In this document: piece by piece, positions 1-64,000 of the stretch
Layout of the letters: each line of letters starts with the position of its first letter
Position numbering within the stretch: the stretch's first letter is position 1
Assembly: GCA_038064075.1 (NCBI GenBank)
Contig: JBBTTU010000004.1
Coordinates: 647 to 64,646, forward strand
Source: Patescibacteria group bacterium
GTDB lineage: Bacteria > Patescibacteriota > Minisyncoccia > HO2-45-28
Length of the DNA stretch: 64,000 nucleotides
Direction of reading: 5' to 3'
The notes under the pieces: model-generated
Seen by the model: the letters and a program-made list of their open reading frames with translations, nothing else
Told to the model about the DNA's origin: nothing
Databases searched by the model: none
Program-made: the position numbers and the translations under genes

Positions 1-1
1 T

Positions 2-850
2 GCCTCGGCTTGTTCCGACGGCAAAGACAATGACAGCGACGGGCAAATTGATTATCCGGCGGACACTGGTTGTTCTGGCGCGGATGATAACGATGAAACC
101 GCGCCCGCGCCTGTCATAACTATTCCCGCGGCGCCAAGCGGCCTTACCCACGCGCTTTCCGGCAGCAGCGCTACTTTGAATTGGACTGATAACGCGACCA
201 ATGAGACTTCTTATGAAATTGAGAAAAAATCATCCGGAGAAACAAGTTGGTCCCCGGCGGGCAGCGCAGGCGCTTTTAGCGGAAACGGAACATATACTGT
301 TACGGCTCCTGTTTCAAGTTCATACGAATATAGGGTAAAGGCCTGCAATAGCGCCGGATGTTCAACGCCGTCAAATAGCGTAACCATTACGGTTGCCGCT
401 TGCAGTTCTCCCGGAAATTGCGCCAATTCCGCGGATTGTTCGTCAGCCGGATATTATTGGTGCGCCAACGCAAATATCTGTTATTCCAGTTCTTCTTCTT
501 GTTCTACTTCCACATCCTGTAGCACTCCGAGCAATTGTTTGGATTCGGCAATCTGTACGTCTTCCGGATGGTATTGGTACAGCGGCGGATGCTGGAGCTC
601 GCCGCAATCCGGCACCAGCAATTCGGCCACTGCTTGCACTCAAGCCGGAGGAACTTGGAATTCTTCCACAAGTTATTGTCAAATGCCAAGCACAAGCACC
701 ACCTGTCCTTCCGGCCAATATTGGAGCGGCACTGCTTGCGTGACAACTACCACTACTAGCGGTTGCGGATCCTGGATGAGCCAGAGCGACTGTACTTCGC
801 ATACCGGCTGCGCCTGGAATGGCACGAGTAATTATTGCTACTATCAGTAG
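2..850 (+). CDS. Partial (5'-truncated) secreted/cell-surface protein. It has an Asp-rich Ca-binding-like segment, a fibronectin type III domain, and a C-terminal Cys/Ser/Thr/aromatic-rich low-complexity repeat region.
   Basis: The reading frame is open from the window edge. The motif CSDGKDNDSDGQIDYPADTGCSGADDNDE resembles DxDxDG calcium-binding repeats. The segment 'ATLNWTDNATNETSYEIEKK...YEYRVKACNSAGCS' is a classic Fn3 signature. The tail has repeated Cys-x-aromatic units (YYWCANANICY, GWYWYSGGCW, SNYCYYQ). Confidence 0.6.
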   Translation, partial: ASACSDGKDNDSDGQIDYPADTGCSGADDNDETAPAPVITIPAAPSGLTHALSGSSATLNWTDNATNETSYEIEKKSSGETSWSPAGSAGAFSGNGTYTVTAPVSSSYEYRVKACNSAGCSTPSNSVTITVAACSSPGNCANSADCSSAGYYWCANANICYSSSSSCSTSTSCSTPSNCLDSAICTSSGWYWYSGGCWSSPQSGTSNSATACTQAGGTWNSSTSYCQMPSTSTTCPSGQYWSGTACVTTTTTSGCGSWMSQSDCTSHTGCAWNGTSNYCYYQ

Positions 851-860
851 ATATATTAAA

Positions 861-1088
861 TTAATCTTCCAATAATTTTATTTTTAGTTTCCGCGCCCGG
901 CGGCCTTCAAAACTTTTTAAAAAATTTTCAAGACTTGAAATTGTGTAGAGGCGATAATTGTTAATCGGATGGCGGATCGCGGCGAGTTGTCCGCGTTTAT
1001 CCCAATTGCGCAGGGTAAGAGGCGAAATTCCCAGATATTTTGCCGCTTCTTTAATTGTCAGAAATCTTTTCATTCTTATATTGTGCAT
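861..1088 (-). CDS. Small helix-turn-helix DNA-binding protein of the excisionase/MerR-type HTH_17 family.
   Basis: 75 aa. The segment 'LTIKEAAKYLGISPLTLRNWDKRGQLAAIRHP..NYRLY' matches the excisionase-family HTH core. No integrase gene lies nearby. Confidence 0.7.
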   Translation of the reverse strand: MHNIRMKRFLTIKEAAKYLGISPLTLRNWDKRGQLAAIRHPINNYRLYTISSLENFLKSFEGRRARKLKIKLLED

Positions 1089-1133
1089 AACGATTTTTTG
1101 CCAGTCAAATGATTATGATGTTATTATAAAATT

Positions 1134-3473
1134 ATGTCCGGGAAAATTATCAGATTAGCCAATAGCGGTTATTTAGGGCTGGATAATATCAGTCGCCTCG
1201 GAATCTATTTATTGGGATTTTTACTGCCGCTCTGGGTTCTGCCGGTCACTTCAAATCCTTTGGGAATCAATAAGGTAGTCTTGGCTTATTTTCTTATTTT
1301 ATTTTCCCTTGCGGTCTGGCTTATCGGCCGGATTAAAACCAGGCGACTGGCGCTGCCTAAAAATTATCTGTCTTTAGCCTTGATTATATTGGTTCTGGTT
1401 GCGGCGGTTTCAGGCGTTTTTTCAATCAGCCGGCACACCTCTTTTTTTGAATTAAGCCAGAATCCTTCGGGCGTCCCGGCGGTTTTGATGTTTGTTTTGG
1501 CCGGTTTCCTGGTTTATTTTAATTTTGGTTCAAGCCGCCATGTCTTTATTTGGCTTTTGTTTTTTTTAAGTTCGGCTTTTCTTGTTTTTTTGATTCAGTT
1601 TTTCTGGACGGTTTTGGGATTGAATTTATTGCCTTTTATTGATTTTTCCCAGCCGACCGCGAACCTGATCGGCTCCTGGAGCGAATTCGGCGTTTATTTC
1701 AGTTTGGTCGGTTTTATTTCCATTTTTCTTTTTGAAGTTTTTCCTTCAATGCCGCTCCGCCCGGCTTTTTTGATTTTGGCTTTTTTATCTCTGGTGGCGG
1801 CCGCGGCCGGCGGGAATAAAATTATTTTGTGGGTTCTTTTTATTTTTTTGCTGATGCTTCTGACTTATCTTTTTTCATTAAAAGTTCCGACCATCCGAAA
1901 CTTTTTCAGGCCGGCGCTTATTTTGTCTTTAATTATTTTAATTTTTATTTTGACGCCGACGCTCTCAGCTCTTTTCATTTCGTTTTTAAGCGCCGAGTCG
2001 GTTGAAATCCGCCCGTCCTGGCCGGCTTCTTTGACAGTGGTCAGGCAGGCTTTGAGCGAAAATATTTTTTTGGGGTCGGGTCCGGCGACTTTCGTTTATG
2101 ATTGGAACCGCTACAAGCCGCTGGCGGTGAATCAAAGTTCATTTTGGGCCGCCAGTTTTTCGAGCGGCGCCGCGTTTCTGCCTTCAGTTTTGGCCGAAAC
2201 CGGCCTTTTCGGCCTCGCTGCGATTATTTTGCTTGCGCTGGCGTTTATTTTTTACGGCTGGCGGGCTTTTTTCCGGCTCCGCCAAAATGAGACCCAACCG
2301 TTCGCGATCCTGACCATTTTTGTCATTTTAATGTTTTTGGTTTACGCCGCGGTTTATAATCTCAATTTCCTTTTATTTCTTTTTCTTTTCTTGTTTTTGG
2401 GAATGTTTATGGTTTTGCTTTCCGAGTTGGGACTTGCCAAAAAATACGAGATTGTTCTTTTTCAGAATTCGGGACCCGGTTTTATCTCAACATTTGCGGT
2501 TATTTTCATGCTTATTGCCGGATTTTCGGGTTTTTACATTTTTGGCAAAAAATATGCCGCAGCTTATTTTTTCAGTGAAGGCCTGAAATTCAGCGCGCAA
2601 GGCAATGCGCCTGAAGCGGCATCGTCTTTGAGCCGGGCTTTGGCTCTTGACAGCCGTGATCAATATTTTCGCCAGGCGGCCGAAATTGAGCTAAGCCGGA
2701 TTTCGGCGCTTCTGGGACAGTCGGGAATCAGTCCGGATGATTTACAAACCGGTTTCCAGAATTTTTTAAACCAAGCGGTCGGGGACGCCAAAGCGGCAAT
2801 TGAATTGAATCCGGTTGACGCTTCCAATTGGTTTACGCTCGGACGGATTTACGAATCAGTTCTGCCTCTCCGGATTACGGAGGCCTCGGATTTTGCCTTA
2901 GCGGCTTATATTGAGTCCGCCGCCAGAAATCCGACCAGCCCCGAACCGCTGCTCGCCCAAGCCAGGGTCCAGTTGTTTCTTGGAAAAGAATCTGAAACCA
3001 GAGGTTTGCTTGCAGCCGCGCTGCGGCTGAAAAATAATTATGCTCCGGCTCATTTGCTGCTGGCTCAACTGGAGGATCGGGCCGGCAATGTTAAAAAAGC
3101 GATTGAATACTCCGAAGCCGCGGCGGTTTTGAGTCCGGGAGACGGGACGGCGCTTTTCCAACTCGGATTTTTGTATTATCGCGCCGATCGTTTTGATGAC
3201 GCTCGCCGGGTTTTGGAACAGGCGGCCGGACTTAATCCGAATTATTCCAACGCTCTTTATTTTCTTGGTTTGATTTATGATCGCTTCGGGGATAAAAATT
3301 CGGCAATTTCTCTTTTTGAACGGATCAAGGCTTTTAATCCCGATAATCAGGAAGTTCAAAAAATTCTTGCCAATCTCAAAGCCGGCAAAGAGGCTTTGGA
3401 CGGCATTTCTTCTCCGTCCGGGCCGCAAACGCAAGAAAAAATAAAAGTTCCGGTTAAAAATAAAAAGCGTTAA
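1134..3473 (+). CDS. O-antigen ligase-like (Wzy_C) polytopic membrane protein fused to C-terminal TPR repeats.
   Basis: More than 10 hydrophobic helices in residues 1-470. The 'IFLGSGPATFVYDWNRYKP' motif is typical of O-antigen ligase family proteins. The C-terminal ~300 aa contain repeated TPR-like helices ('ALYFLGLIYDRFGDKNSAISLFERIKAFNPDN'). Confidence 0.65.
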   Translation: MSGKIIRLANSGYLGLDNISRLGIYLLGFLLPLWVLPVTSNPLGINKVVLAYFLILFSLAVWLIGRIKTRRLALPKNYLSLALIILVLVAAVSGVFSISRHTSFFELSQNPSGVPAVLMFVLAGFLVYFNFGSSRHVFIWLLFFLSSAFLVFLIQFFWTVLGLNLLPFIDFSQPTANLIGSWSEFGVYFSLVGFISIFLFEVFPSMPLRPAFLILAFLSLVAAAAGGNKIILWVLFIFLLMLLTYLFSLKVPTIRNFFRPALILSLIILIFILTPTLSALFISFLSAESVEIRPSWPASLTVVRQALSENIFLGSGPATFVYDWNRYKPLAVNQSSFWAASFSSGAAFLPSVLAETGLFGLAAIILLALAFIFYGWRAFFRLRQNETQPFAILTIFVILMFLVYAAVYNLNFLLFLFLFLFLGMFMVLLSELGLAKKYEIVLFQNSGPGFISTFAVIFMLIAGFSGFYIFGKKYAAAYFFSEGLKFSAQGNAPEAASSLSRALALDSRDQYFRQAAEIELSRISALLGQSGISPDDLQTGFQNFLNQAVGDAKAAIELNPVDASNWFTLGRIYESVLPLRITEASDFALAAYIESAARNPTSPEPLLAQARVQLFLGKESETRGLLAAALRLKNNYAPAHLLLAQLEDRAGNVKKAIEYSEAAAVLSPGDGTALFQLGFLYYRADRFDDARRVLEQAAGLNPNYSNALYFLGLIYDRFGDKNSAISLFERIKAFNPDNQEVQKILANLKAGKEALDGISSPSGPQTQEKIKVPVKNKKR

Positions 3474-3493
3474 GACCTAAACTATATTTATTC

Positions 3494-5179
3494 GTGGTCA
3501 AAAAATTGCTGGCTGTTTTCAACCGGGAAATCGCAGGCGTTCATCAAGCCGCTTTTTTGCTTGGCTTGGCCAGTATTGCCGCCAAAATTTTGGCAATTTT
3601 GCGCGATCGGCTTTTGGCCGGTTTATTCGGCGCCGGCCAGTCTCTTGACATTTATTTTGCCGCCTTTCGGATTCCGGATTTTTTATACACCGCCTCGCTG
3701 CTCTTGGTTGCCAGCGCCGCGGTAATGCCTCTTCTGATTCAAAAAGAACGAGCCGGTTCCGAGCCGGCTCGCCGTTTCATTTCGGAATTGATAAGCGTTT
3801 TTGCTTTAATAATGATTTTGTCGGCCACGATCGCTTTTTTATTTATGCCTTTTTTGGCGCGGCTGATCGCGCCCGGATTTTCCCAAGACAATTTTTCGCA
3901 AATGGTCGCGCTCTCCCGGATTCTTCTTCTTTCGCCGATTCTGCTCGGCCTCTCGGCTTTGATATCTTCGGTTATTCAGGCTCACCGCCGTTTTTTCATT
4001 TATGCCGTCAGTCCGGTTCTTTACAACGCCGGCATTATTTTCGGCATCTTGTTTTTTTATCCGATTATCGGTTTTTCCGGTTTGGTCTGGGGCGTGGTTT
4101 TGGGGGCATTGGCTCATATTTTAATTCAGCTGCCCAGCCTCCATTCGCTGGGGTACTGGCCGAAGCCCGCGCTTCGCGTAAATTTTCGGGATATTCTGAA
4201 TGTTTTTTATCTTTCTTTGCCGCGTTCAATCGGTCTGGAGATCAATCAGATTATTCTGATTGTAATTACTGCCATGGCTTCGGCTTTGAGCGCCGGTTCA
4301 ATCGCTGTTTTTCAATTGTCTTACAATCTTTACAGCATTCCTTTGGGAGTGATCGGCCTTTCTTACAGTCTGGCCGCTTTTCCGGCGCTGGCCCGTTCTT
4401 TTGCCGATGGTAAAACCGGGGAGTTTGAGGTCAATGTTAATTCTTCAATTCGCCATATTATTTTCTGGTCAACGCCCGCGGCGATTTTATTTATTGTTTT
4501 GCGGGCCCATATCGTCAGAGTGGTTTTGGGCGCCGGCGCTTTCGGATGGGCCGATACCCGCCTGACTGCCGCGGCTCTTGGAATTTTCAGCGTAGCCATT
4601 GTGGCTCAAAGCGTTTCTATTTTGCTGGTTCGGGCTTTTTACGCCGCCGGCCGGGTGGCTTTTCCGCTTTTGGTTGATGTTTTTACCGCGGGCGTTATTA
4701 TCGGATTTTCTTACGGATTTCTTAAACTTTTTGAGATCAGCCGTTCTTTTCAATTGTTTTTCAACGCCTTTTTACGGGTTGAAGATTTGTCCCAAACATC
4801 TGTTTTGATTTTAGTTTTCGCTTTTTCGCTGGGATCGGTGCTTGATGTTTTTTTGCTTTGGCTGGGATTTGTCAGGATTTTTCGTTTTTCAGACGGCAAA
4901 CTTCGGAAATCCGCGTTTAAAAACGCTTTGGCCGGAGCGGCGCTCGGAGCGTCAACTTACGGTTTGCTTCGTTTGACCGGCGTCTGGTTTGATCTTAAGA
5001 CTTTTGGGAGCGTTTTTTTTCACGGTTTTTTGGCCGGGACCGGCGGAATCGCGGCCGCCGCGGCAGTTCATTGGTTTTTGCGCAACGAGGAGCTTTTTGA
5101 AATTTTAGATGCGCTTCGCCGCAAATTCTGGTCCAGGCCGGTTATCGCTTCCGAACCGCAAAGCGCCAGCCAGGGATAA
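3494..5179 (+). CDS. murJ: Lipid II flippase MurJ (MviN family).
   Basis: GTG start. N-terminal 'LGLASIAAKILAILRDRLLAGLFGAGQSLDIYFAAFRIPDFLY' and 'LSYNLYSIPLGVIGLSYSLAAFP' are conserved MurJ motifs. The 561-aa protein is polytopic. Confidence 0.8.
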   Translation: MVKKLLAVFNREIAGVHQAAFLLGLASIAAKILAILRDRLLAGLFGAGQSLDIYFAAFRIPDFLYTASLLLVASAAVMPLLIQKERAGSEPARRFISELISVFALIMILSATIAFLFMPFLARLIAPGFSQDNFSQMVALSRILLLSPILLGLSALISSVIQAHRRFFIYAVSPVLYNAGIIFGILFFYPIIGFSGLVWGVVLGALAHILIQLPSLHSLGYWPKPALRVNFRDILNVFYLSLPRSIGLEINQIILIVITAMASALSAGSIAVFQLSYNLYSIPLGVIGLSYSLAAFPALARSFADGKTGEFEVNVNSSIRHIIFWSTPAAILFIVLRAHIVRVVLGAGAFGWADTRLTAAALGIFSVAIVAQSVSILLVRAFYAAGRVAFPLLVDVFTAGVIIGFSYGFLKLFEISRSFQLFFNAFLRVEDLSQTSVLILVFAFSLGSVLDVFLLWLGFVRIFRFSDGKLRKSAFKNALAGAALGASTYGLLRLTGVWFDLKTFGSVFFHGFLAGTGGIAAAAAVHWFLRNEELFEILDALRRKFWSRPVIASEPQSASQG

Positions 5180-5188
5180 GATTGATCA

Positions 5189-5809
5189 ATGGAGCAAATA
5201 ACTGTTAAAAATCAATTAGCAAATAAGATAACAATGAAACGGATTTGCGAGATTTTGCGTTCGGGAGGGGTTGTCGCGGCTCCGACCGATACCGTTTACG
5301 GATTTTTGGCTGACGCCGGAAATGAAAAAGCAATTAATAAAGTTTTTGAAATTAAGGGCCGTCCGAGAGAAAAAGCGCTTCCGGTTTTTATTTCTTCTTT
5401 TGATATGCTTTTTAAGATTGCCAACGCCGCAGACTCGCGAGTCTTGAAATTTTTAAAAGAAAATTGGCCGGGTAAAATCACTGCCGTTCTGCCGCTTCGC
5501 GCCGGCGCCGGCGGCTACATTTGTTCTTTGAAAGAAACGATCGCTGTCCGGATGCCGGACAGCGCTTTGATTTTGAAGATTATCAGGAGTTTCGGCGGTC
5601 CGGTTACCGGCACTTCGGCAAATATTTCCGGCCGGCCGGAACAAACTAAAATTAAAAATCTGATAAAAGAATTTGAAAGAGCGCCAACCCGGCCGGATTT
5701 GGTTTTGAACGCCGGCGATTTGCCGAGAAGCAGGCCGTCAACCGTAATTGATTTGACTGGCTGGCCGCCTAAAATCTTGCGCCAAGGCGCGGTTAATATC
5801 TCATATTAA
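5189..5809 (+). CDS. tsaC: L-threonylcarbamoyladenylate synthase (TsaC/Sua5/YrdC family).
   Basis: 'VVAAPTDTVYGFLADAGNEKAINKVFEIKGRPREKALPVFISSFDML' and 'GPVTGTSANISGRP' are signature YrdC/Sua5 motifs. Confidence 0.85.
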   Translation: MEQITVKNQLANKITMKRICEILRSGGVVAAPTDTVYGFLADAGNEKAINKVFEIKGRPREKALPVFISSFDMLFKIANAADSRVLKFLKENWPGKITAVLPLRAGAGGYICSLKETIAVRMPDSALILKIIRSFGGPVTGTSANISGRPEQTKIKNLIKEFERAPTRPDLVLNAGDLPRSRPSTVIDLTGWPPKILRQGAVNISY

Positions 5810-5840
5810 AAATCTGGTTTTGTATAGAGTCGTTTGAACA

Positions 5841-5882
5841 TTGACTTGACATTTGACATATATTAAGTTAGATTTCTATTAA
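5841..5882 (+). promoter_or_regulatory. Putative sigma-70-like promoter with direct TTGACT/TTGACA repeats upstream of the 5888 gene.
   Basis: TTGACT is at 5841-5846, TTGACA at 5853-5858, and TATTAA at 5877-5882 with an 18-nt spacer. The -10 lies only ~5 nt before the ATG, so any transcript would be leaderless or the promoter assignment is wrong. Confidence 0.25.
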
Positions 5883-5887
5883 GTGAT

Positions 5888-6916
5888 ATGGGCAATAATT
5901 TTAATAATTTTGAAGAAGTTTCCAAAAGTTTATTAAAAGAATTTTCAGGGCGCGCTAAAGACGTTATTGAACGTCGTTTTGGCATTGGTTCAAAGTCAAA
6001 AAGACAAACCTTGGAAGCAATCGGCCAGTTTTACAAAATTACCCGCGAGCGAGTCCGCCAGATTGAAGACGCGGCTTTAAACAAGCTCCGTTTGAGCCAA
6101 TCTTTTGATTCATTAACTTCTCCTTTGTTTGAAATTTTCCAGAAAGAGCTTGAAAAAAGAGGCGGAGTTTGCCGCGAAGACCATTTTATTGCCGGGTTTG
6201 CGCATGGCGAACGGGATAAAAATTATGCCCTCTTTTTCCTTTTTTTAGGCAGTCCGTTTTCGCGATTAAGCGCCGACGGGTCATTTTACAGCCGATGGAC
6301 GATTAATAAAGAGAATGCTTCCAAAGTTGAAAGAGCCGTCGCCAGTTTTGCTGAAAGTTTGGGACAAGAGCCGTTAACTGAAAACGAAATACTTGACCGT
6401 TTCAACCGGCATGTTGCCGCGAGTCTCAACCATACATTAGAAAAATCAGCTCTGCTTTCGTGGCTCGGCATTTCCAAAGAGATTACCGTTAATCCTCTGG
6501 GTGAATGGGGACTCAATTCTTCGCTTCTGGTCCGTCCGCGCGGCATGCGGGATTTTGCCTATCTTGTTTTGAAAAAGCACGGATCGCCCCTCCATTTTCG
6601 CGAGGTTGCCAAAAAAATTGAAGATCTGGCCGGCCGGCGTTCCCATGTCCAGACGGTCCATAACGAACTTATCAAAGACGATCGCTTTATTCTGGTCGGC
6701 CGCGGACTTTACGCTCTTTCAGGCTGGGGCTATCAGCCCGGAACCATAAAAGACATAATCACCAATATTTTGAAAAATCACGGTCCGCTTTCAAAAGTCG
6801 AGCTGGTTCAAAAAGCTCTTCAGGAAAGGCATGTTAAAGAAAACACGGTGCTGATCAATCTTCAAAATAAAACTCATTTTAAGCGTCTTGACGACGGCCT
6901 CTATCATTTGGCCTGA
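5888..6916 (+). CDS. DNA-binding regulatory protein with a sigma-70 region-4 HTH N-terminal domain and a HARE-HTH-like C-terminal domain.
   Basis: 'AKDVIERRFGIGSKSKRQTLEAIGQFYKITRERVRQIEDAALNKLR' matches RpoD region 4.2. C-terminal 'VLKKHGSPLHFREVAKKIEDL' and 'ILKNHGPLSKVELVQKAL' resemble the HARE-HTH of the RNAP delta subunit. Confidence 0.55.
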   Translation: MGNNFNNFEEVSKSLLKEFSGRAKDVIERRFGIGSKSKRQTLEAIGQFYKITRERVRQIEDAALNKLRLSQSFDSLTSPLFEIFQKELEKRGGVCREDHFIAGFAHGERDKNYALFFLFLGSPFSRLSADGSFYSRWTINKENASKVERAVASFAESLGQEPLTENEILDRFNRHVAASLNHTLEKSALLSWLGISKEITVNPLGEWGLNSSLLVRPRGMRDFAYLVLKKHGSPLHFREVAKKIEDLAGRRSHVQTVHNELIKDDRFILVGRGLYALSGWGYQPGTIKDIITNILKNHGPLSKVELVQKALQERHVKENTVLINLQNKTHFKRLDDGLYHLA

Positions 6917-7002
6917 GGGAGTTGCCTGAAATTTTCAAGTTTCAGCCATAATTTTATTTATTGCTATTCCAAAATTTTGTGTAATTTGGCATAATATAAG
7001 CA

Positions 7003-8340
7003 ATGCCGCAATTTAAGGGTTTTTCTTTAACCGTTTTATGGAATTTTATTGCGCCGGCGCTTAATTTTATCGCCGATCTTTGGTGGTTGTGGCTTTTCAT
7101 CATTTCGGCGATACTGGCAAAAAATCTTTGGCAACATTTGCGGATTTCGCGTTTTAAAAACGACAACCGCTGGGTTCTTTTGGAAATTTTAATCCCGCGC
7201 GAAATCCGGAAATCGCCAAAGGCGATGGAGCAGATTTTAAATCAAATTTACAGCTTGAGAAATTCTCCCGAAAACTTCGTTGAAAAATATTTTGAGGGCG
7301 AAGTGACTCTTTGGTGGAGTCTGGAAGTCGCCAGTTTCGGCGGCGAGGTTCATTTTTTTATCCGGACGCCGGAAAAGTATAAAAATATCATAGAATCCAA
7401 CATTTATGCCAATTACAAAGACGCCGAAGTAGTTGAAGTTCAGGATTATGTCCTGCGTCTGCCGGAACGAACAACCGATTTATACAAAATGGGAATGGAT
7501 CTTTTCGGTTTGGAGCTGACTCTGGGGCGCGAGAGCGCCTATCCCATCAGAACCTATCCCCAGTTTGAAGCCATGGAAGAAGAAAAGGCTCTTGATCCGA
7601 TATCGGGCCTTATTGAAGTTTTAAGCAAACTGAAAAAAGAAGAACAGGTTTGGCTTCAGATTTTGATCAAGCCGGCCGATCCTTTGTGGAAAGAAAAGGG
7701 TTATAAATTAGTCAAAAAATTGCAGGAAAAAACCTTTTCCAAAGTTAGTATTTCAGAAGGAAAGTCGCTGGCTATCGGCCGGACGACTCCCGGTGAGGAA
7801 GACATCATAAAAAATATTGAATATAAACTGGCAAAGGCGGCTTTTGAAACTGTTATCCGTTATGTTTATTTCGCTCCGCGGTCTATTTTTAACAAACAAT
7901 TGCCTTACAGAGGAGTTCGGGGCTGTTTTGCCCAGTATTCGGCTCAGAACATGAATTATTTTGTTCCGAACATTGCGGTCCGAACCATGGTTTGGTGGGT
8001 TAAATTTCCGTTTTTCTTTTCCAAAAAAAGAGAAGAAGGGAGGAAGCAGCGCGTCTATCAGAATTATCGCTTGCGGCGAATGCCGGAAGAAATCGCGATC
8101 GGCAAAGTTTTAAACTCCCAGTTTTTTTATTTTGACAACAAGTCAAAGCCGGCAATATTTTCAAGCGAAGAGATCGCGACATTTTATCATTTGCCTTCTT
8201 TCCTGATTTTAACCGCGCCTTTCATCAAGCGGGTTGAAGCCAAACGGATGGGTCCGCCGGCCGGATTGCCTATTTTCGGCGAAGAGGAAGAAATTCCCGG
8301 GATTAAAATGCCGGAGGAACGCAAATCAGCCAAAAAATGA
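7003..8340 (+). CDS. Hypothetical membrane-anchored protein with two N-terminal TM helices and a ~370-aa soluble domain. It is the first gene of the T4CP-like ATPase module.
   Basis: N-terminal hydrophobic helices ('FSLTVLWNFIAPALNFIADLWWLWLFIISAILA'). I recognise no family. A possible extended -10 (TGGCATAAT, 6987-6995) lies upstream. The stop overlaps a downstream ATG in an ATGA arrangement. Confidence 0.5.
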   Translation: MPQFKGFSLTVLWNFIAPALNFIADLWWLWLFIISAILAKNLWQHLRISRFKNDNRWVLLEILIPREIRKSPKAMEQILNQIYSLRNSPENFVEKYFEGEVTLWWSLEVASFGGEVHFFIRTPEKYKNIIESNIYANYKDAEVVEVQDYVLRLPERTTDLYKMGMDLFGLELTLGRESAYPIRTYPQFEAMEEEKALDPISGLIEVLSKLKKEEQVWLQILIKPADPLWKEKGYKLVKKLQEKTFSKVSISEGKSLAIGRTTPGEEDIIKNIEYKLAKAAFETVIRYVYFAPRSIFNKQLPYRGVRGCFAQYSAQNMNYFVPNIAVRTMVWWVKFPFFFSKKREEGRKQRVYQNYRLRRMPEEIAIGKVLNSQFFYFDNKSKPAIFSSEEIATFYHLPSFLILTAPFIKRVEAKRMGPPAGLPIFGEEEEIPGIKMPEERKSAKK

Positions 8341-8359
8341 ATCAAGCCGCAAGTTCCAA

Positions 8360-8485
8360 GTGCCAAAATTGCCGGCAAAACTTCACGAAAACAATTCCTG
8401 CCCCAATGAATTTGAAACAACCTATTCACCGGACCGCAAAGAAATTGTTTATTGCGAACAGTGTTATCAGAGCGAGATTTTGTGA
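8360..8485 (+). CDS. Possible small zinc-ribbon ORF, or a frameshifted C-terminal extension of the upstream membrane protein.
   Basis: The +1 frame relative to the 7003 gene encodes 'CPNEFETTYSPDRKEIVYCEQC', homologous to 'CWICKKTASVPFKPDGQRPVYCSEC' at the C-terminus of the 10621 ATPase (shared PD..(R/K)x(I/P)VYCx(E/Q)C). The start codon is uncertain (GTG at 8360). The alternative frame also encodes a 58-aa CxxC ORF starting at 8337. Confidence 0.25.
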   Translation: MPKLPAKLHENNSCPNEFETTYSPDRKEIVYCEQCYQSEIL

Positions 8486-8531
8486 GAAACTGTGTTGGTT
8501 TAATTTATTTTAAATTGTTATTCTTAAAATA

Positions 8532-9098
8532 ATGCCCATAAATTTTAACGCGATTGGAAGCATGCTCGGGCCTTTTGGTTTTTTGGCAGATATTGGCTTC
8601 TGGCAAAATTTTTATGTAGTTTTGCGCCAGATTTTGATTGCGGGCGCCGGGGCGCTTTTTATTCTTTCAGTTTGGCTTTTGATTAAAATCTGGTCGCTCA
8701 AACTCCGTTTTTATATTTATGAAGGTTACAGGGCTTATCGCACTCCCGGCAGAGAAACCACTTTTGAAGAAGAACAAAGGCTTGCCAGCCGCAGGAAATG
8801 GGACGCTATCATCAAAAAAGTTGAATCGCGGGGAGCGGCCGGTTTCGGCATGGCTGTTATTGAAGCTGATATTTTAACCGAAGAAATAATGGGCCGGATG
8901 GGTTTTATCGGCAAAAATCTGGCGGAACGCCTGCGTTCGCTTGCGCCGGGCGAACTGGAAAGTGCCAATGACCTTTGGTCCGCCCACAAATTAAGAAATA
9001 AAATAGCCCACGAGCAGGAATTTCAGCCGTCCAAGGAAGAAACGGTTGAGGCCTTGGCGGCTTACAAAAAAGCCTTGCAAGATTTGGGCGCGATATAA
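8532..9098 (+). CDS. Small membrane protein with a C-terminal alpha-helical domain carrying a HEPN-like Rx4H motif.
   Basis: Two N-terminal hydrophobic helices. The C-terminal 'SAHKLRNKIAHEQEF' matches the HEPN/HepT(DUF86) Rx4HxY motif, with Q in place of Y. Confidence 0.45.
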   Translation: MPINFNAIGSMLGPFGFLADIGFWQNFYVVLRQILIAGAGALFILSVWLLIKIWSLKLRFYIYEGYRAYRTPGRETTFEEEQRLASRRKWDAIIKKVESRGAAGFGMAVIEADILTEEIMGRMGFIGKNLAERLRSLAPGELESANDLWSAHKLRNKIAHEQEFQPSKEETVEALAAYKKALQDLGAI

Positions 9099-9117
9099 AG
9101 ACATTAGAAAACTTAAC

Positions 9118-10587
9118 ATGCTAAGAGAAGGAAAAATTCAAATAATCAAATATGCTCCGCCTCCGCCGGAATTGCCGGTCTATAAATATGTTGATCCGCG
9201 CGAAACCGTCTTTTTCGGCCGGACCAATTATGTCGCCGGACTTGAAGAGAAAAGATTTATTTTCGGCATTAAAAGAAAAGACCGCCGGCGCCATATGTAT
9301 GTCGTCGGCAAAAGCGGCGTCGGAAAAAGCAAACTATTGGAAATGATGATCCGTCAGGATATCCGCTACGGCCACGGGCTTTGCTTGATTGATCCTCACG
9401 GCGACGTGATTGAGGAGATTTTGAAGTTCATTCCCGAAGAGCGCGCTCGCGATACGGTTATCATTGATCCTTCGGATATTGACTGGCCGGTTTCTTTTAA
9501 TCCTTTGCAAAATATCAATCCCGAACTGAAGCACCAAGTCGCCCAAGGTTTGATTGAAGTGATGGAAAAGCAGTTCGGCGCGAACTGGACGCCTCGTTTG
9601 GAACATGTTTTTCGTTTTACGGTGCTGGCGCTTCTGGATTTTCCGATGGCCACCATGCGCGGAATGATTTCAATGCTGACTGACCGGAGATACCGTCAGA
9701 AAGTCGTGGAGTTCATCGGCGATGAGATGGTCAAACGTTTCTGGGCGATAGAATTTGCCGACTGGTCGGAAAAATTTGACACCGAGGCCATTATTCCTTT
9801 GGTCAACAAGCTCGGCCAGTTTTTATCCAATCCTTATTTGCGCCATATTTTCGGCCAACGCGAAAATAAAATTGATTTGGAACATATAATGAACAGCCGT
9901 AAAATACTCCTGATCAACCTTTCCAAAGGGAAACTGGGCGAAGAAAATTCAAGCTTTTTCGGTTCAATATTCATCACCAAGATCAAGCAGGCCGGAATGG
10001 CCCGGGCGGCCGTGGCCGAGAGCGAACGCAAAGATTTTTATCTTTATGTTGATGAATTTCATAATTTGGTCACAACCACTTTTGAAAATTTATTTTCCGA
10101 AGCCAGAAAGTACGGCCTTAATATGATTGTGGCCCACCAGTATATGGGCCAGCTTTTGCCGCGGGTGCATGATACGGTTTTGGGCAATGTCGGCACCATT
10201 GTCGTTTTCAGGGTCGGAGGAGACGACGCCGCCAAACTGGAGAGCGAAATGACGCCGGTTTTTAAAGCCAAAGACATGATTAATCTCGGCATGCAGGAAT
10301 TCTACGTAAAAATGACCATTGACGGCGACACTTCCGATCCTTTCTCGGCTGAAACGCTCAAAGTCTTGCCAACGGCGCACCAATCGTTTAAAGAAGAAAT
10401 TATTGATTTTTGCCGCAAAAATTACGCCGCTCAAGCCCAAGAAGTGAAACGAAAAATTACTGAAGAGGAAACCGAACTTTTGGGCCTTGCTCCCGAAGAA
10501 GAAAAAAAAGAAGAAGCGTCTTCGGCGGTTTCTCAAGCGCCCGGCGAAAAATCGGAAAATTCTCAAAACTCCGAACCTCTTGTCTGA
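9118..10587 (+). CDS. Soluble VirD4/TraG/TrwB-type (type IV coupling-protein-like, FtsK/HerA superfamily) P-loop ATPase. NCBI-style name: type IV secretion system DNA-binding domain protein.
   Basis: Walker A 'HMYVVGKSGVGKSKLL', 'GLCLIDPHGDV', Walker B 'DFYLYVDEFHNL' and Q-motif 'IVAHQYMGQL' occur in canonical T4CP order. There is no TM anchor. The C-terminus is acidic. The start is chosen at the internal ATG at 9118 (MLREGK) to avoid overlapping the upstream gene. Confidence 0.7.
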   Translation: MLREGKIQIIKYAPPPPELPVYKYVDPRETVFFGRTNYVAGLEEKRFIFGIKRKDRRRHMYVVGKSGVGKSKLLEMMIRQDIRYGHGLCLIDPHGDVIEEILKFIPEERARDTVIIDPSDIDWPVSFNPLQNINPELKHQVAQGLIEVMEKQFGANWTPRLEHVFRFTVLALLDFPMATMRGMISMLTDRRYRQKVVEFIGDEMVKRFWAIEFADWSEKFDTEAIIPLVNKLGQFLSNPYLRHIFGQRENKIDLEHIMNSRKILLINLSKGKLGEENSSFFGSIFITKIKQAGMARAAVAESERKDFYLYVDEFHNLVTTTFENLFSEARKYGLNMIVAHQYMGQLLPRVHDTVLGNVGTIVVFRVGGDDAAKLESEMTPVFKAKDMINLGMQEFYVKMTIDGDTSDPFSAETLKVLPTAHQSFKEEIIDFCRKNYAAQAQEVKRKITEEETELLGLAPEEEKKEEASSAVSQAPGEKSENSQNSEPLV

Positions 10588-10620
10588 AATAAAATTTGCA
10601 GACATAATTTAAATAATCCC

Positions 10621-12564
10621 ATGGCCATTCAAAAAGAAAGAGTTTATTTTGCCAGAACAAATTTTAGAGGTCAGAATAAAATTTTCGGCATTAAATTGCC
10701 GGATCGCCGGCAGCATATGTATGTTGTCGGGAAAACCGGCACCGGCAAAACCAACCTGATCAAAAATATAGCCATTCAGGATATAAACTCCGGCCGGGGC
10801 CTCTGCGTTGTTGATCCTCACGGCGAGCTAGTTGAAGAACTTTTGGAAAAAATTCCGAAAGAACGCTCCAAAGACGTGATTTATTTCAATCCGGCCGACT
10901 CGGAACATCCTCTGGGTTTCAACGTCTTGGAAGTTCCCGATAAAAAATACAAGCATTTGATTGCGCAGGGCCTGATCGGAATTTTTACCAAAATCTGGGC
11001 CAATGTCTGGTCGGCCCGGATGGAGTATATTTTAAATAACTGCATTTTGGCCTTGATTGAAACGCCGGGCACCACGCTCTTGGGCATTCAGCGCATTTTG
11101 ACCGACAAAGATTACCGCCAGCGGATTTTAGCCAATGTAACCGACCCGGTCGTGCGCGCTTTTTGGATGAATGAATATGAAGTCTGGCAGGATCGCTTCC
11201 GCAACGAAGCCATTGTTCCGATTCAAAATAAAGTCGGCCAGTTCGTCGCGACATCTTTGATCCGAAACATTGTCGGCCAGGCCAAATCAAGCTTTGAAGT
11301 TTTTGAGTTGATGAACGAGGGCAAAATTCTTCTGGTCAATATTTCCAAAGGCCGGATTGGCGAGGAAAATTCAATGCTTTTGGGAGCCATGCTTATCACT
11401 AAAATTCAGCTGGCGGCCATGGAACGGGTCCGCATCCCCGAAAATGAAAGGCGCGATTTTTATCTTTATGTTGACGAGTTCCAGAATTTCGCCACCGAAT
11501 CGTTTGCTTCCATTCTTTCCGAAGCCAGAAAATACCGGCTTAATCTGATTATTTCGCATCAATACACCGGCCAGCTGATTAGCCAGACGACAACGACGAT
11601 CCGCGACGCCGTTTTCGGCAATGTCGGCACGATGATTTTTTTCAGAGTCGGAGCGACCGACGCCGAGTTTCTGGAAAAAGAAATCACGCCCGAATTCGTC
11701 ATAGACGACCTCGTCAATCTGCCCAATTACAATATTTATCTCAAATTAATGGTTGACGGCATATCAACCCGGCCTTTTTCGGCCGTTACCATACCGCCTT
11801 TGGCCACGACCGCCGATATGGCCGATCCGAAAATTATCGTTGATAATTCCCGAAAGCAATATGCCCGATCGGCAAACAAGGTTGAAGGAGATATCAAGCG
11901 CTGGAGTTCTTCTTTGCCGGGAACGACTGAAGCCGAAGAAGAATTTTTCACCGAAGGCGGATCCGCCTATGGCGGAAAAGTTAAAACCGGCGACAAATTT
12001 GAAAGTCCGTGCTGGATTTGCAAAAAAACCGCGTCAGTTCCTTTCAAGCCCGACGGCCAAAGGCCGGTCTATTGCTCGGAGTGTTTGAAAAAGATTGAAG
12101 CCGGCCAACTGCGGCCTTTGCGTCCGCTGCCGACGGCCGGAAAAGAGCGCGAAGAATTCGGCGGAGAACTCGGTGAATTGGGCATTGAGTTTAATTTGCC
12201 TCAAAATAAGGTAAAGACATTCTCAAAGCCGGGCTTCAAAGCTCCGCATCCGGAATTTTCGCCGAAAGCCCGGCCCGCGCCCGGAAAAATTATGCCGAAT
12301 ATCAGAGAGGGCGAATTGGTGGTCAAGGATGTTAAGCCAAAACGCGCGCTTTCTTTGCAAGATTTGAAGCCGCGGGCAGAAAAATCAAAACCAAAAGAAT
12401 CTAATTTGGATGAATTGCGCCGGGTTCTGAAAGAATCGCTTGCCAAAGAAGAAAAACCGATGGCCGAAACTCAAAAAAATCAGAATGCGGCGCCGTCTTC
12501 ACAAAAGGAGCCGTCTTCCAAATCAGGCGTGCTTAAACCCGGCGAGTCAATAAAATTTGAATAA
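10621..12564 (+). CDS. Paralogous soluble VirD4/TraG-type P-loop ATPase with a C-terminal CxxC...CxxC zinc ribbon and a long K/P/E-rich disordered tail.
   Basis: 'HMYVVGKTGTGKTNLI', 'GLCVVDPHGELV', 'DFYLYVDEFQNF', 'IISHQYTGQLI'. The core is collinear with the 9118 protein. Zinc ribbon 'CWICKKTASVPFKPDGQRPVYCSEC'. The tail is rich in K, P and E. Confidence 0.7.
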   Translation: MAIQKERVYFARTNFRGQNKIFGIKLPDRRQHMYVVGKTGTGKTNLIKNIAIQDINSGRGLCVVDPHGELVEELLEKIPKERSKDVIYFNPADSEHPLGFNVLEVPDKKYKHLIAQGLIGIFTKIWANVWSARMEYILNNCILALIETPGTTLLGIQRILTDKDYRQRILANVTDPVVRAFWMNEYEVWQDRFRNEAIVPIQNKVGQFVATSLIRNIVGQAKSSFEVFELMNEGKILLVNISKGRIGEENSMLLGAMLITKIQLAAMERVRIPENERRDFYLYVDEFQNFATESFASILSEARKYRLNLIISHQYTGQLISQTTTTIRDAVFGNVGTMIFFRVGATDAEFLEKEITPEFVIDDLVNLPNYNIYLKLMVDGISTRPFSAVTIPPLATTADMADPKIIVDNSRKQYARSANKVEGDIKRWSSSLPGTTEAEEEFFTEGGSAYGGKVKTGDKFESPCWICKKTASVPFKPDGQRPVYCSECLKKIEAGQLRPLRPLPTAGKEREEFGGELGELGIEFNLPQNKVKTFSKPGFKAPHPEFSPKARPAPGKIMPNIREGELVVKDVKPKRALSLQDLKPRAEKSKPKESNLDELRRVLKESLAKEEKPMAETQKNQNAAPSSQKEPSSKSGVLKPGESIKFE

Positions 12565-13706
12565 AGCTCAAATGTTTTTTGGAGTTGTTTTTCTTTTGAA
12601 AATTCTTTAAGCACTTTTTGGCGCAAGTTTTGAGCAAGTATCCGGCCTAACTCCGGATCTTTTTTTAATCTTAAAACTGCTTCAGTCAGTTTTTGGGGAT
12701 CGGCCGGCGGTATTAAAAGTCCGGTTTTTCCGTCTTCTATGATTTCAGGGATTCCGCCGACAGAGCTGGCAATAACCGGGATTCCGGCCAGACCCGCTTC
12801 AAGCACCGCGTAGGGCAGTCCTTCTTTCAGCGACGGAAACACGAATACGTCAAAAGCTTTGAGATAAGCCGCCGCCGGAAAAAGATCTCTTACTAAAATC
12901 ACGTGTCGGCCGGTTTTTTCATTTTCAATTTGTCGGCGAGTTTTTTGCCAGCCGCTGCCCCAAGCCGCGATTACGGTTTTTATTTTTTCGTCTTTTTTAG
13001 CCAAGACGCCGGCGGCCGGTACCAGATATTCGTAGCCTTTATTTTTGACAAATTCGCCGACGGTGCCGACAATAAAATCATCGGTTTCAAACCGCGCATT
13101 CGGCATTTTTTTCCGGATTTCGTTTTTAGCAAGAAACAAGATTTCGTTTTCGGAGATTCCGTTATGGATGGTCAATAATTTTTCAGGCCGGGCCAGTCCG
13201 GTTTGGACGGCAATTTGGCGGTCAAAGTTTGAAACGCAGATGACTTGATCGTAAAACCATAAAGTTATTTTGGAAAGAATCCGGATGAAGAAAATTTGCC
13301 AGCGCGGCCTATCTTCCAGAAAACTCCAGCCGTGGACCGTAAATATTGTCCGCAGTTTTTTTCGGGAAAGCATTTTATAAATAAACGCGGCCGGGCCGGC
13401 AATGCCGGCGGCTTGGGGGCTTGAAGAATGAAGAATATCGGGACGGAAAGAAAAAAGAATTTTAAGCGTTTTTAAAAAAACCGCAAATGCCCCCAAAGGC
13501 CCCATTTCGCGCTTAAGTCCGCCAAGCGAAATAAAAGGTATTGACGCTTCTTGCAGGCGGCCGGCCAGAGGTCCGCGGCCGCCACCGGCCACCGCGGCGT
13601 CGTATCCCTTCTTTTGGGCGCAAGCGGCGAGGTCATAGACATGTTTTCCGGCTCCTCCCCAGACCGACTTGGTGATAAGGTATAAAATTTTAGCGCGATT
13701 GACCAT
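12480..13706 (-). CDS. Glycosyltransferase family 4 (GT-B, Glycos_transf_1).
   Basis: 'FVFPSLKEGLPYAVLEAGLAGIPVIASSVGGIPEIIEDGKTGLL' is the GT4 EX7E region. Its 3' end overlaps the convergent 10621 gene by 85 nt. Confidence 0.75.
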   Translation of the reverse strand: MVNRAKILYLITKSVWGGAGKHVYDLAACAQKKGYDAAVAGGGRGPLAGRLQEASIPFISLGGLKREMGPLGAFAVFLKTLKILFSFRPDILHSSSPQAAGIAGPAAFIYKMLSRKKLRTIFTVHGWSFLEDRPRWQIFFIRILSKITLWFYDQVICVSNFDRQIAVQTGLARPEKLLTIHNGISENEILFLAKNEIRKKMPNARFETDDFIVGTVGEFVKNKGYEYLVPAAGVLAKKDEKIKTVIAAWGSGWQKTRRQIENEKTGRHVILVRDLFPAAAYLKAFDVFVFPSLKEGLPYAVLEAGLAGIPVIASSVGGIPEIIEDGKTGLLIPPADPQKLTEAVLRLKKDPELGRILAQNLRQKVLKEFSKEKQLQKTFELYSNFIDSPGLSTPDLEDGSFCEDGAAF

Positions 13707-13753
13707 AAGTAAATTTTATTACATAATAGTGAGAAATTGCTTAAATTTCAACA

Positions 13754-14927
13754 AATGAATGAACTTGCCCCAAAGCCAAAGATTTTTATTTTTTCAACGG
13801 CCTATTTGCCGATGATCGGCGGCGCGGAGCTGGCAATTAAAGAAATAACTGATCGCCTCGCCGATGATTTTGATTTTGTTTTGCTTACGACGAGACTAAA
13901 GCGTTCGCTCCCCAAATGCGAGCGAATTGGCAGAGTCCAGATCAGGCGTTTTGGCTCGGGGCTGCTGCCGTATTTGGACAAAGCGCTTTCTCCGTTTTTG
14001 GCCGCTTATTTTGTTTATAAATTTATGAAAAAACATCCGGTGCATCTTTTTTGGAGCATGATGGTGACCTTTACCAGCGGCGCGCCGTTTATCTTGAAGT
14101 TTTTGGGGCTGGATAAAAATGTGCCGATACTCCTTAGCTTGCAGGAAGGCGATACTGAAGATCATCTGCGATCAGCTAATTTGGGTTTGACTGGCCTGGC
14201 TTGGAAATTGGCCGCGCCGCGCGCGACTAAAGTCCAGACAATCAGTTTTTATCTGAAAAAACTTGCGGTTAAATTCGGCGTGAATCTCGCGGAAACCGAA
14301 GTTGTTCCCAACGGGGTTGATCTTGAAAATTTTTCGCGCCGTTTGCAGCCGGATCGCGTCAAAGAACTTCGCATCCGTCTTGGCCTTCCGACCGGAAAGC
14401 CGATTATAATTACTGCTTCGCGCCTTGTCCGCAAAAACGGGATTGATATTTTGATTAAGTCCCTGGCCGATATTCCGGAAGCCCGTCTTTTAATCGCCGG
14501 CGCCGGCCCTCAAGAAAAAGAACTGCGGAATCTTGCCCGAAAATTAAAAAAAGAAAAAATGATCCATTGGTTGGGAAGCGTCAATCACAAGAAGCTGGCC
14601 GAATTTTTGGCAATTTCCCATGTTTTTGCCAGACCCTCGCGCTCCGAAGGGCTGGGTTCGGCTTTTTTGGAAGCAATGGCTTCGGGTTTGGCGGTGGTGG
14701 CAACCAATGTCGGCGGCATTCCGGATTTTTTAATCCATCAAAAAACCGGCCTTTTTTGCAAGACGGAAGATCCGGAGGATCTTGCTTTTCAGATCAGGCT
14801 TTTACTCTATAATCGCGAGCTTCGCGAAAACATCGCTTCGGCCGGTCAAAAATTGGTTTTTCAAAATTATTCCTGGGATAAAGTCGCGGGATCAATGCGC
14901 CAGATTTTTCTCCGCCTTTTAAAATGA
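13754..14927 (+). CDS. Glycosyltransferase family 4.
   Basis: 'ARPSRSEGLGSAFLEAMASGLAVVATNVGGIPDFLIHQKTGLF'. The ATG at 13754 is preferred over the TTG at 13737. Confidence 0.75.
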
Positions 14928-15017
14928 ACCCCGTTAGAAGTTCAACCGAGGTTAGTATTATCACTTTTTTAGAAAGCGAATTCGTTCTCGCAATGTTATT
15001 ACCGACAATTATTTTAT

Positions 15018-16163
15018 ATGAAAACTTCTAACGGGATGAAAATTTTAATTGCCACCCCTCTTTTTCCGCCGGATATAGGAGGACCGGCTACTTACAGCAA
15101 GGCGCTTTCGGAAGAATTGTCCAAGCGCGGGATAAGCGTTGATGTTCTGTCTTTCGGGGTTGTTCGCGGATTGCCCAAAATTATTCGCCATTTGGCCTAT
15201 TTCTGGAAAGTTTTTTGGAAGAGCCGGAAAGCCGATTTAATTTTCTCCCAGGATCCGGCATCAGTCGGTTTTCCTGCTTGCCTTGCCGCGCTGCTTTTAA
15301 GGAAGCGTTTCGCGCTGAAAATTGTGGGAGATTACGCTTGGGAGCAGGGAATGAATCGTTTTGGAGTCAAGGATTTGCTTGATAATTTTTTGGAAAAAAA
15401 ATACGGCCGGCCGGTTGAATTTTTGCGCCGGATTGAAAAATTTGTCGCAATCAGGGCCGATATTATTATTGTTCCCAGCCGCTATTTAAAAAGCGTTGTT
15501 GAAAAATGGGGCGTTGATTCTAAAAAAATAAATGTAATTTATAACGCGGTTCATATTCCGGAAATTTTTCAGAGTAAAGAGGAAATAAGAAAAAATCTCG
15601 GACTTTCCGGAAAAATTTTGGTGAGTATCGGCCGGCTTGTTCCGTGGAAAGGATTTGGAATGTTGATTGAACTTATGCCTGAAATCTCAAAAAAATATCC
15701 GGCCGCTAAACTGCTGATCATCGGTTCGGGGCCCGAAGAGGATGAGCTAAAAGCTATAAGCTATAAGCCTTCGTCCCGAACTCAGGCCGAGGGGTTAAAA
15801 GCTGGCGTAAAATTTTTAGGCGGTTTATCTCATGAACTGGTTTTGAAATATTTGAAAGCCGCCGACATTTTTTTGCTTAATACCGGCTATGAGGGTTTTT
15901 CGCACCAAATTTTGGAAGCCATGGCTTCGGGCGCGCCGGTTATAAGCACGCCGGCAGGAGGCAACAGAGAAATTCTGGAAGACCGCAAAAATACGTTGGT
16001 CGCCGCATATAATGACAGGAACGTTTGGCTCCGAGCCATTTTAGAACTTTTGAGCGATCAGAATCTGGCCCAAAATTTATCCAAAAACGCCCGCCAAGGT
16101 GTTTTAAAATTCGCCGGTCAAAATATGATTGAAGAAACAATTAAAATTTTGCAGTCGTTATGA
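15018..16163 (+). CDS. Glycosyltransferase family 4.
   Basis: 'NTGYEGFSHQILEAMASGAPVISTPAGGNREIL' GT4 motif. N-terminal 'ILIATPLFPPDIGGPATY'. Confidence 0.75.
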   Translation: MKTSNGMKILIATPLFPPDIGGPATYSKALSEELSKRGISVDVLSFGVVRGLPKIIRHLAYFWKVFWKSRKADLIFSQDPASVGFPACLAALLLRKRFALKIVGDYAWEQGMNRFGVKDLLDNFLEKKYGRPVEFLRRIEKFVAIRADIIIVPSRYLKSVVEKWGVDSKKINVIYNAVHIPEIFQSKEEIRKNLGLSGKILVSIGRLVPWKGFGMLIELMPEISKKYPAAKLLIIGSGPEEDELKAISYKPSSRTQAEGLKAGVKFLGGLSHELVLKYLKAADIFLLNTGYEGFSHQILEAMASGAPVISTPAGGNREILEDRKNTLVAAYNDRNVWLRAILELLSDQNLAQNLSKNARQGVLKFAGQNMIEETIKILQSL

Positions 16164-17269
16164 AAATCCTAATGTTTTCGGCCGATCCGATGATTTTAGA
16201 TGCCCGGTCAGCAGCGGCCAAAAGAATGATTGAGTATGGAAAAAGAATTGAAAAACTTGATATTTTGGTTTTAACTTCTCATTTGGACGCCGGACTTAAA
16301 AATGAGATTGAATTGGCAGAAAATGCCAGAATATATGCTTTAACCGGCAAATTTTCGCGTTTTTTTAAGGCATTTTTTAAGGCTCGGAGCTTGCTGAAGC
16401 GGATCAAATACGATTTACTCGTGGCGCAGGATGTTGAGCATGCTTTTCTTTGCTGGCTTTTGTCACTTCGTTTCAAAACGGCGTGGCAGATGCAGATTCA
16501 CGCCGATATTTTCAGTCTGTATTTCGCGAGGCACTCATTTTTTAACAAAATGCGAATATGGTTTGCTAAATTTTTAATCCCGCGGGCTTCTTGCATACGT
16601 GTTGTATCGCAACGTATAAAAAAATCAATTCTAAAAGCTCAGAGTTTACAGCTAAAAGCTAATATCGAAGTTTTGCCTATTTTAGCTTCGCCAATAAACA
16701 CAGATGCTCAGCCAAAGCGTTTTCCTGAATTTGATAAAAATATTTTAATGGTTTCGCGTCTGACCAGTGAAAAAAATATCGGGCTTGCGATTGACGCTAT
16801 GGCCGAAGTTGTAAAAAAGCATCCTAAAACCGGTTTGGTTATTGTCGGCGACGGACCGGAGTTTAAAAATATCAAAAATCAAATATCAAATCTCAAAATT
16901 GATGAAAATGTGCGGTTGGAAGGTTGGCGGGAAAATATTGCTTCATACTACAAAGGCTCGGATATTTTTATTTTGACGAGTTGGTACGAGGGTTGGGGCA
17001 TGAGCGCGGTTGAGGCGATGCGTTATGGCGCGGCTGTCGTTATGACCGATGTCGGTTTGGCTGGAGAGTTGATTGAAGATGGAAAAAGCGGTTTGATCGT
17101 GCCGGTGGGCGATAAAAACGCGCTTGCCGCCGCAATATTAAGGCTTTTGGAAAATGATAGTTTCCGCCGAGATTTGATTGAAGAAGCGGCAAAAAAAACC
17201 GGAGAATTGTTTTCGGTTGAAGAATATTACCAAAAAATTATTGATAGTTGGAGCAGGTGCGTCGGCTAA
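16160..17269 (+). CDS. Glycosyltransferase family 4.
   Basis: 'LTSWYEGWGMSAVEAMRYGAAVVMTDVGLAGELIEDGKSGLIVP'. The start overlaps the upstream stop by 4 nt. Confidence 0.75.
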   Translation: MKILMFSADPMILDARSAAAKRMIEYGKRIEKLDILVLTSHLDAGLKNEIELAENARIYALTGKFSRFFKAFFKARSLLKRIKYDLLVAQDVEHAFLCWLLSLRFKTAWQMQIHADIFSLYFARHSFFNKMRIWFAKFLIPRASCIRVVSQRIKKSILKAQSLQLKANIEVLPILASPINTDAQPKRFPEFDKNILMVSRLTSEKNIGLAIDAMAEVVKKHPKTGLVIVGDGPEFKNIKNQISNLKIDENVRLEGWRENIASYYKGSDIFILTSWYEGWGMSAVEAMRYGAAVVMTDVGLAGELIEDGKSGLIVPVGDKNALAAAILRLLENDSFRRDLIEEAAKKTGELFSVEEYYQKIIDSWSRCVG

Positions 17270-17317
17270 AACCCTTAATTTAAGCTATTTTTGTCAGCAG
17301 AGTTTACAATTATATTC

Positions 17318-18343
17318 ATGAATTTATTAATTATTACCCAAAAAGTTGATAGAAATGACCCGATTCTGGGGTTTTTTCACCGCTGGCTTGAAGAGTTTGC
17401 CAAAAACGCCGAAAAATTGACTGTAATTTGCCTTGAAAAAGGCGAATATAACTTACCTGAAAATGTTAATATTTTATCGCTTGGCAAAGAAAACGGAAAA
17501 TCGCGCATAAAATATTTGCGGCGATTTTATAAATATATTTGGAGAGAAAGAAACAATTACAACGCTGTTTTTGCGCACATGAATCCGGAATACATTATTT
17601 TAGGCGGATTGGTTTGGAAAATCATGGGCAAAAAAATCGCGTTTTGGTATGTGCATAAAGCCGTGAATCTGAAATTGAAAATTGCCGAAAAACTGGCTGA
17701 CAAAATTTTCACGGCATCGCGCGAAAGCTTCAGATTGCCCTCAAAAAAAGTTCAAATAACAGGACACGGAATAGATATAGATAAATTTTCAATTTTCAAT
17801 TTTCAATTTTCAAAAAAAATTCGTATTGTTACGGCCGGCAGGATCGCGCCGGTTAAAAATCTGGATATTTTGATTGAAGCCGCTGAAATTTTAAAGAATA
17901 AAGGAGTTGATTTTCAAATTAAAATCGCGGGAAGCCCGATTATTGAGGCCGATAAAATTTATTTCGAAAAATTAAAATCAGAGATTCGACAAAAAAATCT
18001 GGAAAACTTTGTTTTTTTTGCCGGCCCGATTCCATATTCCCAAATTCAGGATTTTTACCGTTCCGGCGACATTTTCGTCAATTTGAGCGAAACCGGAAGC
18101 GTTGACAAAGCGGTGCTTGAAGCCATGGCCTGCGGCCTTTCAATCGCGACTTCCAATCAGGCTTTTAAAAATATTCTGCCTCATAAATATTTTTTGGAAG
18201 AAAAAAACCCCGAAGCGCTTGCGCAAAAACTGAGTGAGTTGTCAGCCGAAAAACGTCCTGATTTTAAGCTGCGTGAAATTGCGCTGAAAGAACACAGCTT
18301 GCAAAGTTTGATTCCAAAGATAATCAAAGAACTTGAAAGCTGA
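17318..18343 (+). CDS. Glycosyltransferase family 4. It contains an internal heptanucleotide simple-sequence repeat.
   Basis: 'LSETGSVDKAVLEAMACGLSIATSN' GT4 C-terminal domain. The ATG at 17318 is preferred over the TTG at 17291. Confidence 0.65.
   Translation: MNLLIITQKVDRNDPILGFFHRWLEEFAKNAEKLTVICLEKGEYNLPENVNILSLGKENGKSRIKYLRRFYKYIWRERNNYNAVFAHMNPEYIILGGLVWKIMGKKIAFWYVHKAVNLKLKIAEKLADKIFTASRESFRLPSKKVQITGHGIDIDKFSIFNFQFSKKIRIVTAGRIAPVKNLDILIEAAEILKNKGVDFQIKIAGSPIIEADKIYFEKLKSEIRQKNLENFVFFAGPIPYSQIQDFYRSGDIFVNLSETGSVDKAVLEAMACGLSIATSNQAFKNILPHKYFLEEKNPEALAQKLSELSAEKRPDFKLREIALKEHSLQSLIPKIIKELES
17784..17819 (+). repeat. Simple-sequence repeat: (AATTTTC)x4 immediately followed by an A8 homopolymer, inside the GT4 coding sequence.
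   Basis: Direct reading: aattttc at 17784-17790, 17791-17797, 17798-17804 and 17805-17811, then aaaaaaaa at 17812-17819. It encodes 'FSIFNFQFSKK'. The 7-bp unit is not a multiple of 3. Confidence 0.9.
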
Positions 18344-18355
18344 TATAATAAATAT

Positions 18356-19690
18356 ATGTTTTCAGGTTTTATCAAAAGAGAACGAGCGATTTTAACTGTT
18401 ATTTTTTTGGTTTTTATCGCAAGCGCGGCATACGCTTTTTATTATCGCATCAGGCCGTCGGTTGACGCCGGAGTTTATGACCAAACAGCGGTTAATATTG
18501 CTCAAGGCTACGGCTTCAGGTTTGATCGGTCCTTGCCGATAGCCGAAGACTCAATAATTACTTTTCAGGGCCCGATTTATCAATACTTTCTGGCCGGCAT
18601 TTATCTGATTTTTGGACATCATTATGAGGCGGTCTGGCTGATTCAAGCGTTATTGAGGGCTTTTACGGCTTTAATTTTATATTTGACAGCCGTTAATATT
18701 TTTGGCCCGGAGGGCAGGCGGATCGGCTGGATTTCAGCCGCTATTTTCGGTTTTCATCCCGATCTGATTGAAATCGGAGCGATGCTTATGACCGAAACAT
18801 TTTTTATATTTTTGTCGGTGCTCGCGGTTTATGTATTCGTTATTTTATATAAAAATCGGTCTTATCTAAATTCTTTTTTTTTAGGACTTTTTTTTGGTCT
18901 GGCCGTTCTCGGCCGTTCAAGCGTCGGAATTTTTCTTTTGCCTTTCGGATTTTATTTTATTTCCCGCAAAGAGTACGCGAAATTTGTTCTATTTTTAGTG
19001 ACGCTTATTTTAGTAATGACTCCGTGGACTATAAGAAACTACAAAGTTTACGGCGAGTTTATTCCGACTATGGCCAACTTCGGCTATAATTTTTGGGTCG
19101 GCAATCACGAGGGCGGGGACGGCGAAGGCGGAAATACGCCGGAACTGGCCGCGGCCCAGAAAGAATACGGCTATATCGGAGCCAATTATTATGCCGCCAG
19201 TCAATTTAAAAAATTCGTCGCGGATCATCCTCTTCAATATATAAAATTTACAATTTCACGAACTGTAAAATATTTCAGTTTCATGCGCCCGATGGGATTT
19301 TGGTTTTATCAGCGGGGGTTGGGACAATTTATTTTTGTCGCCGGTTCCGTATTAGGTTCATTGATTTTGTTTTGGACCGGTTTTGCCGGAATTTTTATCT
19401 GGTTTAAAAAAGAAAAAGAAAACAGACTCCTCGGTTATTTTTTCAGCTTCGTTTTTTTCAGCGTTTTATCGCTGGTTCTGATTTTGTATGAAACCCGTTA
19501 TCGTTTGCCGGTTTATCCGTTTTCGGCTTTATTTTCCGGTTTGGCTTTAAGCCGCCTATATTTTGCGCCAAAAGAATATTTCCGATATTTCGTTGCCGCC
19601 GGAATTGCTATTTTATTCCTTGCCGCCGCCAGTGTTGCCATGGATTATGAAAAAATATTTCAGAAATTCAAACAAATTTTTGAAACTTAA
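18356..19690 (+). CDS. Polytopic GT-C glycosyltransferase, PMT_2/GT39/ArnT-like (polyprenyl-phosphate-sugar dependent).
   Basis: At least 10 TM helices. The loop-1 motif 'DAGVYDQTAVNIAQGYGF' (D..xY...A.N...G.G) is shared with the 22192, 24230 and 46168 proteins. Confidence 0.6.
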   Translation: MFSGFIKRERAILTVIFLVFIASAAYAFYYRIRPSVDAGVYDQTAVNIAQGYGFRFDRSLPIAEDSIITFQGPIYQYFLAGIYLIFGHHYEAVWLIQALLRAFTALILYLTAVNIFGPEGRRIGWISAAIFGFHPDLIEIGAMLMTETFFIFLSVLAVYVFVILYKNRSYLNSFFLGLFFGLAVLGRSSVGIFLLPFGFYFISRKEYAKFVLFLVTLILVMTPWTIRNYKVYGEFIPTMANFGYNFWVGNHEGGDGEGGNTPELAAAQKEYGYIGANYYAASQFKKFVADHPLQYIKFTISRTVKYFSFMRPMGFWFYQRGLGQFIFVAGSVLGSLILFWTGFAGIFIWFKKEKENRLLGYFFSFVFFSVLSLVLILYETRYRLPVYPFSALFSGLALSRLYFAPKEYFRYFVAAGIAILFLAAASVAMDYEKIFQKFKQIFET

Positions 19691-20883
19691 TGATGCCCAA
19701 AAAAATTTTAATCATCACTCCCCGTTTTCCTCTGCCGGACACCGGCGCTTGCGAGAAAGACCGTTTTGAAGGCATAAAACAGTTCAAAAGATTGGGGTTT
19801 GACGTCAGGGTTGTCTCAAAAGTTTTTTCTTTTCAGGACAAGAAAGACATAGAAAAATTTTCGGCCGACTTCGGAATTCCGGTAAAACTTTTGGAATATG
19901 AAAATAAATTCAGCCTCAGAAAATTTTTTAATCCTTTTTATTGGGATGGCGCGGCCCATGAATATTCCGGTAAATCAACTCAAGAAGCCGTTGAAGCCAT
20001 TTTAGACGAGTGGCATCCGGATCTGGTTTGGTTTGACTACACTTATCTTTGGCCGCTTTACGGTCTGGCCGGACGAAGAAAAATACCGATTATCACCCGC
20101 TCGATCAATTTTGAACCGGATCATTTTTTACAGGAAGACGGATATTCATTGTTGAACTTAATTAAATTTTTACCTAAATTGGCAAGCGAAATAATAACCA
20201 TTTATAAAAGCGATTTTTTATTTGCGATCACGCCTAACGAAGAAAAAATTTACAGGCGTCTTGGCGCAAAAAATATTAAAACACTGCCGCTTCGCGGCTT
20301 ATCATTATGTTTTAATTCCATTCACGGCGTAAATAATAAAGATATTCTTAACGTGTTTTTTATGGGTTCAACTTATAATGTCCACCATAACCGGGCGGCG
20401 CTTGAATTTATTTTAAAAAAAATAGCGCCGGAAGCGCGCAAAAAATATCCGTTAAAATTTAAGTTTTATATTTTAGGCAGCAAGGTGCCTGAAGATTTGA
20501 CAAAATTTTTCGGCGAGGACATTATTTATGTCGGCCACAAAAATCATGAAGCTCTTGATGAATTTTTGGCTGGGATGGATATAGCGATCGTGCCGTCTCT
20601 TTTCGGCGCCGGCATGCAGCAGAAAATTTTTGAGCCGCTTTGCCGCGGAATTCCGGCCGTCGCGTCTTTGAGGGGTCTCGCCGGCTATCCGTTTGAACAT
20701 CGCAAGCATCTGCTCGCGGCCGAAACTCTTGGTGAATTTCCGGATTTATTATCGGAGCTTCGCGACGCGGGCCTGCGGCGGAGTCTTTCTGAAAATTCGG
20801 TCGCTCTGTCAAAGAAATTATTTTCCAGCCAGGCTTCGGATTCCGGTATATTAAAAGCCCTAAATCAAGTTTGGCGGCATTGA
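19690..20883 (+). CDS. Glycosyltransferase, GT-B fold (GT4/GT1-like).
   Basis: N-terminal 'KILIITPRFPLPDTGACEKDRF'. C-terminal 'DIAIVPSLFGAGMQQKIFEPLCRGIPAVAS' resembles the GT-B nucleotide-sugar binding region. Confidence 0.45.
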   Translation: MMPKKILIITPRFPLPDTGACEKDRFEGIKQFKRLGFDVRVVSKVFSFQDKKDIEKFSADFGIPVKLLEYENKFSLRKFFNPFYWDGAAHEYSGKSTQEAVEAILDEWHPDLVWFDYTYLWPLYGLAGRRKIPIITRSINFEPDHFLQEDGYSLLNLIKFLPKLASEIITIYKSDFLFAITPNEEKIYRRLGAKNIKTLPLRGLSLCFNSIHGVNNKDILNVFFMGSTYNVHHNRAALEFILKKIAPEARKKYPLKFKFYILGSKVPEDLTKFFGEDIIYVGHKNHEALDEFLAGMDIAIVPSLFGAGMQQKIFEPLCRGIPAVASLRGLAGYPFEHRKHLLAAETLGEFPDLLSELRDAGLRRSLSENSVALSKKLFSSQASDSGILKALNQVWRH

Positions 20884-20923
20884 TTAATAAAAAAAAATAT
20901 TTTAAGATGAGCAGATAATTCAA

Positions 20924-22135
20924 ATGGCCTGCTTTATTTGCAATCAGGATAATTTATTTAATTTTTTGGATCTCGGCCTTCAACCGCCGAGCAACGCTTT
21001 TATTCGCAAGGAAGATTTGTCAAAATCCGAAGAAATTTATTCTTTAAAGCCTTGTTTTTGCGAGTTTTGCGGTCTGGTGCAGTTAAATTATATCGTTGAT
21101 CCCAGAAAAATATTCATAGATTACGTCTACAACACTTCCACCAACAACAGCCTTAAAGAGAATTTTCAAAATTTGGTCGGATTGATTGTCGGGCGTTTCA
21201 ATTTAAAAAAAGGGGATTTTGCCGTTGATATCGGTTCAAACGACGGAACGCTTTTGTCTTATTATTTGCCGCGCGGCATTAAGATTTTGGGGGTTGATCC
21301 GTCTAACGTCACCAAACTGGCTCTGGAAAAAAACATACCGACGATTGTTGATTTTTTTTCCGAGCGAGTCGCCGCAGACATCATTAAAAAATACGGCCAA
21401 GCCAAAGCGGTGACGGCCACCAATGTTTTTGCCCATGTGGACAAGCTGTATGATTTTATGGCCGGCATTACCAAGCTGTTGGCCAAAGACGGCGTTTTTA
21501 TTTCCGAATCGCAGTATCTTTTGGATACGATCGCCAAACTGCACTACGATTTGATTTATCACGAGCATCTTCGTTATTACTCTTTAAAACCGCTTGCGAT
21601 TTTATTTAATAAGTTCGGCATGGAGATTTTTGACGCCGAGCGCATTTCTTCCCACGGCGGCTCAATCAGGGTTTACGCCGCCAAATCCGGAGAGTATCCG
21701 GTTTCCGAATCCGTTGCCGCTTTGATGAAAAATGAAGAATCAAGCGGTCTTTATCGCAAGGAAACTTTTACGGATTTTGCGGATAAAGTCAGCCGAAATA
21801 AATTTGAATTTCTGGAAATTATCAAAGATATAAAAGGGCGCGGCCAGCGTATAGTCGGCATCGGGGCGCCGGCCAAAGGCAATACTTTGCTGAATTATTA
21901 CGGCATGAATCCGGACATTATTGATTATCTTGTTGAAAAAAGCGAGCTTAAAATAGGAACGTTTGCGCCTGGCACCCGTATACCGGTTGTAGCAGAGTCA
22001 AAATTGTTCAAAGATCAGCCGGAATACGCTTTGCTGCTGTCTTGGAATTTGGCAGACGAGCTTATTCCCAAAATAAGAAACAAGGGGTACAAAGGCAAAT
22101 TTATCGTGCCTATGCCCAAGCCGACGGTTTTGTAA
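20924..22135 (+). CDS. SAM-dependent sugar C-methyltransferase with an N-terminal zinc ribbon (Methyltransf_13 + Methyltransf_14 architecture, TylCIII/NovU-like).
   Basis: N-terminal 'CFICNQDNL...CEFCGLVQLNY' Cys4 ribbon. 'VDIGSNDGTLL' SAM motif I. C-terminal 'IVGIGAPAKGNTLLNY' C-methyltransferase domain. Paralog of the gene at 52920-54164. Confidence 0.65.
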   Translation: MACFICNQDNLFNFLDLGLQPPSNAFIRKEDLSKSEEIYSLKPCFCEFCGLVQLNYIVDPRKIFIDYVYNTSTNNSLKENFQNLVGLIVGRFNLKKGDFAVDIGSNDGTLLSYYLPRGIKILGVDPSNVTKLALEKNIPTIVDFFSERVAADIIKKYGQAKAVTATNVFAHVDKLYDFMAGITKLLAKDGVFISESQYLLDTIAKLHYDLIYHEHLRYYSLKPLAILFNKFGMEIFDAERISSHGGSIRVYAAKSGEYPVSESVAALMKNEESSGLYRKETFTDFADKVSRNKFEFLEIIKDIKGRGQRIVGIGAPAKGNTLLNYYGMNPDIIDYLVEKSELKIGTFAPGTRIPVVAESKLFKDQPEYALLLSWNLADELIPKIRNKGYKGKFIVPMPKPTVL

Positions 22136-22191
22136 TTTTTACAGCGCGCTAAATTTTGAAATTCTGACAATTTCTTGCTACTATTTCAGCA

Positions 22192-23496
22192 ATGAACAGC
22201 TTCCGGCCGCGCATTGGGGAATGCCGGCATTATTTTCTTTTTTTAATCATCGGCCTTGTCGTCGTTGCCAGGATCGGCGCGGCGGCGGTTTTGTACGCGA
22301 AAAATGTTTTTCCTTCGCCGATTCAGGATCCGCTTGAATACCGCAATTTGGCGATGAATATCTTGGCCGGAAACGGATTCAGCATTGCTCAAAATCCTCC
22401 CTATCCGCCGGACCTTTTTCGCACGCCGCTTTATCCTTTATTTCTTGCCGCGACATACGGCATTGATTCGGCCGGCTACCTCGCGATATTATTGCAGCAG
22501 TTGATGATTATTGCGTCGGCATGGCTGCTTTTTAAAATTTTGCGTCGCTGGAACGATTCTTCCGGGAAAATTGCGCTGATATTTTCTTTGTTTCTGCTTG
22601 TCGATCCCCGAATTTGGTTTTGGTCGCTTGAAACCATGACTGAAGCTCTTTTTATTTTTTTGACGGCGGCGATGCTGTTTTTATTGCTTTATCCGGAAAA
22701 TTTTAACACGGCGCATGTTGCCGGCGCGGCAGTGTTTTTTGGTCTGGCCGTTTTAACCCGTCCTTCCGGATTATTGTGGGCTCCGGGACTCGTTCTTTTT
22801 TTTCTGTTTTGCAAAAAACCGGTTAAATCCAGATTATTTATGTTTTTCATTTTTATGGCGGTTGCCGGTATCGTTGTTTCGCCGTGGTTATGGCGGAATT
22901 ATAAACTGGTCGGCAGGCCGATTTTGTCTTCAATGCAGACGGTTAATTATATTCAGGCGTTTGGAATCGGCCGGGATGATCCGTCGTGGCGATGCTCGGA
23001 TTCAATTGTTGATTCAAAAGGCCGCGAAGGGTGCGTATTTTACGGCTGGACGGCCGCCGGATTTTCCGATGCCGAAAAAACAGCCCGGAATTTGCGCGCG
23101 AACACGCCTGTTTTTTCTTTAATCAAAAAAAACATGACAGGCGCTTATCATTTTTGGAAATCCAACGATTATCCCGACGCTTTGAGCATTTTGCGCAGCG
23201 CCGCGCTTGGCGCCGGAAAACCCATATCCCGGACATGGCAGATATTGGCCGAAGCGTCCCATAAAACCTACGCCGCTTTTTTGAATTTTATGCTGATTTT
23301 AGGGGTTGCCGGACTTGTTTTTTTATATAAAAAGAGGGAATTGGCGGCGGCAGGTTTGTTGGGAGGCATTATTTTTTCCAGCGTTTTTATAAATTTCGGA
23401 TTGGCTTCCGGACGCCTTCATTTGATTCTTTTGCCGCCGCTTTTCTATCTTGCCGGACTGGGGACTGTTTTTATCAAACAAATTTATCAACAATGA
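22192..23496 (+). CDS. Polytopic GT-C glycosyltransferase, PMT_2/GT39-like.
   Basis: 'DPLEYRNLAMNILAGNGF' and 'FRTPLYPLFLAATYG' motifs shared with the paralogs. Multiple TM helices. Confidence 0.6.
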   Translation: MNSFRPRIGECRHYFLFLIIGLVVVARIGAAAVLYAKNVFPSPIQDPLEYRNLAMNILAGNGFSIAQNPPYPPDLFRTPLYPLFLAATYGIDSAGYLAILLQQLMIIASAWLLFKILRRWNDSSGKIALIFSLFLLVDPRIWFWSLETMTEALFIFLTAAMLFLLLYPENFNTAHVAGAAVFFGLAVLTRPSGLLWAPGLVLFFLFCKKPVKSRLFMFFIFMAVAGIVVSPWLWRNYKLVGRPILSSMQTVNYIQAFGIGRDDPSWRCSDSIVDSKGREGCVFYGWTAAGFSDAEKTARNLRANTPVFSLIKKNMTGAYHFWKSNDYPDALSILRSAALGAGKPISRTWQILAEASHKTYAAFLNFMLILGVAGLVFLYKKRELAAAGLLGGIIFSSVFINFGLASGRLHLILLPPLFYLAGLGTVFIKQIYQQ

Positions 23497-23511
23497 ATCC
23501 CGCATAAATAT

Positions 23512-24237
23512 ATGAAATTATCAGTTGTTATTCCGGCTTATAACGATCAGGAGAATATTGAAGAGACGATAAAAAATCTTTATCGGAAGCTGAACGCTGA
23601 AAAAATAGAGCACGAACTGCTGGTGATCCACGACGAATGTCCAAACGATAAAAGCGGCGAAATTGCAATTTCTCTTTTGCCGAAAATTCCAACTCTCCAT
23701 TATATAAAAAAATCTCCTCCGCGGGGTTTTGGTTTGGCTTTGCGCAAGGGCTTGGAGTTTTTTTCCGGAGACGCCGTGGCATTTTATATGGCCGACGGTT
23801 CTGATTCGCCCGGCGACCTTGTTTCGTATTTCAGAACAATGGAAAAAGAAAATGTTGATTGCGTATTCGGTTCCAGATTTATACCCGGCGGCAAAATGAT
23901 CAATTATCCGCGGGTAAAGTATATTTTCAACAGGCTCGGCAACCATTTTATCAAGATTTTATTCGGTTTGCAGTATAACGATTTTACCAATGCCTTTAAA
24001 CTTTATCACCGCAGAGTTATTGAGAAAACTCAGCCGTTTGCAGGCCAACATTTTAATTTTACGGTGGAATTAGTGCTTAAATCCCTGACGGGCGGGCACA
24101 CTTTTCGGGTGGTGCCGAACAGCTGGAAAGGGCGGTCAGCGAGCGAATCTAATTTTAATATTAAAAAGATGGTGTTTCTGAATCTTTTGACGATTTTTAA
24201 CTGTTTGATTAAAAAACATTTTTTTAAAAATGATTGA
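23512..24237 (+). CDS. Glycosyltransferase family 2, polyprenyl-phosphate mannose/glucose synthase-like (Dpm1/Ppm1-like).
   Basis: 'LSVVIPAYNDQENIEETI' GT2 N-terminus, the acidic 'YMADGSD' motif, 241 aa soluble. Adjacent to a GT39-like gene. Confidence 0.65.
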   Translation: MKLSVVIPAYNDQENIEETIKNLYRKLNAEKIEHELLVIHDECPNDKSGEIAISLLPKIPTLHYIKKSPPRGFGLALRKGLEFFSGDAVAFYMADGSDSPGDLVSYFRTMEKENVDCVFGSRFIPGGKMINYPRVKYIFNRLGNHFIKILFGLQYNDFTNAFKLYHRRVIEKTQPFAGQHFNFTVELVLKSLTGGHTFRVVPNSWKGRSASESNFNIKKMVFLNLLTIFNCLIKKHFFKND

Positions 24238-25603
24238 TCTTTTCAATAAATACAAGCACTTCGCCGTTATTTTCTTTTTATGGCTCATTCTTTGGAGCGC
24301 TCTTTTTTTGACCGAATATCGCCGCGGAAATCTGAATGCCGATATTTTAACTTCGGATCCCCTTGAATATTATGCCGCGTCGGTAAATTTGTATCAGCGC
24401 GGCGTTTTTTCGCGGATGAGCGAGGCGCCTTTTACGCCGGATCGTTTCCGCACGCCGCTCTATCCGCTGGTCGCCGGAGCAATGCTCAAGATTTTTAACG
24501 GCATTGCCGCGGTTTACGTATTCCAGTTTATCTTATTTTATTTAAGCGCGATCGGCGTCTACCGCATTGCCGAATTTCTATGGAATTCAAAACAAATCGC
24601 GTTTATCGCCGCGTTGGCGTTTATTTTCAACCCGGTGTCATTTTTACTGGTGAACAGTTTTATGTCCGAAATTTTATTTTTGTTTTTGCTGATATTCGGA
24701 GTCTATTATTTCTTGCGGCATATAAAATCGGGATCAGCTGTTTTATTTGCGCTGTCGGCGGCTCTTTTTTCTTTAAACGCTCTCGTCAGACCGGTCGGCC
24801 TTTATTTTGCCTTATTTGTTTTTTTATATTCCGTTTTGGCGAATTTTAATCTCAGAAAATTATTTATAAATACTTTTGTTTTTGCCGTTGTCTTTGCTGC
24901 GATTTTATTTCCGTGGTTTTTGCGCAACAGGATTATTTTCGGAGACTGGTATTTTACTTCAGCCGACCTGGTCAATATTTATTATATGCATCTTGGGCAT
25001 CTTTACGGCTGGCAGAATAATCTTGAACTTCACGAATCTTTTGCCGCGTTGGGAAAATCGTGCGTTCGGTCCGGAATTTCAGAGGATTATCACGGCTTGT
25101 GCGTGAATTCCCGATTAAGAGAGCTTTATCTGCCGGTTTTTTTGCAAATCCGTCCGTCGGTCATATTTAAATATATGACTTTGGGCGGCGTCAGATTTTT
25201 ATTCAATGACGGATTTAATGAATTGGGTAATTGGTTCTGCCAGCATAAATGTTCTAAAGCGCCCGTTAATATCATTGACGATTTGGTTCGCGGCGGGAAG
25301 AATATTTTTTCAATTATCGCCAGTAAACCGCCGTCGCTCCTTTACACTTGGATTATCGGCAAGATTGTCTGGGCTGGCATATTTCTTTTCGCCGCATTTT
25401 TATTGTTGAATTGGCAAAAATTTGGAATTGATAAAAAATACTTTATTTTTATTTTAATGATTCTGGTTTATTTTTTCTTGATTTCCATTCCGGCTTGGAC
25501 CACCCGCTACCGGGCGCCGTTTGATCCCTTTATATTTTTGATTGCGGCTCCCGGGTTTTGGTATTTAAAAAATCGCCTGTATGTGCGCCATAAACGGATT
25601 TAA
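24230..25603 (+). CDS. Polytopic GT-C glycosyltransferase, PMT_2/GT39-like.
   Basis: 'DPLEYYAASVNLYQRGVF' and 'FRTPLYPLVAGAML' motifs. Multiple TM helices. Overlaps the upstream GT2 by 8 nt. Confidence 0.6.
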   Translation: MIDLFNKYKHFAVIFFLWLILWSALFLTEYRRGNLNADILTSDPLEYYAASVNLYQRGVFSRMSEAPFTPDRFRTPLYPLVAGAMLKIFNGIAAVYVFQFILFYLSAIGVYRIAEFLWNSKQIAFIAALAFIFNPVSFLLVNSFMSEILFLFLLIFGVYYFLRHIKSGSAVLFALSAALFSLNALVRPVGLYFALFVFLYSVLANFNLRKLFINTFVFAVVFAAILFPWFLRNRIIFGDWYFTSADLVNIYYMHLGHLYGWQNNLELHESFAALGKSCVRSGISEDYHGLCVNSRLRELYLPVFLQIRPSVIFKYMTLGGVRFLFNDGFNELGNWFCQHKCSKAPVNIIDDLVRGGKNIFSIIASKPPSLLYTWIIGKIVWAGIFLFAAFLLLNWQKFGIDKKYFIFILMILVYFFLISIPAWTTRYRAPFDPFIFLIAAPGFWYLKNRLYVRHKRI

Positions 25604-27446
25604 TTTTTCAAACCGCGATCTCGTTCAAAAAATGAATCTGGCCAATCGCCATCGCGGGCCTGACGCTTCGGCTGTTTTTAGCGAAGACGGAATTTCTTTG
25701 GGCCATAATCGTTTAAGCATCATTGATTTGTCGGAAAAAGCCGCCCAGCCGATGAAAAGTTTTGACGAGCGCGAAATTATAGTTTTTAACGGCGAAATTT
25801 ACAATTTTAAAGAGCTTAAAGACGAATTAAGCGAATTTTACCCTTTCAGGAGCGACAGCGATACCGAAGTAATTTTGGCGGCTTTCCGCAAGTGGGGCGC
25901 CGATTGCGTCAGGAAATTTAACGGCATTTTTGCTTTCGCCATTTGGGACAGGACCAAGCGCGAAATTTTTTTAGCCCGCGACCATATCGGCGTTAAGCCT
26001 TTATATTATTATTTTGACCCTTCAATAAGTTCAGGGCAAGCGGCAAAATTCATATTTTCTTCCGAAATTAAGTCTATTTTAGAACACCCGATTCCGCGCC
26101 GGCTTAATCTGGAAGCTTTTAGTCATTATTTGCGGGTTTTATACGTTCCCGAGCCTTTGACGATGTTTGAAGGAATTTATAAATTTCCCCAAGCCAGCCG
26201 CGGTTTTTATAAGGACGGCAAGCTGAAAATAGAAAAATATTGGGATATCCAACCCGGCAGTTATTTGCCTATTTCAAAAACGGATATGGAAGAAGAATTA
26301 AGAAACAAAATAGAGCAAGCCGTTGGAGCGCAATTGGTATCTGACCGGCCGCTTGGTCTTTATTTGTCAGGAGGCATTGATTCATCGGTAATTCTCTCGC
26401 ATATGTCAAAAATGCGGGACGGCATTGACACTTTTTCAGTCGGTTTTGAACTTAAAGAAAAAGAGCAGAAAGAAAAATTTAACGCCGATTTTGAGCTGGC
26501 TAAAAAAACTGCTTTGTTTTTTGGTTCCAATCATAACGAGGTTTTAATTTATCCCGCTGAAGTTTTTGAGTTTTTGGAAAAAGCGGTTTGGCATATGGAT
26601 GAGCCGATATCCAATCCGACGGCTGTTGCGATGCTCAAACTGTCGGAATTCAGTAAAAAAAAAGTTGATGTAGTGCTGGCCGGCGACGGCGGAGATGAGC
26701 TTTTCGGCGGCTATGAGCGCTATCGTTTGAGCCGTTTGATGAATATTTTTCAGAAATTGCCAAGATTTTTTCGTTCAGCAACGGTTTTGAATTCAAAAAT
26801 GCGGAAATTAAATACTCCGTTGGGAATTGAACGTTTTATTTTGTTTATGTTTCAGAAAGACGCGATTTTAAACCGAGTTGTTTCCGGCCAATTTTTTAAC
26901 CCTGATATATCCAAGTTATTTTTTGAAAAAAGATATTTTGATGTTTCCGCCGGAGGCGGACCAGCTTGCGGCCGGGAAGAACAATTGATGAATATTGACA
27001 GGCAGACTTGGCTGGTTGATTTCGCTTTAATGCTTGGCGATAAAATGTCTATGGCTAATGGTGTTGAGGCCCGCGTTCCTTTTTTGGATAAAAATTTAGC
27101 GGAATTTGCCGCGCGCATTCCTTTAAAATTTAAAGTTGGTTTTTTCAACACCAAGAAAATTTTAAAAAGCGCTTATCGCGGCCGAATTCCGGATTTTCTT
27201 TTAAATCAGCCCAAGCGCGGCTGGTTTTCACCCGGAGCCAAATGGCTGCGGATGGATGAAATTCGCGATAAAGCCAAAGAGGCGCTGTCGGCGAACTATT
27301 ATTCCGAAACGCGCCATCTTTTTAATTGGTCCGAACTGCGACAAGTTTTTGACAAACACCTTTCCGGCCGGGAATATAATTTGACCATACTTTGGGCAAT
27401 TGTCACGTTCCAAATATGGGCTAAAAAGTATAATATAAGCCTATGA
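25581..27446 (+). CDS. Asparagine synthase (glutamine-hydrolysing) family amidotransferase, AsnB/WbpS-like.
   Basis: N-terminal 'MCAINGF' (catalytic Cys2 of class-II GATase), 'DGISLGHNRLSIIDL', and the synthetase domain 'LGLYLSGGIDSSVI' PP-loop. Confidence 0.8.
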   Translation: MCAINGFNFSNRDLVQKMNLANRHRGPDASAVFSEDGISLGHNRLSIIDLSEKAAQPMKSFDEREIIVFNGEIYNFKELKDELSEFYPFRSDSDTEVILAAFRKWGADCVRKFNGIFAFAIWDRTKREIFLARDHIGVKPLYYYFDPSISSGQAAKFIFSSEIKSILEHPIPRRLNLEAFSHYLRVLYVPEPLTMFEGIYKFPQASRGFYKDGKLKIEKYWDIQPGSYLPISKTDMEEELRNKIEQAVGAQLVSDRPLGLYLSGGIDSSVILSHMSKMRDGIDTFSVGFELKEKEQKEKFNADFELAKKTALFFGSNHNEVLIYPAEVFEFLEKAVWHMDEPISNPTAVAMLKLSEFSKKKVDVVLAGDGGDELFGGYERYRLSRLMNIFQKLPRFFRSATVLNSKMRKLNTPLGIERFILFMFQKDAILNRVVSGQFFNPDISKLFFEKRYFDVSAGGGPACGREEQLMNIDRQTWLVDFALMLGDKMSMANGVEARVPFLDKNLAEFAARIPLKFKVGFFNTKKILKSAYRGRIPDFLLNQPKRGWFSPGAKWLRMDEIRDKAKEALSANYYSETRHLFNWSELRQVFDKHLSGREYNLTILWAIVTFQIWAKKYNISL

Positions 27447-28459
27447 AAATTAACAAGGTTTTAATCACCGGAGGCGCCGGTTTTTTGGGTTTTAATTTGG
27501 CTCACAGTCTTTTGAGCAAAGGCGTGGATACGGTGGTTTGCGATAATTTGTCGCGCCGCGGAGCAGAACTTAATTTAGCCGAATTGAAGCATCATCATCA
27601 AGCCGCCCTGAAATTTTATCAGGTTGAAATAAGCGATGTTCCGGCGGTAATTGTTAAAGAAAAACCGGATTTGATTTATCATTTTGCGGCTCAAGTCGCG
27701 GTAACGACAAGCGTTGCCAGTCCGGTGAGCGATTTTCGGATAAACGCCGAAGGTTCTTTTTTGGTGGCCAAAACCGCGCACGATCACGGCATTCCGGTGA
27801 TTTATTCCTCAACCAACAAAGTTTACGGCATAAATGTAAATAAGGTTCCGCTTGAAGAATTTGATACCCGATATGATTTTGCCGGTGGCCTGCGGAAAAA
27901 AGGAATAGGCGAAAATTTTTCAATTGACGCCCATCATCACACTCCTTACGGCTGTTCAAAACTGGTCGGCGAAATATATGTGCGCGAATACGGCGGCGTT
28001 GCCAACAGATTTTCCTGCATGTACGGCCCCAACCAGTACGGCATAGTGGATCAGGGCTGGCTTTCGTATTTTATCGCCAGGAAATTGGCCGGCAAGCCTT
28101 TGACAGTTTTTGGCGACGGTAAACAGGTTCGCGACGCCCTGCATATAAAAGATGTCGTGAAGCTTCTTGAACTGCAAGGCGAGAGACTGTTTGACGATTC
28201 AAAGCCGAGCATAAAAGGCGAAGTTTTTACGATCGGCGGAGGATATCTAAACACCATTTCGCTTCTTGAACTTTGCAAAAAATTGGACATAAAACCCGAA
28301 TTCGGCGATTGGCGGCCGGCGGACCAGAAAGTTTTTTATTGCGATATTTCCAAAGCCAAGGAAGTTCTGGGCTGGCAGCCGCAGGTAAGCATTGAAGACG
28401 GTTTGAAAGAATTGCTGGATTGGACCAAGAAGAGACTGGCGCATTTCCCGCATTCATAA
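27443..28459 (+). CDS. NAD-dependent epimerase/dehydratase (SDR), CDP-paratose/tyvelose 2-epimerase-like.
   Basis: 'VLITGGAGFLGFNLA', 'VCDNLSRRGAELNL', 'YSSTNKVYG', 'HTPYGCSK', 'DQGWLSYF', 'FGDGKQVRDALHIKD'. The resemblance to RfbE-type epimerases is recalled from memory, not searched. Confidence 0.6.
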   Translation: MKINKVLITGGAGFLGFNLAHSLLSKGVDTVVCDNLSRRGAELNLAELKHHHQAALKFYQVEISDVPAVIVKEKPDLIYHFAAQVAVTTSVASPVSDFRINAEGSFLVAKTAHDHGIPVIYSSTNKVYGINVNKVPLEEFDTRYDFAGGLRKKGIGENFSIDAHHHTPYGCSKLVGEIYVREYGGVANRFSCMYGPNQYGIVDQGWLSYFIARKLAGKPLTVFGDGKQVRDALHIKDVVKLLELQGERLFDDSKPSIKGEVFTIGGGYLNTISLLELCKKLDIKPEFGDWRPADQKVFYCDISKAKEVLGWQPQVSIEDGLKELLDWTKKRLAHFPHS

Positions 28460-28466
28460 ATAATTA

Positions 28467-29081
28467 ATGACCCCTTGGGATAAATTTTTTCATGAAAAAA
28501 TCCTGAAAATTCTTCAGGATAAAAAAAGCGTTATTGACATCGGCGGGGGACTGCGGGTTTTTAAAAAAAAGGGCAACCGTTATGACCCGAATCAAAAGTG
28601 GCTGTGTCCGTATCTTGAAAAAATTGACTACAAAATTCTTGATCCCATGCCGGATTATAAACCGGACATAGTGGGCGATATTCATAATCTGCCTTTTGAC
28701 GATAATTCACAGGAAGCGATTTTGTGCTCTGCGGTTTTGGAGCATGTTGAAAATCCGTTCAAGGCGGTTGAAGAATTGCATCGGGTTTTAAAACCCGGCG
28801 GTTATCTTTTTGTTTACGTTCCGTTCCTTTATTATTATCACGCCGAACGCGGATATTACCGCGATTACTGGCGATTCACCGAAGACGCGTTAGACTTGCT
28901 TTTCAAGTCTTTTTCTTCAATGGAGAAAGCAAAAGTCCGCGGAGCTCTGGCGACATGGCTCCATATCAGCCCTTTGGGCCGCATAAAGCTTCTGGCGGCC
29001 GTTTTTAGGGCTTTGGATCGCGTTTTAAACAAAGAATCCAGCCGCCAAACCAGCGGCCATTACATATTTTTGGTTAAATAG
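28467..29081 (+). CDS. Class I SAM-dependent methyltransferase (Methyltransf_11-like).
   Basis: 'VIDIGGGLRVF' and 'ILCSAVLEHVENPFKAVEELHRVLKPGGYLFV' motifs. Confidence 0.6.
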   Translation: MTPWDKFFHEKILKILQDKKSVIDIGGGLRVFKKKGNRYDPNQKWLCPYLEKIDYKILDPMPDYKPDIVGDIHNLPFDDNSQEAILCSAVLEHVENPFKAVEELHRVLKPGGYLFVYVPFLYYYHAERGYYRDYWRFTEDALDLLFKSFSSMEKAKVRGALATWLHISPLGRIKLLAAVFRALDRVLNKESSRQTSGHYIFLVK

Positions 29082-29103
29082 TTTTGTCATACATTATAAA
29101 ATC

Positions 29104-30930
29104 ATGAAATTGCTTTATATCGCCAATGCCAGAATTCCGACTGAAAAAGCGCATGGACTCCAAATCATGAAAATGTGCGAGAGTTTCAGTTCGTTGGAAG
29201 CTGAAAATGAGAAATTGGAAGTTGAATTGATTTTGCCGAGAAGGATTAATCCGATTAAAATTGACCCGTTTATTTATTACGGAGTCAATAAAAGTTTCAA
29301 AATTAAATATCTGCCGGTTTTGGACTTAGTTTGTTTCGGCCGGCTCGGTTTCTGGATTGAATCGCTCTTTTTTTCGTATGCGGCGCTTTTTTACGTTCTA
29401 TTTCAAAAAGCTGAAATTATTTACGGCCGGGACGAATTGCCTCTCTATTTTTTAAGTTTTTTCTCCGCCAAAGGCGGAAAAAATATCTTTTTTGAAGCGC
29501 ATCAAGGCAGGATCAATGTTGCGGCAAGAAGACTTTTTAAAAAAGCCGGCGGGATTATAACCATCAGCCGCGGTCTTAAAGATTTTTATGTGAAGCGCGG
29601 CGCTAAGAGCGAAAAAATAATTGTTGCGCCCGATGCCGTTGATTTCGCCGTTTTTAATGTTTCTTTTTCAAAAGAAGAATGCCGCCGGAAATTAAATCTT
29701 CCGCTTGATAAAAAAATAGTTTTATATACGGGACATCTTTATAAATGGAAAGGTGCCGATACTTTGCTGAAAGCGGCGAAATTGTTCCAGATTCCAGGTT
29801 CCGGGTTTCAAGAAGCTTTATTTGTTTTTGTTGGCGGGACAGACAAAGACATATCAGTATTTAAAGAAAAAAGTTTAGAGTCCAAAAATATTTTAATCGC
29901 GGGGCACAGGCCTTATTTAGAGATTCCTTTGTGGCTTAAAGCAGTTGATATACTGGTTTTGCCGAATTCGGGAAAAGAAGAAATTTCACGCCGTTTCACT
30001 TCGCCTTTAAAACTTTTTGAATACATGGCTTCCGGCACGCCGATTGTTGCATCTGATTTACCGTCAATTCGCGAGATTTTGAACGATAATCTATGCACTT
30101 TTTTTAAGCCTGATGACCCGGCGGATCTTGCAGATAAAATAAAATTCGCAGTCGAAAATTATGAGAGTTTAAAGATAAAAGCAGATAGCGCGAGCGAGTT
30201 GGTAAAAAATTATACTTGGGATAAGCGAGCGGCAAGCATTGCTGGTTTGATTTCCGGCATTGTAAATAATTGGGTAAAAGCAGATGTCCAGACCTTTAAA
30301 TCCGATTTTTGGCCGGCATTGTTTGCGGGTTTGGGCATAGCCATTTTAAGTTTGCCGATTTTTAAAAATATTTCTGTTTTTGACGCTGTTTTTTCGGCGA
30401 GCCGCGGTTTTGCTTATGGCTTATTTGCGTTTTGGTTGGCGATTATACCGGCCGGCGCCGTCTCCGGCACTCTCTTGGCCCGGAGAATCGGCCGCAAAAA
30501 ACCGGTTATCTTTGAGCTGGCCAAGTACGGTCTGGTCGGCTGGCTTAATGTTTTTATGAATGCCGGCATTTTTAATTTTATGGCGTGGCTTACCGGAATT
30601 ACCAAAGGATTGCTTGCCGATTTTTTCCTGGTAATTTCTTTCGCGATCACGACAACCAACGCCTTTTTTTGGAATAAATTCTGGACTTTCGGCGCGTACG
30701 CGAGCAAGGATGGTAAAAGAGAATACGCCGCGTTTTTTACGGTATCCGGCCTGACTGCTCTTTTAAATACCGCCATTTTTCATTTGATAGTCAACGTTAT
30801 CGGAGCGCCGGCCGGCTTTAATGAAAAAATTTGGGCCAATATCGCCATTTTCGTTTTGATTCCGGTATCTTTATTCGGAAATTTTTTCGGTTACAAAATT
30901 TTTGTTTTTAAAAGAAAAAACAGTCTCTGA
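29104..30930 (+). CDS. Fusion protein: N-terminal GT4 glycosyltransferase plus C-terminal GtrA-like 4-TM domain.
   Basis: GT4 region ('ILIAGHRPYLEIPLWLKAVDILVLPN...FEYMASGTPIVASDLPSIREIL'). The C-terminal ~130 aa carry 'KYGLVGWLNVFMNAGIFNFM' and 'FFWNKFWTF' GtrA-family motifs with four hydrophobic helices. Confidence 0.6.
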   Translation: MKLLYIANARIPTEKAHGLQIMKMCESFSSLEAENEKLEVELILPRRINPIKIDPFIYYGVNKSFKIKYLPVLDLVCFGRLGFWIESLFFSYAALFYVLFQKAEIIYGRDELPLYFLSFFSAKGGKNIFFEAHQGRINVAARRLFKKAGGIITISRGLKDFYVKRGAKSEKIIVAPDAVDFAVFNVSFSKEECRRKLNLPLDKKIVLYTGHLYKWKGADTLLKAAKLFQIPGSGFQEALFVFVGGTDKDISVFKEKSLESKNILIAGHRPYLEIPLWLKAVDILVLPNSGKEEISRRFTSPLKLFEYMASGTPIVASDLPSIREILNDNLCTFFKPDDPADLADKIKFAVENYESLKIKADSASELVKNYTWDKRAASIAGLISGIVNNWVKADVQTFKSDFWPALFAGLGIAILSLPIFKNISVFDAVFSASRGFAYGLFAFWLAIIPAGAVSGTLLARRIGRKKPVIFELAKYGLVGWLNVFMNAGIFNFMAWLTGITKGLLADFFLVISFAITTTNAFFWNKFWTFGAYASKDGKREYAAFFTVSGLTALLNTAIFHLIVNVIGAPAGFNEKIWANIAIFVLIPVSLFGNFFGYKIFVFKRKNSL

Positions 30931-32373
30931 CACAATAAGTTTAAGAGTGGCGTAAGGACCGAGGCGCAAAAATTTGCCGGCAAGCATTGTAATTATTAAG
31001 TAGAGCGCGCTAAGAAAAATAATCAGGATAATGAACGTCGCGTCGGCAACGGGCTCCAGATATTTTAAGGCCGTTCGCCCGGCCGCTAAAACGATCAAAG
31101 AAGCAATTACGGGAATAAGCGGCGATTTTATGGCGTCAGTTAATTTAAAGGCGATAGTTTTGATAAGCATTATTACGGCAACAAGAGAGACAATGATGTC
31201 GGTGATTAATATGGTTATTGCGGCTCCGAGAATGCCGTAGACGGGAATTAACGCGAAAAGAAATATTGATAACGCGCTTAAGTTGATCAGCATTATCCAA
31301 AATCTGATTTTGGGTTTGCCGACCGCGTTAAAAATAGGCAGAGCGCCGGAAGAAAAAGCGCTGACGGCAAAAGACGCGCTTATAATTTTTAAAAGAGTAT
31401 TCATGCCAATCCATTTTTCTCCCAAGAAAATGAGAATTAAACGGTGGCTGGCTTCAATAAACAGAAAAGCGACTGGAACTGATAAAAAAAATAAAACATC
31501 CAAGCTTTTTACGAATCCATCCCTGATTTTTTCGTAAGAATTTTGAATTCTGGCATAAGACGGAAAAGCGACTCTGTCTATAATATTGTAAAAAGGAGCT
31601 ATTGGCACACTGGAAACGCTTTTGGCTTTTGTGAACAAACCTGTTTTTTCAGCGCCGGTCATTTTGGCAATCAAAGAGTTTTCAATTGTCGGCGCAATGC
31701 GATCCACCAGATTTTGTCCGTATATCCATTTGCTGTAATTTATCAATGAAAGAAATTTTTGGAATTGAAAGCTGAAACGCGGCCTGAATTTATGAAGAAA
31801 GTAAGTTGAGGCGGTTGATGATGCCGATTGGGCGACGACGCCCCAAAAAAGAGGCCAGAAAGATTTATAAAATACGGCCAGCGTCAGCGCGATCGCGCCA
31901 TAAGCGAGCGAACCGGCAATGTCGCGGATGAAAATCTTTTTAAAATCAATATTTTTGAAAAAAAACAGCTGAGCGGAATTGGATAATCCGCCGATTAAAA
32001 CAGCCAGGCCGCTTAAACGAACGGCCGTCATTGCTTGGCGAATATTGAAAAAGTCGGCGATTAGCGGCGCGAAAAAAAATATAATTAAAAATATCGCCAG
32101 CGCTTTTAAAACGCCGAGGGTCCACAAAGGATTTAAATACGGGATCGGGTCTTCTTTTTTCTGAATAAGCGCCGTTTCAAGTCCGGTTGTCGCGACCAAT
32201 GTCATGAAATTCGGTACAATAAAAATAATGGTAAAAAGACCGAAGTCGGCCGGAGCAAGAAACCTGGCCAAAATTAAAAAAGAAGCAAAATTTATCAGAT
32301 TTTTAAAAACGGTGTTGATAAAAGTCCACTTGCCTCCTTCTATTGATTTTTGAAGAGTGCTTATTTGTTCCAT
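30871..32373 (-). CDS. Wzx-type oligosaccharide flippase (polysaccharide biosynthesis protein, MOP superfamily).
   Basis: 500 aa with ~12-14 TM helices. 'FINTVFKNLINFASFLILARFLAPADFGLF' is a typical PST-family N-terminus. Confidence 0.65.
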   Translation of the reverse strand: MEQISTLQKSIEGGKWTFINTVFKNLINFASFLILARFLAPADFGLFTIIFIVPNFMTLVATTGLETALIQKKEDPIPYLNPLWTLGVLKALAIFLIIFFFAPLIADFFNIRQAMTAVRLSGLAVLIGGLSNSAQLFFFKNIDFKKIFIRDIAGSLAYGAIALTLAVFYKSFWPLFWGVVAQSASSTASTYFLHKFRPRFSFQFQKFLSLINYSKWIYGQNLVDRIAPTIENSLIAKMTGAEKTGLFTKAKSVSSVPIAPFYNIIDRVAFPSYARIQNSYEKIRDGFVKSLDVLFFLSVPVAFLFIEASHRLILIFLGEKWIGMNTLLKIISASFAVSAFSSGALPIFNAVGKPKIRFWIMLINLSALSIFLFALIPVYGILGAAITILITDIIVSLVAVIMLIKTIAFKLTDAIKSPLIPVIASLIVLAAGRTALKYLEPVADATFIILIIFLSALYLIITMLAGKFLRLGPYATLKLIVSETVFSFKNKNFVTEKISE

Positions 32374-32441
32374 TGCGATTGAAGAATACGCTTATTGCAA
32401 ATATATATTCAAGGTATAAAATATAATTTATTTATAATAAC

Positions 32442-33725
32442 ATGAATTCCGTTAGAAAGTCAGCAAAACGCGGCAATATGTCTAATTATAAAAAAGGGAA
32501 TCCTGCAAAGAATTTTTCTAACGGGGTGAAATCGCCGACTCGCGAAATATGCATTATTGGAGGCGCCGGACACGTCGGCCTGCCTTTGGGGGTCGCTTTT
32601 GCTTTAAATAAAGTAAAAACGGTTCTGTTTGATATTAACAAAGAAAGCCTGAAAAAGATCAAGTCGGGAGTTTTCCCATTTAAAGAAAAAGACGGCCCTA
32701 AATATTTAAAGCAGGTTCTTAAAAAAAAGACGCTTTTTGTTTCTTGGACTCCTAAGGCAATAATGCAAAGCCGTTTCGTTTTTTTGGTTGTTGGAACGCC
32801 GATTGACGAATATCTTAATCCGCACATTAAGGGAATTTTTAAAGTTTTGGACGATTATTTTGATTATTTCCGCGACGGCCAGATTATAATTTTGCGCAGC
32901 ACTATCTATCCGAACACGTCCGAGAGAATCCAGCGGTATTTTGAGGAAAGAAAAAAGAAAATACAAGTCGCGTTTTGTCCGGAAAGAATTGTGGAAGGAA
33001 ACGCTTTGCATGAACTTCAGAATCTGCCGCAGATTATTTCCGCTTTTGATCCGGGAACGCTTGAGGCCGTAAAAAATCTTTTCGGAAAATTGACAAAAAG
33101 AAAGTTAATTCCCGTTAAGCCGATAGAGGCCGAACTGGCAAAATTATTCTGCAATGCCTGGCGATACATTCATTTCGCCATTGCCAACCAGTTTTTTATG
33201 ATTGCTTCCGACCACGGGCTGGATTATTCCAAAATTCACAGCGCGATGATTGAGGATTATGATAGGAATAAAGACATTCCCCGGCCCGGATTCGCGGCTG
33301 GGCCGTGCCTGCTGAAAGACACCATGCAGCTGGCCGCGTTCAACAATAATAATTTTTTCTTGGGGCACACCGCCATGCTTATCAACGAAGGTTTGCCCAG
33401 CCACATTATGCATAAATTGTCCCAGGAATTTCCCGACATCAAAACCAAAACTGTGGGCATACTCGGCATGGCTTTCAAAGCCGACAGCGACGATCATCGC
33501 GACAGCCTGTCGTTCAAGCTCAGAAAAATCGCCGAAACGAAATGCAAAAAAGTTTTATGCCACGACTTTCATATTAAAAGTCCGTCTTTTCATCCGCTTT
33601 CCAAAGTATTAAAACAATCCGATATTATAGTGTTGGCCGCTCCCCACAAACAATACAAAGATCTTGATATGGGCAAATACAAGGACAAAAAAATCGTGGA
33701 TATTTGGAATTTCTGGGGTTTGTAA
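32442..33725 (+). CDS. Nucleotide-sugar dehydrogenase (UDP-glucose/GDP-mannose dehydrogenase family).
   Basis: 'ICIIGGAGHVGLPLGVAFA' Rossmann fold, central 'GFAAGPCLLKDT' catalytic Cys region, 'GMAFKADSDDHRDS' C-terminal domain. The true start may be the ATG at 32478. Confidence 0.7.
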   Translation: MNSVRKSAKRGNMSNYKKGNPAKNFSNGVKSPTREICIIGGAGHVGLPLGVAFALNKVKTVLFDINKESLKKIKSGVFPFKEKDGPKYLKQVLKKKTLFVSWTPKAIMQSRFVFLVVGTPIDEYLNPHIKGIFKVLDDYFDYFRDGQIIILRSTIYPNTSERIQRYFEERKKKIQVAFCPERIVEGNALHELQNLPQIISAFDPGTLEAVKNLFGKLTKRKLIPVKPIEAELAKLFCNAWRYIHFAIANQFFMIASDHGLDYSKIHSAMIEDYDRNKDIPRPGFAAGPCLLKDTMQLAAFNNNNFFLGHTAMLINEGLPSHIMHKLSQEFPDIKTKTVGILGMAFKADSDDHRDSLSFKLRKIAETKCKKVLCHDFHIKSPSFHPLSKVLKQSDIIVLAAPHKQYKDLDMGKYKDKKIVDIWNFWGL

Positions 33726-33752
33726 AACGGCCGACACTGGTGTCGGCCGTTT
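33725..33752. terminator. Bidirectional rho-independent terminator hairpin between convergent genes.
   Basis: Perfect 12-bp inverted repeat AAACGGCCGACA / TGTCGGCCGTTT with a 4-nt loop (CTGG), T-rich on both flanks. Confidence 0.7.
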
Positions 33753-33761
33753 GGCTCCGAA

Positions 33762-34478
33762 TTATTTTGGAGGAGTAAAGGGCAAAAGGCCGGCTTCTTC
33801 CCAGACTTCTTTCACCCTTTCAATGTAGTCCAGCATAAATTTCGCGTGTTTTGCGGCAAGGGCTTGCGCCTTGGGCAGGCGAATGCCGAATTTTGGATCA
33901 TTGAAATTGCCCCACTCGGCGCAATGAGACAGGTCTTTAATCACCGATCTTGGCTCTTTGAAAGTCGCGGCGGGGTCAGACAGCCAGTAAATGGGGTCAA
34001 CCGCCGGAACTTTGTGAAATTGACCCGAACGTATAATCTCGTCCGGCTCCAAATTTATCAAACGATCCGCGTCTCTTAAAGCCACCAGTACTTGACTATC
34101 ATCGGGATCATTTGGCAGACTGTGTTTAAGCACAGCGCCGATAATTATTGATCTTTCTTCTGCATGCAAATCAATTTCATCAAGCCATTTGTTGACCAAA
34201 TCCGCAATTATTTCTTCCGGAACCTCTTTTTTGCCGATTTTTAGTTCGTGTTGAAGTATTCGGTCGGCGTTATGGCAGAGTCCGGCAATTGCAGCAAGCC
34301 TGGCTGTGGCTTGGTCCTCCGCAATGTTGAAAGCATGTTGTCCGGCTCTGGCGGCATGAAAGGGGTCGTGTCCGCCGGTTGACATATTCGCCTTAACATG
34401 GCGATCATAAATTGCTTTCCAAAGCCCGGGAAAAATTTTAATGACTTTTTCGCCTCGGGCTTTCCTGTCAGAACTCAT
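33762..34478 (-). CDS. HD-domain-like hydrolase (putative).
   Basis: 'GGHDPFHAARAG', 'LCHNADR' and 'DADRL' fit an H..HD..H..D metal-binding pattern. Weak. Confidence 0.35.
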   Translation of the reverse strand: MSSDRKARGEKVIKIFPGLWKAIYDRHVKANMSTGGHDPFHAARAGQHAFNIAEDQATARLAAIAGLCHNADRILQHELKIGKKEVPEEIIADLVNKWLDEIDLHAEERSIIIGAVLKHSLPNDPDDSQVLVALRDADRLINLEPDEIIRSGQFHKVPAVDPIYWLSDPAATFKEPRSVIKDLSHCAEWGNFNDPKFGIRLPKAQALAAKHAKFMLDYIERVKEVWEEAGLLPFTPPK

Positions 34479-34568
34479 TTTGAACCCTCCTTAGTTTAAA
34501 ATTAAAAGTTCAAAGGTCAATATCCACCGATATTATATATTTAAAAATATTTTTGTCAATTTAAGGAC

Positions 34569-35579
34569 ATGATTTTGCAAAAAAGAAAAATTTTAATCAC
34601 CGGAGGCGCCGGCTTTATCGGCTATCATCTGGCGCGGCATCTTTTGAAAGAATACGGCTCCAACGCCGGGATAATTTTAGTTGATAATTTCAGGCGCGGA
34701 AAAGCCGATAATGATCTGAAAAAACTTTTAGATGATCCGCGGGTGCGTTTTTTGGAATTGGATTTGACAAACCCTGCTTCTTACGAAAAATTAGGCGCGG
34801 GATATGATCATGTCTACCACTTGGCCGCGATCAACGGCACCAAGAATTTTTATGAAATGCCGCATGAGACTTTAAGGATTAACACTCTTTCGCTGGCGCA
34901 CATGCTGGAATGGTTCAAAGAAAAAAACCGCGCCGGCAAATTTTGTTTTACCTCGTCCAACGAGGCCTACGCCGGCGCGCTCAATGCCTTCGGCAAATTA
35001 CCGATTCCGACTCCGGAAAAAGTGCCGCTAATCGTGGAAGATACTTATAACCCAAGGTGGTCGTACGCGGCAACTAAATTAGTCGGCGAGCTTTTCGTGA
35101 TCCACTATGCCGCAAAATATAATTTTCGGGCCTTAATCGTAAGGCCGCACAATTTTTACGGGCCAAGAGCGGGCTTCGACCACGTCATCCCCGAATTTTC
35201 TATGCGTATTGCCAAGCGCATAGACCCGTTTCCGATTTATGGCGCAGACGATACCAGGACATTTTGCTATATTGACGATGCCGTCCGCGCGATGCAAATG
35301 CTTATGGATTTTTCCAAAACCGACAATCAGCCGATTGAGACGGTCCATATCGGAGATGTTCACGAAATTACAATGGAGGAACTGGCGGAGCGGATGTTTA
35401 AGGTTGCGCTCTGGAGACCTCAAAAAATAGAAATCAAATCTTCGCCGGCCGGCAGCGTTAAAAGGCGTCTGGCTGATATTTCCAAGCTTCAAAACCTGAC
35501 AGGCTGGAGGCCGCAAGTCGCCTTAGATGAAGGACTTAAAAAAACCTATGACTGGTATTTATTAAATCCCAAAGAATAA
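34569..35579 (+). CDS. NAD-dependent epimerase/dehydratase (SDR family, sugar-nucleotide modifying).
   Basis: 'ILITGGAGFIGYHLARHLL' and 'YAATKLVGE' (YxxxK). Confidence 0.65.
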   Translation: MILQKRKILITGGAGFIGYHLARHLLKEYGSNAGIILVDNFRRGKADNDLKKLLDDPRVRFLELDLTNPASYEKLGAGYDHVYHLAAINGTKNFYEMPHETLRINTLSLAHMLEWFKEKNRAGKFCFTSSNEAYAGALNAFGKLPIPTPEKVPLIVEDTYNPRWSYAATKLVGELFVIHYAAKYNFRALIVRPHNFYGPRAGFDHVIPEFSMRIAKRIDPFPIYGADDTRTFCYIDDAVRAMQMLMDFSKTDNQPIETVHIGDVHEITMEELAERMFKVALWRPQKIEIKSSPAGSVKRRLADISKLQNLTGWRPQVALDEGLKKTYDWYLLNPKE

Positions 35580-36656
35580 TTAATATTTTATTTTTATCTT
35601 TTTGCCTTGGCGCGCGGATTTTATAAAGGCGTCTGCAAGAACAATATTGAGCAGGCCGTCTTCAAGAGCGGCATTCGGCGTTTTTTTGCCGGAAAGTATT
35701 GAATCGCCGAAATCTTCTATTTCTTTTTGCCACAAATTTTCTTTTTTAAACGAATAAGAACGGTTTGCCGGCTTTTCCGGTTGCATTTTATAGTGCCATA
35801 CGGTTTTAAGGCGGCCGGCGCTTCTTTTTGAGCTGATTTTTTTTGTTTTTAAAATCAGGCGGCTGCTTGAATTCGGGGCCATGAAATCATAAAGTTCAAT
35901 ATTTCCTTTATCCCCGTAAATTCCAATAAAGTTTCCAAGATGCGCAATTACTTTGCTTGTCGCGATTGTCGCGAAGAAATCGCCGTAATTTATTATGCCG
36001 AGCGCAGTTAGGTCGGCTTTTTTGTTTTTATTCATCATGGCCGAAACGACTAAAGGTTTCTTATTTGTGAGAGCGTTAATTAAATCCAATAAATGCGTTC
36101 CGCGGGCCATAAACGCGCCGCCGCCCTCCTTTAAATTTTCGCGCCATTTCATGTGAGCGGGAAGGGGGAAAAATTTTGTATAGCCTATGCACCAGTGGGT
36201 TTTAATTAGCAAAATTTTTCCTATTTTTCCGGAGGCTATTATTTTTTTGGCTTTTTGTACAGCCGGATGGTGGCGCAGATGAAATCCGACCGCGAAACGG
36301 ACGTGATGTTTTTTGACGGCGCTTGCCATTGCCTGCCCGTCTTTTAGCGAGAGCGCGAGCGGCTTTTCGCAAAGAATGTGTTTTCTCGCAGAGGCCGCCA
36401 TTAAAACATGACGGACATGCTCATTATTTTTTGATGATATAAGAATCGCGTCCACTTCAGGATTTTTTAGCATGTCTTGGATTGCGCCGTAATGCGGGAA
36501 TCCGTATTTTTTTGCGAAATTCTCCGCCCGGTTTTTGTTTTTGCTTGACGCAAAATAAAGAATCCCGTTTTTGGAGCCGGCGATTGACCGCGCCATATTT
36601 TCTCCCTGCACTCCCAACCCAATAATGCCCCACCTGATTTTTTTCGCCCGGTTCAT
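35580..36656 (-). CDS. Gfo/Idh/MocA family NAD(P)-dependent oxidoreductase (sugar dehydrogenase).
   Basis: 'IRWGIIGLGVQGENMARSI', 'EVDAILISSKNNEHVRHV', 'ILCEKPLALSLKDGQAM'. Confidence 0.7.
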   Translation of the reverse strand: MNRAKKIRWGIIGLGVQGENMARSIAGSKNGILYFASSKNKNRAENFAKKYGFPHYGAIQDMLKNPEVDAILISSKNNEHVRHVLMAASARKHILCEKPLALSLKDGQAMASAVKKHHVRFAVGFHLRHHPAVQKAKKIIASGKIGKILLIKTHWCIGYTKFFPLPAHMKWRENLKEGGGAFMARGTHLLDLINALTNKKPLVVSAMMNKNKKADLTALGIINYGDFFATIATSKVIAHLGNFIGIYGDKGNIELYDFMAPNSSSRLILKTKKISSKRSAGRLKTVWHYKMQPEKPANRSYSFKKENLWQKEIEDFGDSILSGKKTPNAALEDGLLNIVLADAFIKSARQGKKIKIKY

Positions 36657-36724
36657 TATTTTAAGGATAGGAATTATTGGGATATTGTCAAACAGCCGTA
36701 AATAGGGTATTTTTGGTTTAAATT

Positions 36725-37663
36725 ATGAAATCGCGGTTAATCTCGGTCATTGTTCCGTTTTTTAACGAGGAAAAGAATGTCGCCGAGCTCCATCAGCGCT
36801 TGATCGGGGTTTTTAAGAATTTGGATTATGATTTTGAAATTGTTTTTGTTGATGACGGTTCAACCGACGCGACATTTGAGGCGATGAGGAGTTTGAAACC
36901 GCTTACCGCTTTGCGCTTGCGAAAAAATTTCGGTCAAAGTCATGCTTTAGCCGCCGGCATCAGGCGTTCCCGTGGCGATACGGTGGTGACAATGGACGGC
37001 GATTTGGAAAATCATCCGGAAGACATTCCGCGGCTGATCGCCAAGATAAACGAGGGTTATGATGTTGTTTCCGGATGGCGGAAAAATCGCTGGAGCAATC
37101 AGTTGATTTTGCGCCGCATTCCGTCTCTGGCGGCCAACAAACTGATTGCTTATGTTTCCGGAGCGGCTTTGAACGATTTTGGCTGCGCCTTGAGGGCATA
37201 TCGCCGTTCGGTTATCAATCAAATACAGCTGAAAGGCGAAGAACATCGTTTGATTGCCGCCAACGCTTCTGTTTTAGGCGCTCATCTCGCCGAGATTGAA
37301 GTTCAATATTCGGCGCGAAAATCAGGCAAATCAAAATACGGTTTGATGAGAATCTTTAAGGTATTGCTTGACGTTCTGGCGCTTACTTTTTTCAACCGAT
37401 ATTCATCCCGCCCGATTCATTTTTTCGGCGGTTTTGGTTTTGCCGGCCTGTTTTTAAGTTTGGCCGCGTTTATAATTATGCTTTACTTGAGAATTTTTAT
37501 GGGCATTAGTTTTATTTTAACTCCATTGCCGACACTGGCCGCCATTTTTGCCATTATCGGCGTGCAGTTTATTTTAATGGGATTGCTGGCGGAAATTTAT
37601 ATTCGGCGCGATAAAAATACCAGCGAAAATGATTTTTTAATTAAAGAGGAAATTATTAATTGA
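36725..37663 (+). CDS. Glycosyltransferase family 2, polyprenyl-phosphate sugar synthase with C-terminal TM helices (GtrB/ArnC-like).
   Basis: 'ISVIVPFFNEEKNV', 'VFVDDGSTD', 'MDGDLENHP', plus two C-terminal hydrophobic helices. Confidence 0.7.
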   Translation: MKSRLISVIVPFFNEEKNVAELHQRLIGVFKNLDYDFEIVFVDDGSTDATFEAMRSLKPLTALRLRKNFGQSHALAAGIRRSRGDTVVTMDGDLENHPEDIPRLIAKINEGYDVVSGWRKNRWSNQLILRRIPSLAANKLIAYVSGAALNDFGCALRAYRRSVINQIQLKGEEHRLIAANASVLGAHLAEIEVQYSARKSGKSKYGLMRIFKVLLDVLALTFFNRYSSRPIHFFGGFGFAGLFLSLAAFIIMLYLRIFMGISFILTPLPTLAAIFAIIGVQFILMGLLAEIYIRRDKNTSENDFLIKEEIIN

Positions 37664-37668
37664 CAATT

Positions 37669-39525
37669 ATGTGCGGCATTGCCGGTATTATCGGCGGCGA
37701 CCAAGAGTTAATCAGGAAAATGACCGCGGCTATCAGGCATCGCGGTCCTGATGACGAAGGTTTTTTTCAAGACGGCGATGTTTTTTTGGGTCACAGACGT
37801 CTTTCAATCATTGATTTGGCAGGCGGGCGCCAGCCGTTCTTGTCCGCTGACGGCAAATCAGCCGTTGTTTTCAACGGCGAAATTTATAATTTTAAAGAAC
37901 TGAAAAAAGAGTTGAGTCGTAAGCATTCGTTTCGCAGCCAGAGCGACACCGAAGTTGTTTTGGAGGGCTGGCTTGAGTGGGGTCAAAATATATTTGAGCG
38001 CCTTGAGGGAATGTTTGCGATAGGCATTTGGGACGGGCGGAATAAAACCTTGGTTTTGGCGCGCGACCGGATGGGCGAGAAACCTTTGTATTATTGCGCC
38101 AGCGGCGATTTTTTTGCTTTTGCTTCGGAGCTGAAAAGTTTTATTGCAAGCCGCGCCGCGCCGAAAGAAATAGATCCGGAATCGGTCATTCGTTATTTGT
38201 CTTTCGGCTATATCCCGTCGCCTTACACGATTTTTAAGAATATTTATAAACTTGAAGCCGGTCAATATTTGGTTTGGCAAAACGGGCGCGCTGACATTAA
38301 AAGATATTGGCAGCCGTCTTTTTCGCCGGCCCGGATCCCGGACTCCTTTGAATCAGCTAAAAAAAAATTGGAACTGGCGCTGGAAAATACGGTGAAAAAA
38401 ACAATGATTGCCGATGTGCCGGTCGGAGTTTTTTTATCCGGAGGCCTTGATTCCAGTTTGATCGCTTATTTCGCCAAAAAAATAAATCCGCAGCTTGAAA
38501 CATTCTCAATAGGTTTTGAAGAAAAGTCTTTTGATGAATCATTTTATGCGGGACTGGCGGCGCGGATTCTTAAAACCCGCCATTACCAAAAAATTGTCGG
38601 TCCGAAAGAAGTTTTGAATCTTTTGCCGCGCATCGCCGAAATAATTGACGAGCCGTTTGCCGATCCCTCAATAATTCCGACCTATATTCTTTCGGCGTTT
38701 GCCCGCCAAAGAGTGAAAACCGTTTTGGGCGGAGACGGCGGCGACGAGTTATTTTTGGGCTATCAGACTTTCATTGCCGAGAAATTGTGGCGGATGTCGT
38801 CGCCTTTTTTGCCGGCCGCTTCCGTTTTGGCGAAAGCGGCGTTGCGATTGATTCCGACATCCGGAAAATACATGTCGCTTGATTTCAAGCTGCGCCGCTT
38901 TTTTTCAAACAGCCGCGGCGGGCCTGTTTTGCGCCATCAGCAGTGGCTTGCCAATTTTAATTCCGAAGACTTGGATCGTATTTTATCAAATGATATGAAA
39001 AATTCTTTTTTGCCATTTAAAATAGCGGAAGGCGCGATCAATGATCCCATCGGTAATTTAAACGGATCATCTTGGAATCAAATCATCCGTTTTTATCAGA
39101 AGTTTTATTTGGGAGATCAGGTTTTAACCAAAGTTGACCGCGCCAGCATGGCTAATTCGCTTGAAGTCCGCGCTCCTTTTTTAAACCACAATCTGGCTGA
39201 ATTTGTTCTTTCTTTGCCGGTTAATTTTCGCCTGCGCGGCTTTAAGACCAAATATATTTTGAGAAAAATAGCAGCCGGATATTTTCCAAAAAATATCGCT
39301 TGGCGCTCCAAACAGGGTTTTGCCGTTCCTCTCGGTAAGTGGTTTAGAAATGAACTGAAAGAATTTGCCGAAGAAAAATTGTCGCATTTTAAATCCAATC
39401 CGTGGTTTAATCCGCCGGCGGTTGACGGAATCTGGACCGAACATCAAACCGGCAGAGCGGACCGGCGGATGGAAATTTGGAACATGATTGTTTTTCAGTC
39501 CTGGCTTGAAAAATGGGGCTTGTAG
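37669..39525 (+). CDS. Asparagine synthase (glutamine-hydrolysing) family amidotransferase, second copy.
   Basis: 'MCGIAGIIGG', 'HRRLSIIDL', 'VGVFLSGGLDSSLIA'. The ATG at 37669 gives the required N-terminal Cys; the tool's TTG at 37660 is rejected. Confidence 0.8.
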   Translation: MCGIAGIIGGDQELIRKMTAAIRHRGPDDEGFFQDGDVFLGHRRLSIIDLAGGRQPFLSADGKSAVVFNGEIYNFKELKKELSRKHSFRSQSDTEVVLEGWLEWGQNIFERLEGMFAIGIWDGRNKTLVLARDRMGEKPLYYCASGDFFAFASELKSFIASRAAPKEIDPESVIRYLSFGYIPSPYTIFKNIYKLEAGQYLVWQNGRADIKRYWQPSFSPARIPDSFESAKKKLELALENTVKKTMIADVPVGVFLSGGLDSSLIAYFAKKINPQLETFSIGFEEKSFDESFYAGLAARILKTRHYQKIVGPKEVLNLLPRIAEIIDEPFADPSIIPTYILSAFARQRVKTVLGGDGGDELFLGYQTFIAEKLWRMSSPFLPAASVLAKAALRLIPTSGKYMSLDFKLRRFFSNSRGGPVLRHQQWLANFNSEDLDRILSNDMKNSFLPFKIAEGAINDPIGNLNGSSWNQIIRFYQKFYLGDQVLTKVDRASMANSLEVRAPFLNHNLAEFVLSLPVNFRLRGFKTKYILRKIAAGYFPKNIAWRSKQGFAVPLGKWFRNELKEFAEEKLSHFKSNPWFNPPAVDGIWTEHQTGRADRRMEIWNMIVFQSWLEKWGL

Positions 39526-39540
39526 ATTTATTTTTTATAT

Positions 39541-40305
39541 ATGGCTTCCCAGGAAAGATTCGGTTACGAATGGTCCAGATATAAAAAAATCCTTCCGGAG
39601 CACGAGGGCCAGTTTTTAAAATGGGTTTTTCCGCTTGTTCCGGAGGACTTTAAGGGCAAACGCGTTTTGGATGCCGGTTGCGGGATGGGGCGCAATTCTT
39701 TTTGGCCCTTAAAATACGGCGTTTCAGAAGCGGTGGCTTTTGATTTTGACCAAAGAAGCGTCCAGGCCGCCCGGCGCAATTTGTCGGCTTTTCCGCACGC
39801 CCGGGTTTTATACCAATCGGTTTATGACGCGGATTTTGAAAACGAATTTGACATTGTTTTTTCAATCGGCGTCATTCATCATCTTGAAAATCCGCGGGAA
39901 GCCGTCCGGCGGATGGTCCGGGCCGCAAAATCCGGCGGCGCCGTTTTGATCTGGGTTTACGGTTATGAAGGTAACGAATGGATAGTTAAATTCGTATCTC
40001 CCGCCAGGCGGCTTATAACCAGCCGTTTGCCGCCGGCGTTTTTGAATTTTTTGACCTATTTTTTAAGCGCGCCGTTTTTCGCGCTGGTGAAAATTCTTCC
40101 GTTTAAAAATCCGTATTTAAGACAGCTTAAAAATTTCGGATTTAACCATATCCATTCCATAATTTTTGACCAGCTTCTGCCGAGAGTCGCCAATTATTAC
40201 AAAAAAGAAGAAGCTTTTGGCTTGATGGACGGATTTGGACTGAAAGATATTGAAATTTACCGGAAAAATAAAAATAGCTGGACTGTTTTGGGCCGAAAAA
40301 CTTAA
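39541..40305 (+). CDS. Class I SAM-dependent methyltransferase.
   Basis: 'VLDAGCGMGRNS' motif I and 'IGVIHHLENPREAVRRMVRAAKSGGAVLIWVY'. Confidence 0.6.
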   Translation: MASQERFGYEWSRYKKILPEHEGQFLKWVFPLVPEDFKGKRVLDAGCGMGRNSFWPLKYGVSEAVAFDFDQRSVQAARRNLSAFPHARVLYQSVYDADFENEFDIVFSIGVIHHLENPREAVRRMVRAAKSGGAVLIWVYGYEGNEWIVKFVSPARRLITSRLPPAFLNFLTYFLSAPFFALVKILPFKNPYLRQLKNFGFNHIHSIIFDQLLPRVANYYKKEEAFGLMDGFGLKDIEIYRKNKNSWTVLGRKT

Positions 40306-41024
40306 GGAATTTTCTTATAAACCCCTAAAAGCGAAACGCCGAACGGAAATTTTATTTTCGGCAGAAGAAAATATTCCAGCGTAAAAATTGACTTGAAAAC
40401 CGCGTTCAAAAACGGGTTATTCAATTTAAATTCCGTTCCGGTTTTAATATTAAAGAGCCGCATTGTTTTTCTTGCGGCAAGAATCAGCGGAGCCAGAAAA
40501 AAATTAAAGTAAGACTGATAGACCGTTTTAAATCCGGCGTTTTCAAATTTATTTTTCAGTTCCTGGTATGCGTATCGCCGGAAATGATGACTGATTTCGT
40601 CTTGTTCGCCCCAAAATATTTTTAAGGCCGGGACAAAAACGATGATAACGCCGTCCGGCTTCAAAAAATCTCTTAATTTTTTAATCGCGAGTTCGTCATT
40701 TTCGCAATGTTCAAGAATATCAAGCGCCAGCGCGCAGTCAAATTTGCCGTTGTTTTCAAAATTTTCAATACTAGACTCTATGACATCAACTCCGCGCAAC
40801 TTTGCGAATTTAACCGCTTCAGGCGAAGCGTCAATTCCGGTAACTTCGCCGTATTTTTCAAGCTCTTTTGTTAAAAGTCCGGCTCCGCAGCCGATGTCAA
40901 GCATATTGAGCGGTGTTTTGGGGCAGTAGGCCGCTATAATTTTATGAACAAGCAGCCGACGCACGACATACCACCAATGCGTTTTTTCGTTTTCATAAAT
41001 CTGGCGGTAAAGCTCAATTTCCAT
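40302..41024 (-). CDS. Class I SAM-dependent methyltransferase.
   Basis: 'MLDIGCGAGLLTKEL' and 'DCALALDILEHCENDELAIKKLRDFLKPDGVIIV'. Confidence 0.6.
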   Translation of the reverse strand: MEIELYRQIYENEKTHWWYVVRRLLVHKIIAAYCPKTPLNMLDIGCGAGLLTKELEKYGEVTGIDASPEAVKFAKLRGVDVIESSIENFENNGKFDCALALDILEHCENDELAIKKLRDFLKPDGVIIVFVPALKIFWGEQDEISHHFRRYAYQELKNKFENAGFKTVYQSYFNFFLAPLILAARKTMRLFNIKTGTEFKLNNPFLNAVFKSIFTLEYFLLPKIKFPFGVSLLGVYKKIP

Positions 41025-41037
41025 TACAATAAATCCT

Positions 41038-41880
41038 ATGTTATCACAAATTCAGCCGCTGCTGAAATGCCCTGATTGTTCGGCTGATTTTGACGCGGTT
41101 CAAAACGGCCTTCGCTGCAGGGCATGCCGCCGTTTTTATCATAAGAAAAACGATTCTTTAATGTTTGTTTCGCCGGCGCCGGAGGCTGGCGAGAACGCGT
41201 CTTTCATGCCGAATCTTAAAAAATTTCTTAAAAAACATCCTAAACTTTTTTTTGCTCTTTATTACACTCTCGGAGTTTTTGTCGGCAAAAGCGCGAAAAC
41301 GGCCGTCAAAATTATGCCGAAAGGCTCCGTGATTTTAAATATCGCTTCGGGGCCGAAAATCATAAGGGACGATGTCATTAATGTCGATATTGAGCCTTAT
41401 GCCGGCGTTGCGGTTTGCGCCGATATTATGAATTTGCCGTTTAAAGACGAAGCGGCCGACGCGGTCATTTGCGAATCTTCTTTTGAACATTTCAAAAATC
41501 CCGAAAAGGCTCTTTTGGAAATGAAGCGGGTGCTTAAAAACGGCGGATTGATTTATGCTTCGCTGCCTTTTATTTGCGGATTTCACGCCTCGCCCGATGA
41601 TTATTTCCGCTGGACCGAGGCCGGAATTGCGGAATTTTTTAAAGAATTTGAAACCAAAGAATTAGCCGTCGGCTGGGGACCGACTTACGCTTTAACCGCG
41701 ATACTTCGCGAGTGGCTGGCGCTGGTCTTGTCGTTTAACTCGGTTTTTCTGCACGAGTTTCTGGCGATTGTCTTTACCGTAATTTTCGCGCCGTTTAATT
41801 TTTTGGATCACATTTTGGCGCGATATCATTCGGCCAAAAATATATCATTCGGTTTTTATTATATCGGGATTAAAAAATGA
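41038..41880 (+). CDS. Class I SAM-dependent methyltransferase with an N-terminal CxxC...CxxC zinc ribbon (Trm112-like).
   Basis: 'CPDCSADFDAVQNGLRCRACRRFY', 'VINVDIEPYAGVAVCADIMNLPF', 'VICESSFEHFKNPEKALLEMKRVLKNGG'. Confidence 0.55.
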   Translation: MLSQIQPLLKCPDCSADFDAVQNGLRCRACRRFYHKKNDSLMFVSPAPEAGENASFMPNLKKFLKKHPKLFFALYYTLGVFVGKSAKTAVKIMPKGSVILNIASGPKIIRDDVINVDIEPYAGVAVCADIMNLPFKDEAADAVICESSFEHFKNPEKALLEMKRVLKNGGLIYASLPFICGFHASPDDYFRWTEAGIAEFFKEFETKELAVGWGPTYALTAILREWLALVLSFNSVFLHEFLAIVFTVIFAPFNFLDHILARYHSAKNISFGFYYIGIKK

Positions 41881-43553
41881 TTTTATATTTGAGAGAGAAT
41901 ATTGCGCGAAAGTCGTGGTTTAAATGGGGGATACTGGCGCTGGCGATGCTGCCTTCACTGACATATATGGCGATTCGGATCAGCCGCGATGAAAGTTGGG
42001 ACAATTGGGCTTTCGGTTCGGCGCAGACCATGCTTACCGTCCGGTATTGGGCGCGGGACGGATTCGTTAAACATAAATTTCTTTTTTTGCCGTCCGGATA
42101 TCATCCGGACATCCAAGTTCTGGATCGGCCCGAATTACGGTTTTTGGCGGACGGAATTTCCGGCTATGGTTTGATCGGCAGGCGGCTCTATTATACTCAT
42201 TATCCTCCTTTTTACCTTATGCCTTACGGTTTTCTTGCCAAATTCGGCGCAGAAAGCCGATTCTGGTTCAGAGCGCTGGCGTTTTTTTTCTCGTTTAGTT
42301 CAGCGGTTTTTATGGCCGGTTTTATTTATTTGATTACGAAACGGAATAAATGGGCGACTTTATCGGCGATTTTATATTATACGACTTCAACAACCTTTTT
42401 GGGCTATGCCGATTCTCTGGCCAATATGCCGGTGGATGATTTTTTTAAATGGCTTATATTGTTTTTAAGCGTTTACGGAATTTCCAAAATTGAGGTCGGG
42501 GAGCTCAAAAAATGGCTTGATAAAACAATATGGATTTTGTTTTTCGTTCTGGCCATAAGTTCTTATGACTCCGTTTTTTTCGTTTTTTTCTGGCTTTGCG
42601 CCTTAAATTACATCACGACCCAAAAAATCAACTTCAAAAAATACTTATTCTGGGCTTTGGCTCCGTTATCCGCTTTTATTCTGCAAATGGGACAGAATAT
42701 CTGGTATTTGGGTTTAAAAGACGCCGCGCTTGATGTTTACGGGACTTTTCTTTTCAGATTCGGCGAGACGCCGCAAGTCGGCGCTGGATTAAATAATCTT
42801 CCGCCCGTAATAAAAAATATTTTTCTGTCTCTTTCCGCTATCGGCTATTTTTCCGATCTTAAAACGAGATTTGCTCTTCCGCTCATTATTTTATTGGCTT
42901 ATTTATTTTTTAAGAATAAATTTGCTCACAAGGACATTTTGCGTTTTATTACAACGTTGTTTGTTGCCGGATTGATTTATCTTTTTATTCTTCCGTCCAC
43001 GGCGGCTTTCGGATATCAAGGCAGGCAAGCTGCGCCGGCGCTTCTTTTGTTGTTCTCTTTAGCTTTATGGCAGACAATTATTTCTTTTAAAGAAAAGAAT
43101 TTTGGAAAAGATAAACTGTTGGTCGCGTGCTGTCTTGGCATTTTTTTGGCGGCGCATTTTTACAACCTTTTTGCCTACCTTAAAGAATGGCCGCATGATG
43201 TAATTGCAAAAGAAAAAATAGAATATTTGCGCCAGCTTGCGGGCATAACAGACCAGCGAACAATAATTATCGGCACTGCGAATGCCGTTGCGGCCGGTTC
43301 GGAACGTTTTTTGGAAGAATATTATTCCGATCGCCTTATACTTGCTTTTAAAGATACGGACACATTGCTGGAATATATGGATAAATTGCGTTCAGTTATG
43401 TCCGGAGGAGTTAATTTTTTGATCGCGGCAACCGACGCGGAATACCAAGCAGTTTTAATGAAATTGAAATCCATGGAAAAATATACTATGATACCGCGGA
43501 CTGTTGATATGCCGCCGCAAGGTCTGGCGTTAATAAGCGTAACGCATAAATAA
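41877..43553 (+). CDS. Polytopic membrane protein, candidate novel GT-C-type glycosyltransferase. Paralog of the gene at 44522-46171.
   Basis: About 12 TM helices followed by a ~130-aa soluble C-terminus. The conserved acidic motif after TM1, 'RDESWDNWAFGSAQTMLTVRYWARDGF', is nearly identical in the paralog. I recognise no family. Confidence 0.45.
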   Translation: MILYLRENIARKSWFKWGILALAMLPSLTYMAIRISRDESWDNWAFGSAQTMLTVRYWARDGFVKHKFLFLPSGYHPDIQVLDRPELRFLADGISGYGLIGRRLYYTHYPPFYLMPYGFLAKFGAESRFWFRALAFFFSFSSAVFMAGFIYLITKRNKWATLSAILYYTTSTTFLGYADSLANMPVDDFFKWLILFLSVYGISKIEVGELKKWLDKTIWILFFVLAISSYDSVFFVFFWLCALNYITTQKINFKKYLFWALAPLSAFILQMGQNIWYLGLKDAALDVYGTFLFRFGETPQVGAGLNNLPPVIKNIFLSLSAIGYFSDLKTRFALPLIILLAYLFFKNKFAHKDILRFITTLFVAGLIYLFILPSTAAFGYQGRQAAPALLLLFSLALWQTIISFKEKNFGKDKLLVACCLGIFLAAHFYNLFAYLKEWPHDVIAKEKIEYLRQLAGITDQRTIIIGTANAVAAGSERFLEEYYSDRLILAFKDTDTLLEYMDKLRSVMSGGVNFLIAATDAEYQAVLMKLKSMEKYTMIPRTVDMPPQGLALISVTHK

Positions 43554-43561
43554 AGGGGAAT

Positions 43562-44512
43562 GTGATTAATATTAATTATTCTAAATTAGAAAAAGAGGCG
43601 AGAGATTATTGGGAATGGAGCGCCTTAAATCCTTTTTTTCCGGTTTCAGAATCCGTGGCGAAAGAAGGAGCCGGATCCGAATTGCGCAATCCGTTGATGC
43701 ATTACGGCGCGGTAATGCCGGTCTATTTGGCGGCCGCGCGTTATTTGCAGGCATTGCGTCTTTCAAAAAACGCAAAATTAGTAGAACTTGGCTGCGGCAC
43801 GGGAAGAGCGCTGGTTTATCTCAAAACGATATTCCCTCATATTGAAATTTTGGGAGCGGATTATTCAAAGGAAATTATTGATTACGCGAAATCGGCATAC
43901 GGCAGATTTGGAGTTCAATTTATGTATATTGAGTCTGCCAAAAACACTCAATTTCCGGCGTCATCTTTTGATGTTGTTTTGTCTTCTCATGTCATTGAAC
44001 ATATTGAAAAGCGGGAAGGTTTGCGTTTTTTGGAAGAAGCGCGGCGCATATTGAAACCAAAAGGATATGCTTTTATTGGCACTCCGGAAAGAAGAAATTG
44101 TCAGAATCTTTATATGGAAAATCCAAACGATGAAATAAAATACCGGCTTATTCTTCCGCATAAACACGAATATACTCTTCCGGAATTAAGAGCGGCGGCC
44201 GAGCAAGTATTTTCAATTGGCGAGGTGCGGATAGACGCATTATATAATCATTTATTGCGCGGCATTTTTAGTTTAAGCGCGCAAAGATTCAAACCGGACG
44301 GCAGTTTTGTTAAAAATATCGCCAGTGCGATGTATCAGGGCGCGAGAAACATGCTTCCCAGGACGGTTTTTGACGCGCTGGTCCGTTTTGGAATTTCAGC
44401 GCAAATGAGATTTTTGGACGCGAGTTTTTTTGATGTTTTGTCGGCTAATCGGATCGGAAAAGAAGATGAGAGAAAAACCCCGGATAATTTGTTTCTGGTA
44501 TGCCAAAAATAA
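43562..44512 (+). CDS. Class I SAM-dependent methyltransferase.
   Basis: 'LVELGCGTGRALVYL' and 'VLSSHVIEHIEKREGLRFLEEARRILKPKGYAFI'. The GTG start is uncertain; the ATG at 43560 is followed immediately by a TGA stop. Confidence 0.55.
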   Translation: MININYSKLEKEARDYWEWSALNPFFPVSESVAKEGAGSELRNPLMHYGAVMPVYLAAARYLQALRLSKNAKLVELGCGTGRALVYLKTIFPHIEILGADYSKEIIDYAKSAYGRFGVQFMYIESAKNTQFPASSFDVVLSSHVIEHIEKREGLRFLEEARRILKPKGYAFIGTPERRNCQNLYMENPNDEIKYRLILPHKHEYTLPELRAAAEQVFSIGEVRIDALYNHLLRGIFSLSAQRFKPDGSFVKNIASAMYQGARNMLPRTVFDALVRFGISAQMRFLDASFFDVLSANRIGKEDERKTPDNLFLVCQK

Positions 44513-44521
44513 TTTATTAAA

Positions 44522-46171
44522 ATGGAAATTTTACGAAATAAAAAGAATCTGCGGTTTGGATTTTTGGCATTTTTAATTATTTTGCCTTCTTTGATTTTTT
44601 TAGTTTCGCGATCCGCTCAGATTGAAAGTTGGGACAACTGGAATTGGGGTTCGGCCCAGACAATGCTTACTGTCCGCTACTGGGCAAGAGACGGCTTTTT
44701 AAAGCACAGGATGTTTTTTTTGCTTAACGGTTATCATCCTGAAATAGAAATTTTAGATAAACCGGAATTCCGTTTTCTGACAGGCAACACGCTGACGGGC
44801 GGCCTTGTCGGCAACAGGCTTTATTACAATCATTATCCGTCCAATTACGTCATTCCTTACGGTTTGCTTGGAAAATTGGGCGTTGAGAATAGATTTTGGT
44901 TCAGAATGTTATCAGTTGTTTTTTCTTTCGGCTCGGTTTTATTTTTAGCCGGTTTTATCTATATTCTGACTAATTACAATCGCTGGATTGCCTTGATTGC
45001 CGTTTTTTATTACATCACTTCATCCAGTTTCATCAGTTATGCCGATTCGCTGAATAACACTCCTTTGGATGATTTTTTTAAGCTCTTGATTTTATTTTTG
45101 AGCGCGTATTATTGGAAAATAGCCGACAGCGCGGCGTCAAAACGGCGGTTGAAATCGGCAATCTGGATTTTGTATTTTATTTTGGCCTCCGTTTCTCTTG
45201 ACTCAACTTTTTTCGTATTTTTCTGGCTCGGCGCTTTCAATTTCATGGAAACCAAAAAATTCAATTTTAAAGAATATTTTTACTGGGCAGCGGCCCCGCT
45301 GTCTGCTTTTATTATCCAATTTACGCAGAATACTTTTTATTTGGGTTTTAAAAACGCAATGCTTGATTTATGGGGCGATTTTTTATACCGTTTCAGCGAG
45401 GCGCCGGCGGCTTTAGATAATCTGCCTCCGATAATAAAAAGTATTTCCGCGGCGTTTTCAACAGCCGGATATTTTTCAGATATGCGCACCAGATTCGCAA
45501 TCCCGTTGATTTTATTGTTGGTTTATTTCCTTTTTAAGGAAAAAGACTCTAAACATCTTTTGCGCTACGGCGCGATTTTGGCGGTCAGCGGTTCAATCCA
45601 TCCTTTTATTTTTCCGGTGGCCGGCACGTTTGGATATCAAGGAAGACAAATGGCTCCGGCATTGCTTTTAATTTTCGGGCTTGCCGCCTGGAAATTATTG
45701 AAAAAAATAAAAGAAAAACAATTTAGTTTACATTTTTTCGCTTTATTGTTTTGTGCGATCGCGTTTTGGGCGGCGCATTTTTCGGCCAGTTTCAGTTACA
45801 CCAGGGAGTGGCCGAACAATGTTTTTCCCAAAGAGGATATTGTTTTTCTCCAAAATTTGAATAAAATATCCGATTCTTCAACCATGATTTTAAGAATTAA
45901 ACCCGATATTGCCAAAGTAGACCGCTCTCTTGAGGATTTTTACGCCGATCGTCTCATAATTTCTTTTAAAAATATTGATGTTTTGCTGGAATATATGGAT
46001 AGAATTTATTCCACCATACCCGGAAAAGTCAATTTTCTGTTGGTTTTGCCCGGTCAGGAATATCAGCCGGCTTTGGAGAAGTTGAAAAATATGGATGATT
46101 TCAGCGCTGCAGACGCGCCAGTCGTTCCTTTGATTGATGATTTTAAAATCATTAAAGTAATTCATAAATGA
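44522..46171 (+). CDS. Polytopic membrane protein, candidate novel GT-C-type glycosyltransferase. Paralog of the gene at 41877-43553.
   Basis: 'QIESWDNWNWGSAQTMLTVRYWARDGFLKHRMFFL...RLYYNHYPSNYVIPYGLLGKLGVENRFWFR' is collinear with the 41877 protein. Confidence 0.45.
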   Translation: MEILRNKKNLRFGFLAFLIILPSLIFLVSRSAQIESWDNWNWGSAQTMLTVRYWARDGFLKHRMFFLLNGYHPEIEILDKPEFRFLTGNTLTGGLVGNRLYYNHYPSNYVIPYGLLGKLGVENRFWFRMLSVVFSFGSVLFLAGFIYILTNYNRWIALIAVFYYITSSSFISYADSLNNTPLDDFFKLLILFLSAYYWKIADSAASKRRLKSAIWILYFILASVSLDSTFFVFFWLGAFNFMETKKFNFKEYFYWAAAPLSAFIIQFTQNTFYLGFKNAMLDLWGDFLYRFSEAPAALDNLPPIIKSISAAFSTAGYFSDMRTRFAIPLILLLVYFLFKEKDSKHLLRYGAILAVSGSIHPFIFPVAGTFGYQGRQMAPALLLIFGLAAWKLLKKIKEKQFSLHFFALLFCAIAFWAAHFSASFSYTREWPNNVFPKEDIVFLQNLNKISDSSTMILRIKPDIAKVDRSLEDFYADRLIISFKNIDVLLEYMDRIYSTIPGKVNFLLVLPGQEYQPALEKLKNMDDFSAADAPVVPLIDDFKIIKVIHK

Positions 46172-47544
46172 AATTGGAAACGAAACATAAAATAGCCATT
46201 ATTTTTATTGCGGCTGTCGCCGTGAGGATATTATTTGGTTTTGGTCTTTTTTTCAATCACAATTCGCTTGTTTCTTATACCGGAGACGCCGCCGATTATC
46301 TTAACACCGCCGGCAATTTTCTTTATAAAGGCATTTGGTCGGCTTCGCCCGTTGATCCCGAACCGGACAATTTCAGAACGCCGATCTATCCGCTTTTTCT
46401 TCTGTTTTTTTACAGATTTAACATTTCTTTTAACTACGCCGGATTTGTTCAGGATTTGATAATGGCGATTACGGCTGTTTTGATTTATGTTTTGGGCCGG
46501 AAGATATTTTCTGAAAAAGCGGTTTTTCCCGCCGCGGTCTTTTTTGCCTTAAATCCCTATCTTGCCTCCTCTTTTATTTCCAAGGCGATAATGACGGAGG
46601 CTTTTGTCATTTTTTTTCTGGTTATTTCGCTTTTTAATTTGGGAATTTACATTGCTTATAAAAAAAGCGGCAATCTTTATTATGGTTCGGTTTTTCTGGC
46701 GCTTGCCGCTTTAACCAAACCGCAGTTCTTTTTTTTCGGCGTTTTTTTGTTTTTAGCGGTGTTTTTTGCCGGGGAACAGAAGATTATAAAAAGGTTTATT
46801 TATGCCGGACTGATCTTTTTAACGATGCTTTCGCCCTGGCTTTATTATAATTTTTTTGTTTTGAAAGTTTTTCAATTTTCATCTAATCCGCTGGCGGCTC
46901 TTTATCAGGATACCGGATTTTTTCAGGAGTTTTTAAAAGGCGGACACGGCCCGGCTTATAATGATTATACTTGGGATCGCGCCAAAGAGCGGTTGGGAGT
47001 TGATCATGACGCCCAGCTTTTTGAACCGCACCGCGCTCGAAAATTGGCAAAATCAGGAATTGAATTTATAAGAAAAAATCTTTTTTGGTTTGTTGTTTAT
47101 GATATTGTCAGCATACCGAGACTTTTTTGGCACGATACTACCGTAGACGCGATAATTCATGATTTTGGCATTGACAGCGCCGTTCTCGGGCCCGGCGGAA
47201 TGGACATTAATGCAGTGAAAAACATTTTCAGAGGAGAATTTTACGCGGCTGCCGGCGAGTTGCGAACGCATCCCATCTGGTATTTTTCTCTTTTTTTGAA
47301 ATTAACGACTTTATTGGCGAGCGGATTGGCTCTTCTTAATTTTTTCCTGCAATGGAAATTTAACGAGACTTTTCCAAAAAATTCACTTTTTCTGCTGTTA
47401 TTTATTCTTTTATACGCGGCGATTGTTTCGCCTTTGGGCCAGCAAAGGTATCGGGCGCCGATTTCTCCTTTTATGGCGATTCTTGCTTTTGACAGCATCA
47501 GATTGATTTATTTAAGAAGATTAAGCCATAAAATATCCATATGA
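46168..47544 (+). CDS. Polytopic GT-C glycosyltransferase, PMT_2/GT39-like.
   Basis: 'DAADYLNTAGNFLYKGIW' and 'FRTPIYPLFLLFFY' motifs shared with the 18356, 22192 and 24230 proteins. Confidence 0.6.
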   Translation: MKLETKHKIAIIFIAAVAVRILFGFGLFFNHNSLVSYTGDAADYLNTAGNFLYKGIWSASPVDPEPDNFRTPIYPLFLLFFYRFNISFNYAGFVQDLIMAITAVLIYVLGRKIFSEKAVFPAAVFFALNPYLASSFISKAIMTEAFVIFFLVISLFNLGIYIAYKKSGNLYYGSVFLALAALTKPQFFFFGVFLFLAVFFAGEQKIIKRFIYAGLIFLTMLSPWLYYNFFVLKVFQFSSNPLAALYQDTGFFQEFLKGGHGPAYNDYTWDRAKERLGVDHDAQLFEPHRARKLAKSGIEFIRKNLFWFVVYDIVSIPRLFWHDTTVDAIIHDFGIDSAVLGPGGMDINAVKNIFRGEFYAAAGELRTHPIWYFSLFLKLTTLLASGLALLNFFLQWKFNETFPKNSLFLLLFILLYAAIVSPLGQQRYRAPISPFMAILAFDSIRLIYLRRLSHKISI

Positions 47545-48245
47545 TTCTTTCCATTATTATCCCGTGTTTCAATGAAGAAAAAACCGTTTCAGACATGCTG
47601 AAGATGGTTGAGGCTTCCCCGTTAGATTATTTGGGCGTAAAAAAAGAGCTTATATTTGTTGATGACGGTTCAAATGACCGCACCTGGGATATTCTCACGG
47701 GCCTTCAAAATAAATATCAAATGAAATTGATCCGATCCGGAAAAAATATGGGAAAAGGTTTTGCAATCCGTTCAGGTTTGGCCGTCGCCACCGGCGACAT
47801 TGTCATTATTCAAGACGCGGATTTGGAATATTCGCCTTCCGATTACCCGCTTATTCTCAAGCCTTTTCTTGAAAATAAGGCAGACGTTGTTTATGGTTCC
47901 CGTTTTCTCAAAAGCAAATATCCGGCTCAAATGAAATTGGCATACTATTTAGCCAACCGATTGCTCTCCTTTTTAGCCAACGTTTTATACGGCATACACA
48001 TTACCGATGAAGCCACCTGTTACAAAGCTTTTAAAAGGGAAATTTTGGAAAAAATGAATCTTGAATGCCGGGGATTTGAATTTTGTCCCGAAGTGACCGC
48101 AAAACTTTCTTTGAAAAAAATCAAAATTGTTGAAGTGCCCATTGAATATCGCGCCAGAAGAGTTGAAGAAGGAAAAAAAATATCCTTAAAAGACGGATTT
48201 AAAGCAATCCAAACGCTTTTTAAATATCGGTTTAAGAGGCATTAA
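47541..48245 (+). CDS. Glycosyltransferase family 2, polyprenyl-phosphate sugar synthase-like (Dpm1-like).
   Basis: 'LSIIIPCFNEEKTV', 'IFVDDGSND', 'IIQDADLEYSP', 'VVYGSRF'. Paralog of the gene at 23512. Confidence 0.7.
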   Translation: MILSIIIPCFNEEKTVSDMLKMVEASPLDYLGVKKELIFVDDGSNDRTWDILTGLQNKYQMKLIRSGKNMGKGFAIRSGLAVATGDIVIIQDADLEYSPSDYPLILKPFLENKADVVYGSRFLKSKYPAQMKLAYYLANRLLSFLANVLYGIHITDEATCYKAFKREILEKMNLECRGFEFCPEVTAKLSLKKIKIVEVPIEYRARRVEEGKKISLKDGFKAIQTLFKYRFKRH

Positions 48246-48271
48246 AATATATTTTGTTTATATTTGCGCAT

Positions 48272-48679
48272 ATGATCACTCCGGAAAAAGAAGCGGAAAT
48301 AATAGCTCGGTATTTGATCGGCGCAAAGTTAAGCCGCGCCAATCAAAATCTTTTTGATCAAGCGATTAAAACTCATAATATAAAAATGAATCAGAAGGAT
48401 CAGCGAATCTGGAATTTGGTTTTAAATCATCCGGCATTATTGCCGTATATTGACGCCGGATTTGCTCTTATCCAGCCGACAAACTCAATTAGGAAAAAAA
48501 TTTATATTATGTTCGCTGTTCTTGAAACTGAACCGTCTTATTCGGAATTTTTCTTATATAATAAAAAGAGAATTCCATGGGTTATAAATGCCGGCTGGCT
48601 GGGTTTAAGGGCTTTATTTCGGGCGATTGTCGGATTTTTTATCTTAAAATCATTGATTTTATATGAAAAGATATCATGA
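48272..48679 (+). CDS. Hypothetical small protein.
   Basis: ORF only. I recognise no motifs. The ATG at 48272 is preferred. Confidence 0.3.
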   Translation: MITPEKEAEIIARYLIGAKLSRANQNLFDQAIKTHNIKMNQKDQRIWNLVLNHPALLPYIDAGFALIQPTNSIRKKIYIMFAVLETEPSYSEFFLYNKKRIPWVINAGWLGLRALFRAIVGFFILKSLILYEKIS

Positions 48680-50294
48680 TTTTATAGTTGTCGGCTCCGG
48701 CCCGAGCGGAGCAATGGCGGCTCAAAGTTTGGTAGAAGCCGGCGCGGATGTCGGCATGGTGGATGTCGGATTTTACGACGATTATTATCAAGACAAGATA
48801 CCAAAAAATAATTTTGCGTCTATCCGCAAATCGGACGCCGATCAGCATGTTTATTTTTTGGGAAAGAATTTTGAAGGAATATCTTTTGGCAAAACAAAAG
48901 CCGGCGCTCAGCTTACTCCGCCGCGGCAATTTACAACCGAAGGAACCGGTAAATGGCTTCCGGTCGCATCGGATAATTTTCAGCCGGTGGAATCGCTGGC
49001 TTACGGAGGGCTTGGCGGCGCCTGGGGATTGGCTTGTTTTGTTTATTCCGAACCTGAAATACAGGCTGTCGGCCTTCAAAAAGAGGCTCTTTTGGATTCT
49101 TATCGCGTTATTGCCGGCAGGATCGGCATATCCGGCATTCACGACGATGGGTCGCCGTATTGTCTTGGGAAGCTGCAAAATATTCAGCCGCCGACGCGTT
49201 TGGAATCAGGTTTGAACGGAATTTATTCTTCTTACCAAAAAAACAGTTCATTGCTGAAGAGTAAAGGATTTTTTTTGGGAAGAACGCCGCTGGCCATGTT
49301 AACCTCCGATTTGGGCAGGCGCAAAAGCACGGAGTACCGAGACATGGATTTTTGGGACAATTACGGAGATTCCGCCTACCGCCCGGCAATAACTTTAAAC
49401 GATTTAAAAAAAAGACCCAATTTTTTCTATTACGGAAACTGTTTGGTGACGCGGTTTTCGGAACAAAGCGCCGAAATTGAAATTACGGCGCGCAAAACAA
49501 ATGGTTCAAAATATGAAGATGAAAAATTTTATTGCAAGAAGCTGATCCTGGCCGCCGGAACATTGGGCACGGCCCGCATTGTTATGCGGTCTTTCAACTA
49601 TAATCAAAACCGGCTGCCGATTCTTTGCGGAATCTATTGTTATCTTCCTTGTTTTCAGCCGAGAATGATCGGGAAAGAGGCTGACGCCAGAAAAATAAGT
49701 TATAGCCAGTTGTCGCTTTTTTACGACAAACATAAAAATGGATTTGATATTTCCACTCTCATGTTTTACACCTATTCTTCGCTGATGCTGTTTCGTCTGG
49801 CCAATGAACTGCCTTTTAATTTTGCCGACGCGCTCCGTCTTTTAAGGCTGGGCTATCCGTGTTTGGCAATAGCCGGTCTCCATCATCCCGACAAAGGCTC
49901 GCCGGATAAATACATTAAACTGGTAAAAGATGAATCCAGCCCGACCGGGGACAAGCTGGTCATCAATTATAAATTATCGGACAGAGAGATAAGAGAAAAT
50001 ATAAGCCGCGAAAAAATGATTAAAAAAGCTCTTCGCCGGCTGGGATGTTATCCGATAAAACGGCTGGATCCGGGATACGGCTCAAGCATTCACTACGGCG
50101 GAACGCTGCCGTTCAATGATTCCGGAAAGCCGTTTACCCTTTCAGTCAGCGGCAGGCTTAACGGCACGGAAAATGTTTATGTCGCGGATGGTTCGGGTTT
50201 GCGATATATGCCGGCAAAGGGTCCGACTTTCACTTTAATGGCCAACGCTCATATTACGGCCTGCAATGCCTTGAAATCTTTCCGGCATGGATAA
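48663..50294 (+). CDS. GMC-family FAD-dependent oxidoreductase.
   Basis: N-terminal 'YHDFIVVGSGPSGAMAAQSLVEAG' FAD-binding GxGxxG. C-terminal 'YVADGSGLRYMPAKGPTFTLMANAHITA' is GMC_oxred_C-like. Confidence 0.65.
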   Translation: MKRYHDFIVVGSGPSGAMAAQSLVEAGADVGMVDVGFYDDYYQDKIPKNNFASIRKSDADQHVYFLGKNFEGISFGKTKAGAQLTPPRQFTTEGTGKWLPVASDNFQPVESLAYGGLGGAWGLACFVYSEPEIQAVGLQKEALLDSYRVIAGRIGISGIHDDGSPYCLGKLQNIQPPTRLESGLNGIYSSYQKNSSLLKSKGFFLGRTPLAMLTSDLGRRKSTEYRDMDFWDNYGDSAYRPAITLNDLKKRPNFFYYGNCLVTRFSEQSAEIEITARKTNGSKYEDEKFYCKKLILAAGTLGTARIVMRSFNYNQNRLPILCGIYCYLPCFQPRMIGKEADARKISYSQLSLFYDKHKNGFDISTLMFYTYSSLMLFRLANELPFNFADALRLLRLGYPCLAIAGLHHPDKGSPDKYIKLVKDESSPTGDKLVINYKLSDREIRENISREKMIKKALRRLGCYPIKRLDPGYGSSIHYGGTLPFNDSGKPFTLSVSGRLNGTENVYVADGSGLRYMPAKGPTFTLMANAHITACNALKSFRHG

Positions 50295-51129
50295 AAATCA
50301 AACCATTATAATAACCGGCAGTTCCGGTTTTATCGGTTCCCGCTTGGTCGGCCATTTTTTAAAATTAGGCTTTAACGTCCGCACTTTTCAAAGAGCAAAG
50401 TGCGATTACAACAATCCGATGGCGTCTTGTTTCCATTTTGAGTTGAGCGAAGTAAAAGATATGGGGTTTCAGGGAGCCGATTACTTGGTGCACTCCGCTT
50501 ATCAGCCGGTTATCGGAAGAAACCGCGCCGCCGATGTTAATCTGGAAGGCGCCAAAAAAATTATATCTTTATGCCGGAAATACGGCGTGAAAATGGTTTT
50601 TCTTTCAACCTTGTCCGCTCATTCGGAAGCGGAATCCAATTACGGGCGGCAAAAGTTATTAATGGAAAGTTTATTTGATCCGCGTCAAGATTTAATATTG
50701 AAACCGGGGCTGGTATTGGGCGAAGGAGGGGGGCTTTTCGGAAGAATAGCTTCCGTATTAAAAACTAAAAAAATTATTCCCCTTGTCGGGGGAGGTAAAC
50801 AGCGCGTTCAGACCATAGAGCTTGATGATTTATGCCGGATAATAGAATTGGGAATTAAAAAAAATATTTGCGGCAGTTTTATGGTTGCGACTCCGGACGC
50901 GATTACCCTGAAAGAACTTTATCTTAATATAGCGAAAAAAGCAGGATCAAAACCATTGTTTATTCCGGTTCCGACCATCCTTGCTTATTTTATTTTGAGA
51001 TTTGCCGAGATATCGGGAATACGGCTTCCAATAACATCCGAAAACGTTCTTGGCCTCAAACATTTAAAAGTTTTCAATACCGCGCCTGATTTGAGGCGAT
51101 TCGGGGCGGTTTTAAAAAATTACAAATGA
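50287..51129 (+). CDS. NAD-dependent epimerase/dehydratase family (SDR) protein.
   Basis: 'IIITGSSGFIGSRLVGHFLKLGFNVRTF' Rossmann motif. 280 aa. Confidence 0.55.
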   Translation: MDKNQTIIITGSSGFIGSRLVGHFLKLGFNVRTFQRAKCDYNNPMASCFHFELSEVKDMGFQGADYLVHSAYQPVIGRNRAADVNLEGAKKIISLCRKYGVKMVFLSTLSAHSEAESNYGRQKLLMESLFDPRQDLILKPGLVLGEGGGLFGRIASVLKTKKIIPLVGGGKQRVQTIELDDLCRIIELGIKKNICGSFMVATPDAITLKELYLNIAKKAGSKPLFIPVPTILAYFILRFAEISGIRLPITSENVLGLKHLKVFNTAPDLRRFGAVLKNYK

Positions 51130-52907
51130 TTTTAGAGTTTATCAGAGAGCATAAATTGGCATTTTGCGCGGCTTTTGCGGTCGGCCTGATTTATATTTTG
51201 CCTCACGTCTTTTTTATCGCCGCCGATCGTTATCAGGGAATTCCCATGATGCAAACCGCCAATGAAGATGAATATCTTTTAAGAATACGGGAAATTATGG
51301 ACGGCCATTGGACTTTAGGTTCGCCGGTATTTTATGAATATAAGGATCAGTTGCCGTTATCTCCCCCGGTCGGCGAGTTTTTTTACGCAATGCCGGCAAT
51401 GCTTTTCCGGATCTCGCCGGTCAATGTTTTAATTGCCAGCCGTTTTTATTTTCCGTTCATGCTGTTTTTCTTGGTTTATTTTTTGATTTGGAAATTGACC
51501 GGCCAATCTCCGGCCGCGGCCGGAAAAATAAACGCCGCGGCCGGGGCGCTGTTTGTAACGCTCGGGTATGATTTGGTTGATTTTAGAAGCATTTTTGGAT
51601 TTATTGCCGGAAAAAGCGTTTTGGGCCGGGACTTTTTGATATGGTCGCGTCCGGTTAATCCGATTTTGGGCGCTATTTTTTTGTTTTCTTTTTTGATTTT
51701 GATTTGGGCGATTGTTAAAAATACAAATTGGCCGAAACTGTCAATCATTTTTGCCGGTCTTTTTTTGGCTTTGATGATGGGCAGCTATTTTTTCAGCTGG
51801 GGGACGGCTTTATCCGTCGCCGGAGTTTTAGTTTTAATTTATTTGTTTAAAAAAGAATACCGGATTGCAAAAAATTTGATTTTTATTGTTTTTCTCGGTT
51901 TTTTATTCGCCTTGCCTTATTGGTACGGCGCATTGAAAGCAGCCGCGAGTCCCTGGCATCAAGAATCGGTTTTACGAAGCGGTTTGTTTTTAACTCATTA
52001 TCCTTTGTTTAATAAATTGCTTCTTGCCGTTCTTGGATTTTATGCCGCGCTGTTTTTCCGGTTTAAGGATGAATTTCGGGAAAAAATGAGTTTGCGGTTC
52101 GCTGATTGGCACTGGTTTTCTCTGGCATTTATTTTCGGCGGCCTTTTGGTTTACAGCCAGCAGATTGTAACCGGCCGCGCCGTCTGGCCATATCATTTCG
52201 TTCAATACACCATACCCTTGGCAATGGCGGTATTTATGGTTTTGACTTATAGAATTTTTTACGAAAAAAACAGATATGTTTGGTTGGCCGCAATATTGGC
52301 TGTTGCAATTTCTTCTTTAACTTTTGGTCTATACGTCCAGTTTACCGCTTACGCCGAAAATTATGGCCGTTACGCCGAATTGCAAAATTACGCTTCGCCT
52401 TTTGACTGGCTGAACCGGCAGGAAAAAGATTGCGTCGCGCTCGCGCTTGATGAAAATGACGATTTCGCCAATTTTGACCACGCCGTACCGGCATTTACGC
52501 GCTGCAATCTTTACAATTCAACATGGGTATTTTCGCTTATGCCCGAAGAACGAATTTTCCATAATTATTTCACGCGTTTGTTTTTAAATGGCGTCAACGC
52601 CGAAAATATTGAAAATTATCTTGCCGGACATCGGCAAGAAGCGCGCGGACGCCTGTTTACCAACTGGAAAGGGCTTTTCGGGGTTAAAGATTTTCCGGAT
52701 TTCAGCGATCAAGAACTGGAAACAAGGTTTGAAGAGCTGGCGCGCGATTACCGCGATTTTCTTAAAAGAGATTTTGTTTGGCAGCTGCAAAAATACAAAC
52801 TTGATTATATTTTTGTTCACGGCGGCATTTCGGATCAGGCGGCCGGCTTAATCAAAGATTTGAAGCCGGTTTATAACGACGGAGAGTTTGAAATTTATAA
52901 ATTTTGA
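51126..52907 (+). CDS. Polytopic membrane protein (about 11 TM helices plus a ~190-aa soluble C-terminus), possibly another GT-C-type enzyme.
   Basis: Hydrophobicity pattern only. An acidic 'ANEDEYLLRIREIMDGHW' follows TM1. No family recognised. Confidence 0.35.
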   Translation: MILEFIREHKLAFCAAFAVGLIYILPHVFFIAADRYQGIPMMQTANEDEYLLRIREIMDGHWTLGSPVFYEYKDQLPLSPPVGEFFYAMPAMLFRISPVNVLIASRFYFPFMLFFLVYFLIWKLTGQSPAAAGKINAAAGALFVTLGYDLVDFRSIFGFIAGKSVLGRDFLIWSRPVNPILGAIFLFSFLILIWAIVKNTNWPKLSIIFAGLFLALMMGSYFFSWGTALSVAGVLVLIYLFKKEYRIAKNLIFIVFLGFLFALPYWYGALKAAASPWHQESVLRSGLFLTHYPLFNKLLLAVLGFYAALFFRFKDEFREKMSLRFADWHWFSLAFIFGGLLVYSQQIVTGRAVWPYHFVQYTIPLAMAVFMVLTYRIFYEKNRYVWLAAILAVAISSLTFGLYVQFTAYAENYGRYAELQNYASPFDWLNRQEKDCVALALDENDDFANFDHAVPAFTRCNLYNSTWVFSLMPEERIFHNYFTRLFLNGVNAENIENYLAGHRQEARGRLFTNWKGLFGVKDFPDFSDQELETRFEELARDYRDFLKRDFVWQLQKYKLDYIFVHGGISDQAAGLIKDLKPVYNDGEFEIYKF

Positions 52908-52919
52908 GCTTCCGGAATT

Positions 52920-54164
52920 TTAAACAATCCGCGGTTTTGGCAGCGGCATAATAAATTTGCCTTTATAGCCGTTCCGGCGAATTATTTTTACAAGTTCGGG
53001 GCCTATGTGCCACGAAAGGATAAGGGCGTAGTCGGGCTGTTTTTGGAATAATTCTTTTTCGTCTACGACCGGAATGTGGGTTCCGGGAGTAAATAGTCCT
53101 ATTTTAGGCGAGCCGCTTTTTTCGCAAGTGTAATCCAAAAGATGGGTGTTTATTTTAGAAAATCCAAGAAGCGTATTGGATCTGGCCGGGCTTCCGATGC
53201 CGGCAATGACTGCGCCGTCTTTTTTAAGTTTTAAAAGGAGCAAGACAAGGTCGTTTTTCGCGCTTACTGCTTTTTTGGCGAATTTGTTTAAGGATTCGGA
53301 GTCATAAATTCCGGCTTTTTTTTCGGCCAAGATCAGTTTTTTTGTCCGCAAGCTTGCCGGATGCCGTCCCGGACGGGCGTATGCCCGGATGGAACCGCCG
53401 GCGGCAGATATCCTTTCGGCATCTATTAAGCTCATTCCGGACAAAGAAAATAGTTTTGCCAGCGGTTTTAATGAATAAAAACGCAGATGTTCGTGGTAAA
53501 TCGTGTCAAATTCCAGTTTTTCAATAATATCCGTCAGATACTGCGATTCGGAAACAAATATGCCGTCCGGCCTTAGAATTTTTTTTATATTTTTGGCCAG
53601 TTCCAGCGGGTTTGGTATGTGGGCGAAAACATTGGTCGCGGTTGCGATTTTTGCCCGGCCGCGCTTATTTAATATTTTCTTCGCGGTTTTTCCGGTGAAA
53701 AATTCCTGCAGTGTTTCAATTCCGTTTTTATTTGCGGTTCGCGCCGCGCTGGTCGGCTCCACCCCCAAAACCCTCATCCCTTTTTCTTTAAAAACATTAA
53801 GGAGAGTGCCGTCGTTTGATCCTATGTCAACTATTAAATCGCCTTTTTTAAGGCGATATTTTTTTTCTATAGCCGAAGCAAGCTCCCGGAAGTTCCGAAT
53901 CAGCATGTTGGTAAGACCGGTGCGATAAGGGTAATTTTTAGGAAAGACAATTTCGGGGCTGACAATGTAATCAATTTGCAAAAGGCCGCATTGCGGACAG
54001 CGGCAGAGGTTGAGCGGATAAGTAATTTCCGGTTCGCAGAACTGTTTCGCGGTAAGATAGGCCTGCGTTATGGGCTGATGGCCGAGCGGCAGGACGCTTT
54101 GCAGCGTTTTGTGCCCGCACAGCTGGCATTTTTTGACCGCTCCGGTTTGTTTCTGCAATTTCAT
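52920..54164 (-). CDS. SAM-dependent sugar C-methyltransferase with an N-terminal zinc ribbon. Paralog of the gene at 20924-22135.
   Basis: 'CQLCGHKTL...CRCPQCGLLQIDY', 'VDIGSNDGTLL', 'IAGIGSPARSNTLL'. Collinear with the 20924 protein. Confidence 0.65.
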   Translation of the reverse strand: MKLQKQTGAVKKCQLCGHKTLQSVLPLGHQPITQAYLTAKQFCEPEITYPLNLCRCPQCGLLQIDYIVSPEIVFPKNYPYRTGLTNMLIRNFRELASAIEKKYRLKKGDLIVDIGSNDGTLLNVFKEKGMRVLGVEPTSAARTANKNGIETLQEFFTGKTAKKILNKRGRAKIATATNVFAHIPNPLELAKNIKKILRPDGIFVSESQYLTDIIEKLEFDTIYHEHLRFYSLKPLAKLFSLSGMSLIDAERISAAGGSIRAYARPGRHPASLRTKKLILAEKKAGIYDSESLNKFAKKAVSAKNDLVLLLLKLKKDGAVIAGIGSPARSNTLLGFSKINTHLLDYTCEKSGSPKIGLFTPGTHIPVVDEKELFQKQPDYALILSWHIGPELVKIIRRNGYKGKFIMPLPKPRIV

Positions 54165-54188
54165 ATAGTGTTAATTTTCTAACGGGAT

Positions 54189-55304
54189 TTATTTTTTGAA
54201 ATAGCGGGCAACGGTATCGGTAACGTGCTTCAATTCATTGTTTGTAAGATGGACAAATGAAGGCAGCCATAATCCGCGCCGGCCGCAACGCTCCGCAATC
54301 GGGAAGTTTTTGCCTGCATACTGCTCCCGATAAATTTTTTGAGTGTTTATGGCCGGATAAAAATTACGCGTTCCGATGCCCTTGTCTTTAAGAAATCCGG
54401 CAAGCCCGTCGCGATCCTGGACAAAAATATCAATAAACCACGGCGTGGTTATATTTAGGTCAGTCGGGATAAATTCAATTTCAGGGAGAGAAGAAAGCCG
54501 GTCATAATAGTAAGCGTAGATTTCTTTTTTGCGGCGGATTCTCTCGGACAATTTTTTGAATTGTTCCAGACCGATGACCGCTAAAATGTTTGAAAATTTA
54601 AAATTCCAGCCCGGATAATCGTGAATATCGCTGGATGTCTGGCCAAAATTTTTTAAAAGGTTGGTTTTTTTATACAATTCTTCGCTGTCTGTCACTAAAG
54701 CGCCTCCCTGGCCGGTGGTGATAATTTTAAATAAACTGAAAGAAAAACTGCCGATGTCTCCAAAAGTTCCCAAATGTTTTTTATTCAAGCGGTTTCCTTT
54801 CCAATAAGACCCAAGCGCCTGAGCCGCATCTTCAATCAGAAACAGGTTATATTTTTTTGTGAATTCCACAATTTGATCCATATTGCCCGAGCGGCCGTTG
54901 AGCGGCACGTACATCACGGCTTTCGTTTTCGGCGTAACGGCCTGGGCGGCTTTTTTAAGATCCATGCAGAGCGTGTTTGCTTCTATATCAACGAGCACCG
55001 GCTCTACGCCGATCAAAGCGCAGGCGTTTGCCGTCGCAATCATGGTGGTTGCCGGCACCAAAACCTCCTCTCCCGGTTTGATATCCAGCGCGAGAAGAGC
55101 GAGCGTAAGAGTTATTGTGCCGTTTACGGAGAAGATGCCGTAACGCGCGCCGGTGAAATTCGCCAGTTCTTCTTCCAGTTTATTGGTTGAAGAAATATCC
55201 CAGCGATTATGCTTCATAAAGTCAAAAAGCGCGCGGCCTTCCGCCTCGTCAAAGTGAGGCTCCATTTGGGGAATTTCTTTCTTAAAAAATCTTTTAAGAT
55301 TCAT
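54189..55304 (-). CDS. DegT/DnrJ/EryC1/StrS-family PLP-dependent sugar aminotransferase (FdtB/Per/ColD-like).
   Basis: 'GTFGDIGSFSFSLFKIITTGQGGALVT' (PLP lysine context) and 'FIEDAAQALGS'. Confidence 0.75.
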   Translation of the reverse strand: MNLKRFFKKEIPQMEPHFDEAEGRALFDFMKHNRWDISSTNKLEEELANFTGARYGIFSVNGTITLTLALLALDIKPGEEVLVPATTMIATANACALIGVEPVLVDIEANTLCMDLKKAAQAVTPKTKAVMYVPLNGRSGNMDQIVEFTKKYNLFLIEDAAQALGSYWKGNRLNKKHLGTFGDIGSFSFSLFKIITTGQGGALVTDSEELYKKTNLLKNFGQTSSDIHDYPGWNFKFSNILAVIGLEQFKKLSERIRRKKEIYAYYYDRLSSLPEIEFIPTDLNITTPWFIDIFVQDRDGLAGFLKDKGIGTRNFYPAINTQKIYREQYAGKNFPIAERCGRRGLWLPSFVHLTNNELKHVTDTVARYFKK

Positions 55305-55698
55305 ATAACCGCTTTATCACCGCTTTATCATCGTGAAACGGACCGCTTTTTGCTTCAAAAAGCTCGGAGTCTTTAATCATGGTGATGCCGTACCCGCCGT
55401 TTAAAATAATAAACGCGTCCCCCGGGTTTAAATAAATATATTTGATGAATTCAAAAGCCGGCCTCGGACCGTGAATATCCAAACGCACCTTTCCTTTTCT
55501 TAAAAAAAGGCATTCCTGAACATATTTTATTGTAAGATTGCTGGAATTATGATAATGTGGATCTAAGCGGGTGCCTTTTGGGTGTTTGATTGTCAAAAGC
55601 TGCAAATGCTCTTTTGCGTGAGTTAATGGTTTTGTTTTTTCGCCCATTTTTGTTATTTTTATGCCGATGAGTTTGCCTTTATAAAAAATCTTGTTCAT
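55294..55698 (-). CDS. WxcM/FdtA-like cupin, a putative sugar-nucleotide 3,4-ketoisomerase.
   Basis: 134 aa. 'HPKGTRLDPHYHNSSNLTIKYVQECLFLRKGKVRLDI' carries the cupin His pair. It overlaps and precedes the DegT aminotransferase, as in fdtA-fdtB pairs. Confidence 0.5.
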   Translation of the reverse strand: MNKIFYKGKLIGIKITKMGEKTKPLTHAKEHLQLLTIKHPKGTRLDPHYHNSSNLTIKYVQECLFLRKGKVRLDIHGPRPAFEFIKYIYLNPGDAFIILNGGYGITMIKDSELFEAKSGPFHDDKAVIKRLYES

Positions 55699-55712
55699 AA
55701 CGGCATAATATC

Positions 55713-56987
55713 ATGAAAATTTATTTTGTCACATCAAAAATGAAGAATATCAACACGGCCGCCGGTTCTGTTATTATGCTTAGATTTATTATGCAAGAAC
55801 TGATCAAGCTCGGAAATGATGTAGCTTGCGTCACGGTTTTTTCCCATTTCAACGACCTCACGGAGACAACTCCGTTTAAATTAATTGAAGAACGCATTTC
55901 ATCCCTTCGTCTGTTTCCCATTCATTGGAATGTTTTTAAGATTTTGAAAAAGTACGAAAATGACTGCGACATTTTTTATATAGACGGTCAGTTTATGTAC
56001 GGCGGAGGGCTATACCGTTTGCTTGGCGGCAAAAGGCCGGTTTTTGCCAATCTCATCCGCCCTCCTCTGGTTATGGACGAATATGTTTCTCCTCTTTTTC
56101 AAAGACAGACGGGATCCGGGAAATTTTCTCTTATGAAATTTTTAACAGGCATTAAGAAAAAAATACGCTGGTTCATTGACAGATTTATGCTTGTGCGCCT
56201 TGCTTCCCGCGTGGATTTTGTCTCCGCTATTAACCCTATTCTTAATCGGGTGCATTATAAATTTGGGCTGAAACCGGCGGCGCAAGCTCTGTTGATCGGC
56301 GATGCTTATCCTATGGTTGAAACCATGGAAAAAGAAGGGATAGATGAATGGTCATACCGAAATCGGGTTGGAAAAAACGAAAAAGTCATTCTTTATTTTT
56401 CCGGACGCATGGCTGCGGGAAAAGGATATGATTTGCTGCTGGCCGCGTTTACAAAGGTTAAAAATAAAGAAAAATTTAAACTTGTTTTAGGGGGATCCGG
56501 GCCCGAAGAAGACGAAGTGCGCCGGATGATAAAAGATTTCAGTTTAGAAAAATATGTGGAGCTTCCGGGCTGGCTTTCCAAAAAACAATTTTTTGAATAT
56601 TTGAAACAGGCGGATATCTATGTTTTTTCCAGGTGGGGAGCCTATTTTACTTCCGCTATCGCCTTAAACGAAGCCATGGTATTCGGGCTTCCGTCAATTG
56701 TGCCTTCTGGAACCGGTCTTTCATGGACCGCGGGCAAGAGCGCCGTCACATTTGAGCCTGAAAATGCCGACGACCTTGCGCGTAAAATTGAGCTTTTGGG
56801 AGAGGATGCCGAACTGCGAAAAGAACTTTCGCGCCGCTGCTATGAAAGATTAAAAGAGCCCGATATTGATCCGCGCCAGGTTGTTATCGCTATGAATGTT
56901 TTGATGAAAAGCTTGGTTGTAAGCCCGAAAAACAAATATCCTTTGGAGCGATTTCTTAACGGTTATTTTGGAGAAAGGGTTGACTGA
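55713..56987 (+). CDS. Glycosyltransferase family 4.
   Basis: 'ILYFSGRMAAGKGYDLLLAAF' and 'IVPSGTGLSWTAGKSAVTFEPEN'. Weaker than the other GT4 genes. Confidence 0.5.
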   Translation: MKIYFVTSKMKNINTAAGSVIMLRFIMQELIKLGNDVACVTVFSHFNDLTETTPFKLIEERISSLRLFPIHWNVFKILKKYENDCDIFYIDGQFMYGGGLYRLLGGKRPVFANLIRPPLVMDEYVSPLFQRQTGSGKFSLMKFLTGIKKKIRWFIDRFMLVRLASRVDFVSAINPILNRVHYKFGLKPAAQALLIGDAYPMVETMEKEGIDEWSYRNRVGKNEKVILYFSGRMAAGKGYDLLLAAFTKVKNKEKFKLVLGGSGPEEDEVRRMIKDFSLEKYVELPGWLSKKQFFEYLKQADIYVFSRWGAYFTSAIALNEAMVFGLPSIVPSGTGLSWTAGKSAVTFEPENADDLARKIELLGEDAELRKELSRRCYERLKEPDIDPRQVVIAMNVLMKSLVVSPKNKYPLERFLNGYFGERVD

Positions 56988-57017
56988 TGGCACTCTTCTT
57001 GTTTATTTTTTAATAAT

Positions 57018-58007
57018 ATGGGCAAAACAGCTTTCATTACCGGAATAACCGGACAAGACGGTTCATACTTAGCCGAATTTTTAATTAACAAAGGTTATGT
57101 TGTTCATGGTTTGATCAGGAGGACTTCGTTTTTTAACTTTTCCAGAATTGAACATTTTCTCAAGCGGCATAACACAAGCGTTTTTCTCCATTATGGAGAT
57201 ATGACCGATCCAGTTTCTCTAGCCCTTATCCTCGCGAAAATCCGTCCCGAAGAGATATATAACCTTGCGGCTCAATCGGATGTCCGCGTGTCTTTTGAAA
57301 CTCCTCTTTATACCGCGCAGGCTTCGGGAGTCGGGGTCTTGAATCTTTTAGAGGCAGTGAAGGCGTTAGGGCTTAAATCAAAAATATACCAGGCTTCCAC
57401 TTCCGAACTCTTCTCGGGCGACCCGTCAGAATCTCCTCAAAACGAACTGACGCCGTTTAAACCCAAAAGTCCTTACGGAGTCGCCAAGCTTTACGGATAT
57501 GAAATCGCGCGAATTTACAGGGAGTCGTACGGAATGTTTGTTTCAAACGGAATACTTTTCAACCACGAATCGGAACGCAGAGGCGAGGAGTTCGTAACAA
57601 AAAAAATAACGCTTGGCGTCAAAAACATACTTTCCGGAAAAGAAAAGCACATAACTCTGGGAAATCTGAATTCGCAAAGAGATTGGGGATATGCTCCGGA
57701 ATATGTGGAGAGCATGTGGCTTATGCTTCAGCATGAAAAGCCGGATGATTTTATAATTGCCACCGGGGAGACGCACTCGGTCAAAGAATTTTTAGATGAG
57801 GCCTGCGGCCTTGTCGGGCTGGATCCGGAGAAAGTGGTAAAAATTGACCAAAAAATCATAAGACCCAACGAAGTCAATTATCTTTGCGGCGACTGCTCTA
57901 AAGCCAAAAAAATTCTTGGCTGGGAGCCAAAAACAAAGTTTAAAGACATTGTAAAAATAATGCTGAGAGCGGAGCTGCGGGGCTCCGGGATAAAAGTTGA
58001 TTTTTAG
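57018..58007 (+). CDS. gmd: GDP-mannose 4,6-dehydratase.
   Basis: 'AFITGITGQDGSYLAEFLINKGYVVHGLIRRTSFFNFSRIEH', 'YQASTSELFG', 'SPYGVAKLYGYEIARIYRESYGMF'. Highly diagnostic for Gmd. Confidence 0.85.
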   Translation: MGKTAFITGITGQDGSYLAEFLINKGYVVHGLIRRTSFFNFSRIEHFLKRHNTSVFLHYGDMTDPVSLALILAKIRPEEIYNLAAQSDVRVSFETPLYTAQASGVGVLNLLEAVKALGLKSKIYQASTSELFSGDPSESPQNELTPFKPKSPYGVAKLYGYEIARIYRESYGMFVSNGILFNHESERRGEEFVTKKITLGVKNILSGKEKHITLGNLNSQRDWGYAPEYVESMWLMLQHEKPDDFIIATGETHSVKEFLDEACGLVGLDPEKVVKIDQKIIRPNEVNYLCGDCSKAKKILGWEPKTKFKDIVKIMLRAELRGSGIKVDF

Positions 58008-58780
58008 ACCGGTCTTTTTGTTTGGCGAAAAAGGGCTTTAACGGGGTTTTTGATCGGCTGGGGCAGGGAGGCAAGCGCCATATAAATTTTGTGGTTTAAA
58101 TATAAAAGAGCGCTTTGAATTCGGGTCAGGCGGTTTTTTATTTTGTCCAGAATTGTTATTTTTTCTGATTTTTGTATCGCGGCCGTGGTCCCCCGGATTT
58201 TTATAATTTTGAAATTGCCGGAGCCGAAAATAAAATCTTTCATAAATTTTCTCACCGGCTTCCATCCGTGCAGCGGAATACCTTCAAGAATTCCCGAAAC
58301 TGACGGCACGGCGTTGTGCAGGGCATAAATGCCGCCGCTGGCAAGACAGCGCGACCACTCAAAAAAATCCCTTCTGGTTAATTCATAGTCGTAGTAATTG
58401 GAATCAACAAAAATCAACCCTATCGGCTTGGTCCAGTTTTTGACCGCTTCAAACGAAGTCATAACCACCGGCTCAATAATATTTTCAAGTCCGGCGTTCT
58501 TGATGTTCCGCTTGAATTCTTCAAATGTGTTTAAGGCCCCGTAAGTCTTTTGGTCCGGGCTTCCGGTGTGCGGGTCAACGGCGTAAACTTTAGCGCCCCA
58601 TCCGTTTTTTGAACCAAGACCGAGGCAGATTGTTGATTTGCCTTTCCAGGAACCTAATTCCACTATCACTCCATTTTTGCAATTCTTCGCCGCCTCATAA
58701 AGAAATATCGCCTCTTTTGTTGAAACGCATCCCGGTATGCCTGATATTTTTTGCAGCAGGTCTAAATGTTCTTGTTTCAT
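58004..58780 (-). CDS. Class I SAM-dependent methyltransferase (Methyltransf_24 / TylF-MycF-like O-methyltransferase fold).
   Basis: 'GVIVELGSWKGKSTICLG' and 'GLIFVDSNYYDYELTRRDFFEWSRCLASGGIYALHN'. Confidence 0.55.
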   Translation of the reverse strand: MKQEHLDLLQKISGIPGCVSTKEAIFLYEAAKNCKNGVIVELGSWKGKSTICLGLGSKNGWGAKVYAVDPHTGSPDQKTYGALNTFEEFKRNIKNAGLENIIEPVVMTSFEAVKNWTKPIGLIFVDSNYYDYELTRRDFFEWSRCLASGGIYALHNAVPSVSGILEGIPLHGWKPVRKFMKDFIFGSGNFKIIKIRGTTAAIQKSEKITILDKIKNRLTRIQSALLYLNHKIYMALASLPQPIKNPVKALFRQTKRPV

Positions 58781-60306
58781 GCCGATTCCTGAATTGATAA
58801 AGCGGCTAGATTCAGCTTTTTAGCCAAGTAATCAACAAAAGGCTCAACGACCTTTTGTTTTTTCTCCATATTTGATCCGCCTTCAATATCCCAGATTTGA
58901 ACCAAATCCAAATCGGCGCTTTCTTTGTAAATGGCCGCGATTAAATTAATAAGCGCCGGCTCGCTGTAATTAAAATTTTCAAGCTGCTCTTTGACGATGT
59001 GCGGCAGATCTTCTATTGCCGCGCATTTTTTTGCCATGGGCAAGGCGTTATAAAACACATTGCCGAAAGTTACCGCCGGTTTTTTAAGCAAAACAGCTTC
59101 CCAGCCGGCCGTGCTGTTTATGGTTATTATAAGCTTCGCGTTTTTTGTTATCGGGAAGCTTTCCAGTGAAGGATCCACAAGTCTGACATTCGGTATTTTT
59201 TTTAATTCTTTGTAAAAACGCCGGGTGCGGTATCCAAACATGGCCGGATGCTCTTTAACATATAATTTGCAGGCAATCGGCAGAGAGCGGGCGATTTGTT
59301 TTATCAGCCACAGCTGGTCGGTATAAAACGGCGCGAAAAGAGAAATGGACATTTCCGGCTCAAGATGCATAGGGAAGAAAGCAAAATCCTCCTCCAAATC
59401 AGGCGCGTCGTATAAATCGTTAAAACCGATCAAGACCCTTAATTTTCTTTTGATCTTGTCAATGAAATAGTGCCACGGCTTTATTACCTCAAAATCGTCT
59501 TTATGCGGGTTGATCAGGTAGTCATAAATTATTTTAAAGTTCCAAACAAGCGAGCGGGCGATATTTTCCGGCCGCAGGAACTTAAATTGGTTTTTTCTGC
59601 CAATCGGCCTTTTTTTGGGCGAATCGGTCGTAGAATGAGGGCGCGGGTTCGCCCTGAACTCTTCTAAAAACGCTTGAGCCATTTTTATTTCTTTGATTTC
59701 GGGCATCGGATTTTTTTGTAAATCAGAAAACATATCGCTGATATAACTTAGATTTCCGTGGTTTGTCGTAAGCGAATATCTCGCTCCCACGCGCGTAGTT
59801 TGGATAAATAAAGTTTTTATGCCCATTTTTTTAGCCGCATGATACATAAGAAGCGTCGCGATATCAACAATGACTGACAAAAGGACAAAATCAGGTTTTT
59901 GTCTTTCCAAGAATTTGATCATGGCGCGCGCTTTAACCTGAAGGATTCTCATCATTTCTTCGTGGGAATATTTCGGCCGATCATAAGGATATTCCCTGAC
60001 CAGCTGGCCGCGCCGGACTACGCGGTCAATTTCAATATAAGGCCACAGGTTGGGAATTCCGTATTCTTTTTCAAGCCAGCGCAAATAATTGAGATCGAGC
60101 GGCTCGTCTTTGTATTGTTTATGGATATCCTCGTCCAGCAGAAGTTCGGCATAGTTTATTTCTTTTTGGGTTTTTAGAAAATTCAGGCTGTCTCTTTGAT
60201 AGACATAGCCGCAAAAATCTTGGACGCCGTATTTTTTCCGCAAAACCGCGGCCATGGCGTGGCCGACATAAGCAAACCTTCGTTGCAATAATAAGCAGGC
60301 TTTCAT
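58777..60306 (-). CDS. Putative polysaccharide biosynthesis GT-B-like protein (KpsS/Capsule_synth-like or TagF-like). Family uncertain.
   Basis: 'FFPMHLEPEMSI', 'LYVKEHPAMFG', 'LIITINSTAGWEAVLLKKPAVTFGNVFY' resemble the HP-containing core of capsule-synthesis transferases. Assigned from memory only. Confidence 0.3.
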   Translation of the reverse strand: MKACLLLQRRFAYVGHAMAAVLRKKYGVQDFCGYVYQRDSLNFLKTQKEINYAELLLDEDIHKQYKDEPLDLNYLRWLEKEYGIPNLWPYIEIDRVVRRGQLVREYPYDRPKYSHEEMMRILQVKARAMIKFLERQKPDFVLLSVIVDIATLLMYHAAKKMGIKTLFIQTTRVGARYSLTTNHGNLSYISDMFSDLQKNPMPEIKEIKMAQAFLEEFRANPRPHSTTDSPKKRPIGRKNQFKFLRPENIARSLVWNFKIIYDYLINPHKDDFEVIKPWHYFIDKIKRKLRVLIGFNDLYDAPDLEEDFAFFPMHLEPEMSISLFAPFYTDQLWLIKQIARSLPIACKLYVKEHPAMFGYRTRRFYKELKKIPNVRLVDPSLESFPITKNAKLIITINSTAGWEAVLLKKPAVTFGNVFYNALPMAKKCAAIEDLPHIVKEQLENFNYSEPALINLIAAIYKESADLDLVQIWDIEGGSNMEKKQKVVEPFVDYLAKKLNLAALSIQESA

Positions 60307-62846
60307 TGATTTATTTTCAGAAGCGTCTCAATTCTTTTATTCAGCGCGATCGCTCCTTGTTCCATAAGTTTTGGATAGCGGAATTCAACGATATTTTCTC
60401 CGGGAGGAACAAGAATTGCTTGATAAAGATAGTTGGCGGTATAGATCGGGGCACTTTTGGCGTTGACGGTCGCCTGCCAGAAATCAGGGAACCGGCTTTC
60501 GCTAAAAATCAAAAAACGGTGATTTTCAGTTTTGGTTTTGAGCCGCAAGTTTCCGGCGGTGTAAAGTTGGAGCTCTATTTTGTCGCTCGGGCTTGATTTT
60601 GTTGAAAGCGCTTCGTCGTTTAAGGTTAATGGTTCCAGAACAGTTGTTTTTTTAAAGTCCTGAACTTGGTCAAGAGTTTTCAGTATTTCAGCGTCATTTC
60701 CTTCAGCCCACAAAACTTTTTCAGAAAAATACCAGCGGGGCATAAAATGTTTATTTTCATAAATATAGACCGGAATATTCGTATTGGCGGCTAGAGTCGC
60801 AAATATCGGCCGCGATTCATTTTTCAGCATGAGCGGAGTCAGGATATATCGGATATTAAGCGCGCCTAAAAGGCGCATGTTTTTTTCATCAGAAAAAGCT
60901 TTTAGGTAATCATCAAGGGAAACAGTGTCTTTGTATGATGTCGCTATGGATACATCCTGCCGCATCGCCGTAAAATATAAAGCCATTAATCGTTTAAGCG
61001 CCAATGTCTGGGTGTTTCGGAAAGCGTCAAAATCAAACATTGCGTGGATATTGTATTCCATCATTTCCCGGCTGAACCACCGCCGTTTTTCGCTGTCATA
61101 GATAGTGTCAATTCCGTATTCTTTTGATAATCTCGCCAGAAATTGATAAGGCGTATAAAGAAAAATTCTGTAAGGAACAAAACTCGCGGAGTTTTCGGAA
61201 TCAAGCGGCAATTTGCGGCTGGTGTAGGGATTGATTGAATGCAGGAATTTGGCGGTTTCCGGTTCTGTTTTTAAATACGAGGCCGGCGGTCCGTTGAATA
61301 TATCGGTCCAAAATAAAGCGCTGCCGAGGAGCGTGATAATCACGGCTGATTTTCTCCATTTTTGATACGGCACGAGCTCATATTTGCCGAGAGTCAAATA
61401 TAAGAGAGCAATCAGCCATAAAAAAGAAGAAAGCAAAATCCATTTGTTTTTTAAAGAAAAATTATCCACCAAGCTGTTTGCCATTTCAGTTATAACTTGA
61501 CGGTAATACGCCGCGGGCCGGCTGAATATTCTGTCCGGGACGTTTTGATAGCGCGCGACGCCGTATGAAGCGAGCGACAATTTAATCCGGCTGTCAAAGA
61601 GAGCGATGAACCCGGCCGCAAACACAGCCAGAATAAAAAGAGACCATAATGCGATTATCGCGCGTTTTGAAAGTCGGTGCTGGAAAAAATCGCGCAAGTT
61701 GTCAAAGCCGTATCCGGCAAGAATTGCAAGAGAAAAAACAATTACAAAAGACCATTTCCAGTATCCGCCGAACCATTTGAGCACCGGAAGCCGGTGAAAC
61801 AGCCAGAATAGCGGCGAATGGCTTACGGTCATCAAAATGGAGCCGGCCGCAAGGCCGATAAAAAACGGCAGGTATCGGTTTCCTTTGATATTTTTTATGA
61901 AAAGAACCGAAAGCGCCAGCAGAAGAGGCAGCGTTCCGAAAAAAAGCAGATAAGGTTCGTTTCCGAGGGGAAAGAACGGCAGCAGGTCGCCGTAAAGAAC
62001 GGAAATGCGGGGATTGAACATATAGAGGAAATGGGCAAGGGTGGTCGGCATGTAGGCCGCGCCGTCGCCCGTGCCGCCGGCTCTTTCCGAATATGAAATA
62101 AAATGCAGCACTGACAAGAACCACGGCGAAAGAATAAGTGCGCTTAAAGGAATCGCGCCGAAAAATATAAGAGGATATCGCCAGCTGAAATTTTCAGAAT
62201 TTCTTTTTTGGAAAATCAAATATATCGCGAAAAATCCAAGCGCGGTCAAAGCGTAGACAATCATTTCCGACCAGCCGCCGATCCAGGCGTAAAACATAAG
62301 GGCGAACCATATCCAGAACCAGCGCAGGCGTCCCTCAAAAATTTTCAAAAGACACAAAAAAGAAAGAGGCAAAAATGGCATTAAAGCCGCGATAGTGGTT
62401 ATGCCGACGTATCTTACGACTACGCCGCTGAAGGAATAAGACACGGCCGCGATCAAACTCGCTGTCCGGCTCAAATTCAGCGTTCTTGCCAAGGCGTATA
62501 AACCTAATCCGTTTGCGACGAAAAACGCGGCAATCATGATGTTATTGGCAAAAAACGGCGAGAGATATTTGAGAATAAAAATAAAAACAGGATTTAAAAA
62601 AGCGTCCAGCGTCAGGTTAATCGGATATCCGGAATTATAGGCCGGCCACCAGTTTGGCAGCATTTTCAAGTCATATACGAAGCGCGCCATCTCCTTGAAA
62701 TACATATAATGAAATAAACTGCCTCCTCCCATTGACGGCAATTTTCCAAGCAGGAACGGCCAAAATAAAAATAATGATCCCGCCGACAGAACAAAAACCG
62801 CGAAAGCCCCGCCGTAAAAACGTTTAAACTTAAAAAGTTTATTCAT
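60303..62846 (-). CDS. YfhO-like large polytopic membrane protein (putative glycosyltransferase for envelope polymer glycosylation).
   Basis: 847 aa. N-terminal and mid-protein TM clusters ('FAVFVLSAGSLFLFWPFLLG', 'YFKEMARFVYDLKMLPNWWPAYNSGYPINL') separated by and followed by soluble domains. Size and topology are typical of the YfhO family. Confidence 0.45.
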   Translation of the reverse strand: MNKLFKFKRFYGGAFAVFVLSAGSLFLFWPFLLGKLPSMGGGSLFHYMYFKEMARFVYDLKMLPNWWPAYNSGYPINLTLDAFLNPVFIFILKYLSPFFANNIMIAAFFVANGLGLYALARTLNLSRTASLIAAVSYSFSGVVVRYVGITTIAALMPFLPLSFLCLLKIFEGRLRWFWIWFALMFYAWIGGWSEMIVYALTALGFFAIYLIFQKRNSENFSWRYPLIFFGAIPLSALILSPWFLSVLHFISYSERAGGTGDGAAYMPTTLAHFLYMFNPRISVLYGDLLPFFPLGNEPYLLFFGTLPLLLALSVLFIKNIKGNRYLPFFIGLAAGSILMTVSHSPLFWLFHRLPVLKWFGGYWKWSFVIVFSLAILAGYGFDNLRDFFQHRLSKRAIIALWSLFILAVFAAGFIALFDSRIKLSLASYGVARYQNVPDRIFSRPAAYYRQVITEMANSLVDNFSLKNKWILLSSFLWLIALLYLTLGKYELVPYQKWRKSAVIITLLGSALFWTDIFNGPPASYLKTEPETAKFLHSINPYTSRKLPLDSENSASFVPYRIFLYTPYQFLARLSKEYGIDTIYDSEKRRWFSREMMEYNIHAMFDFDAFRNTQTLALKRLMALYFTAMRQDVSIATSYKDTVSLDDYLKAFSDEKNMRLLGALNIRYILTPLMLKNESRPIFATLAANTNIPVYIYENKHFMPRWYFSEKVLWAEGNDAEILKTLDQVQDFKKTTVLEPLTLNDEALSTKSSPSDKIELQLYTAGNLRLKTKTENHRFLIFSESRFPDFWQATVNAKSAPIYTANYLYQAILVPPGENIVEFRYPKLMEQGAIALNKRIETLLKINQ

Positions 62847-62908
62847 AATGCTTTTTGCAACTTTTATGGATTTTGAGGACTAAATTAATGATTTTAAAAT
62901 AATAACAC

Positions 62909-62950
62909 ATTGACTTAAATCCATCAATAATCTATTTTAAAATATAAAGT
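62909..62950 (+). promoter_or_regulatory. Putative promoter for pyruvate kinase.
   Basis: TTGACT at 62909-62914, followed by an AT-rich -10-like region (TATTTT/TAAAAT) after a ~17-nt spacer. Position relative to the ATG at 62963 is plausible. Confidence 0.3.
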
Positions 62951-62962
62951 TTAAAATTGTTT

Positions 62963-64000
62963 ATGAAGACTAAAATTATCGTTACTCTCGGCCCCGCGAC
63001 CGGAAATTTGGGAGACCTGCTTAAAATGCGCGCCCGCGGCGTTGATTTTGTGCGCATCAACATGTCCCATTCAACGCTGGAGGACTTGAAATATTTTATT
63101 GATTTATCAAAAAAAGCCGGCATCCCGTTTATTATTGACACCGAAGGCTCCCAGATAAGGAGCGGCGGTTTGGAGGGAGGAAGAGTTTATTTTAATGAAA
63201 ACGATGAATTGCGCCTTTTTGGCGACGACGGCGGCGGGCCGCGCGGAGATAAAAGCAGGATTTTTCTAAAACCGAAAGAAATAATATCGCAGCTTGAGGA
63301 AGGAGACATTCTTTATATGGATTTTGACGCTCTGGTTTTGCGCGTCTCGGATGTTTCTCCGCAAACAGACGGTTCCATTGCGGCAAAAGTGATTTCCGGA
63401 GGATATCTGGGCGGCAACAAGGGCGTTGTTATAGATTCGGCAATGAACAAAAATTATGATTTGCCGGTTCTCTCACCGAAGGATTATCAGTCCATAGAAT
63501 TGGGTTTGCAAGAAAATGTCGGTTATATAGCGGCTTCTTTTATGCGTTCCGGAAGTTTTGTGGACAAGGTTAGAAAGGCCGCAAAAGGCAAAATGAAAAT
63601 AATTTCAAAGATAGAATGTCGGGACGGTTTAAATAATCTTGATGAAATTATCGCTAAGTCGGATTTCATATTAATAGACCGGGGCGATTTGAGCAAAGAA
63701 GTGCCGATTGAAGAAATCCCGATTTTGCAGAAAGAAATCATCGCGAGGTCTAAAAAGTCGGGCAAAGGCGTTTTTGTGGCAACCAATCTTTTGGAAACAA
63801 TGATTAAAGAAAAGAAGCCGACCCGCGCCGAGGTTTGCGATGTCGTAAATACCGTCTGGGACGGCGCTTACGGTTTGACGCTGGCCGCGGAAACCGCGAT
63901 CGGAAAACATCCGATAGAGAGCATTAATGTTTTAAACGCTTTAATTTCGCAGGCCGAATCGGGATCAGGAGAAAAGTATCTGATCCCTCCGCATGGCGGC
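62963..64000 (+). CDS. pyk: Pyruvate kinase (3'-truncated at the window edge).
   Basis: 'IIVTLGPATGNL', 'VDFVRINMSHS', 'IISKIECRDGLNNLDEIIAKSDFILIDRGDLSKEVP', 'VFVATNLLETMI'. The frame is open to the end of the window. Confidence 0.85.
   Translation, partial: MKTKIIVTLGPATGNLGDLLKMRARGVDFVRINMSHSTLEDLKYFIDLSKKAGIPFIIDTEGSQIRSGGLEGGRVYFNENDELRLFGDDGGGPRGDKSRIFLKPKEIISQLEEGDILYMDFDALVLRVSDVSPQTDGSIAAKVISGGYLGGNKGVVIDSAMNKNYDLPVLSPKDYQSIELGLQENVGYIAASFMRSGSFVDKVRKAAKGKMKIISKIECRDGLNNLDEIIAKSDFILIDRGDLSKEVPIEEIPILQKEIIARSKKSGKGVFVATNLLETMIKEKKPTRAEVCDVVNTVWDGAYGLTLAAETAIGKHPIESINVLNALISQAESGSGEKYLIPPHGG

Follow-up and report, generated by a model that had tools for sequence, protein, structure and literature searches.

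A conserved chromosomal gene cluster of Patescibacteria combining type IV coupling protein-type ATPases with a putative membrane anchor and a candidate HEPN protein

Introduction

The closest described counterparts of the locus analysed here are the type IV coupling proteins (T4CPs) and VirB4, an ATPase of type IV secretion systems (T4SS). Among Patescibacteria, T4CP-like genes are carried by 2918 of 3035 genomes and VirB4 by 2417, and only 148 of 5713 T4CP-like genes were found near virB4 (PMC12102498). The location of T4CP-like genes away from virB4 is already known from this 2025 survey, which reported such genes at a distance from virB4 in 96% of the genomes of this phylum (PMC12102498). 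In Ca. S. epibionticum a T4CP-like homologue is non-essential whereas the T4SS genes are essential (PMC12102498), and the essential T4SS cluster of this organism has no recognisable coupling protein (PMC10633639). In the literature we found no description of the membrane anchor (A), of the HEPN partner (B) or of the anchor-motor fused form that are presented below.

Results and discussion

Organisation and conservation of the cluster

The window, which is the whole 64-kb stretch of DNA that was analysed, had been predicted to contain an orphan five-gene module at positions 7003-12564. The four main open reading frames of this span were all found to be real and to lie on the forward strand: A (7003-8340, 445 aa, a DUF8128 protein), B (8532-9098, 188 aa), C (9118-10587, 489 aa from its ATG) and D (10621-12564, 647 aa). 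Two soluble T4CP-type ATPases do adjoin two membrane proteins, one of them with a HEPN-like domain, as had been proposed. The cluster nevertheless reaches further upstream, to a forward-strand gene at 5888-6916 (S), its conserved first gene, giving the order S-A-(Z remnant)-B-C-D. The count of five genes had to be abandoned, as S belongs to the cluster, the zinc ribbon reading frame next to A is a pseudogene remnant, and a D-type second ATPase was present at only 17 of 40 informative loci (12 together with C and 5 alone).

Comparison of gene neighbourhoods recovered the order S, DUF8128, TM-HEPN protein and ATPase repeatedly, at 82 Patescibacteria loci, and this synteny is shared by at least 80 species. 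S was directly upstream of the DUF8128 gene in 71 of the 78 loci with room for it, and in 61 of 63 loci an ATPase gene lay no more than 7 kb downstream of A in the same orientation, with median gaps of 3 nt between A and B and 9 nt between B and the ATPase gene. DUF8128 relatives were counted in 583 species genomes or more, and the profile matched 3155 clusters at 50% identity. The module is thus no orphan but a core cluster of the phylum, and absence of the arrangement from related genomes, which had been put forward as grounds for rejecting the original prediction, was not what the comparison found, so the reading is not refuted on this point. B was present in 61 of 75 loci; since it went undetected in the other 14 and D is missing from most loci, the core proper comes down to S, A and one motor.

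S is a DNA-binding protein with sigma-70 region 4 (Pfam Sigma70_r4, 2e-11, aa 16-68) and HARE-HTH (2.5e-10, aa 220-280) domains. A promoter-like site was noted at 5846-5874, such sites being no more frequent than expected by chance.

The frame at 8234-8485, taken in the original prediction for an out-of-frame zinc ribbon gene, is not a gene. The forward-strand segment at 8337-8485 is the remnant, in two frames with a deletion junction at about nt 8384, of a gene of the Z family, whose members are Cys-rich multi-zinc-ribbon proteins of about 580 aa; this gene is intact in relatives, and the remnant is therefore regarded as a pseudogene. Its N-terminal part, codons 1-16 from the ATG at 8337 (MNQAASSKCQNCRQNF), gave the best match to the Z profile in the whole six-frame window (E 0.0012), and its C-terminal part, the last ~36 codons in the other frame, aligned with residues 540-575 at the end of a Z protein of 575 aa (E 1e-13). 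The remnant sequence was identical in three assemblies, and an intact 564-aa Z gene occupies the same position at one related locus (L006).

The motor ATPases C and D

By sequence, C and D are T4CP (TrwB/VirD4)-type P-loop motors, closer to T4CPs than to VirB4. The motif series previously quoted for them was recovered in full, with Walker A motifs HMYVVGKSGVGKS in C and HMYVVGKTGTGKT in D, followed by IDPHGD, FYLYVDEFHN and AHQYMGQL in C and by VDPHGE, FYLYVDEFQN and SHQYTGQL in D. Both exceeded the Pfam gathering cut-off of 20.5 bits for TrwB_AAD_bind (C, 42.2 bits, E 6.6e-11; D, 57.2 bits, E 1.8e-15), and C was also matched by DUF87 and TraG-D_C. The NCBIfam T4CP equivalog models gave scores of about 50 bits, all far below their cut-offs of 250-650. 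When the ATPase family profile was aligned with hhalign, TrwB was matched with 96.7% probability (E 3.8e-10, 269 columns) and VirB4 with only 38% (89 columns); a profile search of the PDB returned TrwB (6.8e-8) and DotL (0.003), and TrwB was likewise the best solved-structure match of D (9e-7). C, the common paralog, and D are 44% identical across 434 aa, and two or three such paralogs occur per genome. Walker A and B were kept in 24 of 24 D-type proteins and recognised in 54 and 48, respectively, of 59 C-type reading frames.

The solubility of both ATPases was borne out, neither having a hydrophobic segment (maximum Kyte-Doolittle 19-mer values of 1.39 for C and 1.21 for D). D carries a C-terminal extension in which the expected treble-clef zinc ribbon (CxxC-x17-CxxC, nt 11998-12093 on the forward strand, aa 460-491; zf_Tbcl_2 9.2e-11, TIGR04272 7.1e-11) is followed by a long disordered K/P/E-rich tail that runs to the stop codon. 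This ribbon was found in 16 of the 24 D-type and in none of the 59 C-type proteins.

The putative anchor A and the candidate HEPN protein B

In A, a membrane helix or hairpin at the N-terminus precedes a cytoplasmic alpha/beta domain. That A is a membrane protein agrees with the earlier assignment, but the two transmembrane helices claimed for it are uncertain, as the AF2 model shows a helical hairpin at residues 2-54 and only one window, at about residues 15-40, is clearly hydrophobic. The top 11 Foldseek matches of A were all TrwK chains, the output not giving the aligned TrwK residue range, and the cytoplasmic domain is accordingly modelled as a VirB4 N-terminal-domain-like fold. This link is structural only: alignment of the DUF8128 profile with the TrwK sequence gave no signal (probability 3.7%). 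A family of ~790-aa proteins, encoded between the MreBCD-PBP2 and PGK genes, joins DUF8128 and a motor of the type of C and D in a single fused polypeptide. Among the matches listed, the fused paralog makes up over 120 clusters at 90% identity, whose identity to the query ranges from 63 to 100%, and every cluster with a named source is from Patescibacteria; identities of 63-70% across many lineages indicate strong purifying selection. We regard the VirB4-like fold modelled for A, together with the anchor-motor fusion in this paralog family, as the most informative point of the locus, and one that the original prediction had missed.

B is a single-pass membrane protein with a TM segment at about aa 26-58 and a C-terminal domain for which a HEPN fold is predicted. 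The Rx4H motif noted earlier (R155-N-K-I-A-H160, codons at 8994-9011 on the forward strand) proved invariant across 17 family members and was also kept in a Giovannonibacteria homolog; the invariant residues are R155, N156, I158, A159, H160, D113, G127, W149, A151 and H152. Pfam HEPN models gave no match at threshold (best E 0.0052), and the assignment draws on the predicted fold and the RNxxxH motif. Because of the positive-inside rule, the HEPN domain probably faces the cytoplasm. HEPN domains may also be non-catalytic.

Genomic context and proposed function

The flanks of the cluster are, as first described, housekeeping and glycan genes, encoding a TPR protein, MurJ, a Sua5/YrdC (TsaC family) protein and GT4 glycosyltransferases. 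The reported absence of conjugation genes was also upheld: phmmer searches of the 64-kb window with R388 VirB2-11, relaxase and integrase matched only the two ATPases, through the TrwB query. The absence of T4SS parts from the Pfam scan holds to the extent of the 26 of 63 window reading frames of at least 120 aa that it took in.

Based on these results, we propose, with a probability of about 0.5, that the products of the cluster form a chromosomally encoded, vertically inherited membrane machine of Patescibacteria, an ATP-driven complex that feeds or translocates a substrate at the membrane; a core membrane-docked translocation ATPase complex is its most likely nature. The N-terminal helix or hairpin of A would fix this protein in the cytoplasmic membrane, and the TM-less, presumably hexameric motors C and/or D would dock on it, so that a VirB4-like architecture, a membrane-proximal N-terminal domain plus a P-loop motor, would be rebuilt from two polypeptides, with a motor of T4CP (TrwB/VirD4) type by sequence. 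B would set a dimerisable, RNase-type (RNxxxH) HEPN domain on the same membrane face, S would act as a double HTH DNA-binding protein, and treble-clef zinc ribbons would be contributed by D and, in other genomes, by Z paralogs. The HEPN fold and RNxxxH motif of B, the sigma region 4 and HARE-HTH domains of S and the zinc ribbon of D hint at nucleic acid or nucleoprotein as the most likely cargo. Zinc ribbons are also able to bind proteins, and S could be merely an operon regulator. As the cluster contains no gene for a polytopic, channel-forming protein, the conduit would come from elsewhere, or the one or two TM helices of A and B would suffice. We infer that the complex works at least partly independently of the VirB4-based T4SS of these bacteria, a view favoured by the published genome counts and by the dispensability of the homologue in Ca. 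S. epibionticum (PMC12102498).

It is possible, with lower confidence, that C and D are instead true coupling proteins of the patescibacterial VirB4-based T4SS whose genes simply lie at another place on the chromosome, with A as their missing N-terminal membrane domain, docking them onto the VirB4/VirB3/VirB6 inner-membrane complex for delivery of an effector protein or DNA to the host bacterium. The motors are of the appropriate type, and in the R388 T4SS structure the part of VirB4 that A resembles contacts VirB3 and VirB8. T4CP genes are often found away from virB4, and VirB4 is present in ~80% of Patescibacteria genomes (PMC12102498), a co-occurrence that makes a T4SS-coupled role possible. 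In addition, no coupling protein is recognisable within the essential T4SS cluster of Ca. S. epibionticum (PMC10633639). Against this, T4CP-like genes are found in more genomes than VirB4 and only rarely near it, the homologue in Ca. S. epibionticum is dispensable where the T4SS genes are not, and no T4SS gene was recurrent in the 82 loci. It would also be unusual for a coupling protein to exist as two or three paralogs in each genome, with one copy between MreBCD and PGK.

The neighbours of the cluster, SecD/SecF (upstream in 57 of 82 loci), FtsW and MurJ, bring to mind a housekeeping envelope or cell-cycle function, in which the motors would pump chromosomal DNA as FtsK does, or, in the manner of VirB4, would take pilins or other membrane proteins out of the membrane or put them into it, in connection with Sec export and growth of the cell wall. 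The near-universal vertical conservation of the cluster, the position of the fused paralog next to MreB-MreC-PBP2 and the VirB4 fold modelled for A fit this view, VirB4 being known to act on pilin. We nonetheless consider it rather unlikely: the synteny may simply reflect the gene order of an ancestor, this view offers no explanation for the HEPN and HTH partners, the T4CP homologue of Ca. S. epibionticum is non-essential, and a separate ftsK is annotated in Saccharibacterium TM7x (PMC10768705).

The predicted HEPN fold and conserved RNxxxH motif of B would also suit an anti-phage or abortive-infection system, an option raised originally, in which invading nucleic acid would be detected or moved by the ATPases, while the HEPN RNase at the membrane would either destroy the invader or bring about the death of the cell. 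Combinations of HEPN domains with NTPases are common in defence systems, and C and D matched PADLOC mad8 of the MADS system (4e-15 and 1e-13) and, weakly, HerA models. The mad8 match does not outscore the T4CP matches and therefore reflects shared superfamily membership, while A and B had no PADLOC match. Defence islands are patchy and mobile, whereas the same tightly coupled gene order is found in hundreds of species beside SecDF and other housekeeping genes; this near-universal vertical conservation makes a defence role improbable.

Least probable of all is an integrated conjugative element in decay, already stripped of relaxase and mating-pore genes. Although the motors are of T4CP type and Z is a deletion remnant, searches of the window and of 85 loci gave no relaxase, integrase, tRNA gene or VirB homolog, the Walker motifs are intact in all D-type and recognised in most C-type proteins, the composition profile of the cluster is similar to that of its neighbours (GC 0.435-0.473 against 0.45-0.48), synteny is shared so widely and the fused paralog is under strong purifying selection, all in keeping with the original view that this is not a conjugative element.

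Comparison with known systems

Compared with HEPN ribonucleases (Swt1-like, Csm6, MNT-HEPN toxins, sacsin HEPN), B matches no Pfam HEPN model at threshold, has neither an MNT antitoxin nor a CARF partner, possesses an N-terminal TM helix as a membrane tether and is conserved as a core gene beside a T4CP-type motor. As a structural match, EccE-EccC of type VII (ESX) secretion falls far behind VirB4; EccC has a membrane anchor and three ATPase domains, and no other ESX component is present here. TrsD, the stand-alone VirB4 N-terminal homolog of pGO1-type systems, is set apart by gene position, as its homologues in Patescibacteria mostly adjoin virB4 (PMC12102498) and DUF8128 does not.

With respect to VirB4 (TrwK) itself, the motor is nearer to T4CPs, the DUF8128 profile has no sequence-level signal against TrwK, and A brings its own membrane helix whereas VirB4 depends on VirB3. 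The T4CPs (VirD4, TrwB of R388, TraD, DotL) share with C and D the order of Walker A, helical insert region, Walker B and HQ-motif, and TrwB and DotL are their best solved-structure relatives. C and D differ in that their polypeptides have no N-terminal transmembrane domain, that no relaxase or mating-pore genes lie near them, and that their genes are chromosomal in hundreds of Patescibacteria species, with two to three paralogs per genome. Finally, to our knowledge the canonical coupling protein TrwB contains no VirB4 N-terminal-domain-like domain, whereas the motors described here are partnered with, or fused to, a domain modelled as such.

Results and discussion

Gene content and surroundings of the cluster

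The four large ORFs on the + strand reported in the original prediction were all recovered: A (7003-8340), B (8532-9098) and the ATPases C (9118-10587) and D (10621-12564), both of which carry type IV coupling protein (T4CP) motifs. The proposed module boundaries of 7003-12564 do contain A to D, but the cluster itself starts further upstream with S (5888-6916), a protein with a sigma-70 region 4 and a HARE-HTH domain. The description of the flanks as housekeeping and glycan genes was accurate, with a TPR protein, MurJ and a Sua5/YrdC (TsaC-family) protein on one side, and GT4 glycosyltransferases, asparagine synthases and a polysaccharide flippase on the other. The GT4 gene at 12480-13706 (- strand) is convergent with D, and their 3' ends overlap by 85 nt (12480-12564), an overlap annotated identically in an independent assembly (L090). 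Five ORFs of the glycan-biosynthesis region gave no Pfam match at E 1e-5, four of 540-600 aa on the + strand (41877-43553, 44522-46171, 48663-50294 and 51126-52907) and one of 847 aa on the - strand (60303-62846). A promoter and terminator scan returned counts no higher than shuffled expectation.

The proposed lack of nearby conjugation machinery was supported. Neither a Pfam scan of 26 ORFs nor phmmer searches with proteins of plasmid R388 (taken from NC_028464) revealed a relaxase/Dtr or VirB4 mating-pore locus in the window; no homolog of R388 VirB2-11, relaxase or integrase was found, the sole matches in the window being those of TrwB to C and D. The R388 searches likewise found no relaxase/Dtr or mating-pore genes in 85 homologous loci.

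Conservation of the gene order

The arrangement was surveyed in 82 non-redundant loci, with every ORF in them searched by phmmer for matches to the proteins of the window, and the order was found to recur across Patescibacteria. S immediately precedes A in 71 of the 78 loci with room for it, B was found in 61/75, and a T4CP-type ATPase follows downstream on the same strand in 61/63, within 1.2 kb in 56 cases. Where enough downstream sequence was available (40 loci), 23 loci encode C only, 12 both C and D, and 5 D only; full-size genes of a Cys-rich family described below (the Z family) are present in 23 of these 40. The core is therefore S-A-B-motor, with D and Z as frequent accessories, so that the proposed five-gene module stands as a conserved neighbourhood but not in its exact composition. 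Median gaps of 3 nt between A and B and 9 nt between B and the ATPase suggest that the genes are co-translated. SecD/SecF is encoded upstream of S in 57/82 loci (e.g. L004:4179-6647 and L089:5200-7446), a position occupied in the window by MurJ and TsaC. VirB1-like enzymes accompany type IV systems; a lytic transglycosylase with an SLT domain is encoded 0.6 kb past the ATPase in a Giovannonibacteria locus (L001:12068-12976), and it does not recur in the other loci.

Motors C and D

C and D are 44% identical over 434 residues and, as originally described, both carry the Walker A, DPHG, Walker B and HQY-GQL motifs. They scored 42.2 and 57.2 bits, respectively, against Pfam TrwB_AAD_bind (gathering cut-off 20.5) and also exceeded the gathering scores of DUF87 and TraG-D_C. 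The NCBIfam T4CP equivalogs all remained far under their cut-offs, the highest-scoring being SXT_TraD (55.5 bits, cut-off 366) and conju_CD1115 (51.6 bits, cut-off 250). TrwB was the closest solved-structure relative of D. A C+D profile built from 21 sequences aligned with TrwB at 96.7% probability in hhalign (E 3.8e-10, 269 columns), from Walker A to past Walker B and through the ~240 residues that separate the two motifs in C/D; the alignment with VirB4/TrwK reached 38% over 89 columns and was confined to the surroundings of Walker A. In T4CPs, an all-alpha domain is inserted between Walker A and Walker B. Searching PDB sequences with the same profile returned TrwB (6.8e-8), DotL (0.003) and then HerA. 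The C/D motor is thus of T4CP type.

Both ATPases are soluble, as had been proposed: neither has a hydrophobic segment, the Kyte-Doolittle 19-residue maxima being 1.39 for C and 1.21 for D with no window above 1.6. The zinc ribbon and tail described for D were also confirmed, as a CxxC-x17-CxxC treble clef at residues 460-491 followed by a K/P/E-rich stretch. Such a ribbon occurs in 16/24 D-type proteins versus 0/59 of C-type.

The putative membrane anchor A and a paralog fused to a motor

A database protein 100% identical to A (P0001), recorded from a 'Patescibacteria group bacterium' MAG, and nearly all its homologs carry a precomputed Pfam annotation as PF26449 (DUF8128); membership of A rests on this annotation, as our own Pfam scan of the window protein gave no PF26449 match. 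The nearest named relatives are from Candidatus Niyogibacteria. A DUF8128 profile of 40 members retrieved 3155 clusters at 50% identity, and relatives were present in at least 583 species when each species was represented by a single genome; among the 80 loci listed, every source was Patescibacteria or an unclassified 'bacterium' MAG.

A has a hydrophobic segment at about residues 15-40, and its AF2 model (pLDDT 82.8) shows an alpha/beta domain preceded by a helical hairpin at the N-terminus. When this model was used as a Foldseek query, eleven chains of TrwK, the VirB4 protein of R388, ranked first, and P-loop ATPase chains standing alone (TrwB, FtsK, HerA or VirB4 C-terminal domain) were absent from the matches. 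From this absence we infer that the similarity lies in the N-terminal portion of VirB4 outside the ATPase, although the output gives no aligned ranges, and A is thus predicted to have the fold of a VirB4-type N-terminal domain. The DUF8128 profile gave no signal against the TrwK sequence in hhalign (probability 3.7%), so the link to VirB4 is structural only. Weak matches of A to Abi_2 and AbiD (E 0.017 and 0.0084) were regarded as chance.

A third, highly conserved paralog in Patescibacteria joins the two parts in one chain. The example at L080:12938-14869 consists of a single TM helix, a DUF8128-like domain and a T4CP-type motor; further copies are found at L086:10001-12394 and L087:10001-12406. 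The ~790-aa family is very large: among the matches listed in a search with the L080 protein, it accounts for more than 120 clusters (90% identity) that are 63-100% identical to this query, many of them at 63-70%, and every cluster with a named source is from Patescibacteria. All are annotated with PF26449 and DUF87, and most also with TrwB_AAD_bind and T4SS-DNA_transf. The gene sits between MreB-MreC-PBP2-L21 and PGK and has no T4SS neighbours. It is preceded by a gene for an unrelated 119-137-aa protein, which was rejected as a B homolog (probability 0.1%). A together with C/D is the split counterpart of this fused paralog, a classic form of fusion evidence by which A and C/D would form a physical complex.

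The putative TM-HEPN protein B

The B family evolves fast, with 30 matches in all and 34% identity between B and its Giovannonibacteria counterpart. B has a hydrophobic segment at about residues 26-58, and its AF2 model (pLDDT 89.8) shows a TM helix followed by a helical bundle, predicted to be the four-helix up-and-down bundle of HEPN domains. Ten residues are invariant in 17 sequences (D113, G127, W149, A151, H152, R155, N156, I158, A159 and H160), among them the Rx4-6H motif R155-N156-x-I158-A159-H160, which is also found in the Giovannonibacteria homolog. HEPN_Swt1 gave weak sub-threshold matches in 8 of the 17 members (best E 0.0052), and other members matched HEPN_RiboL-PSP, Csm6_HEPN and Ribonuc_2-5A, again below threshold. 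The HEPN-like character put forward for B was therefore upheld by the modelled fold and the motif but not by a curated HEPN sequence model, none of which matched the B family at threshold; a B profile against PDB sequences returned noise only (e.g. sodium channels and ribosomal protein S20). Given the basic residues on the C-terminal side of the TM helix, the positive-inside rule makes a cytoplasmic location of the HEPN domain probable.

A Z-family remnant between A and B

The out-of-frame zinc ribbon, originally counted as a gene of the module, was instead found to be the stump of a Z-family gene (8337-8485), with both ends matched in different frames. Z proteins are Cys-rich, of ~565-610 aa, and encoded beside the ATPases in related loci in up to five copies; 88 copies were found in 36/82 loci, every one on the cluster strand. 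Treble-clef zinc ribbons at the N-terminus (consensus M..CQNCKK.F.IE...PPPT.CP.CR) and C-terminus (..CPN.FET.YAPDR.EIVYCE.CYQ.EV.) enclose many further Cys motifs, the C-terminal ribbon being of the same type as that of D. Beyond weak treble-clef ribbon matches, the family gave no match in Pfam, NCBIfam or PDB. Members of the family are encoded at L001:14729-16429, in three copies at L004 (9325-11082, 11094-12875 and 14416-16143) and, in Niyogibacteria, as an intact gene exactly between A and B (L006:11339-13033, 564 aa).

In the window, the frame starting at ATG 8337 encodes MNQAASSKCQNCRQNF, which fits positions 2-16 of the Z N-terminal profile and was its top match in the entire six-frame translation (E 0.0012). 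The other frame encodes ..HENNSCPNEFETTYSPDRKEIVYCEQCYQSEIL*, corresponding to the C-terminal 36 residues of a Z protein of 575 aa (E 1e-13). The two pieces meet at about nt 8384, so that the out-of-frame stump is what remains after an internal deletion of ~1.6 kb. An assembly error was rejected because three assemblies show the same sequence here. A frameshift, whether simple or programmed, was rejected because the pieces match both ends of the 575-aa protein and not adjoining parts. There is no further Z gene elsewhere in the window.

Interpretation and alternative explanations

Overall, the original observation was largely confirmed with corrections, and its interpretation is partly supported. 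The best-supported reading is that the cluster is a core, vertically inherited, membrane-docked motor complex of T4CP type. Patescibacteria account for much of the diversity of bacteria; they depend on the cells on which they live, being unable to synthesise nucleotides, amino acids or lipids, and the cluster may bear on macromolecule exchange between them and their hosts. The HEPN domain, the sigma region 4/HARE-HTH protein and the zinc ribbons point to nucleic acid or nucleoprotein as the putative cargo. A bolder proposal, to which we would give roughly one chance in five, is that the cluster encodes an autonomous machine for nucleic-acid trafficking, present throughout the phylum, with an architecture that has survived from an intermediate stage between VirB4 and VirD4. 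Such a machine could, for example, import host RNA or DNA that is processed by HEPN at the cytoplasmic exit, feeding cells that do not make nucleotides. If true, the combination of a membrane helix, a VirB4-like N-terminal domain and a T4CP-like motor would bear on the origin of coupling proteins.

A serious rival is that C/D act as the trans-encoded coupling protein of a patescibacterial T4SS. An essential T4SS cluster without a recognisable coupling protein has been described (Wang et al. 2023, PMC10633639). A survey by Quinonero-Coronel et al. (2025, PMC12102498) counted 5713 VirD4-type homologues in 2918/3035 Patescibacteria genomes (96%), with VirB4 in just 2417, and only 148 of the 5713 lay near virB4. 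In Ca. S. epibionticum the VirD4-type homologue was non-essential, and the authors wrote that exaptation 'cannot be ruled out' (PMC12102498). A role in the envelope or the cell cycle is possible; replacement of FtsK by the motors was set aside in view of the separately annotated ftsK in TM7x (PMC10768705).

The suggested defence or abortive-infection function is unlikely, given the lack of PADLOC matches for A and B and the near-universal synteny across loci. A had only a sub-threshold AbiD match, B had none, S matched only the sigma region 4 of MzaA, and C and D matched mad8 and HerA at superfamily level; the PADLOC models of no single described system were fully matched. The mad8 (MADS system) scores of C and D (4e-15 and 1e-13) are on par with those of T4CP models, and mad8 may itself be a T4CP-type ATPase. 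An ICE remnant is effectively excluded, and the verdict that this is not a conjugative element holds. Of the hallmarks of integrative conjugative or mobilisable elements, the window has no tRNA gene and, in the searches above, no relaxase or integrase homolog, and in place of a patchy distribution the chromosomal synteny is kept in at least 80 species.

Through these results, the T4CP homologues of the 2025 survey, whose role was left open there (PMC12102498), gain a concrete anatomy: a motor without the usual membrane domain, paired with, or in the paralog fused to, a membrane anchor resembling the VirB4 N-terminal domain, in one operon-like cluster with a double-HTH protein and a HEPN domain tethered to the membrane. 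The cargo of the complex, its need for a T4SS and HEPN nuclease activity become testable in genetically tractable Saccharibacteria.

Comparison with known systems

Stray T4CP-like genes are already known, and TrsD proteins, which resemble the VirB4 N-terminal domain, have been reported in Patescibacteria mainly beside virB4 (PMC12102498). The literature searched does not mention 'DUF8128', and we found none of the following described in it: the partner proteins of these genes, the anchor resembling VirB4, the HEPN component and the fused form. The cluster is kin to VirB4/VirD4-type ATPases and not categorically new, with a putative function, and it is a candidate evolutionary intermediate linking the two type IV secretion ATPase families. 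The P-loop domain of C and D fits the profiles of T4CPs (VirD4/TrwB/TraD) better than those of other clades; however, canonical T4CPs carry their N-terminal TM domain in cis, whereas C and D lack it and the membrane helix comes from the separate A or, in the fused paralog, from the same chain. VirB4 genes stand next to those for VirB3, VirB6 and VirB8, for which the R388 searches found no homolog in the window. The motor falls outside the VirB4 clade, with a sub-threshold Pfam AAA_10 match (E 0.022) and no match to CagE_TrbE_VirB, but the whole architecture, a membrane-proximal VirB4-like N-terminal domain plus a motor, is VirB4-like; what is one polypeptide in VirB4 is split in the window into A and C/D.

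Follow-up and report, generated by a model that had tools for sequence, protein, structure and literature searches.

Free-standing small CxxC-x17-CxxC zinc-binding proteins are known from Methanosarcina mazei (PMC12704099), and the same type of ribbon is described by the domain models PF23477 (zf_Tbcl_2) and TIGR04272. Two overlapping reading frames with homology on both sides are typical of programmed frameshifting, such as the -1 type of dnaX or IS elements and the +1 type of prfB. In the deletion pseudogenes of reduced genomes the gene body is lost and short terminal stubs are left between intact neighbours. Each of these systems can be compared with a short region of a Patescibacteria group bacterium (contig JBBTTU010000004.1), of which a stretch of 64,000 nucleotides was analysed, which we refer to as the window. 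Directly downstream of a gene for a DUF8128 membrane protein, 149 nt and two reading frames lie between the start and the stop of a stub (8337-8485). We consider it very probable that this stub is a deletion pseudogene, in which the 5′ and 3′ ends of a lost zinc-ribbon gene of about 580 codons are joined. This reading is preferred because both ends match one family, the synteny is shared, the middle of the gene is absent and the junction is reproducible. Compared with other deletion pseudogenes of reduced genomes, the stub would be unusual only in that both of its ends happen to carry half a zinc-binding motif, which mimics a frameshifted mini-ribbon.

The DUF8128 (PF26449) gene (7003-8340, + strand; 445 aa) lies outside the remnant and is intact. 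Its product is 100% identical to a protein of one Patescibacteria MAG and ends with ...EERKSAKK, the last two lysine codons being an A6 run (8332-8337), and the stop codon TGA (8338-8340) is located within an ATGA (8337-8340). The +1 frame relative to this gene is open from 8234 to 8485 and crosses the gene end. The initial annotation, made from the DNA sequence without database searches, described the gene end, the A6 run, the ATGA, the +1 frame and the 58-aa ORF starting at the ATG, and all of these are present. One of its proposals was that the membrane protein had, or still has, a zinc ribbon at its C-terminus and that a sequencing error or an indel within the A6 run shifted this ribbon out of the frame. 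The open +1 frame across the gene end and the homopolymer at the frame boundary would agree with that. However, the ribbon domain PF23477 is absent in all 119 other DUF8128 homologues listed among the best 120, which have a length of 388-489 aa and a Pfam content of PF26449 alone or none. An alignment of 32 sequences revealed the shared C-terminal pattern ...GPPAGLPIFGEEEE.PG.K....K-rich tail, with the K/E-rich tail of the 7003 protein and its homologues ending at the same position; 32 of 32 sequences end at or before this common tail, the exceptions being short low-complexity extensions. No orthologue with an in-frame ribbon after GPPAGLPIFGEEE...K-rich tail was found among the 119 others listed and the 32 aligned. 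Moreover, the stretch of the +1 frame from 8340 to 8383 (NESSRKFQVPKL) has no homology, neither with the family profile described below nor in residue alignments, the A6 run is the same in four assemblies, and in the relatives the motif ends a separate gene. The comparison of orthologous loci, which had been suggested together with the proposal, refuted it: the ribbon is fused to DUF8128 in none of these homologues, but belongs to a separate gene downstream, and the probability of a disrupted ribbon tail is practically negligible. The DUF8128 gene itself is complete and has a normal end.

Downstream of this gene, the +1 frame encodes ...KLHENNSCPNEFETTYSPDRKEIVYCEQCYQSEIL followed by a stop codon (8483-8485), with a GTG-initiated ORF of 41 aa at 8360-8485, whereas the frame of the ATG at 8337 contains a 58-aa ORF (8337-8513, + strand) with the sequence MNQAASSKCQNCRQNFTKTIPAP...RFCEKLCWFNLF, which includes the peptide NFTKTIPAPMNLK. 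The +1 frame reads NNSC-x17-CEQC, with a CQNC 29 nt upstream that belongs to the other frame; two CxxC knuckles 17 residues apart in one frame are not present in the stub. The peptide of the +1 frame had been noticed for its likeness to the CxxC-x17-CxxC ribbon (12004-12084, + strand) at the C-terminal end of the TrwB/VirD4-like ATPase encoded from 10621. This ATPase scores 41.7 bits on PF23477 as well as 41.7 bits on TIGR04272, both above the cut-off (residues 460-491; positions 4-35 of the PF23477 model). When the +1-frame peptide is aligned locally to the ATPase, the best match is located exactly on the ribbon residues 466-488 (12016-12084), and in the stretch originally highlighted 6 of 13 residues are identical. 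The proposed check for a chance match gave a Smith-Waterman score of 47, a value that one of 2000 shuffled peptides and one of 647 random short-ORF 41-mers taken from the window also reached; the match is above chance but weak. The remnant peptides have only 32-33% identity to the ATPase ribbon. The +1-frame peptide stays under both cut-offs, with 18.1-19.8 bits on PF23477 (cut-off 27; E 6e-4 to 3e-3) and 16.2 bits on TIGR04272 (NCBIfam; cut-off 36). It aligns to positions 10-35 of the 37 positions of PF23477, whereby the first knuckle is missing. With this domain the +1 frame shares the second CxxC, the 17-residue spacer to the Cys and the xPDxxxxVYC core, whereas in the subtype found in the large protein described below the first CxxC is replaced by HxHGxxxC. 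The supposed homology to the ATPase ribbon is therefore upheld as a relationship on the level of the domain class, but not as the closest one: the ATPase ribbon is only distantly related to the remnant, which did not originate from it.

The closer relatives are large cysteine-rich zinc-ribbon proteins of Patescibacteria/Parcubacteria with about 565-600 aa. They were found by tblastn in a set of 160 related loci with DUF8128, taken from collections of genomes and metagenomes (loci are numbered with an L), and a family profile with a length of 586 positions was built from nine full-length members. Examples of full-length genes are located at 5249-7039 in L023, 2171-3976 in L144, 4782-6578 in L156 and 2654-4357 in L007, and the gene of this protein lies downstream of DUF8128 in the same orientation, e.g., in L023, L156, L144, L066, L129, L101, and L093. 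The family has the N-terminus MNxETKxCQNCKQxF(T)IEPEDFxFYxKIKVP and the C-terminus HxHGxxxCPNEFETTYxPDRxEIVYCEQCYQxEVV, directly followed by the stop codon. In Pfam, full-length members give a weak N-terminal match to PF13451 (zf_Tbcl), their C-terminal ribbon is of the PF23477 type, and Pfam and NCBIfam scans, which gave only weak zinc-finger hits at the termini, assign the central ~450 residues to none of the curated families.

The match of the +1 frame to the family profile has 52.9 bits (E 3.3e-15) and covers positions 545-585 of 586, and the C-terminal family motif HxHGxxxCPNEFETxYxPxRxEIVYCExCYxxEVV with the subsequent stop is present. Its peptide is 68-79% identical to the C-termini of the large proteins by tblastn (L023, L156, L099, L144, L038, L066, and others), and all 20 residues of CPNEFETTYSPDRKEIVYCE recur unchanged in P0121, P0124, and P0126, which are C-terminal fragments of this family from a database search with the joined ends. 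The last 33 codons and the stop of a large zinc-ribbon gene (HENNSCPNEFETTYSPDRKEIVYCEQCYQSEIL) are thus retained as a 3′ remnant at 8384-8485 (+ strand), in a frame that is +1 relative to DUF8128 and -1 relative to the 5′ remnant. The general claim of the initial annotation that the +1 frame "is or was translated" was right, and the word "pseudogenised" in its title is fitting. The 5′ remnant (8337-8387, + strand) comprises the start codon and the first 17 codons (MNQAASSKCQNCRQNFT), with the ATG overlapping the DUF8128 stop. It aligns with the N-terminus MGPETKVCQHCKQEFTIEP of L168, with MNQRESRKCQNCRQEF of L072 (75% identity over 16 aa) and with MNQETKICQNCKQNF of L046/L081. Searching six-frame segments of the window, the ATG frame matches profile positions 5-16 with 6.7 bits (E 0.34), which is weak taken alone, and the match is short (17 aa). 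The matches of the ATG frame and of the +1 frame are the top two of the 64-kb window for this profile and adjoin each other, and profile positions 17-544 have no match anywhere in the 64-kb window. In the context of its position, of the ATG and of the adjoining strong C-terminal match, and only there, the N-terminal match is convincing. The initial annotation had not recognised the ATG-frame ORF (CQNC...) as the opposite end of the same large gene. Compared with the large family, the window has the first 17 and the last 33 codons, the native start position, the native stop, and the gene order in common, but it has lost ~530 internal codons, and its two ends are no longer read in one frame.

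The gene order points to the same family. In L168, the closest relative with a DUF8128 protein of 74% identity, the large gene begins with MGPETKVCQHCKQEFTIEP 7 nt after the DUF8128 stop, and in L007, L008, L009, and L089 (DUF8128 65-68% identical) it is located 3-54 nt past the DUF8128 stop. L007 has the order sigma70_r4/HARE-HTH, DUF8128, large gene (567 aa), a 189-aa gene and a TrwB-like ATPase. The genes of the window follow each other likewise, except that the 149-nt stub stands in the place of the large gene. The downstream border of the slot is formed by the next cluster gene (8532-9098, + strand; 188 aa, or 178 aa from 8562), whose product has 54% identity to that of the 189-aa gene behind the full-length large gene of L007 and 57% to that of a 173-aa gene of L004. 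Furthermore, the first TrwB-like ATPase of the window has 80-84% identity to its counterparts in L007/L004 (80% to L007). The nearest full-length C-termini come from loci in which DUF8128 is only ~37-47% identical, whereas L007 and L013, which have the closest DUF8128 together with a complete large gene, carry a different C-terminal subtype with 37-52% identity. Therefore, the lost gene may be a different paralogue from that in L007 and L013.

Comparing the residues and codons with those of full-length relatives, the ATG-frame homology ends after ...CQNCRQNFT, thus at TTC ACG (F-T, 8382-8387), and the +1-frame homology begins at the H of HENNSCPNEF, the codon CAC at 8384-8386. The deletion junction is accordingly placed at TTCACG (8382-8387). 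Since the relatives have ..TTC ACN ATH GAR.. at the 5′ site and ..CAY TTY CAC.. at the 3′ site, a microhomology of 3-6 nt (TTCAC(G)) at the junction is plausible, as judged from these relatives. The likely course of events would start from an ancestor with the large zinc-ribbon gene directly downstream of DUF8128, as in related Patescibacteria. An internal deletion of about 1.6 kb would then have removed ~530 codons, approximately codons 18 to 550 (the exact size being an estimate), and joined the first 17 codons out of frame to the last 33 codons and the stop, a short repeat probably being the site of slippage or of illegitimate recombination. The N-terminal CxxC knuckle would thereby have remained in the ATG frame (ATG at 8337) and the C-terminal half of the ribbon in the other frame, and the ATGA-coupled start would yield at most a nonsense peptide of 58 aa. 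The event was presumably recent. An imperfect tandem duplication of ~29 nt within a 39-aa mini-ribbon ORF was also considered for the origin of the two halves and rejected: counted by eye, the alleged copies agree in just 10 of 24 nt, and the related loci show the two halves to be opposite ends of a single large gene.

The same junction could in principle be an artefact of the assembly, by which a mis-join skipped ~1.6 kb of a gene that is really intact. All data are metagenome assemblies of modest coverage (7.6x for the ENA contig), the family is rich in cysteine repeats, and tandem paralogues of it are present in other genomes, all of which would favor a mis-join. However, positions 8290-8540 are identical in four assemblies, namely ERZ1292643 (ENA) and ERR3858113, ERR3858114, and ERR3858115 (Logan), which originate from different sequencing runs and different assemblers (two pipelines), all from one groundwater/aquifer site, and the A6 run is likewise identical in them. 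A possible microhomology of ≤6 nt is also far below the k-mer sizes of assemblers. Among the contigs with an identical DUF8128 protein and an identical downstream 178-aa protein only the deleted form was present, and no contig with identical flanking genes and the full gene was found. An artefact is hence extremely unlikely, and an intact allele may co-exist at the same aquifer site.

The two overlapping frames with homology on both sides also resemble programmed frameshifting of the dnaX, IS-element or prfB type, but the stub lacks a slippery sequence and a stimulatory structure, and its arrangement is not conserved. If ribosomes were programmed to slip by -1 within 8373-8400, and thereby to pass from the ATG frame to the +1 frame, the product would be a mini zinc-ribbon of ~49 aa that is ATGA-coupled to DUF8128, with the hypothetical sequence MNQAASSKCQNCRQNFTKNNSCPNEF...CEQCYQSEIL, including the peptide NFTKNNSCPNEF. 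Both frames are open over the junction, the two halves together provide CxxC + CxxC, and a free-standing protein of this kind would have its counterpart in the small proteins of M. mazei (PMC12704099). Moreover, an artificial in-frame fusion lacking 29 nt reaches 26.2 bits on PF23477, close to the cut-off of 27. However, this CxxC-x17-CxxC is a coincidence that arises when opposite halves of a ribbon are joined after excision of the 29 nt. The real product would be CxxC-x27-CxxC, which gives 17.6 bits on PF23477 with the first knuckle unaligned and thus does not surpass the +1 frame taken alone. Within 8373-8400 (CGG CAA AAC TTC ACG AAA ACA ATT CCT) there is no in-register X XXY YYZ heptamer, and the longest A run of 4 is too short for transcriptional slippage. 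The RNA downstream has a minimum free energy of -12.2 kcal/mol (z -0.42), which is no better than that of shuffled sequences, and there is no Rfam match. Furthermore, no relative has the two-frame arrangement, having one long ORF instead. A recoding signal at this site has thus only a minimal probability. The initial annotation had suggested programmed +1 frameshifting out of the membrane-protein gene, and this fails for similar reasons, as the +1 frame has no homology upstream of 8384, neither a slippery site nor an RNA structure (z -0.42) is found, and the motif in the relatives is the end of a separate long ORF.

It could also be assumed that one of the ORFs was co-opted as a micro-protein after the deletion, being independently expressed either as the 58-aa ORF (8337-8513) or as the GTG-initiated 41-aa ORF (8360-8485), which had been proposed before as an independent protein. 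In the 58-aa ORF the native start is preserved, as is the overlap with DUF8128 at ATGA, so that some translation of it is probable. In the 41-aa ORF the half ribbon is undamaged, with neither a stop nor an obviously disruptive change. However, the 58-aa ORF is a chimera of 17 genuine codons and 41 codons that are read out of frame through the 3′ remnant and beyond, it has no Pfam match even at E ≤ 10, and past residue 17 there is no homology in the alignment with full-length relatives. The 41-aa peptide consists of 8 unrelated codons and the last 33 codons of a gene of ~580 codons, it lacks the first metal-binding knuckle, and its scores are below the cut-offs (19.8 bits vs. 27, and 16.2 vs. 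36). In contrast to the small zinc proteins of M. mazei (PMC12704099), the stub has the defining features of the domain in no single frame. A database search with the joined 50-aa peptide revealed only seven short proteins. Each of them is a C-terminal piece of the large protein, encoded on a contig that is short, low in coverage or frame-broken; the two that were checked in their context are frame-broken or 0.48x-coverage copies. As all short matches are fragments of the large protein, there is no micro-protein family to which the stub could belong. A recent deletion explains the intact half ribbon equally well, and a scan for promoters and terminators in 8340-8532 gave nothing informative. 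Taken together, a co-opted and independently expressed micro-protein is very unlikely. That the translated stub has been kept as a new zinc-binding micro-protein, be it as the 58-aa chimera or as the CQNC...C-x17-CEQC product of an occasional -1 slip, is judged equally improbable. We assume that the stub, as a deletion pseudogene, has no function.

The decay of the large gene is not restricted to the window. The gene starts within 700 nt of the DUF8128 end in 28 loci and 0.7-2.9 kb downstream of it in 40 loci; in 86 loci it was not seen in the fetched sequence, some of these contigs ending early, and in 10 loci the contig ends within 300 nt of DUF8128, which makes the large gene not assessable. 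In the complete Niyogibacteria genome CP066691 no large gene is present between DUF8128 and the following 173-aa gene. L038 harbors an independent remnant of an internal deletion that retains only the model positions 1-125 and 533-586, and the copies of the large gene in L172 and in L018/L095 are broken by frame changes. Therefore, the DUF8128/TrwB-like ATPase cluster can do without the large zinc-ribbon gene, an accessory that decays repeatedly. In the literature on DUF8128 (PF26449) and zf_Tbcl we found nothing on this cluster. For the annotation of the genome it follows that 8337-8485 should be designated a probable pseudogene remnant, rather than a recoding site, an extended DUF8128 gene or a small zinc-finger gene. 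The decay of the large gene may furthermore serve as a small datum on which genes form the core of the uncharacterised DUF8128/TrwB-like ATPase cluster, which is conserved in Parcubacteria-type Patescibacteria.

The large zinc-ribbon gene, of which the window retains only a deletion stub, is damaged in other genomes as well. In L038 (4492-5171, CAYJWH010000020), one of the related DUF8128 loci fetched for comparison, a remnant of the gene covers positions 1-125 of the 586-position profile of full-length proteins across three frames and then continues directly with positions 533-586, which is an internal deletion independent of that in the window, in the same gene of a different genome. Further copies in L172 (1849-3749), a Kuenenbacteria MAG, and in L018/L095 (4422-5961), Parcubacteria GW2011_GWA2_45_30, are split by frame changes into 3-5 pieces each, and are either more pseudogenes or the product of faulty assembly. 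Database entries for 83-aa "proteins" beginning MNLPLP... come from genes called on pieces of such frame-broken copies. Many loci (L011, L066, L081, L085, L093, L101, and L156) carry a second, tandem paralogue downstream of the first, with matches about 6.1-7.3 kb into each locus.

The large proteins also differ at their C-terminal ribbon. The "CPNEF" subtype has HxHGxxxC in place of the first CxxC knuckle, as found at the C-termini in L023, L156, L144, L066, L129, L101, and L038 and at window 8384-8401, whereas the L007/L013 subtype retains CxxC. This difference suggests a His/Cys ligand swap inside one family.

The stub lies in a gene cluster (window 5888-12564, + strand) that is uncharacterised as far as could be found. 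It encodes, in this order, a sigma70_r4/HARE-HTH protein, the DUF8128 membrane protein, the large zinc-ribbon protein (here the stub), a ~180-aa protein that belongs to no family, and a pair of TrwB/VirD4-like coupling-protein ATPases. The C-terminal end of the second ATPase (gene 10621) carries a CxxC-x17-CxxC ribbon and an extended K/E/P-rich tail. For the first ATPase, the longest ORF begins at TTG 9046, which would give a 53-nt overlap with the 188-aa gene (8532-9098, +); public gene calls place the start of this ATPase at ATG 9118 instead (489 aa). The second ATPase gene (+) is convergent with a glycosyltransferase gene (12480-13706, - strand), their 3' ends overlapping by 85 nt (12480-12564). 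L004 and L007 show this gene order too, and the cluster is conserved in Parcubacteria-type Patescibacteria.

Follow-up and report, generated by a model that had tools for sequence, protein, structure and literature searches.

A composite surface-glycan island, which judging from its gene families probably serves multi-component transmembrane glycosylation of a surface acceptor, occupies about 50 kb of the window (the whole 64,000-nucleotide stretch of DNA analysed here) and at least 10 kb more past the window end. The window comes from a Patescibacteria metagenome-assembled genome (MAG) from Hainich groundwater, that of an ultra-small bacterium of the Parcubacteria type, and all functions are read from this one MAG. 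In the proposed scheme, cytoplasmic enzymes would, according to their families, probably make uronic acids and their amides as well as 6-deoxy, amino, C-methyl and O-methylated sugars, and downstream genes would supply nonulosonic acid and PAPS for sulfation. Assembly of an oligosaccharide on a polyprenyl carrier would be the task of the eight GT4-type enzymes and the Capsule_synth-like enzyme, working at the inner membrane face, and the Wzx flippase would export this oligosaccharide. Three GT2 enzymes, one ArnC-like and membrane-anchored, two soluble and DPM1-like, would charge polyprenyl-phosphate with single sugars, which, after flipping, eight GT-C enzymes of four families would pass to the exported glycan or to another envelope acceptor. 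An earlier note on this DNA had the same core idea (GT2-made polyprenyl-phosphate donors, their extracytoplasmic use by GT-C enzymes, a Wzx-type pathway and heavy tailoring), which the GT2 and GT-C assignments support. What counts against this reading is the presence of only three donor synthases for eight GT-C enzymes, a Wzx branch that is incomplete in the window and a GtrA domain that occurs only in fusion with a GT4 enzyme, together with a marginal PMT_2 score for 24230 and a YfhO score of 60303 below the cut-off.

Gene content and surroundings of the island

Genes are named here by their first coordinate (Table 1). The gene content given by the earlier note agrees with the ORFs and with the Pfam and NCBIfam matches; its boundary at 62846 was not borne out, since sulfation and nonulosonic-acid genes follow, with PAPS, sulfotransferase and nonulosonic-acid genes beyond the window end. 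Neither tRNA genes nor Rfam matches were found flanking or within the island. An apparent strain difference between the window and the 99.99% identical locus L003 (related loci carry the prefix L) is due to gene calling at the contig end and was rejected as strain variation.

Upstream of the island by approximately 11.6 kb, a Cys/Ser/Thr-rich secreted surface protein of 1561 aa ends at window position 850; past residue 1000, its Ser and Thr content is 26-38% in three of four 100-residue windows and 20% in the fourth. Unrelated genes for MurJ, Sua5, a sigma-like protein and TrwB-like ATPases lie between this protein and the island. The 13-TM and TPR protein at 1134-3473 belongs to a family with more than 2000 representatives; its membrane part has no Pfam match among the 25 most frequent of 36 families, all of which are TPR/ARM-type repeats, a profile search against solved structures gave no match, and hhalign revealed no relation to the 41877 family.

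Table 1. Features of the window, with predicted products and supporting scores (MT, methyltransferase)
Position	Strand	Size (aa)	Predicted product	Evidence or remarks
1134-3473			13-TM + TPR protein	considered as possible Wzy, ligase or GT-C
12480..13706	-	408	GT4	Glycos_transf_1 110.9 bits, Glyco_transf_4 79.6 bits
13737-14927	+		GT4	Glycos_transf_1 150.6 bits; no TM segments
15018-16163	+		GT4	Glycos_transf_1 135.7 bits; no TM segments
16160-17269	+		GT4	Glycos_transf_1 150.0 bits; no TM segments
17291-18343	+		GT4	Glycos_transf_1 80.7 bits; no TM segments
18356..19690	+	444	PMT_2-type GT-C	PMT_2 51.9 bits; ~8+ hydrophobic segments; loop-1 motif from D37
19690..20883	+	397	divergent GT-B	Glyco_trans_1_4 only, 44.2 bits
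20924..22135	+	403	NDP-sugar C-MT	Methyltransf_14 167.8 bits, Methyltransf_13 65.2 bits
22192..23496	+	434	PMT_2-type GT-C	PMT_2 36.6 bits; loop-1 motif at D46
23512..24237	+	241	soluble GT2, polyprenyl-phosphate sugar synthase-like	Glycos_transf_2 73.4 bits
24230..25603	+	457	PMT_2-type GT-C	PMT_2 27.2 bits, marginal; D43/Y47/N53 conserved
25581..27446	+	621	AsnB-type glutamine amidotransferase	Asn_synthase 256.8 bits; TIGR01536 443 bits (cut-off 267)
27443-28459	+		SDR epimerase/dehydratase	
28467-29081	+		SAM MT	
29104..30930	+	608	GT4 with C-terminal membrane region ending in GtrA/DPMS-type TM domain	see text
30871..32373	-	500	Wzx/MOP-family flippase	Polysacc_synt_3 228.5 bits; MOP flippase NF007773 186 bits
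32442-33725	+		NDP-sugar 6-dehydrogenase	TIGR03026 274 bits (cut-off 190)
33762-34478	-	238	protein of unknown function	
34569-35579	+		SDR	
35580-36656	-		GFO/IDH/MocA oxidoreductase	
36725..37663	+	312	ArnC/GtrB-like membrane-anchored GT2	two C-terminal TM segments
37660-39525	+		AsnB-type amidotransferase	
39541-40305	+		SAM MT	
40302-41024	-		SAM MT	
41038-41880	+		SAM MT	
41877..43553	+	558	GT-C fold glycosyltransferase	family without own Pfam model
43562..44512	+	316	SAM MT	Methyltransf_11 71.4 bits
44522..46171	+	549	GT-C, 41877 paralog	51% identity, full length
46168..47544	+	458	PMT_2-type GT-C	PMT_2 37.7 bits; 4-nt overlaps with both neighbours
47541..48245	+	234	soluble GT2, DPM1/AglJ-like	Glycos_transf_2 114.9 bits
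48254-48679	+	141	protein of unknown function	hydrophobic C-terminus
48663-50294	+		divergent GMC-like flavoprotein	
50287-51129	+		atypical SDR	
51126..52907	+	593	GT-C fold glycosyltransferase	second Pfam-less family, Patescibacteria-wide
52920-54164	-		C-MT	
54189-55304	-		DegT aminotransferase	
55294-55698	-		cupin-like protein	
55713-56987	+		GT4	strong Glycos_transf_1 match
57018-58007	+		GDP-mannose 4,6-dehydratase (GMD)	445.5 bits (equivalog cut-off 415)
58004-58780	-		Methyltransf_24 protein	
58777..60306	-	509	Capsule_synth (KpsC/KpsS)-like transferase	PF05159 41 bits (cut-off 20)
60303..62846	-	847	divergent YfhO-family GT-C	YfhO (PF09586) 15.6 bits (cut-off 28.5)
62963..64000	+	903	PK-like/ATP-sulfurylase/APS-kinase fusion (PAPS synthesis)	start only; runs past window

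Sugar tailoring and proposed cytoplasmic assembly and export

Pfam and NCBIfam searches confirmed a large set of sugar-tailoring enzymes. An ortholog of the C-methyltransferase 20924 (67% identical) adjoins a 51126-type GT-C gene in L006, and the genes at 52920..58780 form a block for 6-deoxy, amino and C-methyl sugars, whose synteny with the 51126 family extends to many genomes. The flavoprotein 48663, which is GMC-like and not VAO-type, and the SDR 50287 sit between the GT2 gene 47541 and the GT-C gene 51126. A DprE1/DprE2-like epimerization of a lipid-linked sugar by this pair was rejected on the basis of the flavoprotein type and the lack of conservation (homologs near 51126-family genes in none of 57 loci for 48663 and in two of 57 for 50287), and it would at best be an improbable local elaboration. 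The idea had been attractive in view of L007, where an Amino_oxidase and an SDR gene lie beside a GT2/GT-C pair.

The count of eight GT4 enzymes and one further GT-B enzyme in the earlier note is matched by Pfam, which gives eight GT4-type enzymes and the Capsule_synth-like 58777. Strong Glycos_transf_1 matches were obtained for 12480 (minus strand), 13737, 15018, 16160, 17291 and 55713, and 19690 weakly matched the PEP-CTERM stp1 glycosyltransferase family. Both domains of the reported GT4-GtrA fusion were detected in 29104, Glycos_transf_1 at residues 190-356 (78.7 bits) and GtrA_DPMS_TM at residues 474-602 (51.3 bits); unfused homologs of its GT4 part, approximately 44% identical, are found in L005, L007 and L008. 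This fused domain is the sole GtrA domain of the window, in which no free-standing GtrA gene was found. Together with the Wzx gene 30871, recognized as such by its Polysacc_synt_3 match, it represents the flippase-type elements found in the window. Pfam searches of the main ORFs of the window gave no match to a priming phosphoglycosyl transferase (Bac_transf/WbaP; Glycos_transf_4, MraY/WecA), and neither a Wzy polymerase (Wzy_C) nor an LCP ligase nor an O-oligosaccharyltransferase was found among the ORFs of the window. Therefore, the Wzx branch is incomplete within the window.

GT2 enzymes as putative donor synthases

Three GT2 enzymes had been regarded as polyprenyl-phosphate sugar synthases, in line with their PF00535 matches and with DPMS, ArnC and GtrB as nearest solved relatives. 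Hydrophobicity analysis bears out the predicted topology, as 23512 and 47541 contain no hydrophobic segment and 36725 has C-terminal TM segments. The best solved relative of 23512 is the DPMS of P. furiosus (5mlz, 1.5e-14), followed by GtrB and ArnC. For 47541, matches were found to the AglJ family (1.7e-33), DPMS 5mlz (9.5e-25) and PpgS (9.4e-17), with DPMS again the nearest solved relative ahead of ArnC and GtrB, and the AglJ, PgfS and PpgS families are matched by both soluble enzymes. The third enzyme, 36725, aligns with solved ArnC over its full length, both C-terminal TM helices included (3.8e-49). Its match to NF007986 (1.2e-56, 192 bits) lies under the equivalog cut-off of 529, and 36725 was regarded as a homolog with the same architecture instead of an ArnC ortholog. 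Two GT2 genes directly abut GT-C genes, as had been noted, with overlaps of 8 nt in 23512/24230 and 4 nt in 46168/47541; the 22192 gene ends 15 nt before 23512 starts.

GT-C glycosyltransferases of four sequence families

All seven GT-C candidates of the earlier note and its YfhO-like protein hold up on the basis of Pfam, predicted structures and homologs. The four PMT_2 proteins score over the Pfam cut-off of 26.1 bits for PMT_2 (PF13231), 24230 only marginally, and 24230 and 22192 are detectably similar (BLASTP 8.6e-18). The loop-1 motif D-x-x-(E/D/V)-Y-x3-A-x-N-x3-G, claimed for all four, is exact in 18356 (D37) and 22192 (D46); S replaces A in 24230, and the final G is off by one residue in 24230 and 46168. 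Invariant in all four are the loop-1 D, Y and N, as well as a downstream P-D-x(4)-F-x-x-P-x-Y block, whose P and D are spaced differently in 18356, and M-x-E. The invariant Asp sits just after TM1 and provides the acidic loop-1 residue expected of polytopic GT-C enzymes; as for the catalytic Asp-Glu motif of Pmt in loop 1, the residue three positions further on varies among the four (V, E, E and D), and this loop contains no adjacent D-E pair.

The three uncharacterized polytopic proteins 41877, 44522 and 51126 have no Pfam or NCBIfam match. Their predicted structures superpose on solved GT-C enzymes of the ALG/PMT/ArnT/STT3/Aft class, which points to GT-C enzymes. The models of 41877 and 51126 resemble yeast Pmt4 and Pmt2, and AftA and AftB also match these models strongly in structure, both being among the matches of 41877. 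A fold and a likely activity can thus be assigned, from models, to two families so far annotated as hypothetical proteins. The YfhO-like protein 60303 does not itself reach the YfhO cut-off; its homologs at 68%, 63% and 45% identity do, with 34.3, 29.5 and 36.5 bits, and its putative membership is deduced through them. In hhalign comparisons among the GT-C families, the best probability was 57% (41877 vs 51126) and the others were near zero. Sequence-level kinship was rejected, and the eight GT-C enzymes of the island were treated as four separate sequence families united by fold only.

Conservation of the 51126-type module in Patescibacteria

Neighbourhoods of the 51126 family were compared in 57 species-representative Patescibacteria genomes (57 loci). 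The 51126-type GT-C gene lies near methyltransferase genes in 46 of the 57 loci and has a GT2 gene within 6 kb in 39. In approximately 22 of those 39, the GT2 is ArnC-like, of the 36725 type, and mostly lies on the same strand, 1.7-5 kb upstream; this GT2 is a recurrent upstream neighbour. The order GT2-AsnB-MT-MT-MT directly upstream of the 51126-type GT-C gene occurs in L011, L015, L032, L045 and L053; L052 and L057 share it except for one missing methyltransferase. The conserved core thus comprises an ArnC-like GT2, often an AsnB-type amidotransferase, one to three methyltransferases and the 51126-type GT-C, often with a C-methyltransferase, GMD, cupin, GT4 and a Capsule_synth-like gene (the last, of the 58777 type, in 14 of 57 loci). 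Judged by synteny, the 51126-type module is conserved across Patescibacteria and is split in this island by inserted extra GT-C, GT2 and tailoring genes.

The number of GT-C genes had been called exceptional, which is overstated: by BLAST, a Parcubacteria MAG carries six GT-C-type genes within 21 kb, of which two are PMT_2 and four belong to the 41877 family, and the relative L011 has four in 14 kb. By gene content, GT-C-rich islands are typical of the clade. Within the library searched, no paper was found that connects Patescibacteria to GT-C enzymes. General statements that Parcubacteria carry many glycosyltransferases are available in the literature.

Interruption of the 51126 module by inserted genes relative to L011 and others, as well as gene subsets that differ between related loci, would also fit a mosaic of independent glycan clusters for different envelope molecules (e.g., a secondary cell-wall polysaccharide, a teichoic-acid-like polymer, or a nonulosonic-acid or sulfated glycan), which would be neighbours since glycan genes aggregate in small genomes. 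This explanation is possible although it is not the one we favour. It is also in keeping with the four unrelated GT-C sequence families, with the strand switches in the island (30871, 33762, 35580, 40302 and 52920-55698), and with the downstream NeuB/CMP-synthetase and PAPS/sulfotransferase genes, which form a block of their own. However, long co-directional runs and overlaps of 4-8 nt (23512/24230, 44522/46168/47541 and 50287/51126) tie many genes together. A mosaic is compatible with the main explanation, as it bears on the number of products and not on the mechanism, and the island could yield several separate glycans, not just one.

Comparison with known glycosylation systems

Multi-component transmembrane glycosylation, the preferred reading, is established in Gram-positive bacteria (CsbB/GtcA/YfhO, GtlA/GtlB, CsdAB/CD/EF with CflA, and GacI/J/K/L), where a GT-A/GT2 enzyme makes a C55-P-sugar and acts with a GtrA/Wzx-type flippase and a polytopic GT-C that bears an acidic motif in one of its extracytoplasmic loops; the GT2 and GT-C genes are often neighbours, soluble GT2 variants (GacI with GacJ) are known, and several GT2/GT-C pairs per genome can occur (PMC8035078, PMC5836110). 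The island likewise contains GT2s, polytopic GT-C enzymes and adjacent GT2/GT-C genes, with Wzx and the fused GtrA domain as candidate flippases. In contrast to the one to three dispersed pairs of the Gram-positive systems, eight GT-C and three GT2 genes are gathered in one island, three of the GT-C enzymes belong to two families without a Pfam or NCBIfam model, the sole GtrA is fused to a GT4, and the host is a Patescibacteria MAG.

The ArnC/ArnT pathway for lipid A aminoarabinose (GT2 and GT83) resembles the island in the full-length match of 36725 to ArnC and in the tailoring genes that related genomes place between GT2 and GT-C, which is reminiscent of ArnD. ArnD acts on the lipid-linked sugar. 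The island nevertheless lacks a set of ArnA, ArnB, ArnD, ArnE and ArnF, and as lipid A is reported absent from CPR bacteria (PMC5220378), the acceptor must differ.

The earlier note had called the PMT_2 proteins GT39-like, by analogy with actinobacterial Ppm1/Pmt (GT2 and GT39). A GT2 synthase gene beside a PMT-superfamily GT-C gene and the Pmt4/Pmt2-like models of 41877 and 51126 agree with this analogy. However, the GT39 (PMT family) model PF02366 matches none of 18356, 22192, 24230 and 46168 at E <= 0.01, all being matched by the broad PF13231 model only; a search with a profile built from them retrieved no solved PMT or ArnT at the sequence level, and the proteins are shorter (434-458 aa). 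They are, on sequence grounds, PMT_2-superfamily proteins, and GT39/Pmt membership is not supported. Protein O-glycosylation, also proposed in the earlier note, in which these enzymes would act like Pmt and transfer single sugars from polyprenyl-phosphate to Ser/Thr of secreted proteins (candidates being the 1561-aa surface protein, pilins or S-layer proteins), has in its favour the PMT_2 matches, that Ser/Thr-rich protein upstream and the resemblance of the GT2s to PgfS, which serves protein glycosylation in S. mutans, and we regard it as unlikely given the silence of PF02366, the unrelated genes that separate the surface protein from the island, and the GT4, Wzx and sugar-tailoring surroundings typical of polysaccharide clusters.

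Small PpgS-like GT2s, multiple GT-C paralogs and the AftA/AftB structural matches recall the mycobacterial PpgS/Rv3779 and Aft/Emb system, from which the island differs in having no sequence-level relation and, in place of a DprE1/DprE2-type epimerase, a flavoprotein and an SDR of other families. An assembly line of the kind known from the Aft/Emb and Pim/Mpt enzymes of arabinogalactan and LAM, in which the eight GT-C enzymes would build or extend a polymer outside the membrane from polyprenyl-phosphate monosaccharides on a GT4-made, Wzx-exported primer, could account for the GT-C to GT2 ratio of 8:3, the tandem paralogs 41877/44522, the AftA and AftB matches of 41877, the three to six GT-C paralogs in a row in related genomes and the lack of a detectable Wzy in the window, but it is quite improbable, because processive or sequential action is without direct evidence, the GT-C enzymes are small (434-593 aa) and devoid of the large carbohydrate-binding domains seen in Emb and AftD, the many GT4 enzymes speak for a cytoplasmic origin of most linkages, and sequence cannot separate decoration from polymerization.

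Implications for the Patescibacteria cell envelope

How CPR/Patescibacteria compose and assemble their cell envelope is an acknowledged open question, and the surface presumably mediates episymbiotic attachment. Here, at least 50 kb of the genome of a groundwater Parcubacterium is given over to surface glycans, with heavy use of lipid-phosphate-sugar donors and GT-C enzymes, and one of the two newly assigned families recurs with conserved synteny in 57 species-representative genomes. As the mechanism is already known in kind, the advance is one of annotation and scope and not of concept. A more far-reaching proposal, which at present seems improbable, is that the 51126-type GT-C with the ArnC-like GT2, sometimes AsnB, and one to three methyltransferases would constitute a lineage-wide pathway that tailors a sugar on polyprenyl-phosphate and links it to a core part of the envelope, for instance peptidoglycan, type IV pilin or a teichoic-acid-like polymer, with further GT-C paralogs, including the 41877 family, forming an Aft/Emb-like extracytoplasmic assembly line. 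If this were true, GT-C chemistry would be a main architect of the CPR cell envelope. The assignments provide concrete targets for heterologous biochemistry, glycoproteomics and cryo-ET on enrichments.

Predicted mechanism

The nearest established counterpart is the multi-component transmembrane glycosylation system, once termed three-component. There, a C55-P-sugar is synthesised by a GT-A enzyme and carried across the membrane by a flippase of the GtrA or Wzx type, after which a GT-C enzyme passes the sugar to a wall polymer; in some known variants a soluble GT-A works with a small membrane partner (PMC8035078; PMC5836110). The glycosylation island matches this scheme repeatedly, beside a GT4/Wzx branch for cytoplasmic assembly, and from the sequence this scheme is probably its general mechanism. 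The GT2 enzymes would charge polyprenyl-phosphate with a sugar, a flippase would export the lipid-sugar, and outside the membrane the GT-C enzymes would transfer the sugar, in decoration or polymerisation, to an acceptor that may be a polysaccharide, a teichoic-acid-like polymer or a protein. An ORF map and Pfam scans reproduced nearly every item of the gene inventory in the earlier note; genes are named here by their lower window coordinate.

Features of the island and its flanks
Position	Strand	Feature	Basis or context
1-850 (full gene: comparison locus L010, 5032-9717)	+	C-terminus of 1561-aa protein	
1134-3473	+	779-aa protein, ~13 TM segments and C-terminal TPR repeats	directly 5' of MurJ
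7003-12564	+	DUF8128 protein, small single-TM protein, two paralogous TrwB/TraG-like ATPases	
12480	-	clear GT4-type enzyme	Pfam
13737, 15018, 16160, 17291, 55713		clear GT4-type enzymes	Pfam
19690		divergent GT-B	Pfam
23512, 36725, 47541		GT2 enzymes	Pfam
29104-30930	+	GT4 domain, then membrane region with terminal GtrA/DPMS-type TM domain	Pfam
30871	-	Wzx/MOP flippase	Pfam
33762-34478	-	238-aa protein	no Pfam or NCBIfam match
48254-51129	+	141-aa protein with hydrophobic C-terminus, divergent GMC-like flavoprotein, atypical 280-aa SDR	between GT2 47541 and GT-C 51126
58777	-	Capsule_synth (KpsC/KpsS)-like	Pfam
62963-64000 (N-terminal part)	+	PK-like/PUA_2/ATP-sulfurylase/APS-kinase fusion, 903 aa	ORF start 62963
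beyond window (comparison locus L003, 1-9884)		sulfotransferase	3' of 903-aa fusion
beyond window (L003, 1-9884)		HisF-like and HisH-like proteins	GIY-YIG ORF between
beyond window (L003, 1-9884)		CTP_transf_3 CMP-sugar synthetase-like protein; GFO oxidoreductase; NeuB; NeuC-like 2-epimerase	

Predicted lipid-sugar synthases

Since the nearest solved relatives of all three GT2 enzymes are DPMS, ArnC and GtrB, polyprenyl-phosphate sugar synthase is their best-supported predicted activity. 36725 aligned with solved ArnC over the whole length, including two C-terminal TM helices (3.8e-49), followed by GtrB (sll0501) and P. furiosus DPMS; its score lies far under the ArnC equivalog cut-off, so it is regarded as a homolog, not as ArnC. 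47541 and 23512 contain no hydrophobic segments. Among solved structures, both come closest to the catalytic domain of DPMS (47541 at 9.5e-25, 23512 at 1.5e-14), with ArnC and GtrB next, and both also match the AglJ, PgfS and PpgS families. The soluble GT2 could have a GacJ-like partner in the 141-aa protein encoded downstream of 47541. The flavoprotein of the same trio matches cellobiose dehydrogenase and pyranose oxidase weakly, and the trio is not kept in related loci.

GT-C enzymes

The interval given in the earlier note contains eight GT-C enzymes of four sequence families. 18356, 22192 and 46168 score above the PMT_2 cut-off, and 24230 does so by a narrow margin. Two of these four proteins carry the loop-1 motif exactly as ascribed to them, and the other two carry an approximation of it. 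Invariant in all four are its Asp (D37 in 18356, D46 in 22192, D43 in 24230, D40 in 46168), Tyr and Asn, together with a P-D-x(4)-F-x-x-P-x-Y block (the P, D spacing differs in 18356) and M-x-E further on. The loop-1 Asp lies a few residues past the first hydrophobic segment and the N-termini are basic, which places this Asp outside the membrane. The four had also been called GT39-like; a GT39/Pmt label is unwarranted because they have no PF02366 match and their profile finds no solved PMT.

Predicted structures bear out the GT-C reading of the three unassigned polytopic candidates, placing 41877, its paralog 44522, and 51126 in the GT-C fold class. Further structural matches of the 41877 model were Pmt2, AglB, STT3B, AftB and AftA, and its loop 1 contains D38-E39 followed by invariant Trp residues. 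An Aft/Emb-like extracytoplasmic assembly line is a rival to, or a refinement of, the transmembrane glycosylation proposed here. 51126 was treated as a family of its own: against the 41877 family, the highest hhalign probability was 57%. 51126 has 258 detected homologs, the best 120 of which (45-61% identity) come from many Parcubacteria candidate phyla and contain no Pfam domain. The 51126 model (pLDDT 88.4) matches GT-C enzymes, and in loop 1 N46 and D59 are invariant and E47 nearly so. 60303 itself scores under the YfhO cut-off and its homologs at 68%, 63% and 45% identity score above it, which places it in the YfhO family by transitive evidence only.

Probable cytoplasmic assembly and tailoring

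The GT4 part of the 29104 fusion has ~44%-identical, unfused homologs in other Parcubacteria, which often immediately precede the GT2 gene in the conserved module described below; the fusion might act as a lipid-carrier anchor for the GT4 instead of a flippase. The tailoring genes encode two AsnB-type amidotransferases, two NDP-sugar C-methyltransferases, seven SAM methyltransferases, an NDP-sugar 6-dehydrogenase, a GFO/IDH/MocA oxidoreductase, a DegT aminotransferase, three SDR epimerase/dehydratases and a cupin-like protein, and the GDP-mannose 4,6-dehydratase (GMD) scores above its equivalog cut-off. The His/Asp motifs GGHDPFH and HNADR, seen by eye in the 238-aa protein (homologs in two of 57 related loci), suggest an HD-type phosphohydrolase.

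Pfam matches to a priming phosphoglycosyl transferase, a Wzy polymerase or an LCP ligase were absent among the scanned window ORFs. The 779-aa protein upstream of MurJ may supply the missing polymerase or ligase. Its membrane domain, with >2000 cluster representatives, had no sequence match in Pfam or the PDB among the matches listed, and its invariant G-x-G-P-x-x-F motif resembles O-antigen-ligase/Wzy_C-type proteins.

Comparison with related genomes

A scan of species-representative genomes revealed the 51126 family at 57 loci, all in Patescibacteria-type MAGs. For several module-bearing MAGs (L023, L031, L042, L046, L048, L049, L055, L058 and L059), automatic TPA assemblies give the title 'uncultured Gammaproteobacteria bacterium' or 'Candidatus Saccharibacteria'; these titles are probably taxonomic mislabels. 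Within 6 kb of the 51126-type gene, BLAST against the window's proteins found a SAM methyltransferase at 46 of the 57 loci, GT2 at 39, GT4 at 29, DegT at 24, C-methyltransferase at 22, GMD at 21, a Capsule_synth-like protein at 14, cupin at 13 and AsnB-type at 10. The recurrent order is 29104-like GT4, GT2, optional AsnB, one to three methyltransferases and GT-C, followed by optional C-methyltransferase, GMD, cupin, GT4 and Capsule_synth-like. ArnC-like GT2 enzymes of the 36725 type (302-329 aa, 37-67% identity) occur in ~22 of the 57 loci, usually 1.7-5 kb upstream of the 51126-type GT-C on the same strand.

In the closest relative (L011), GT2, AsnB and three methyltransferases directly precede the 51126-type GT-C, whereas in the window 41877 through 50287 are inserted between the methyltransferases and 51126. 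Judged by this conserved, interrupted order, 51126 probably had 36725 as its ancestral donor synthase; by synteny, 47541 more likely serves the adjacent 46168 and perhaps the 41877 pair too. GT-C-rich islands recur in the clade, so that the number of GT-C genes is not exceptional as had been claimed: a Parcubacteria MAG locus (L005) has five GT4, two PMT_2 and four 41877-family genes within 21 kb (BLAST), and L007 has three 51126-type paralogs with a small GT2 near each. Synthesis of several independent glycans is a further rival to, or refinement of, the transmembrane glycosylation reading.

Extent, flanks and source

The cluster extends beyond 62846, where it had first been delimited, and runs on past the window end; the genes there suggest a sulfated glycan with a nonulosonic acid. 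On the other side, the 1561-aa protein is a candidate surface glycoprotein. It has a hydrophobic N-terminal segment and a DUF5667 domain; after residue 1000 it is Cys-rich, with 26-38% Ser+Thr in three of four 100-residue windows and 20% in the fourth, and most of its N-x-S/T sequons fall in this region. Protein O-glycosylation, another rival or refinement, would find a possible acceptor here, but unrelated genes stand between this gene and the island. The DUF8128-to-ATPase genes, placed between MurJ/Sua5/sigma-like genes and the island and including a treble-clef zinc finger on one ATPase, are probably without connection to glycosylation.

No tRNA genes or Rfam matches were found within the window, and GC content is 0.38-0.47 across it. 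The identical sequence is also present in Hain_H51_01um_R3_101 (ENA ERZ1292643) and in GCA_964364865.1 (contig CAYINQ010000001.1, 180 kb, where the window begins near position 79,894); proteins of the matching NCBI record are annotated hypothetical. The sample name points to Hainich groundwater (well H51), 0.1-um fraction, as the origin, which fits an ultra-small CPR bacterium.

Implications

This kind of system is already known and its mechanism holds no surprise. Many glycosyltransferases in Parcubacteria have been noted (PMC5220378), and the literature searched contained no link between Patescibacteria and GT-C enzymes. New here are the assignment to GT-C of two families that lacked annotation, the module conserved in Patescibacteria around the 51126 family, and the scale: a single island with eight GT-C and three GT2 genes that also reaches into sulfation and nonulosonic-acid genes. 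The island is of use for work on the CPR envelope.
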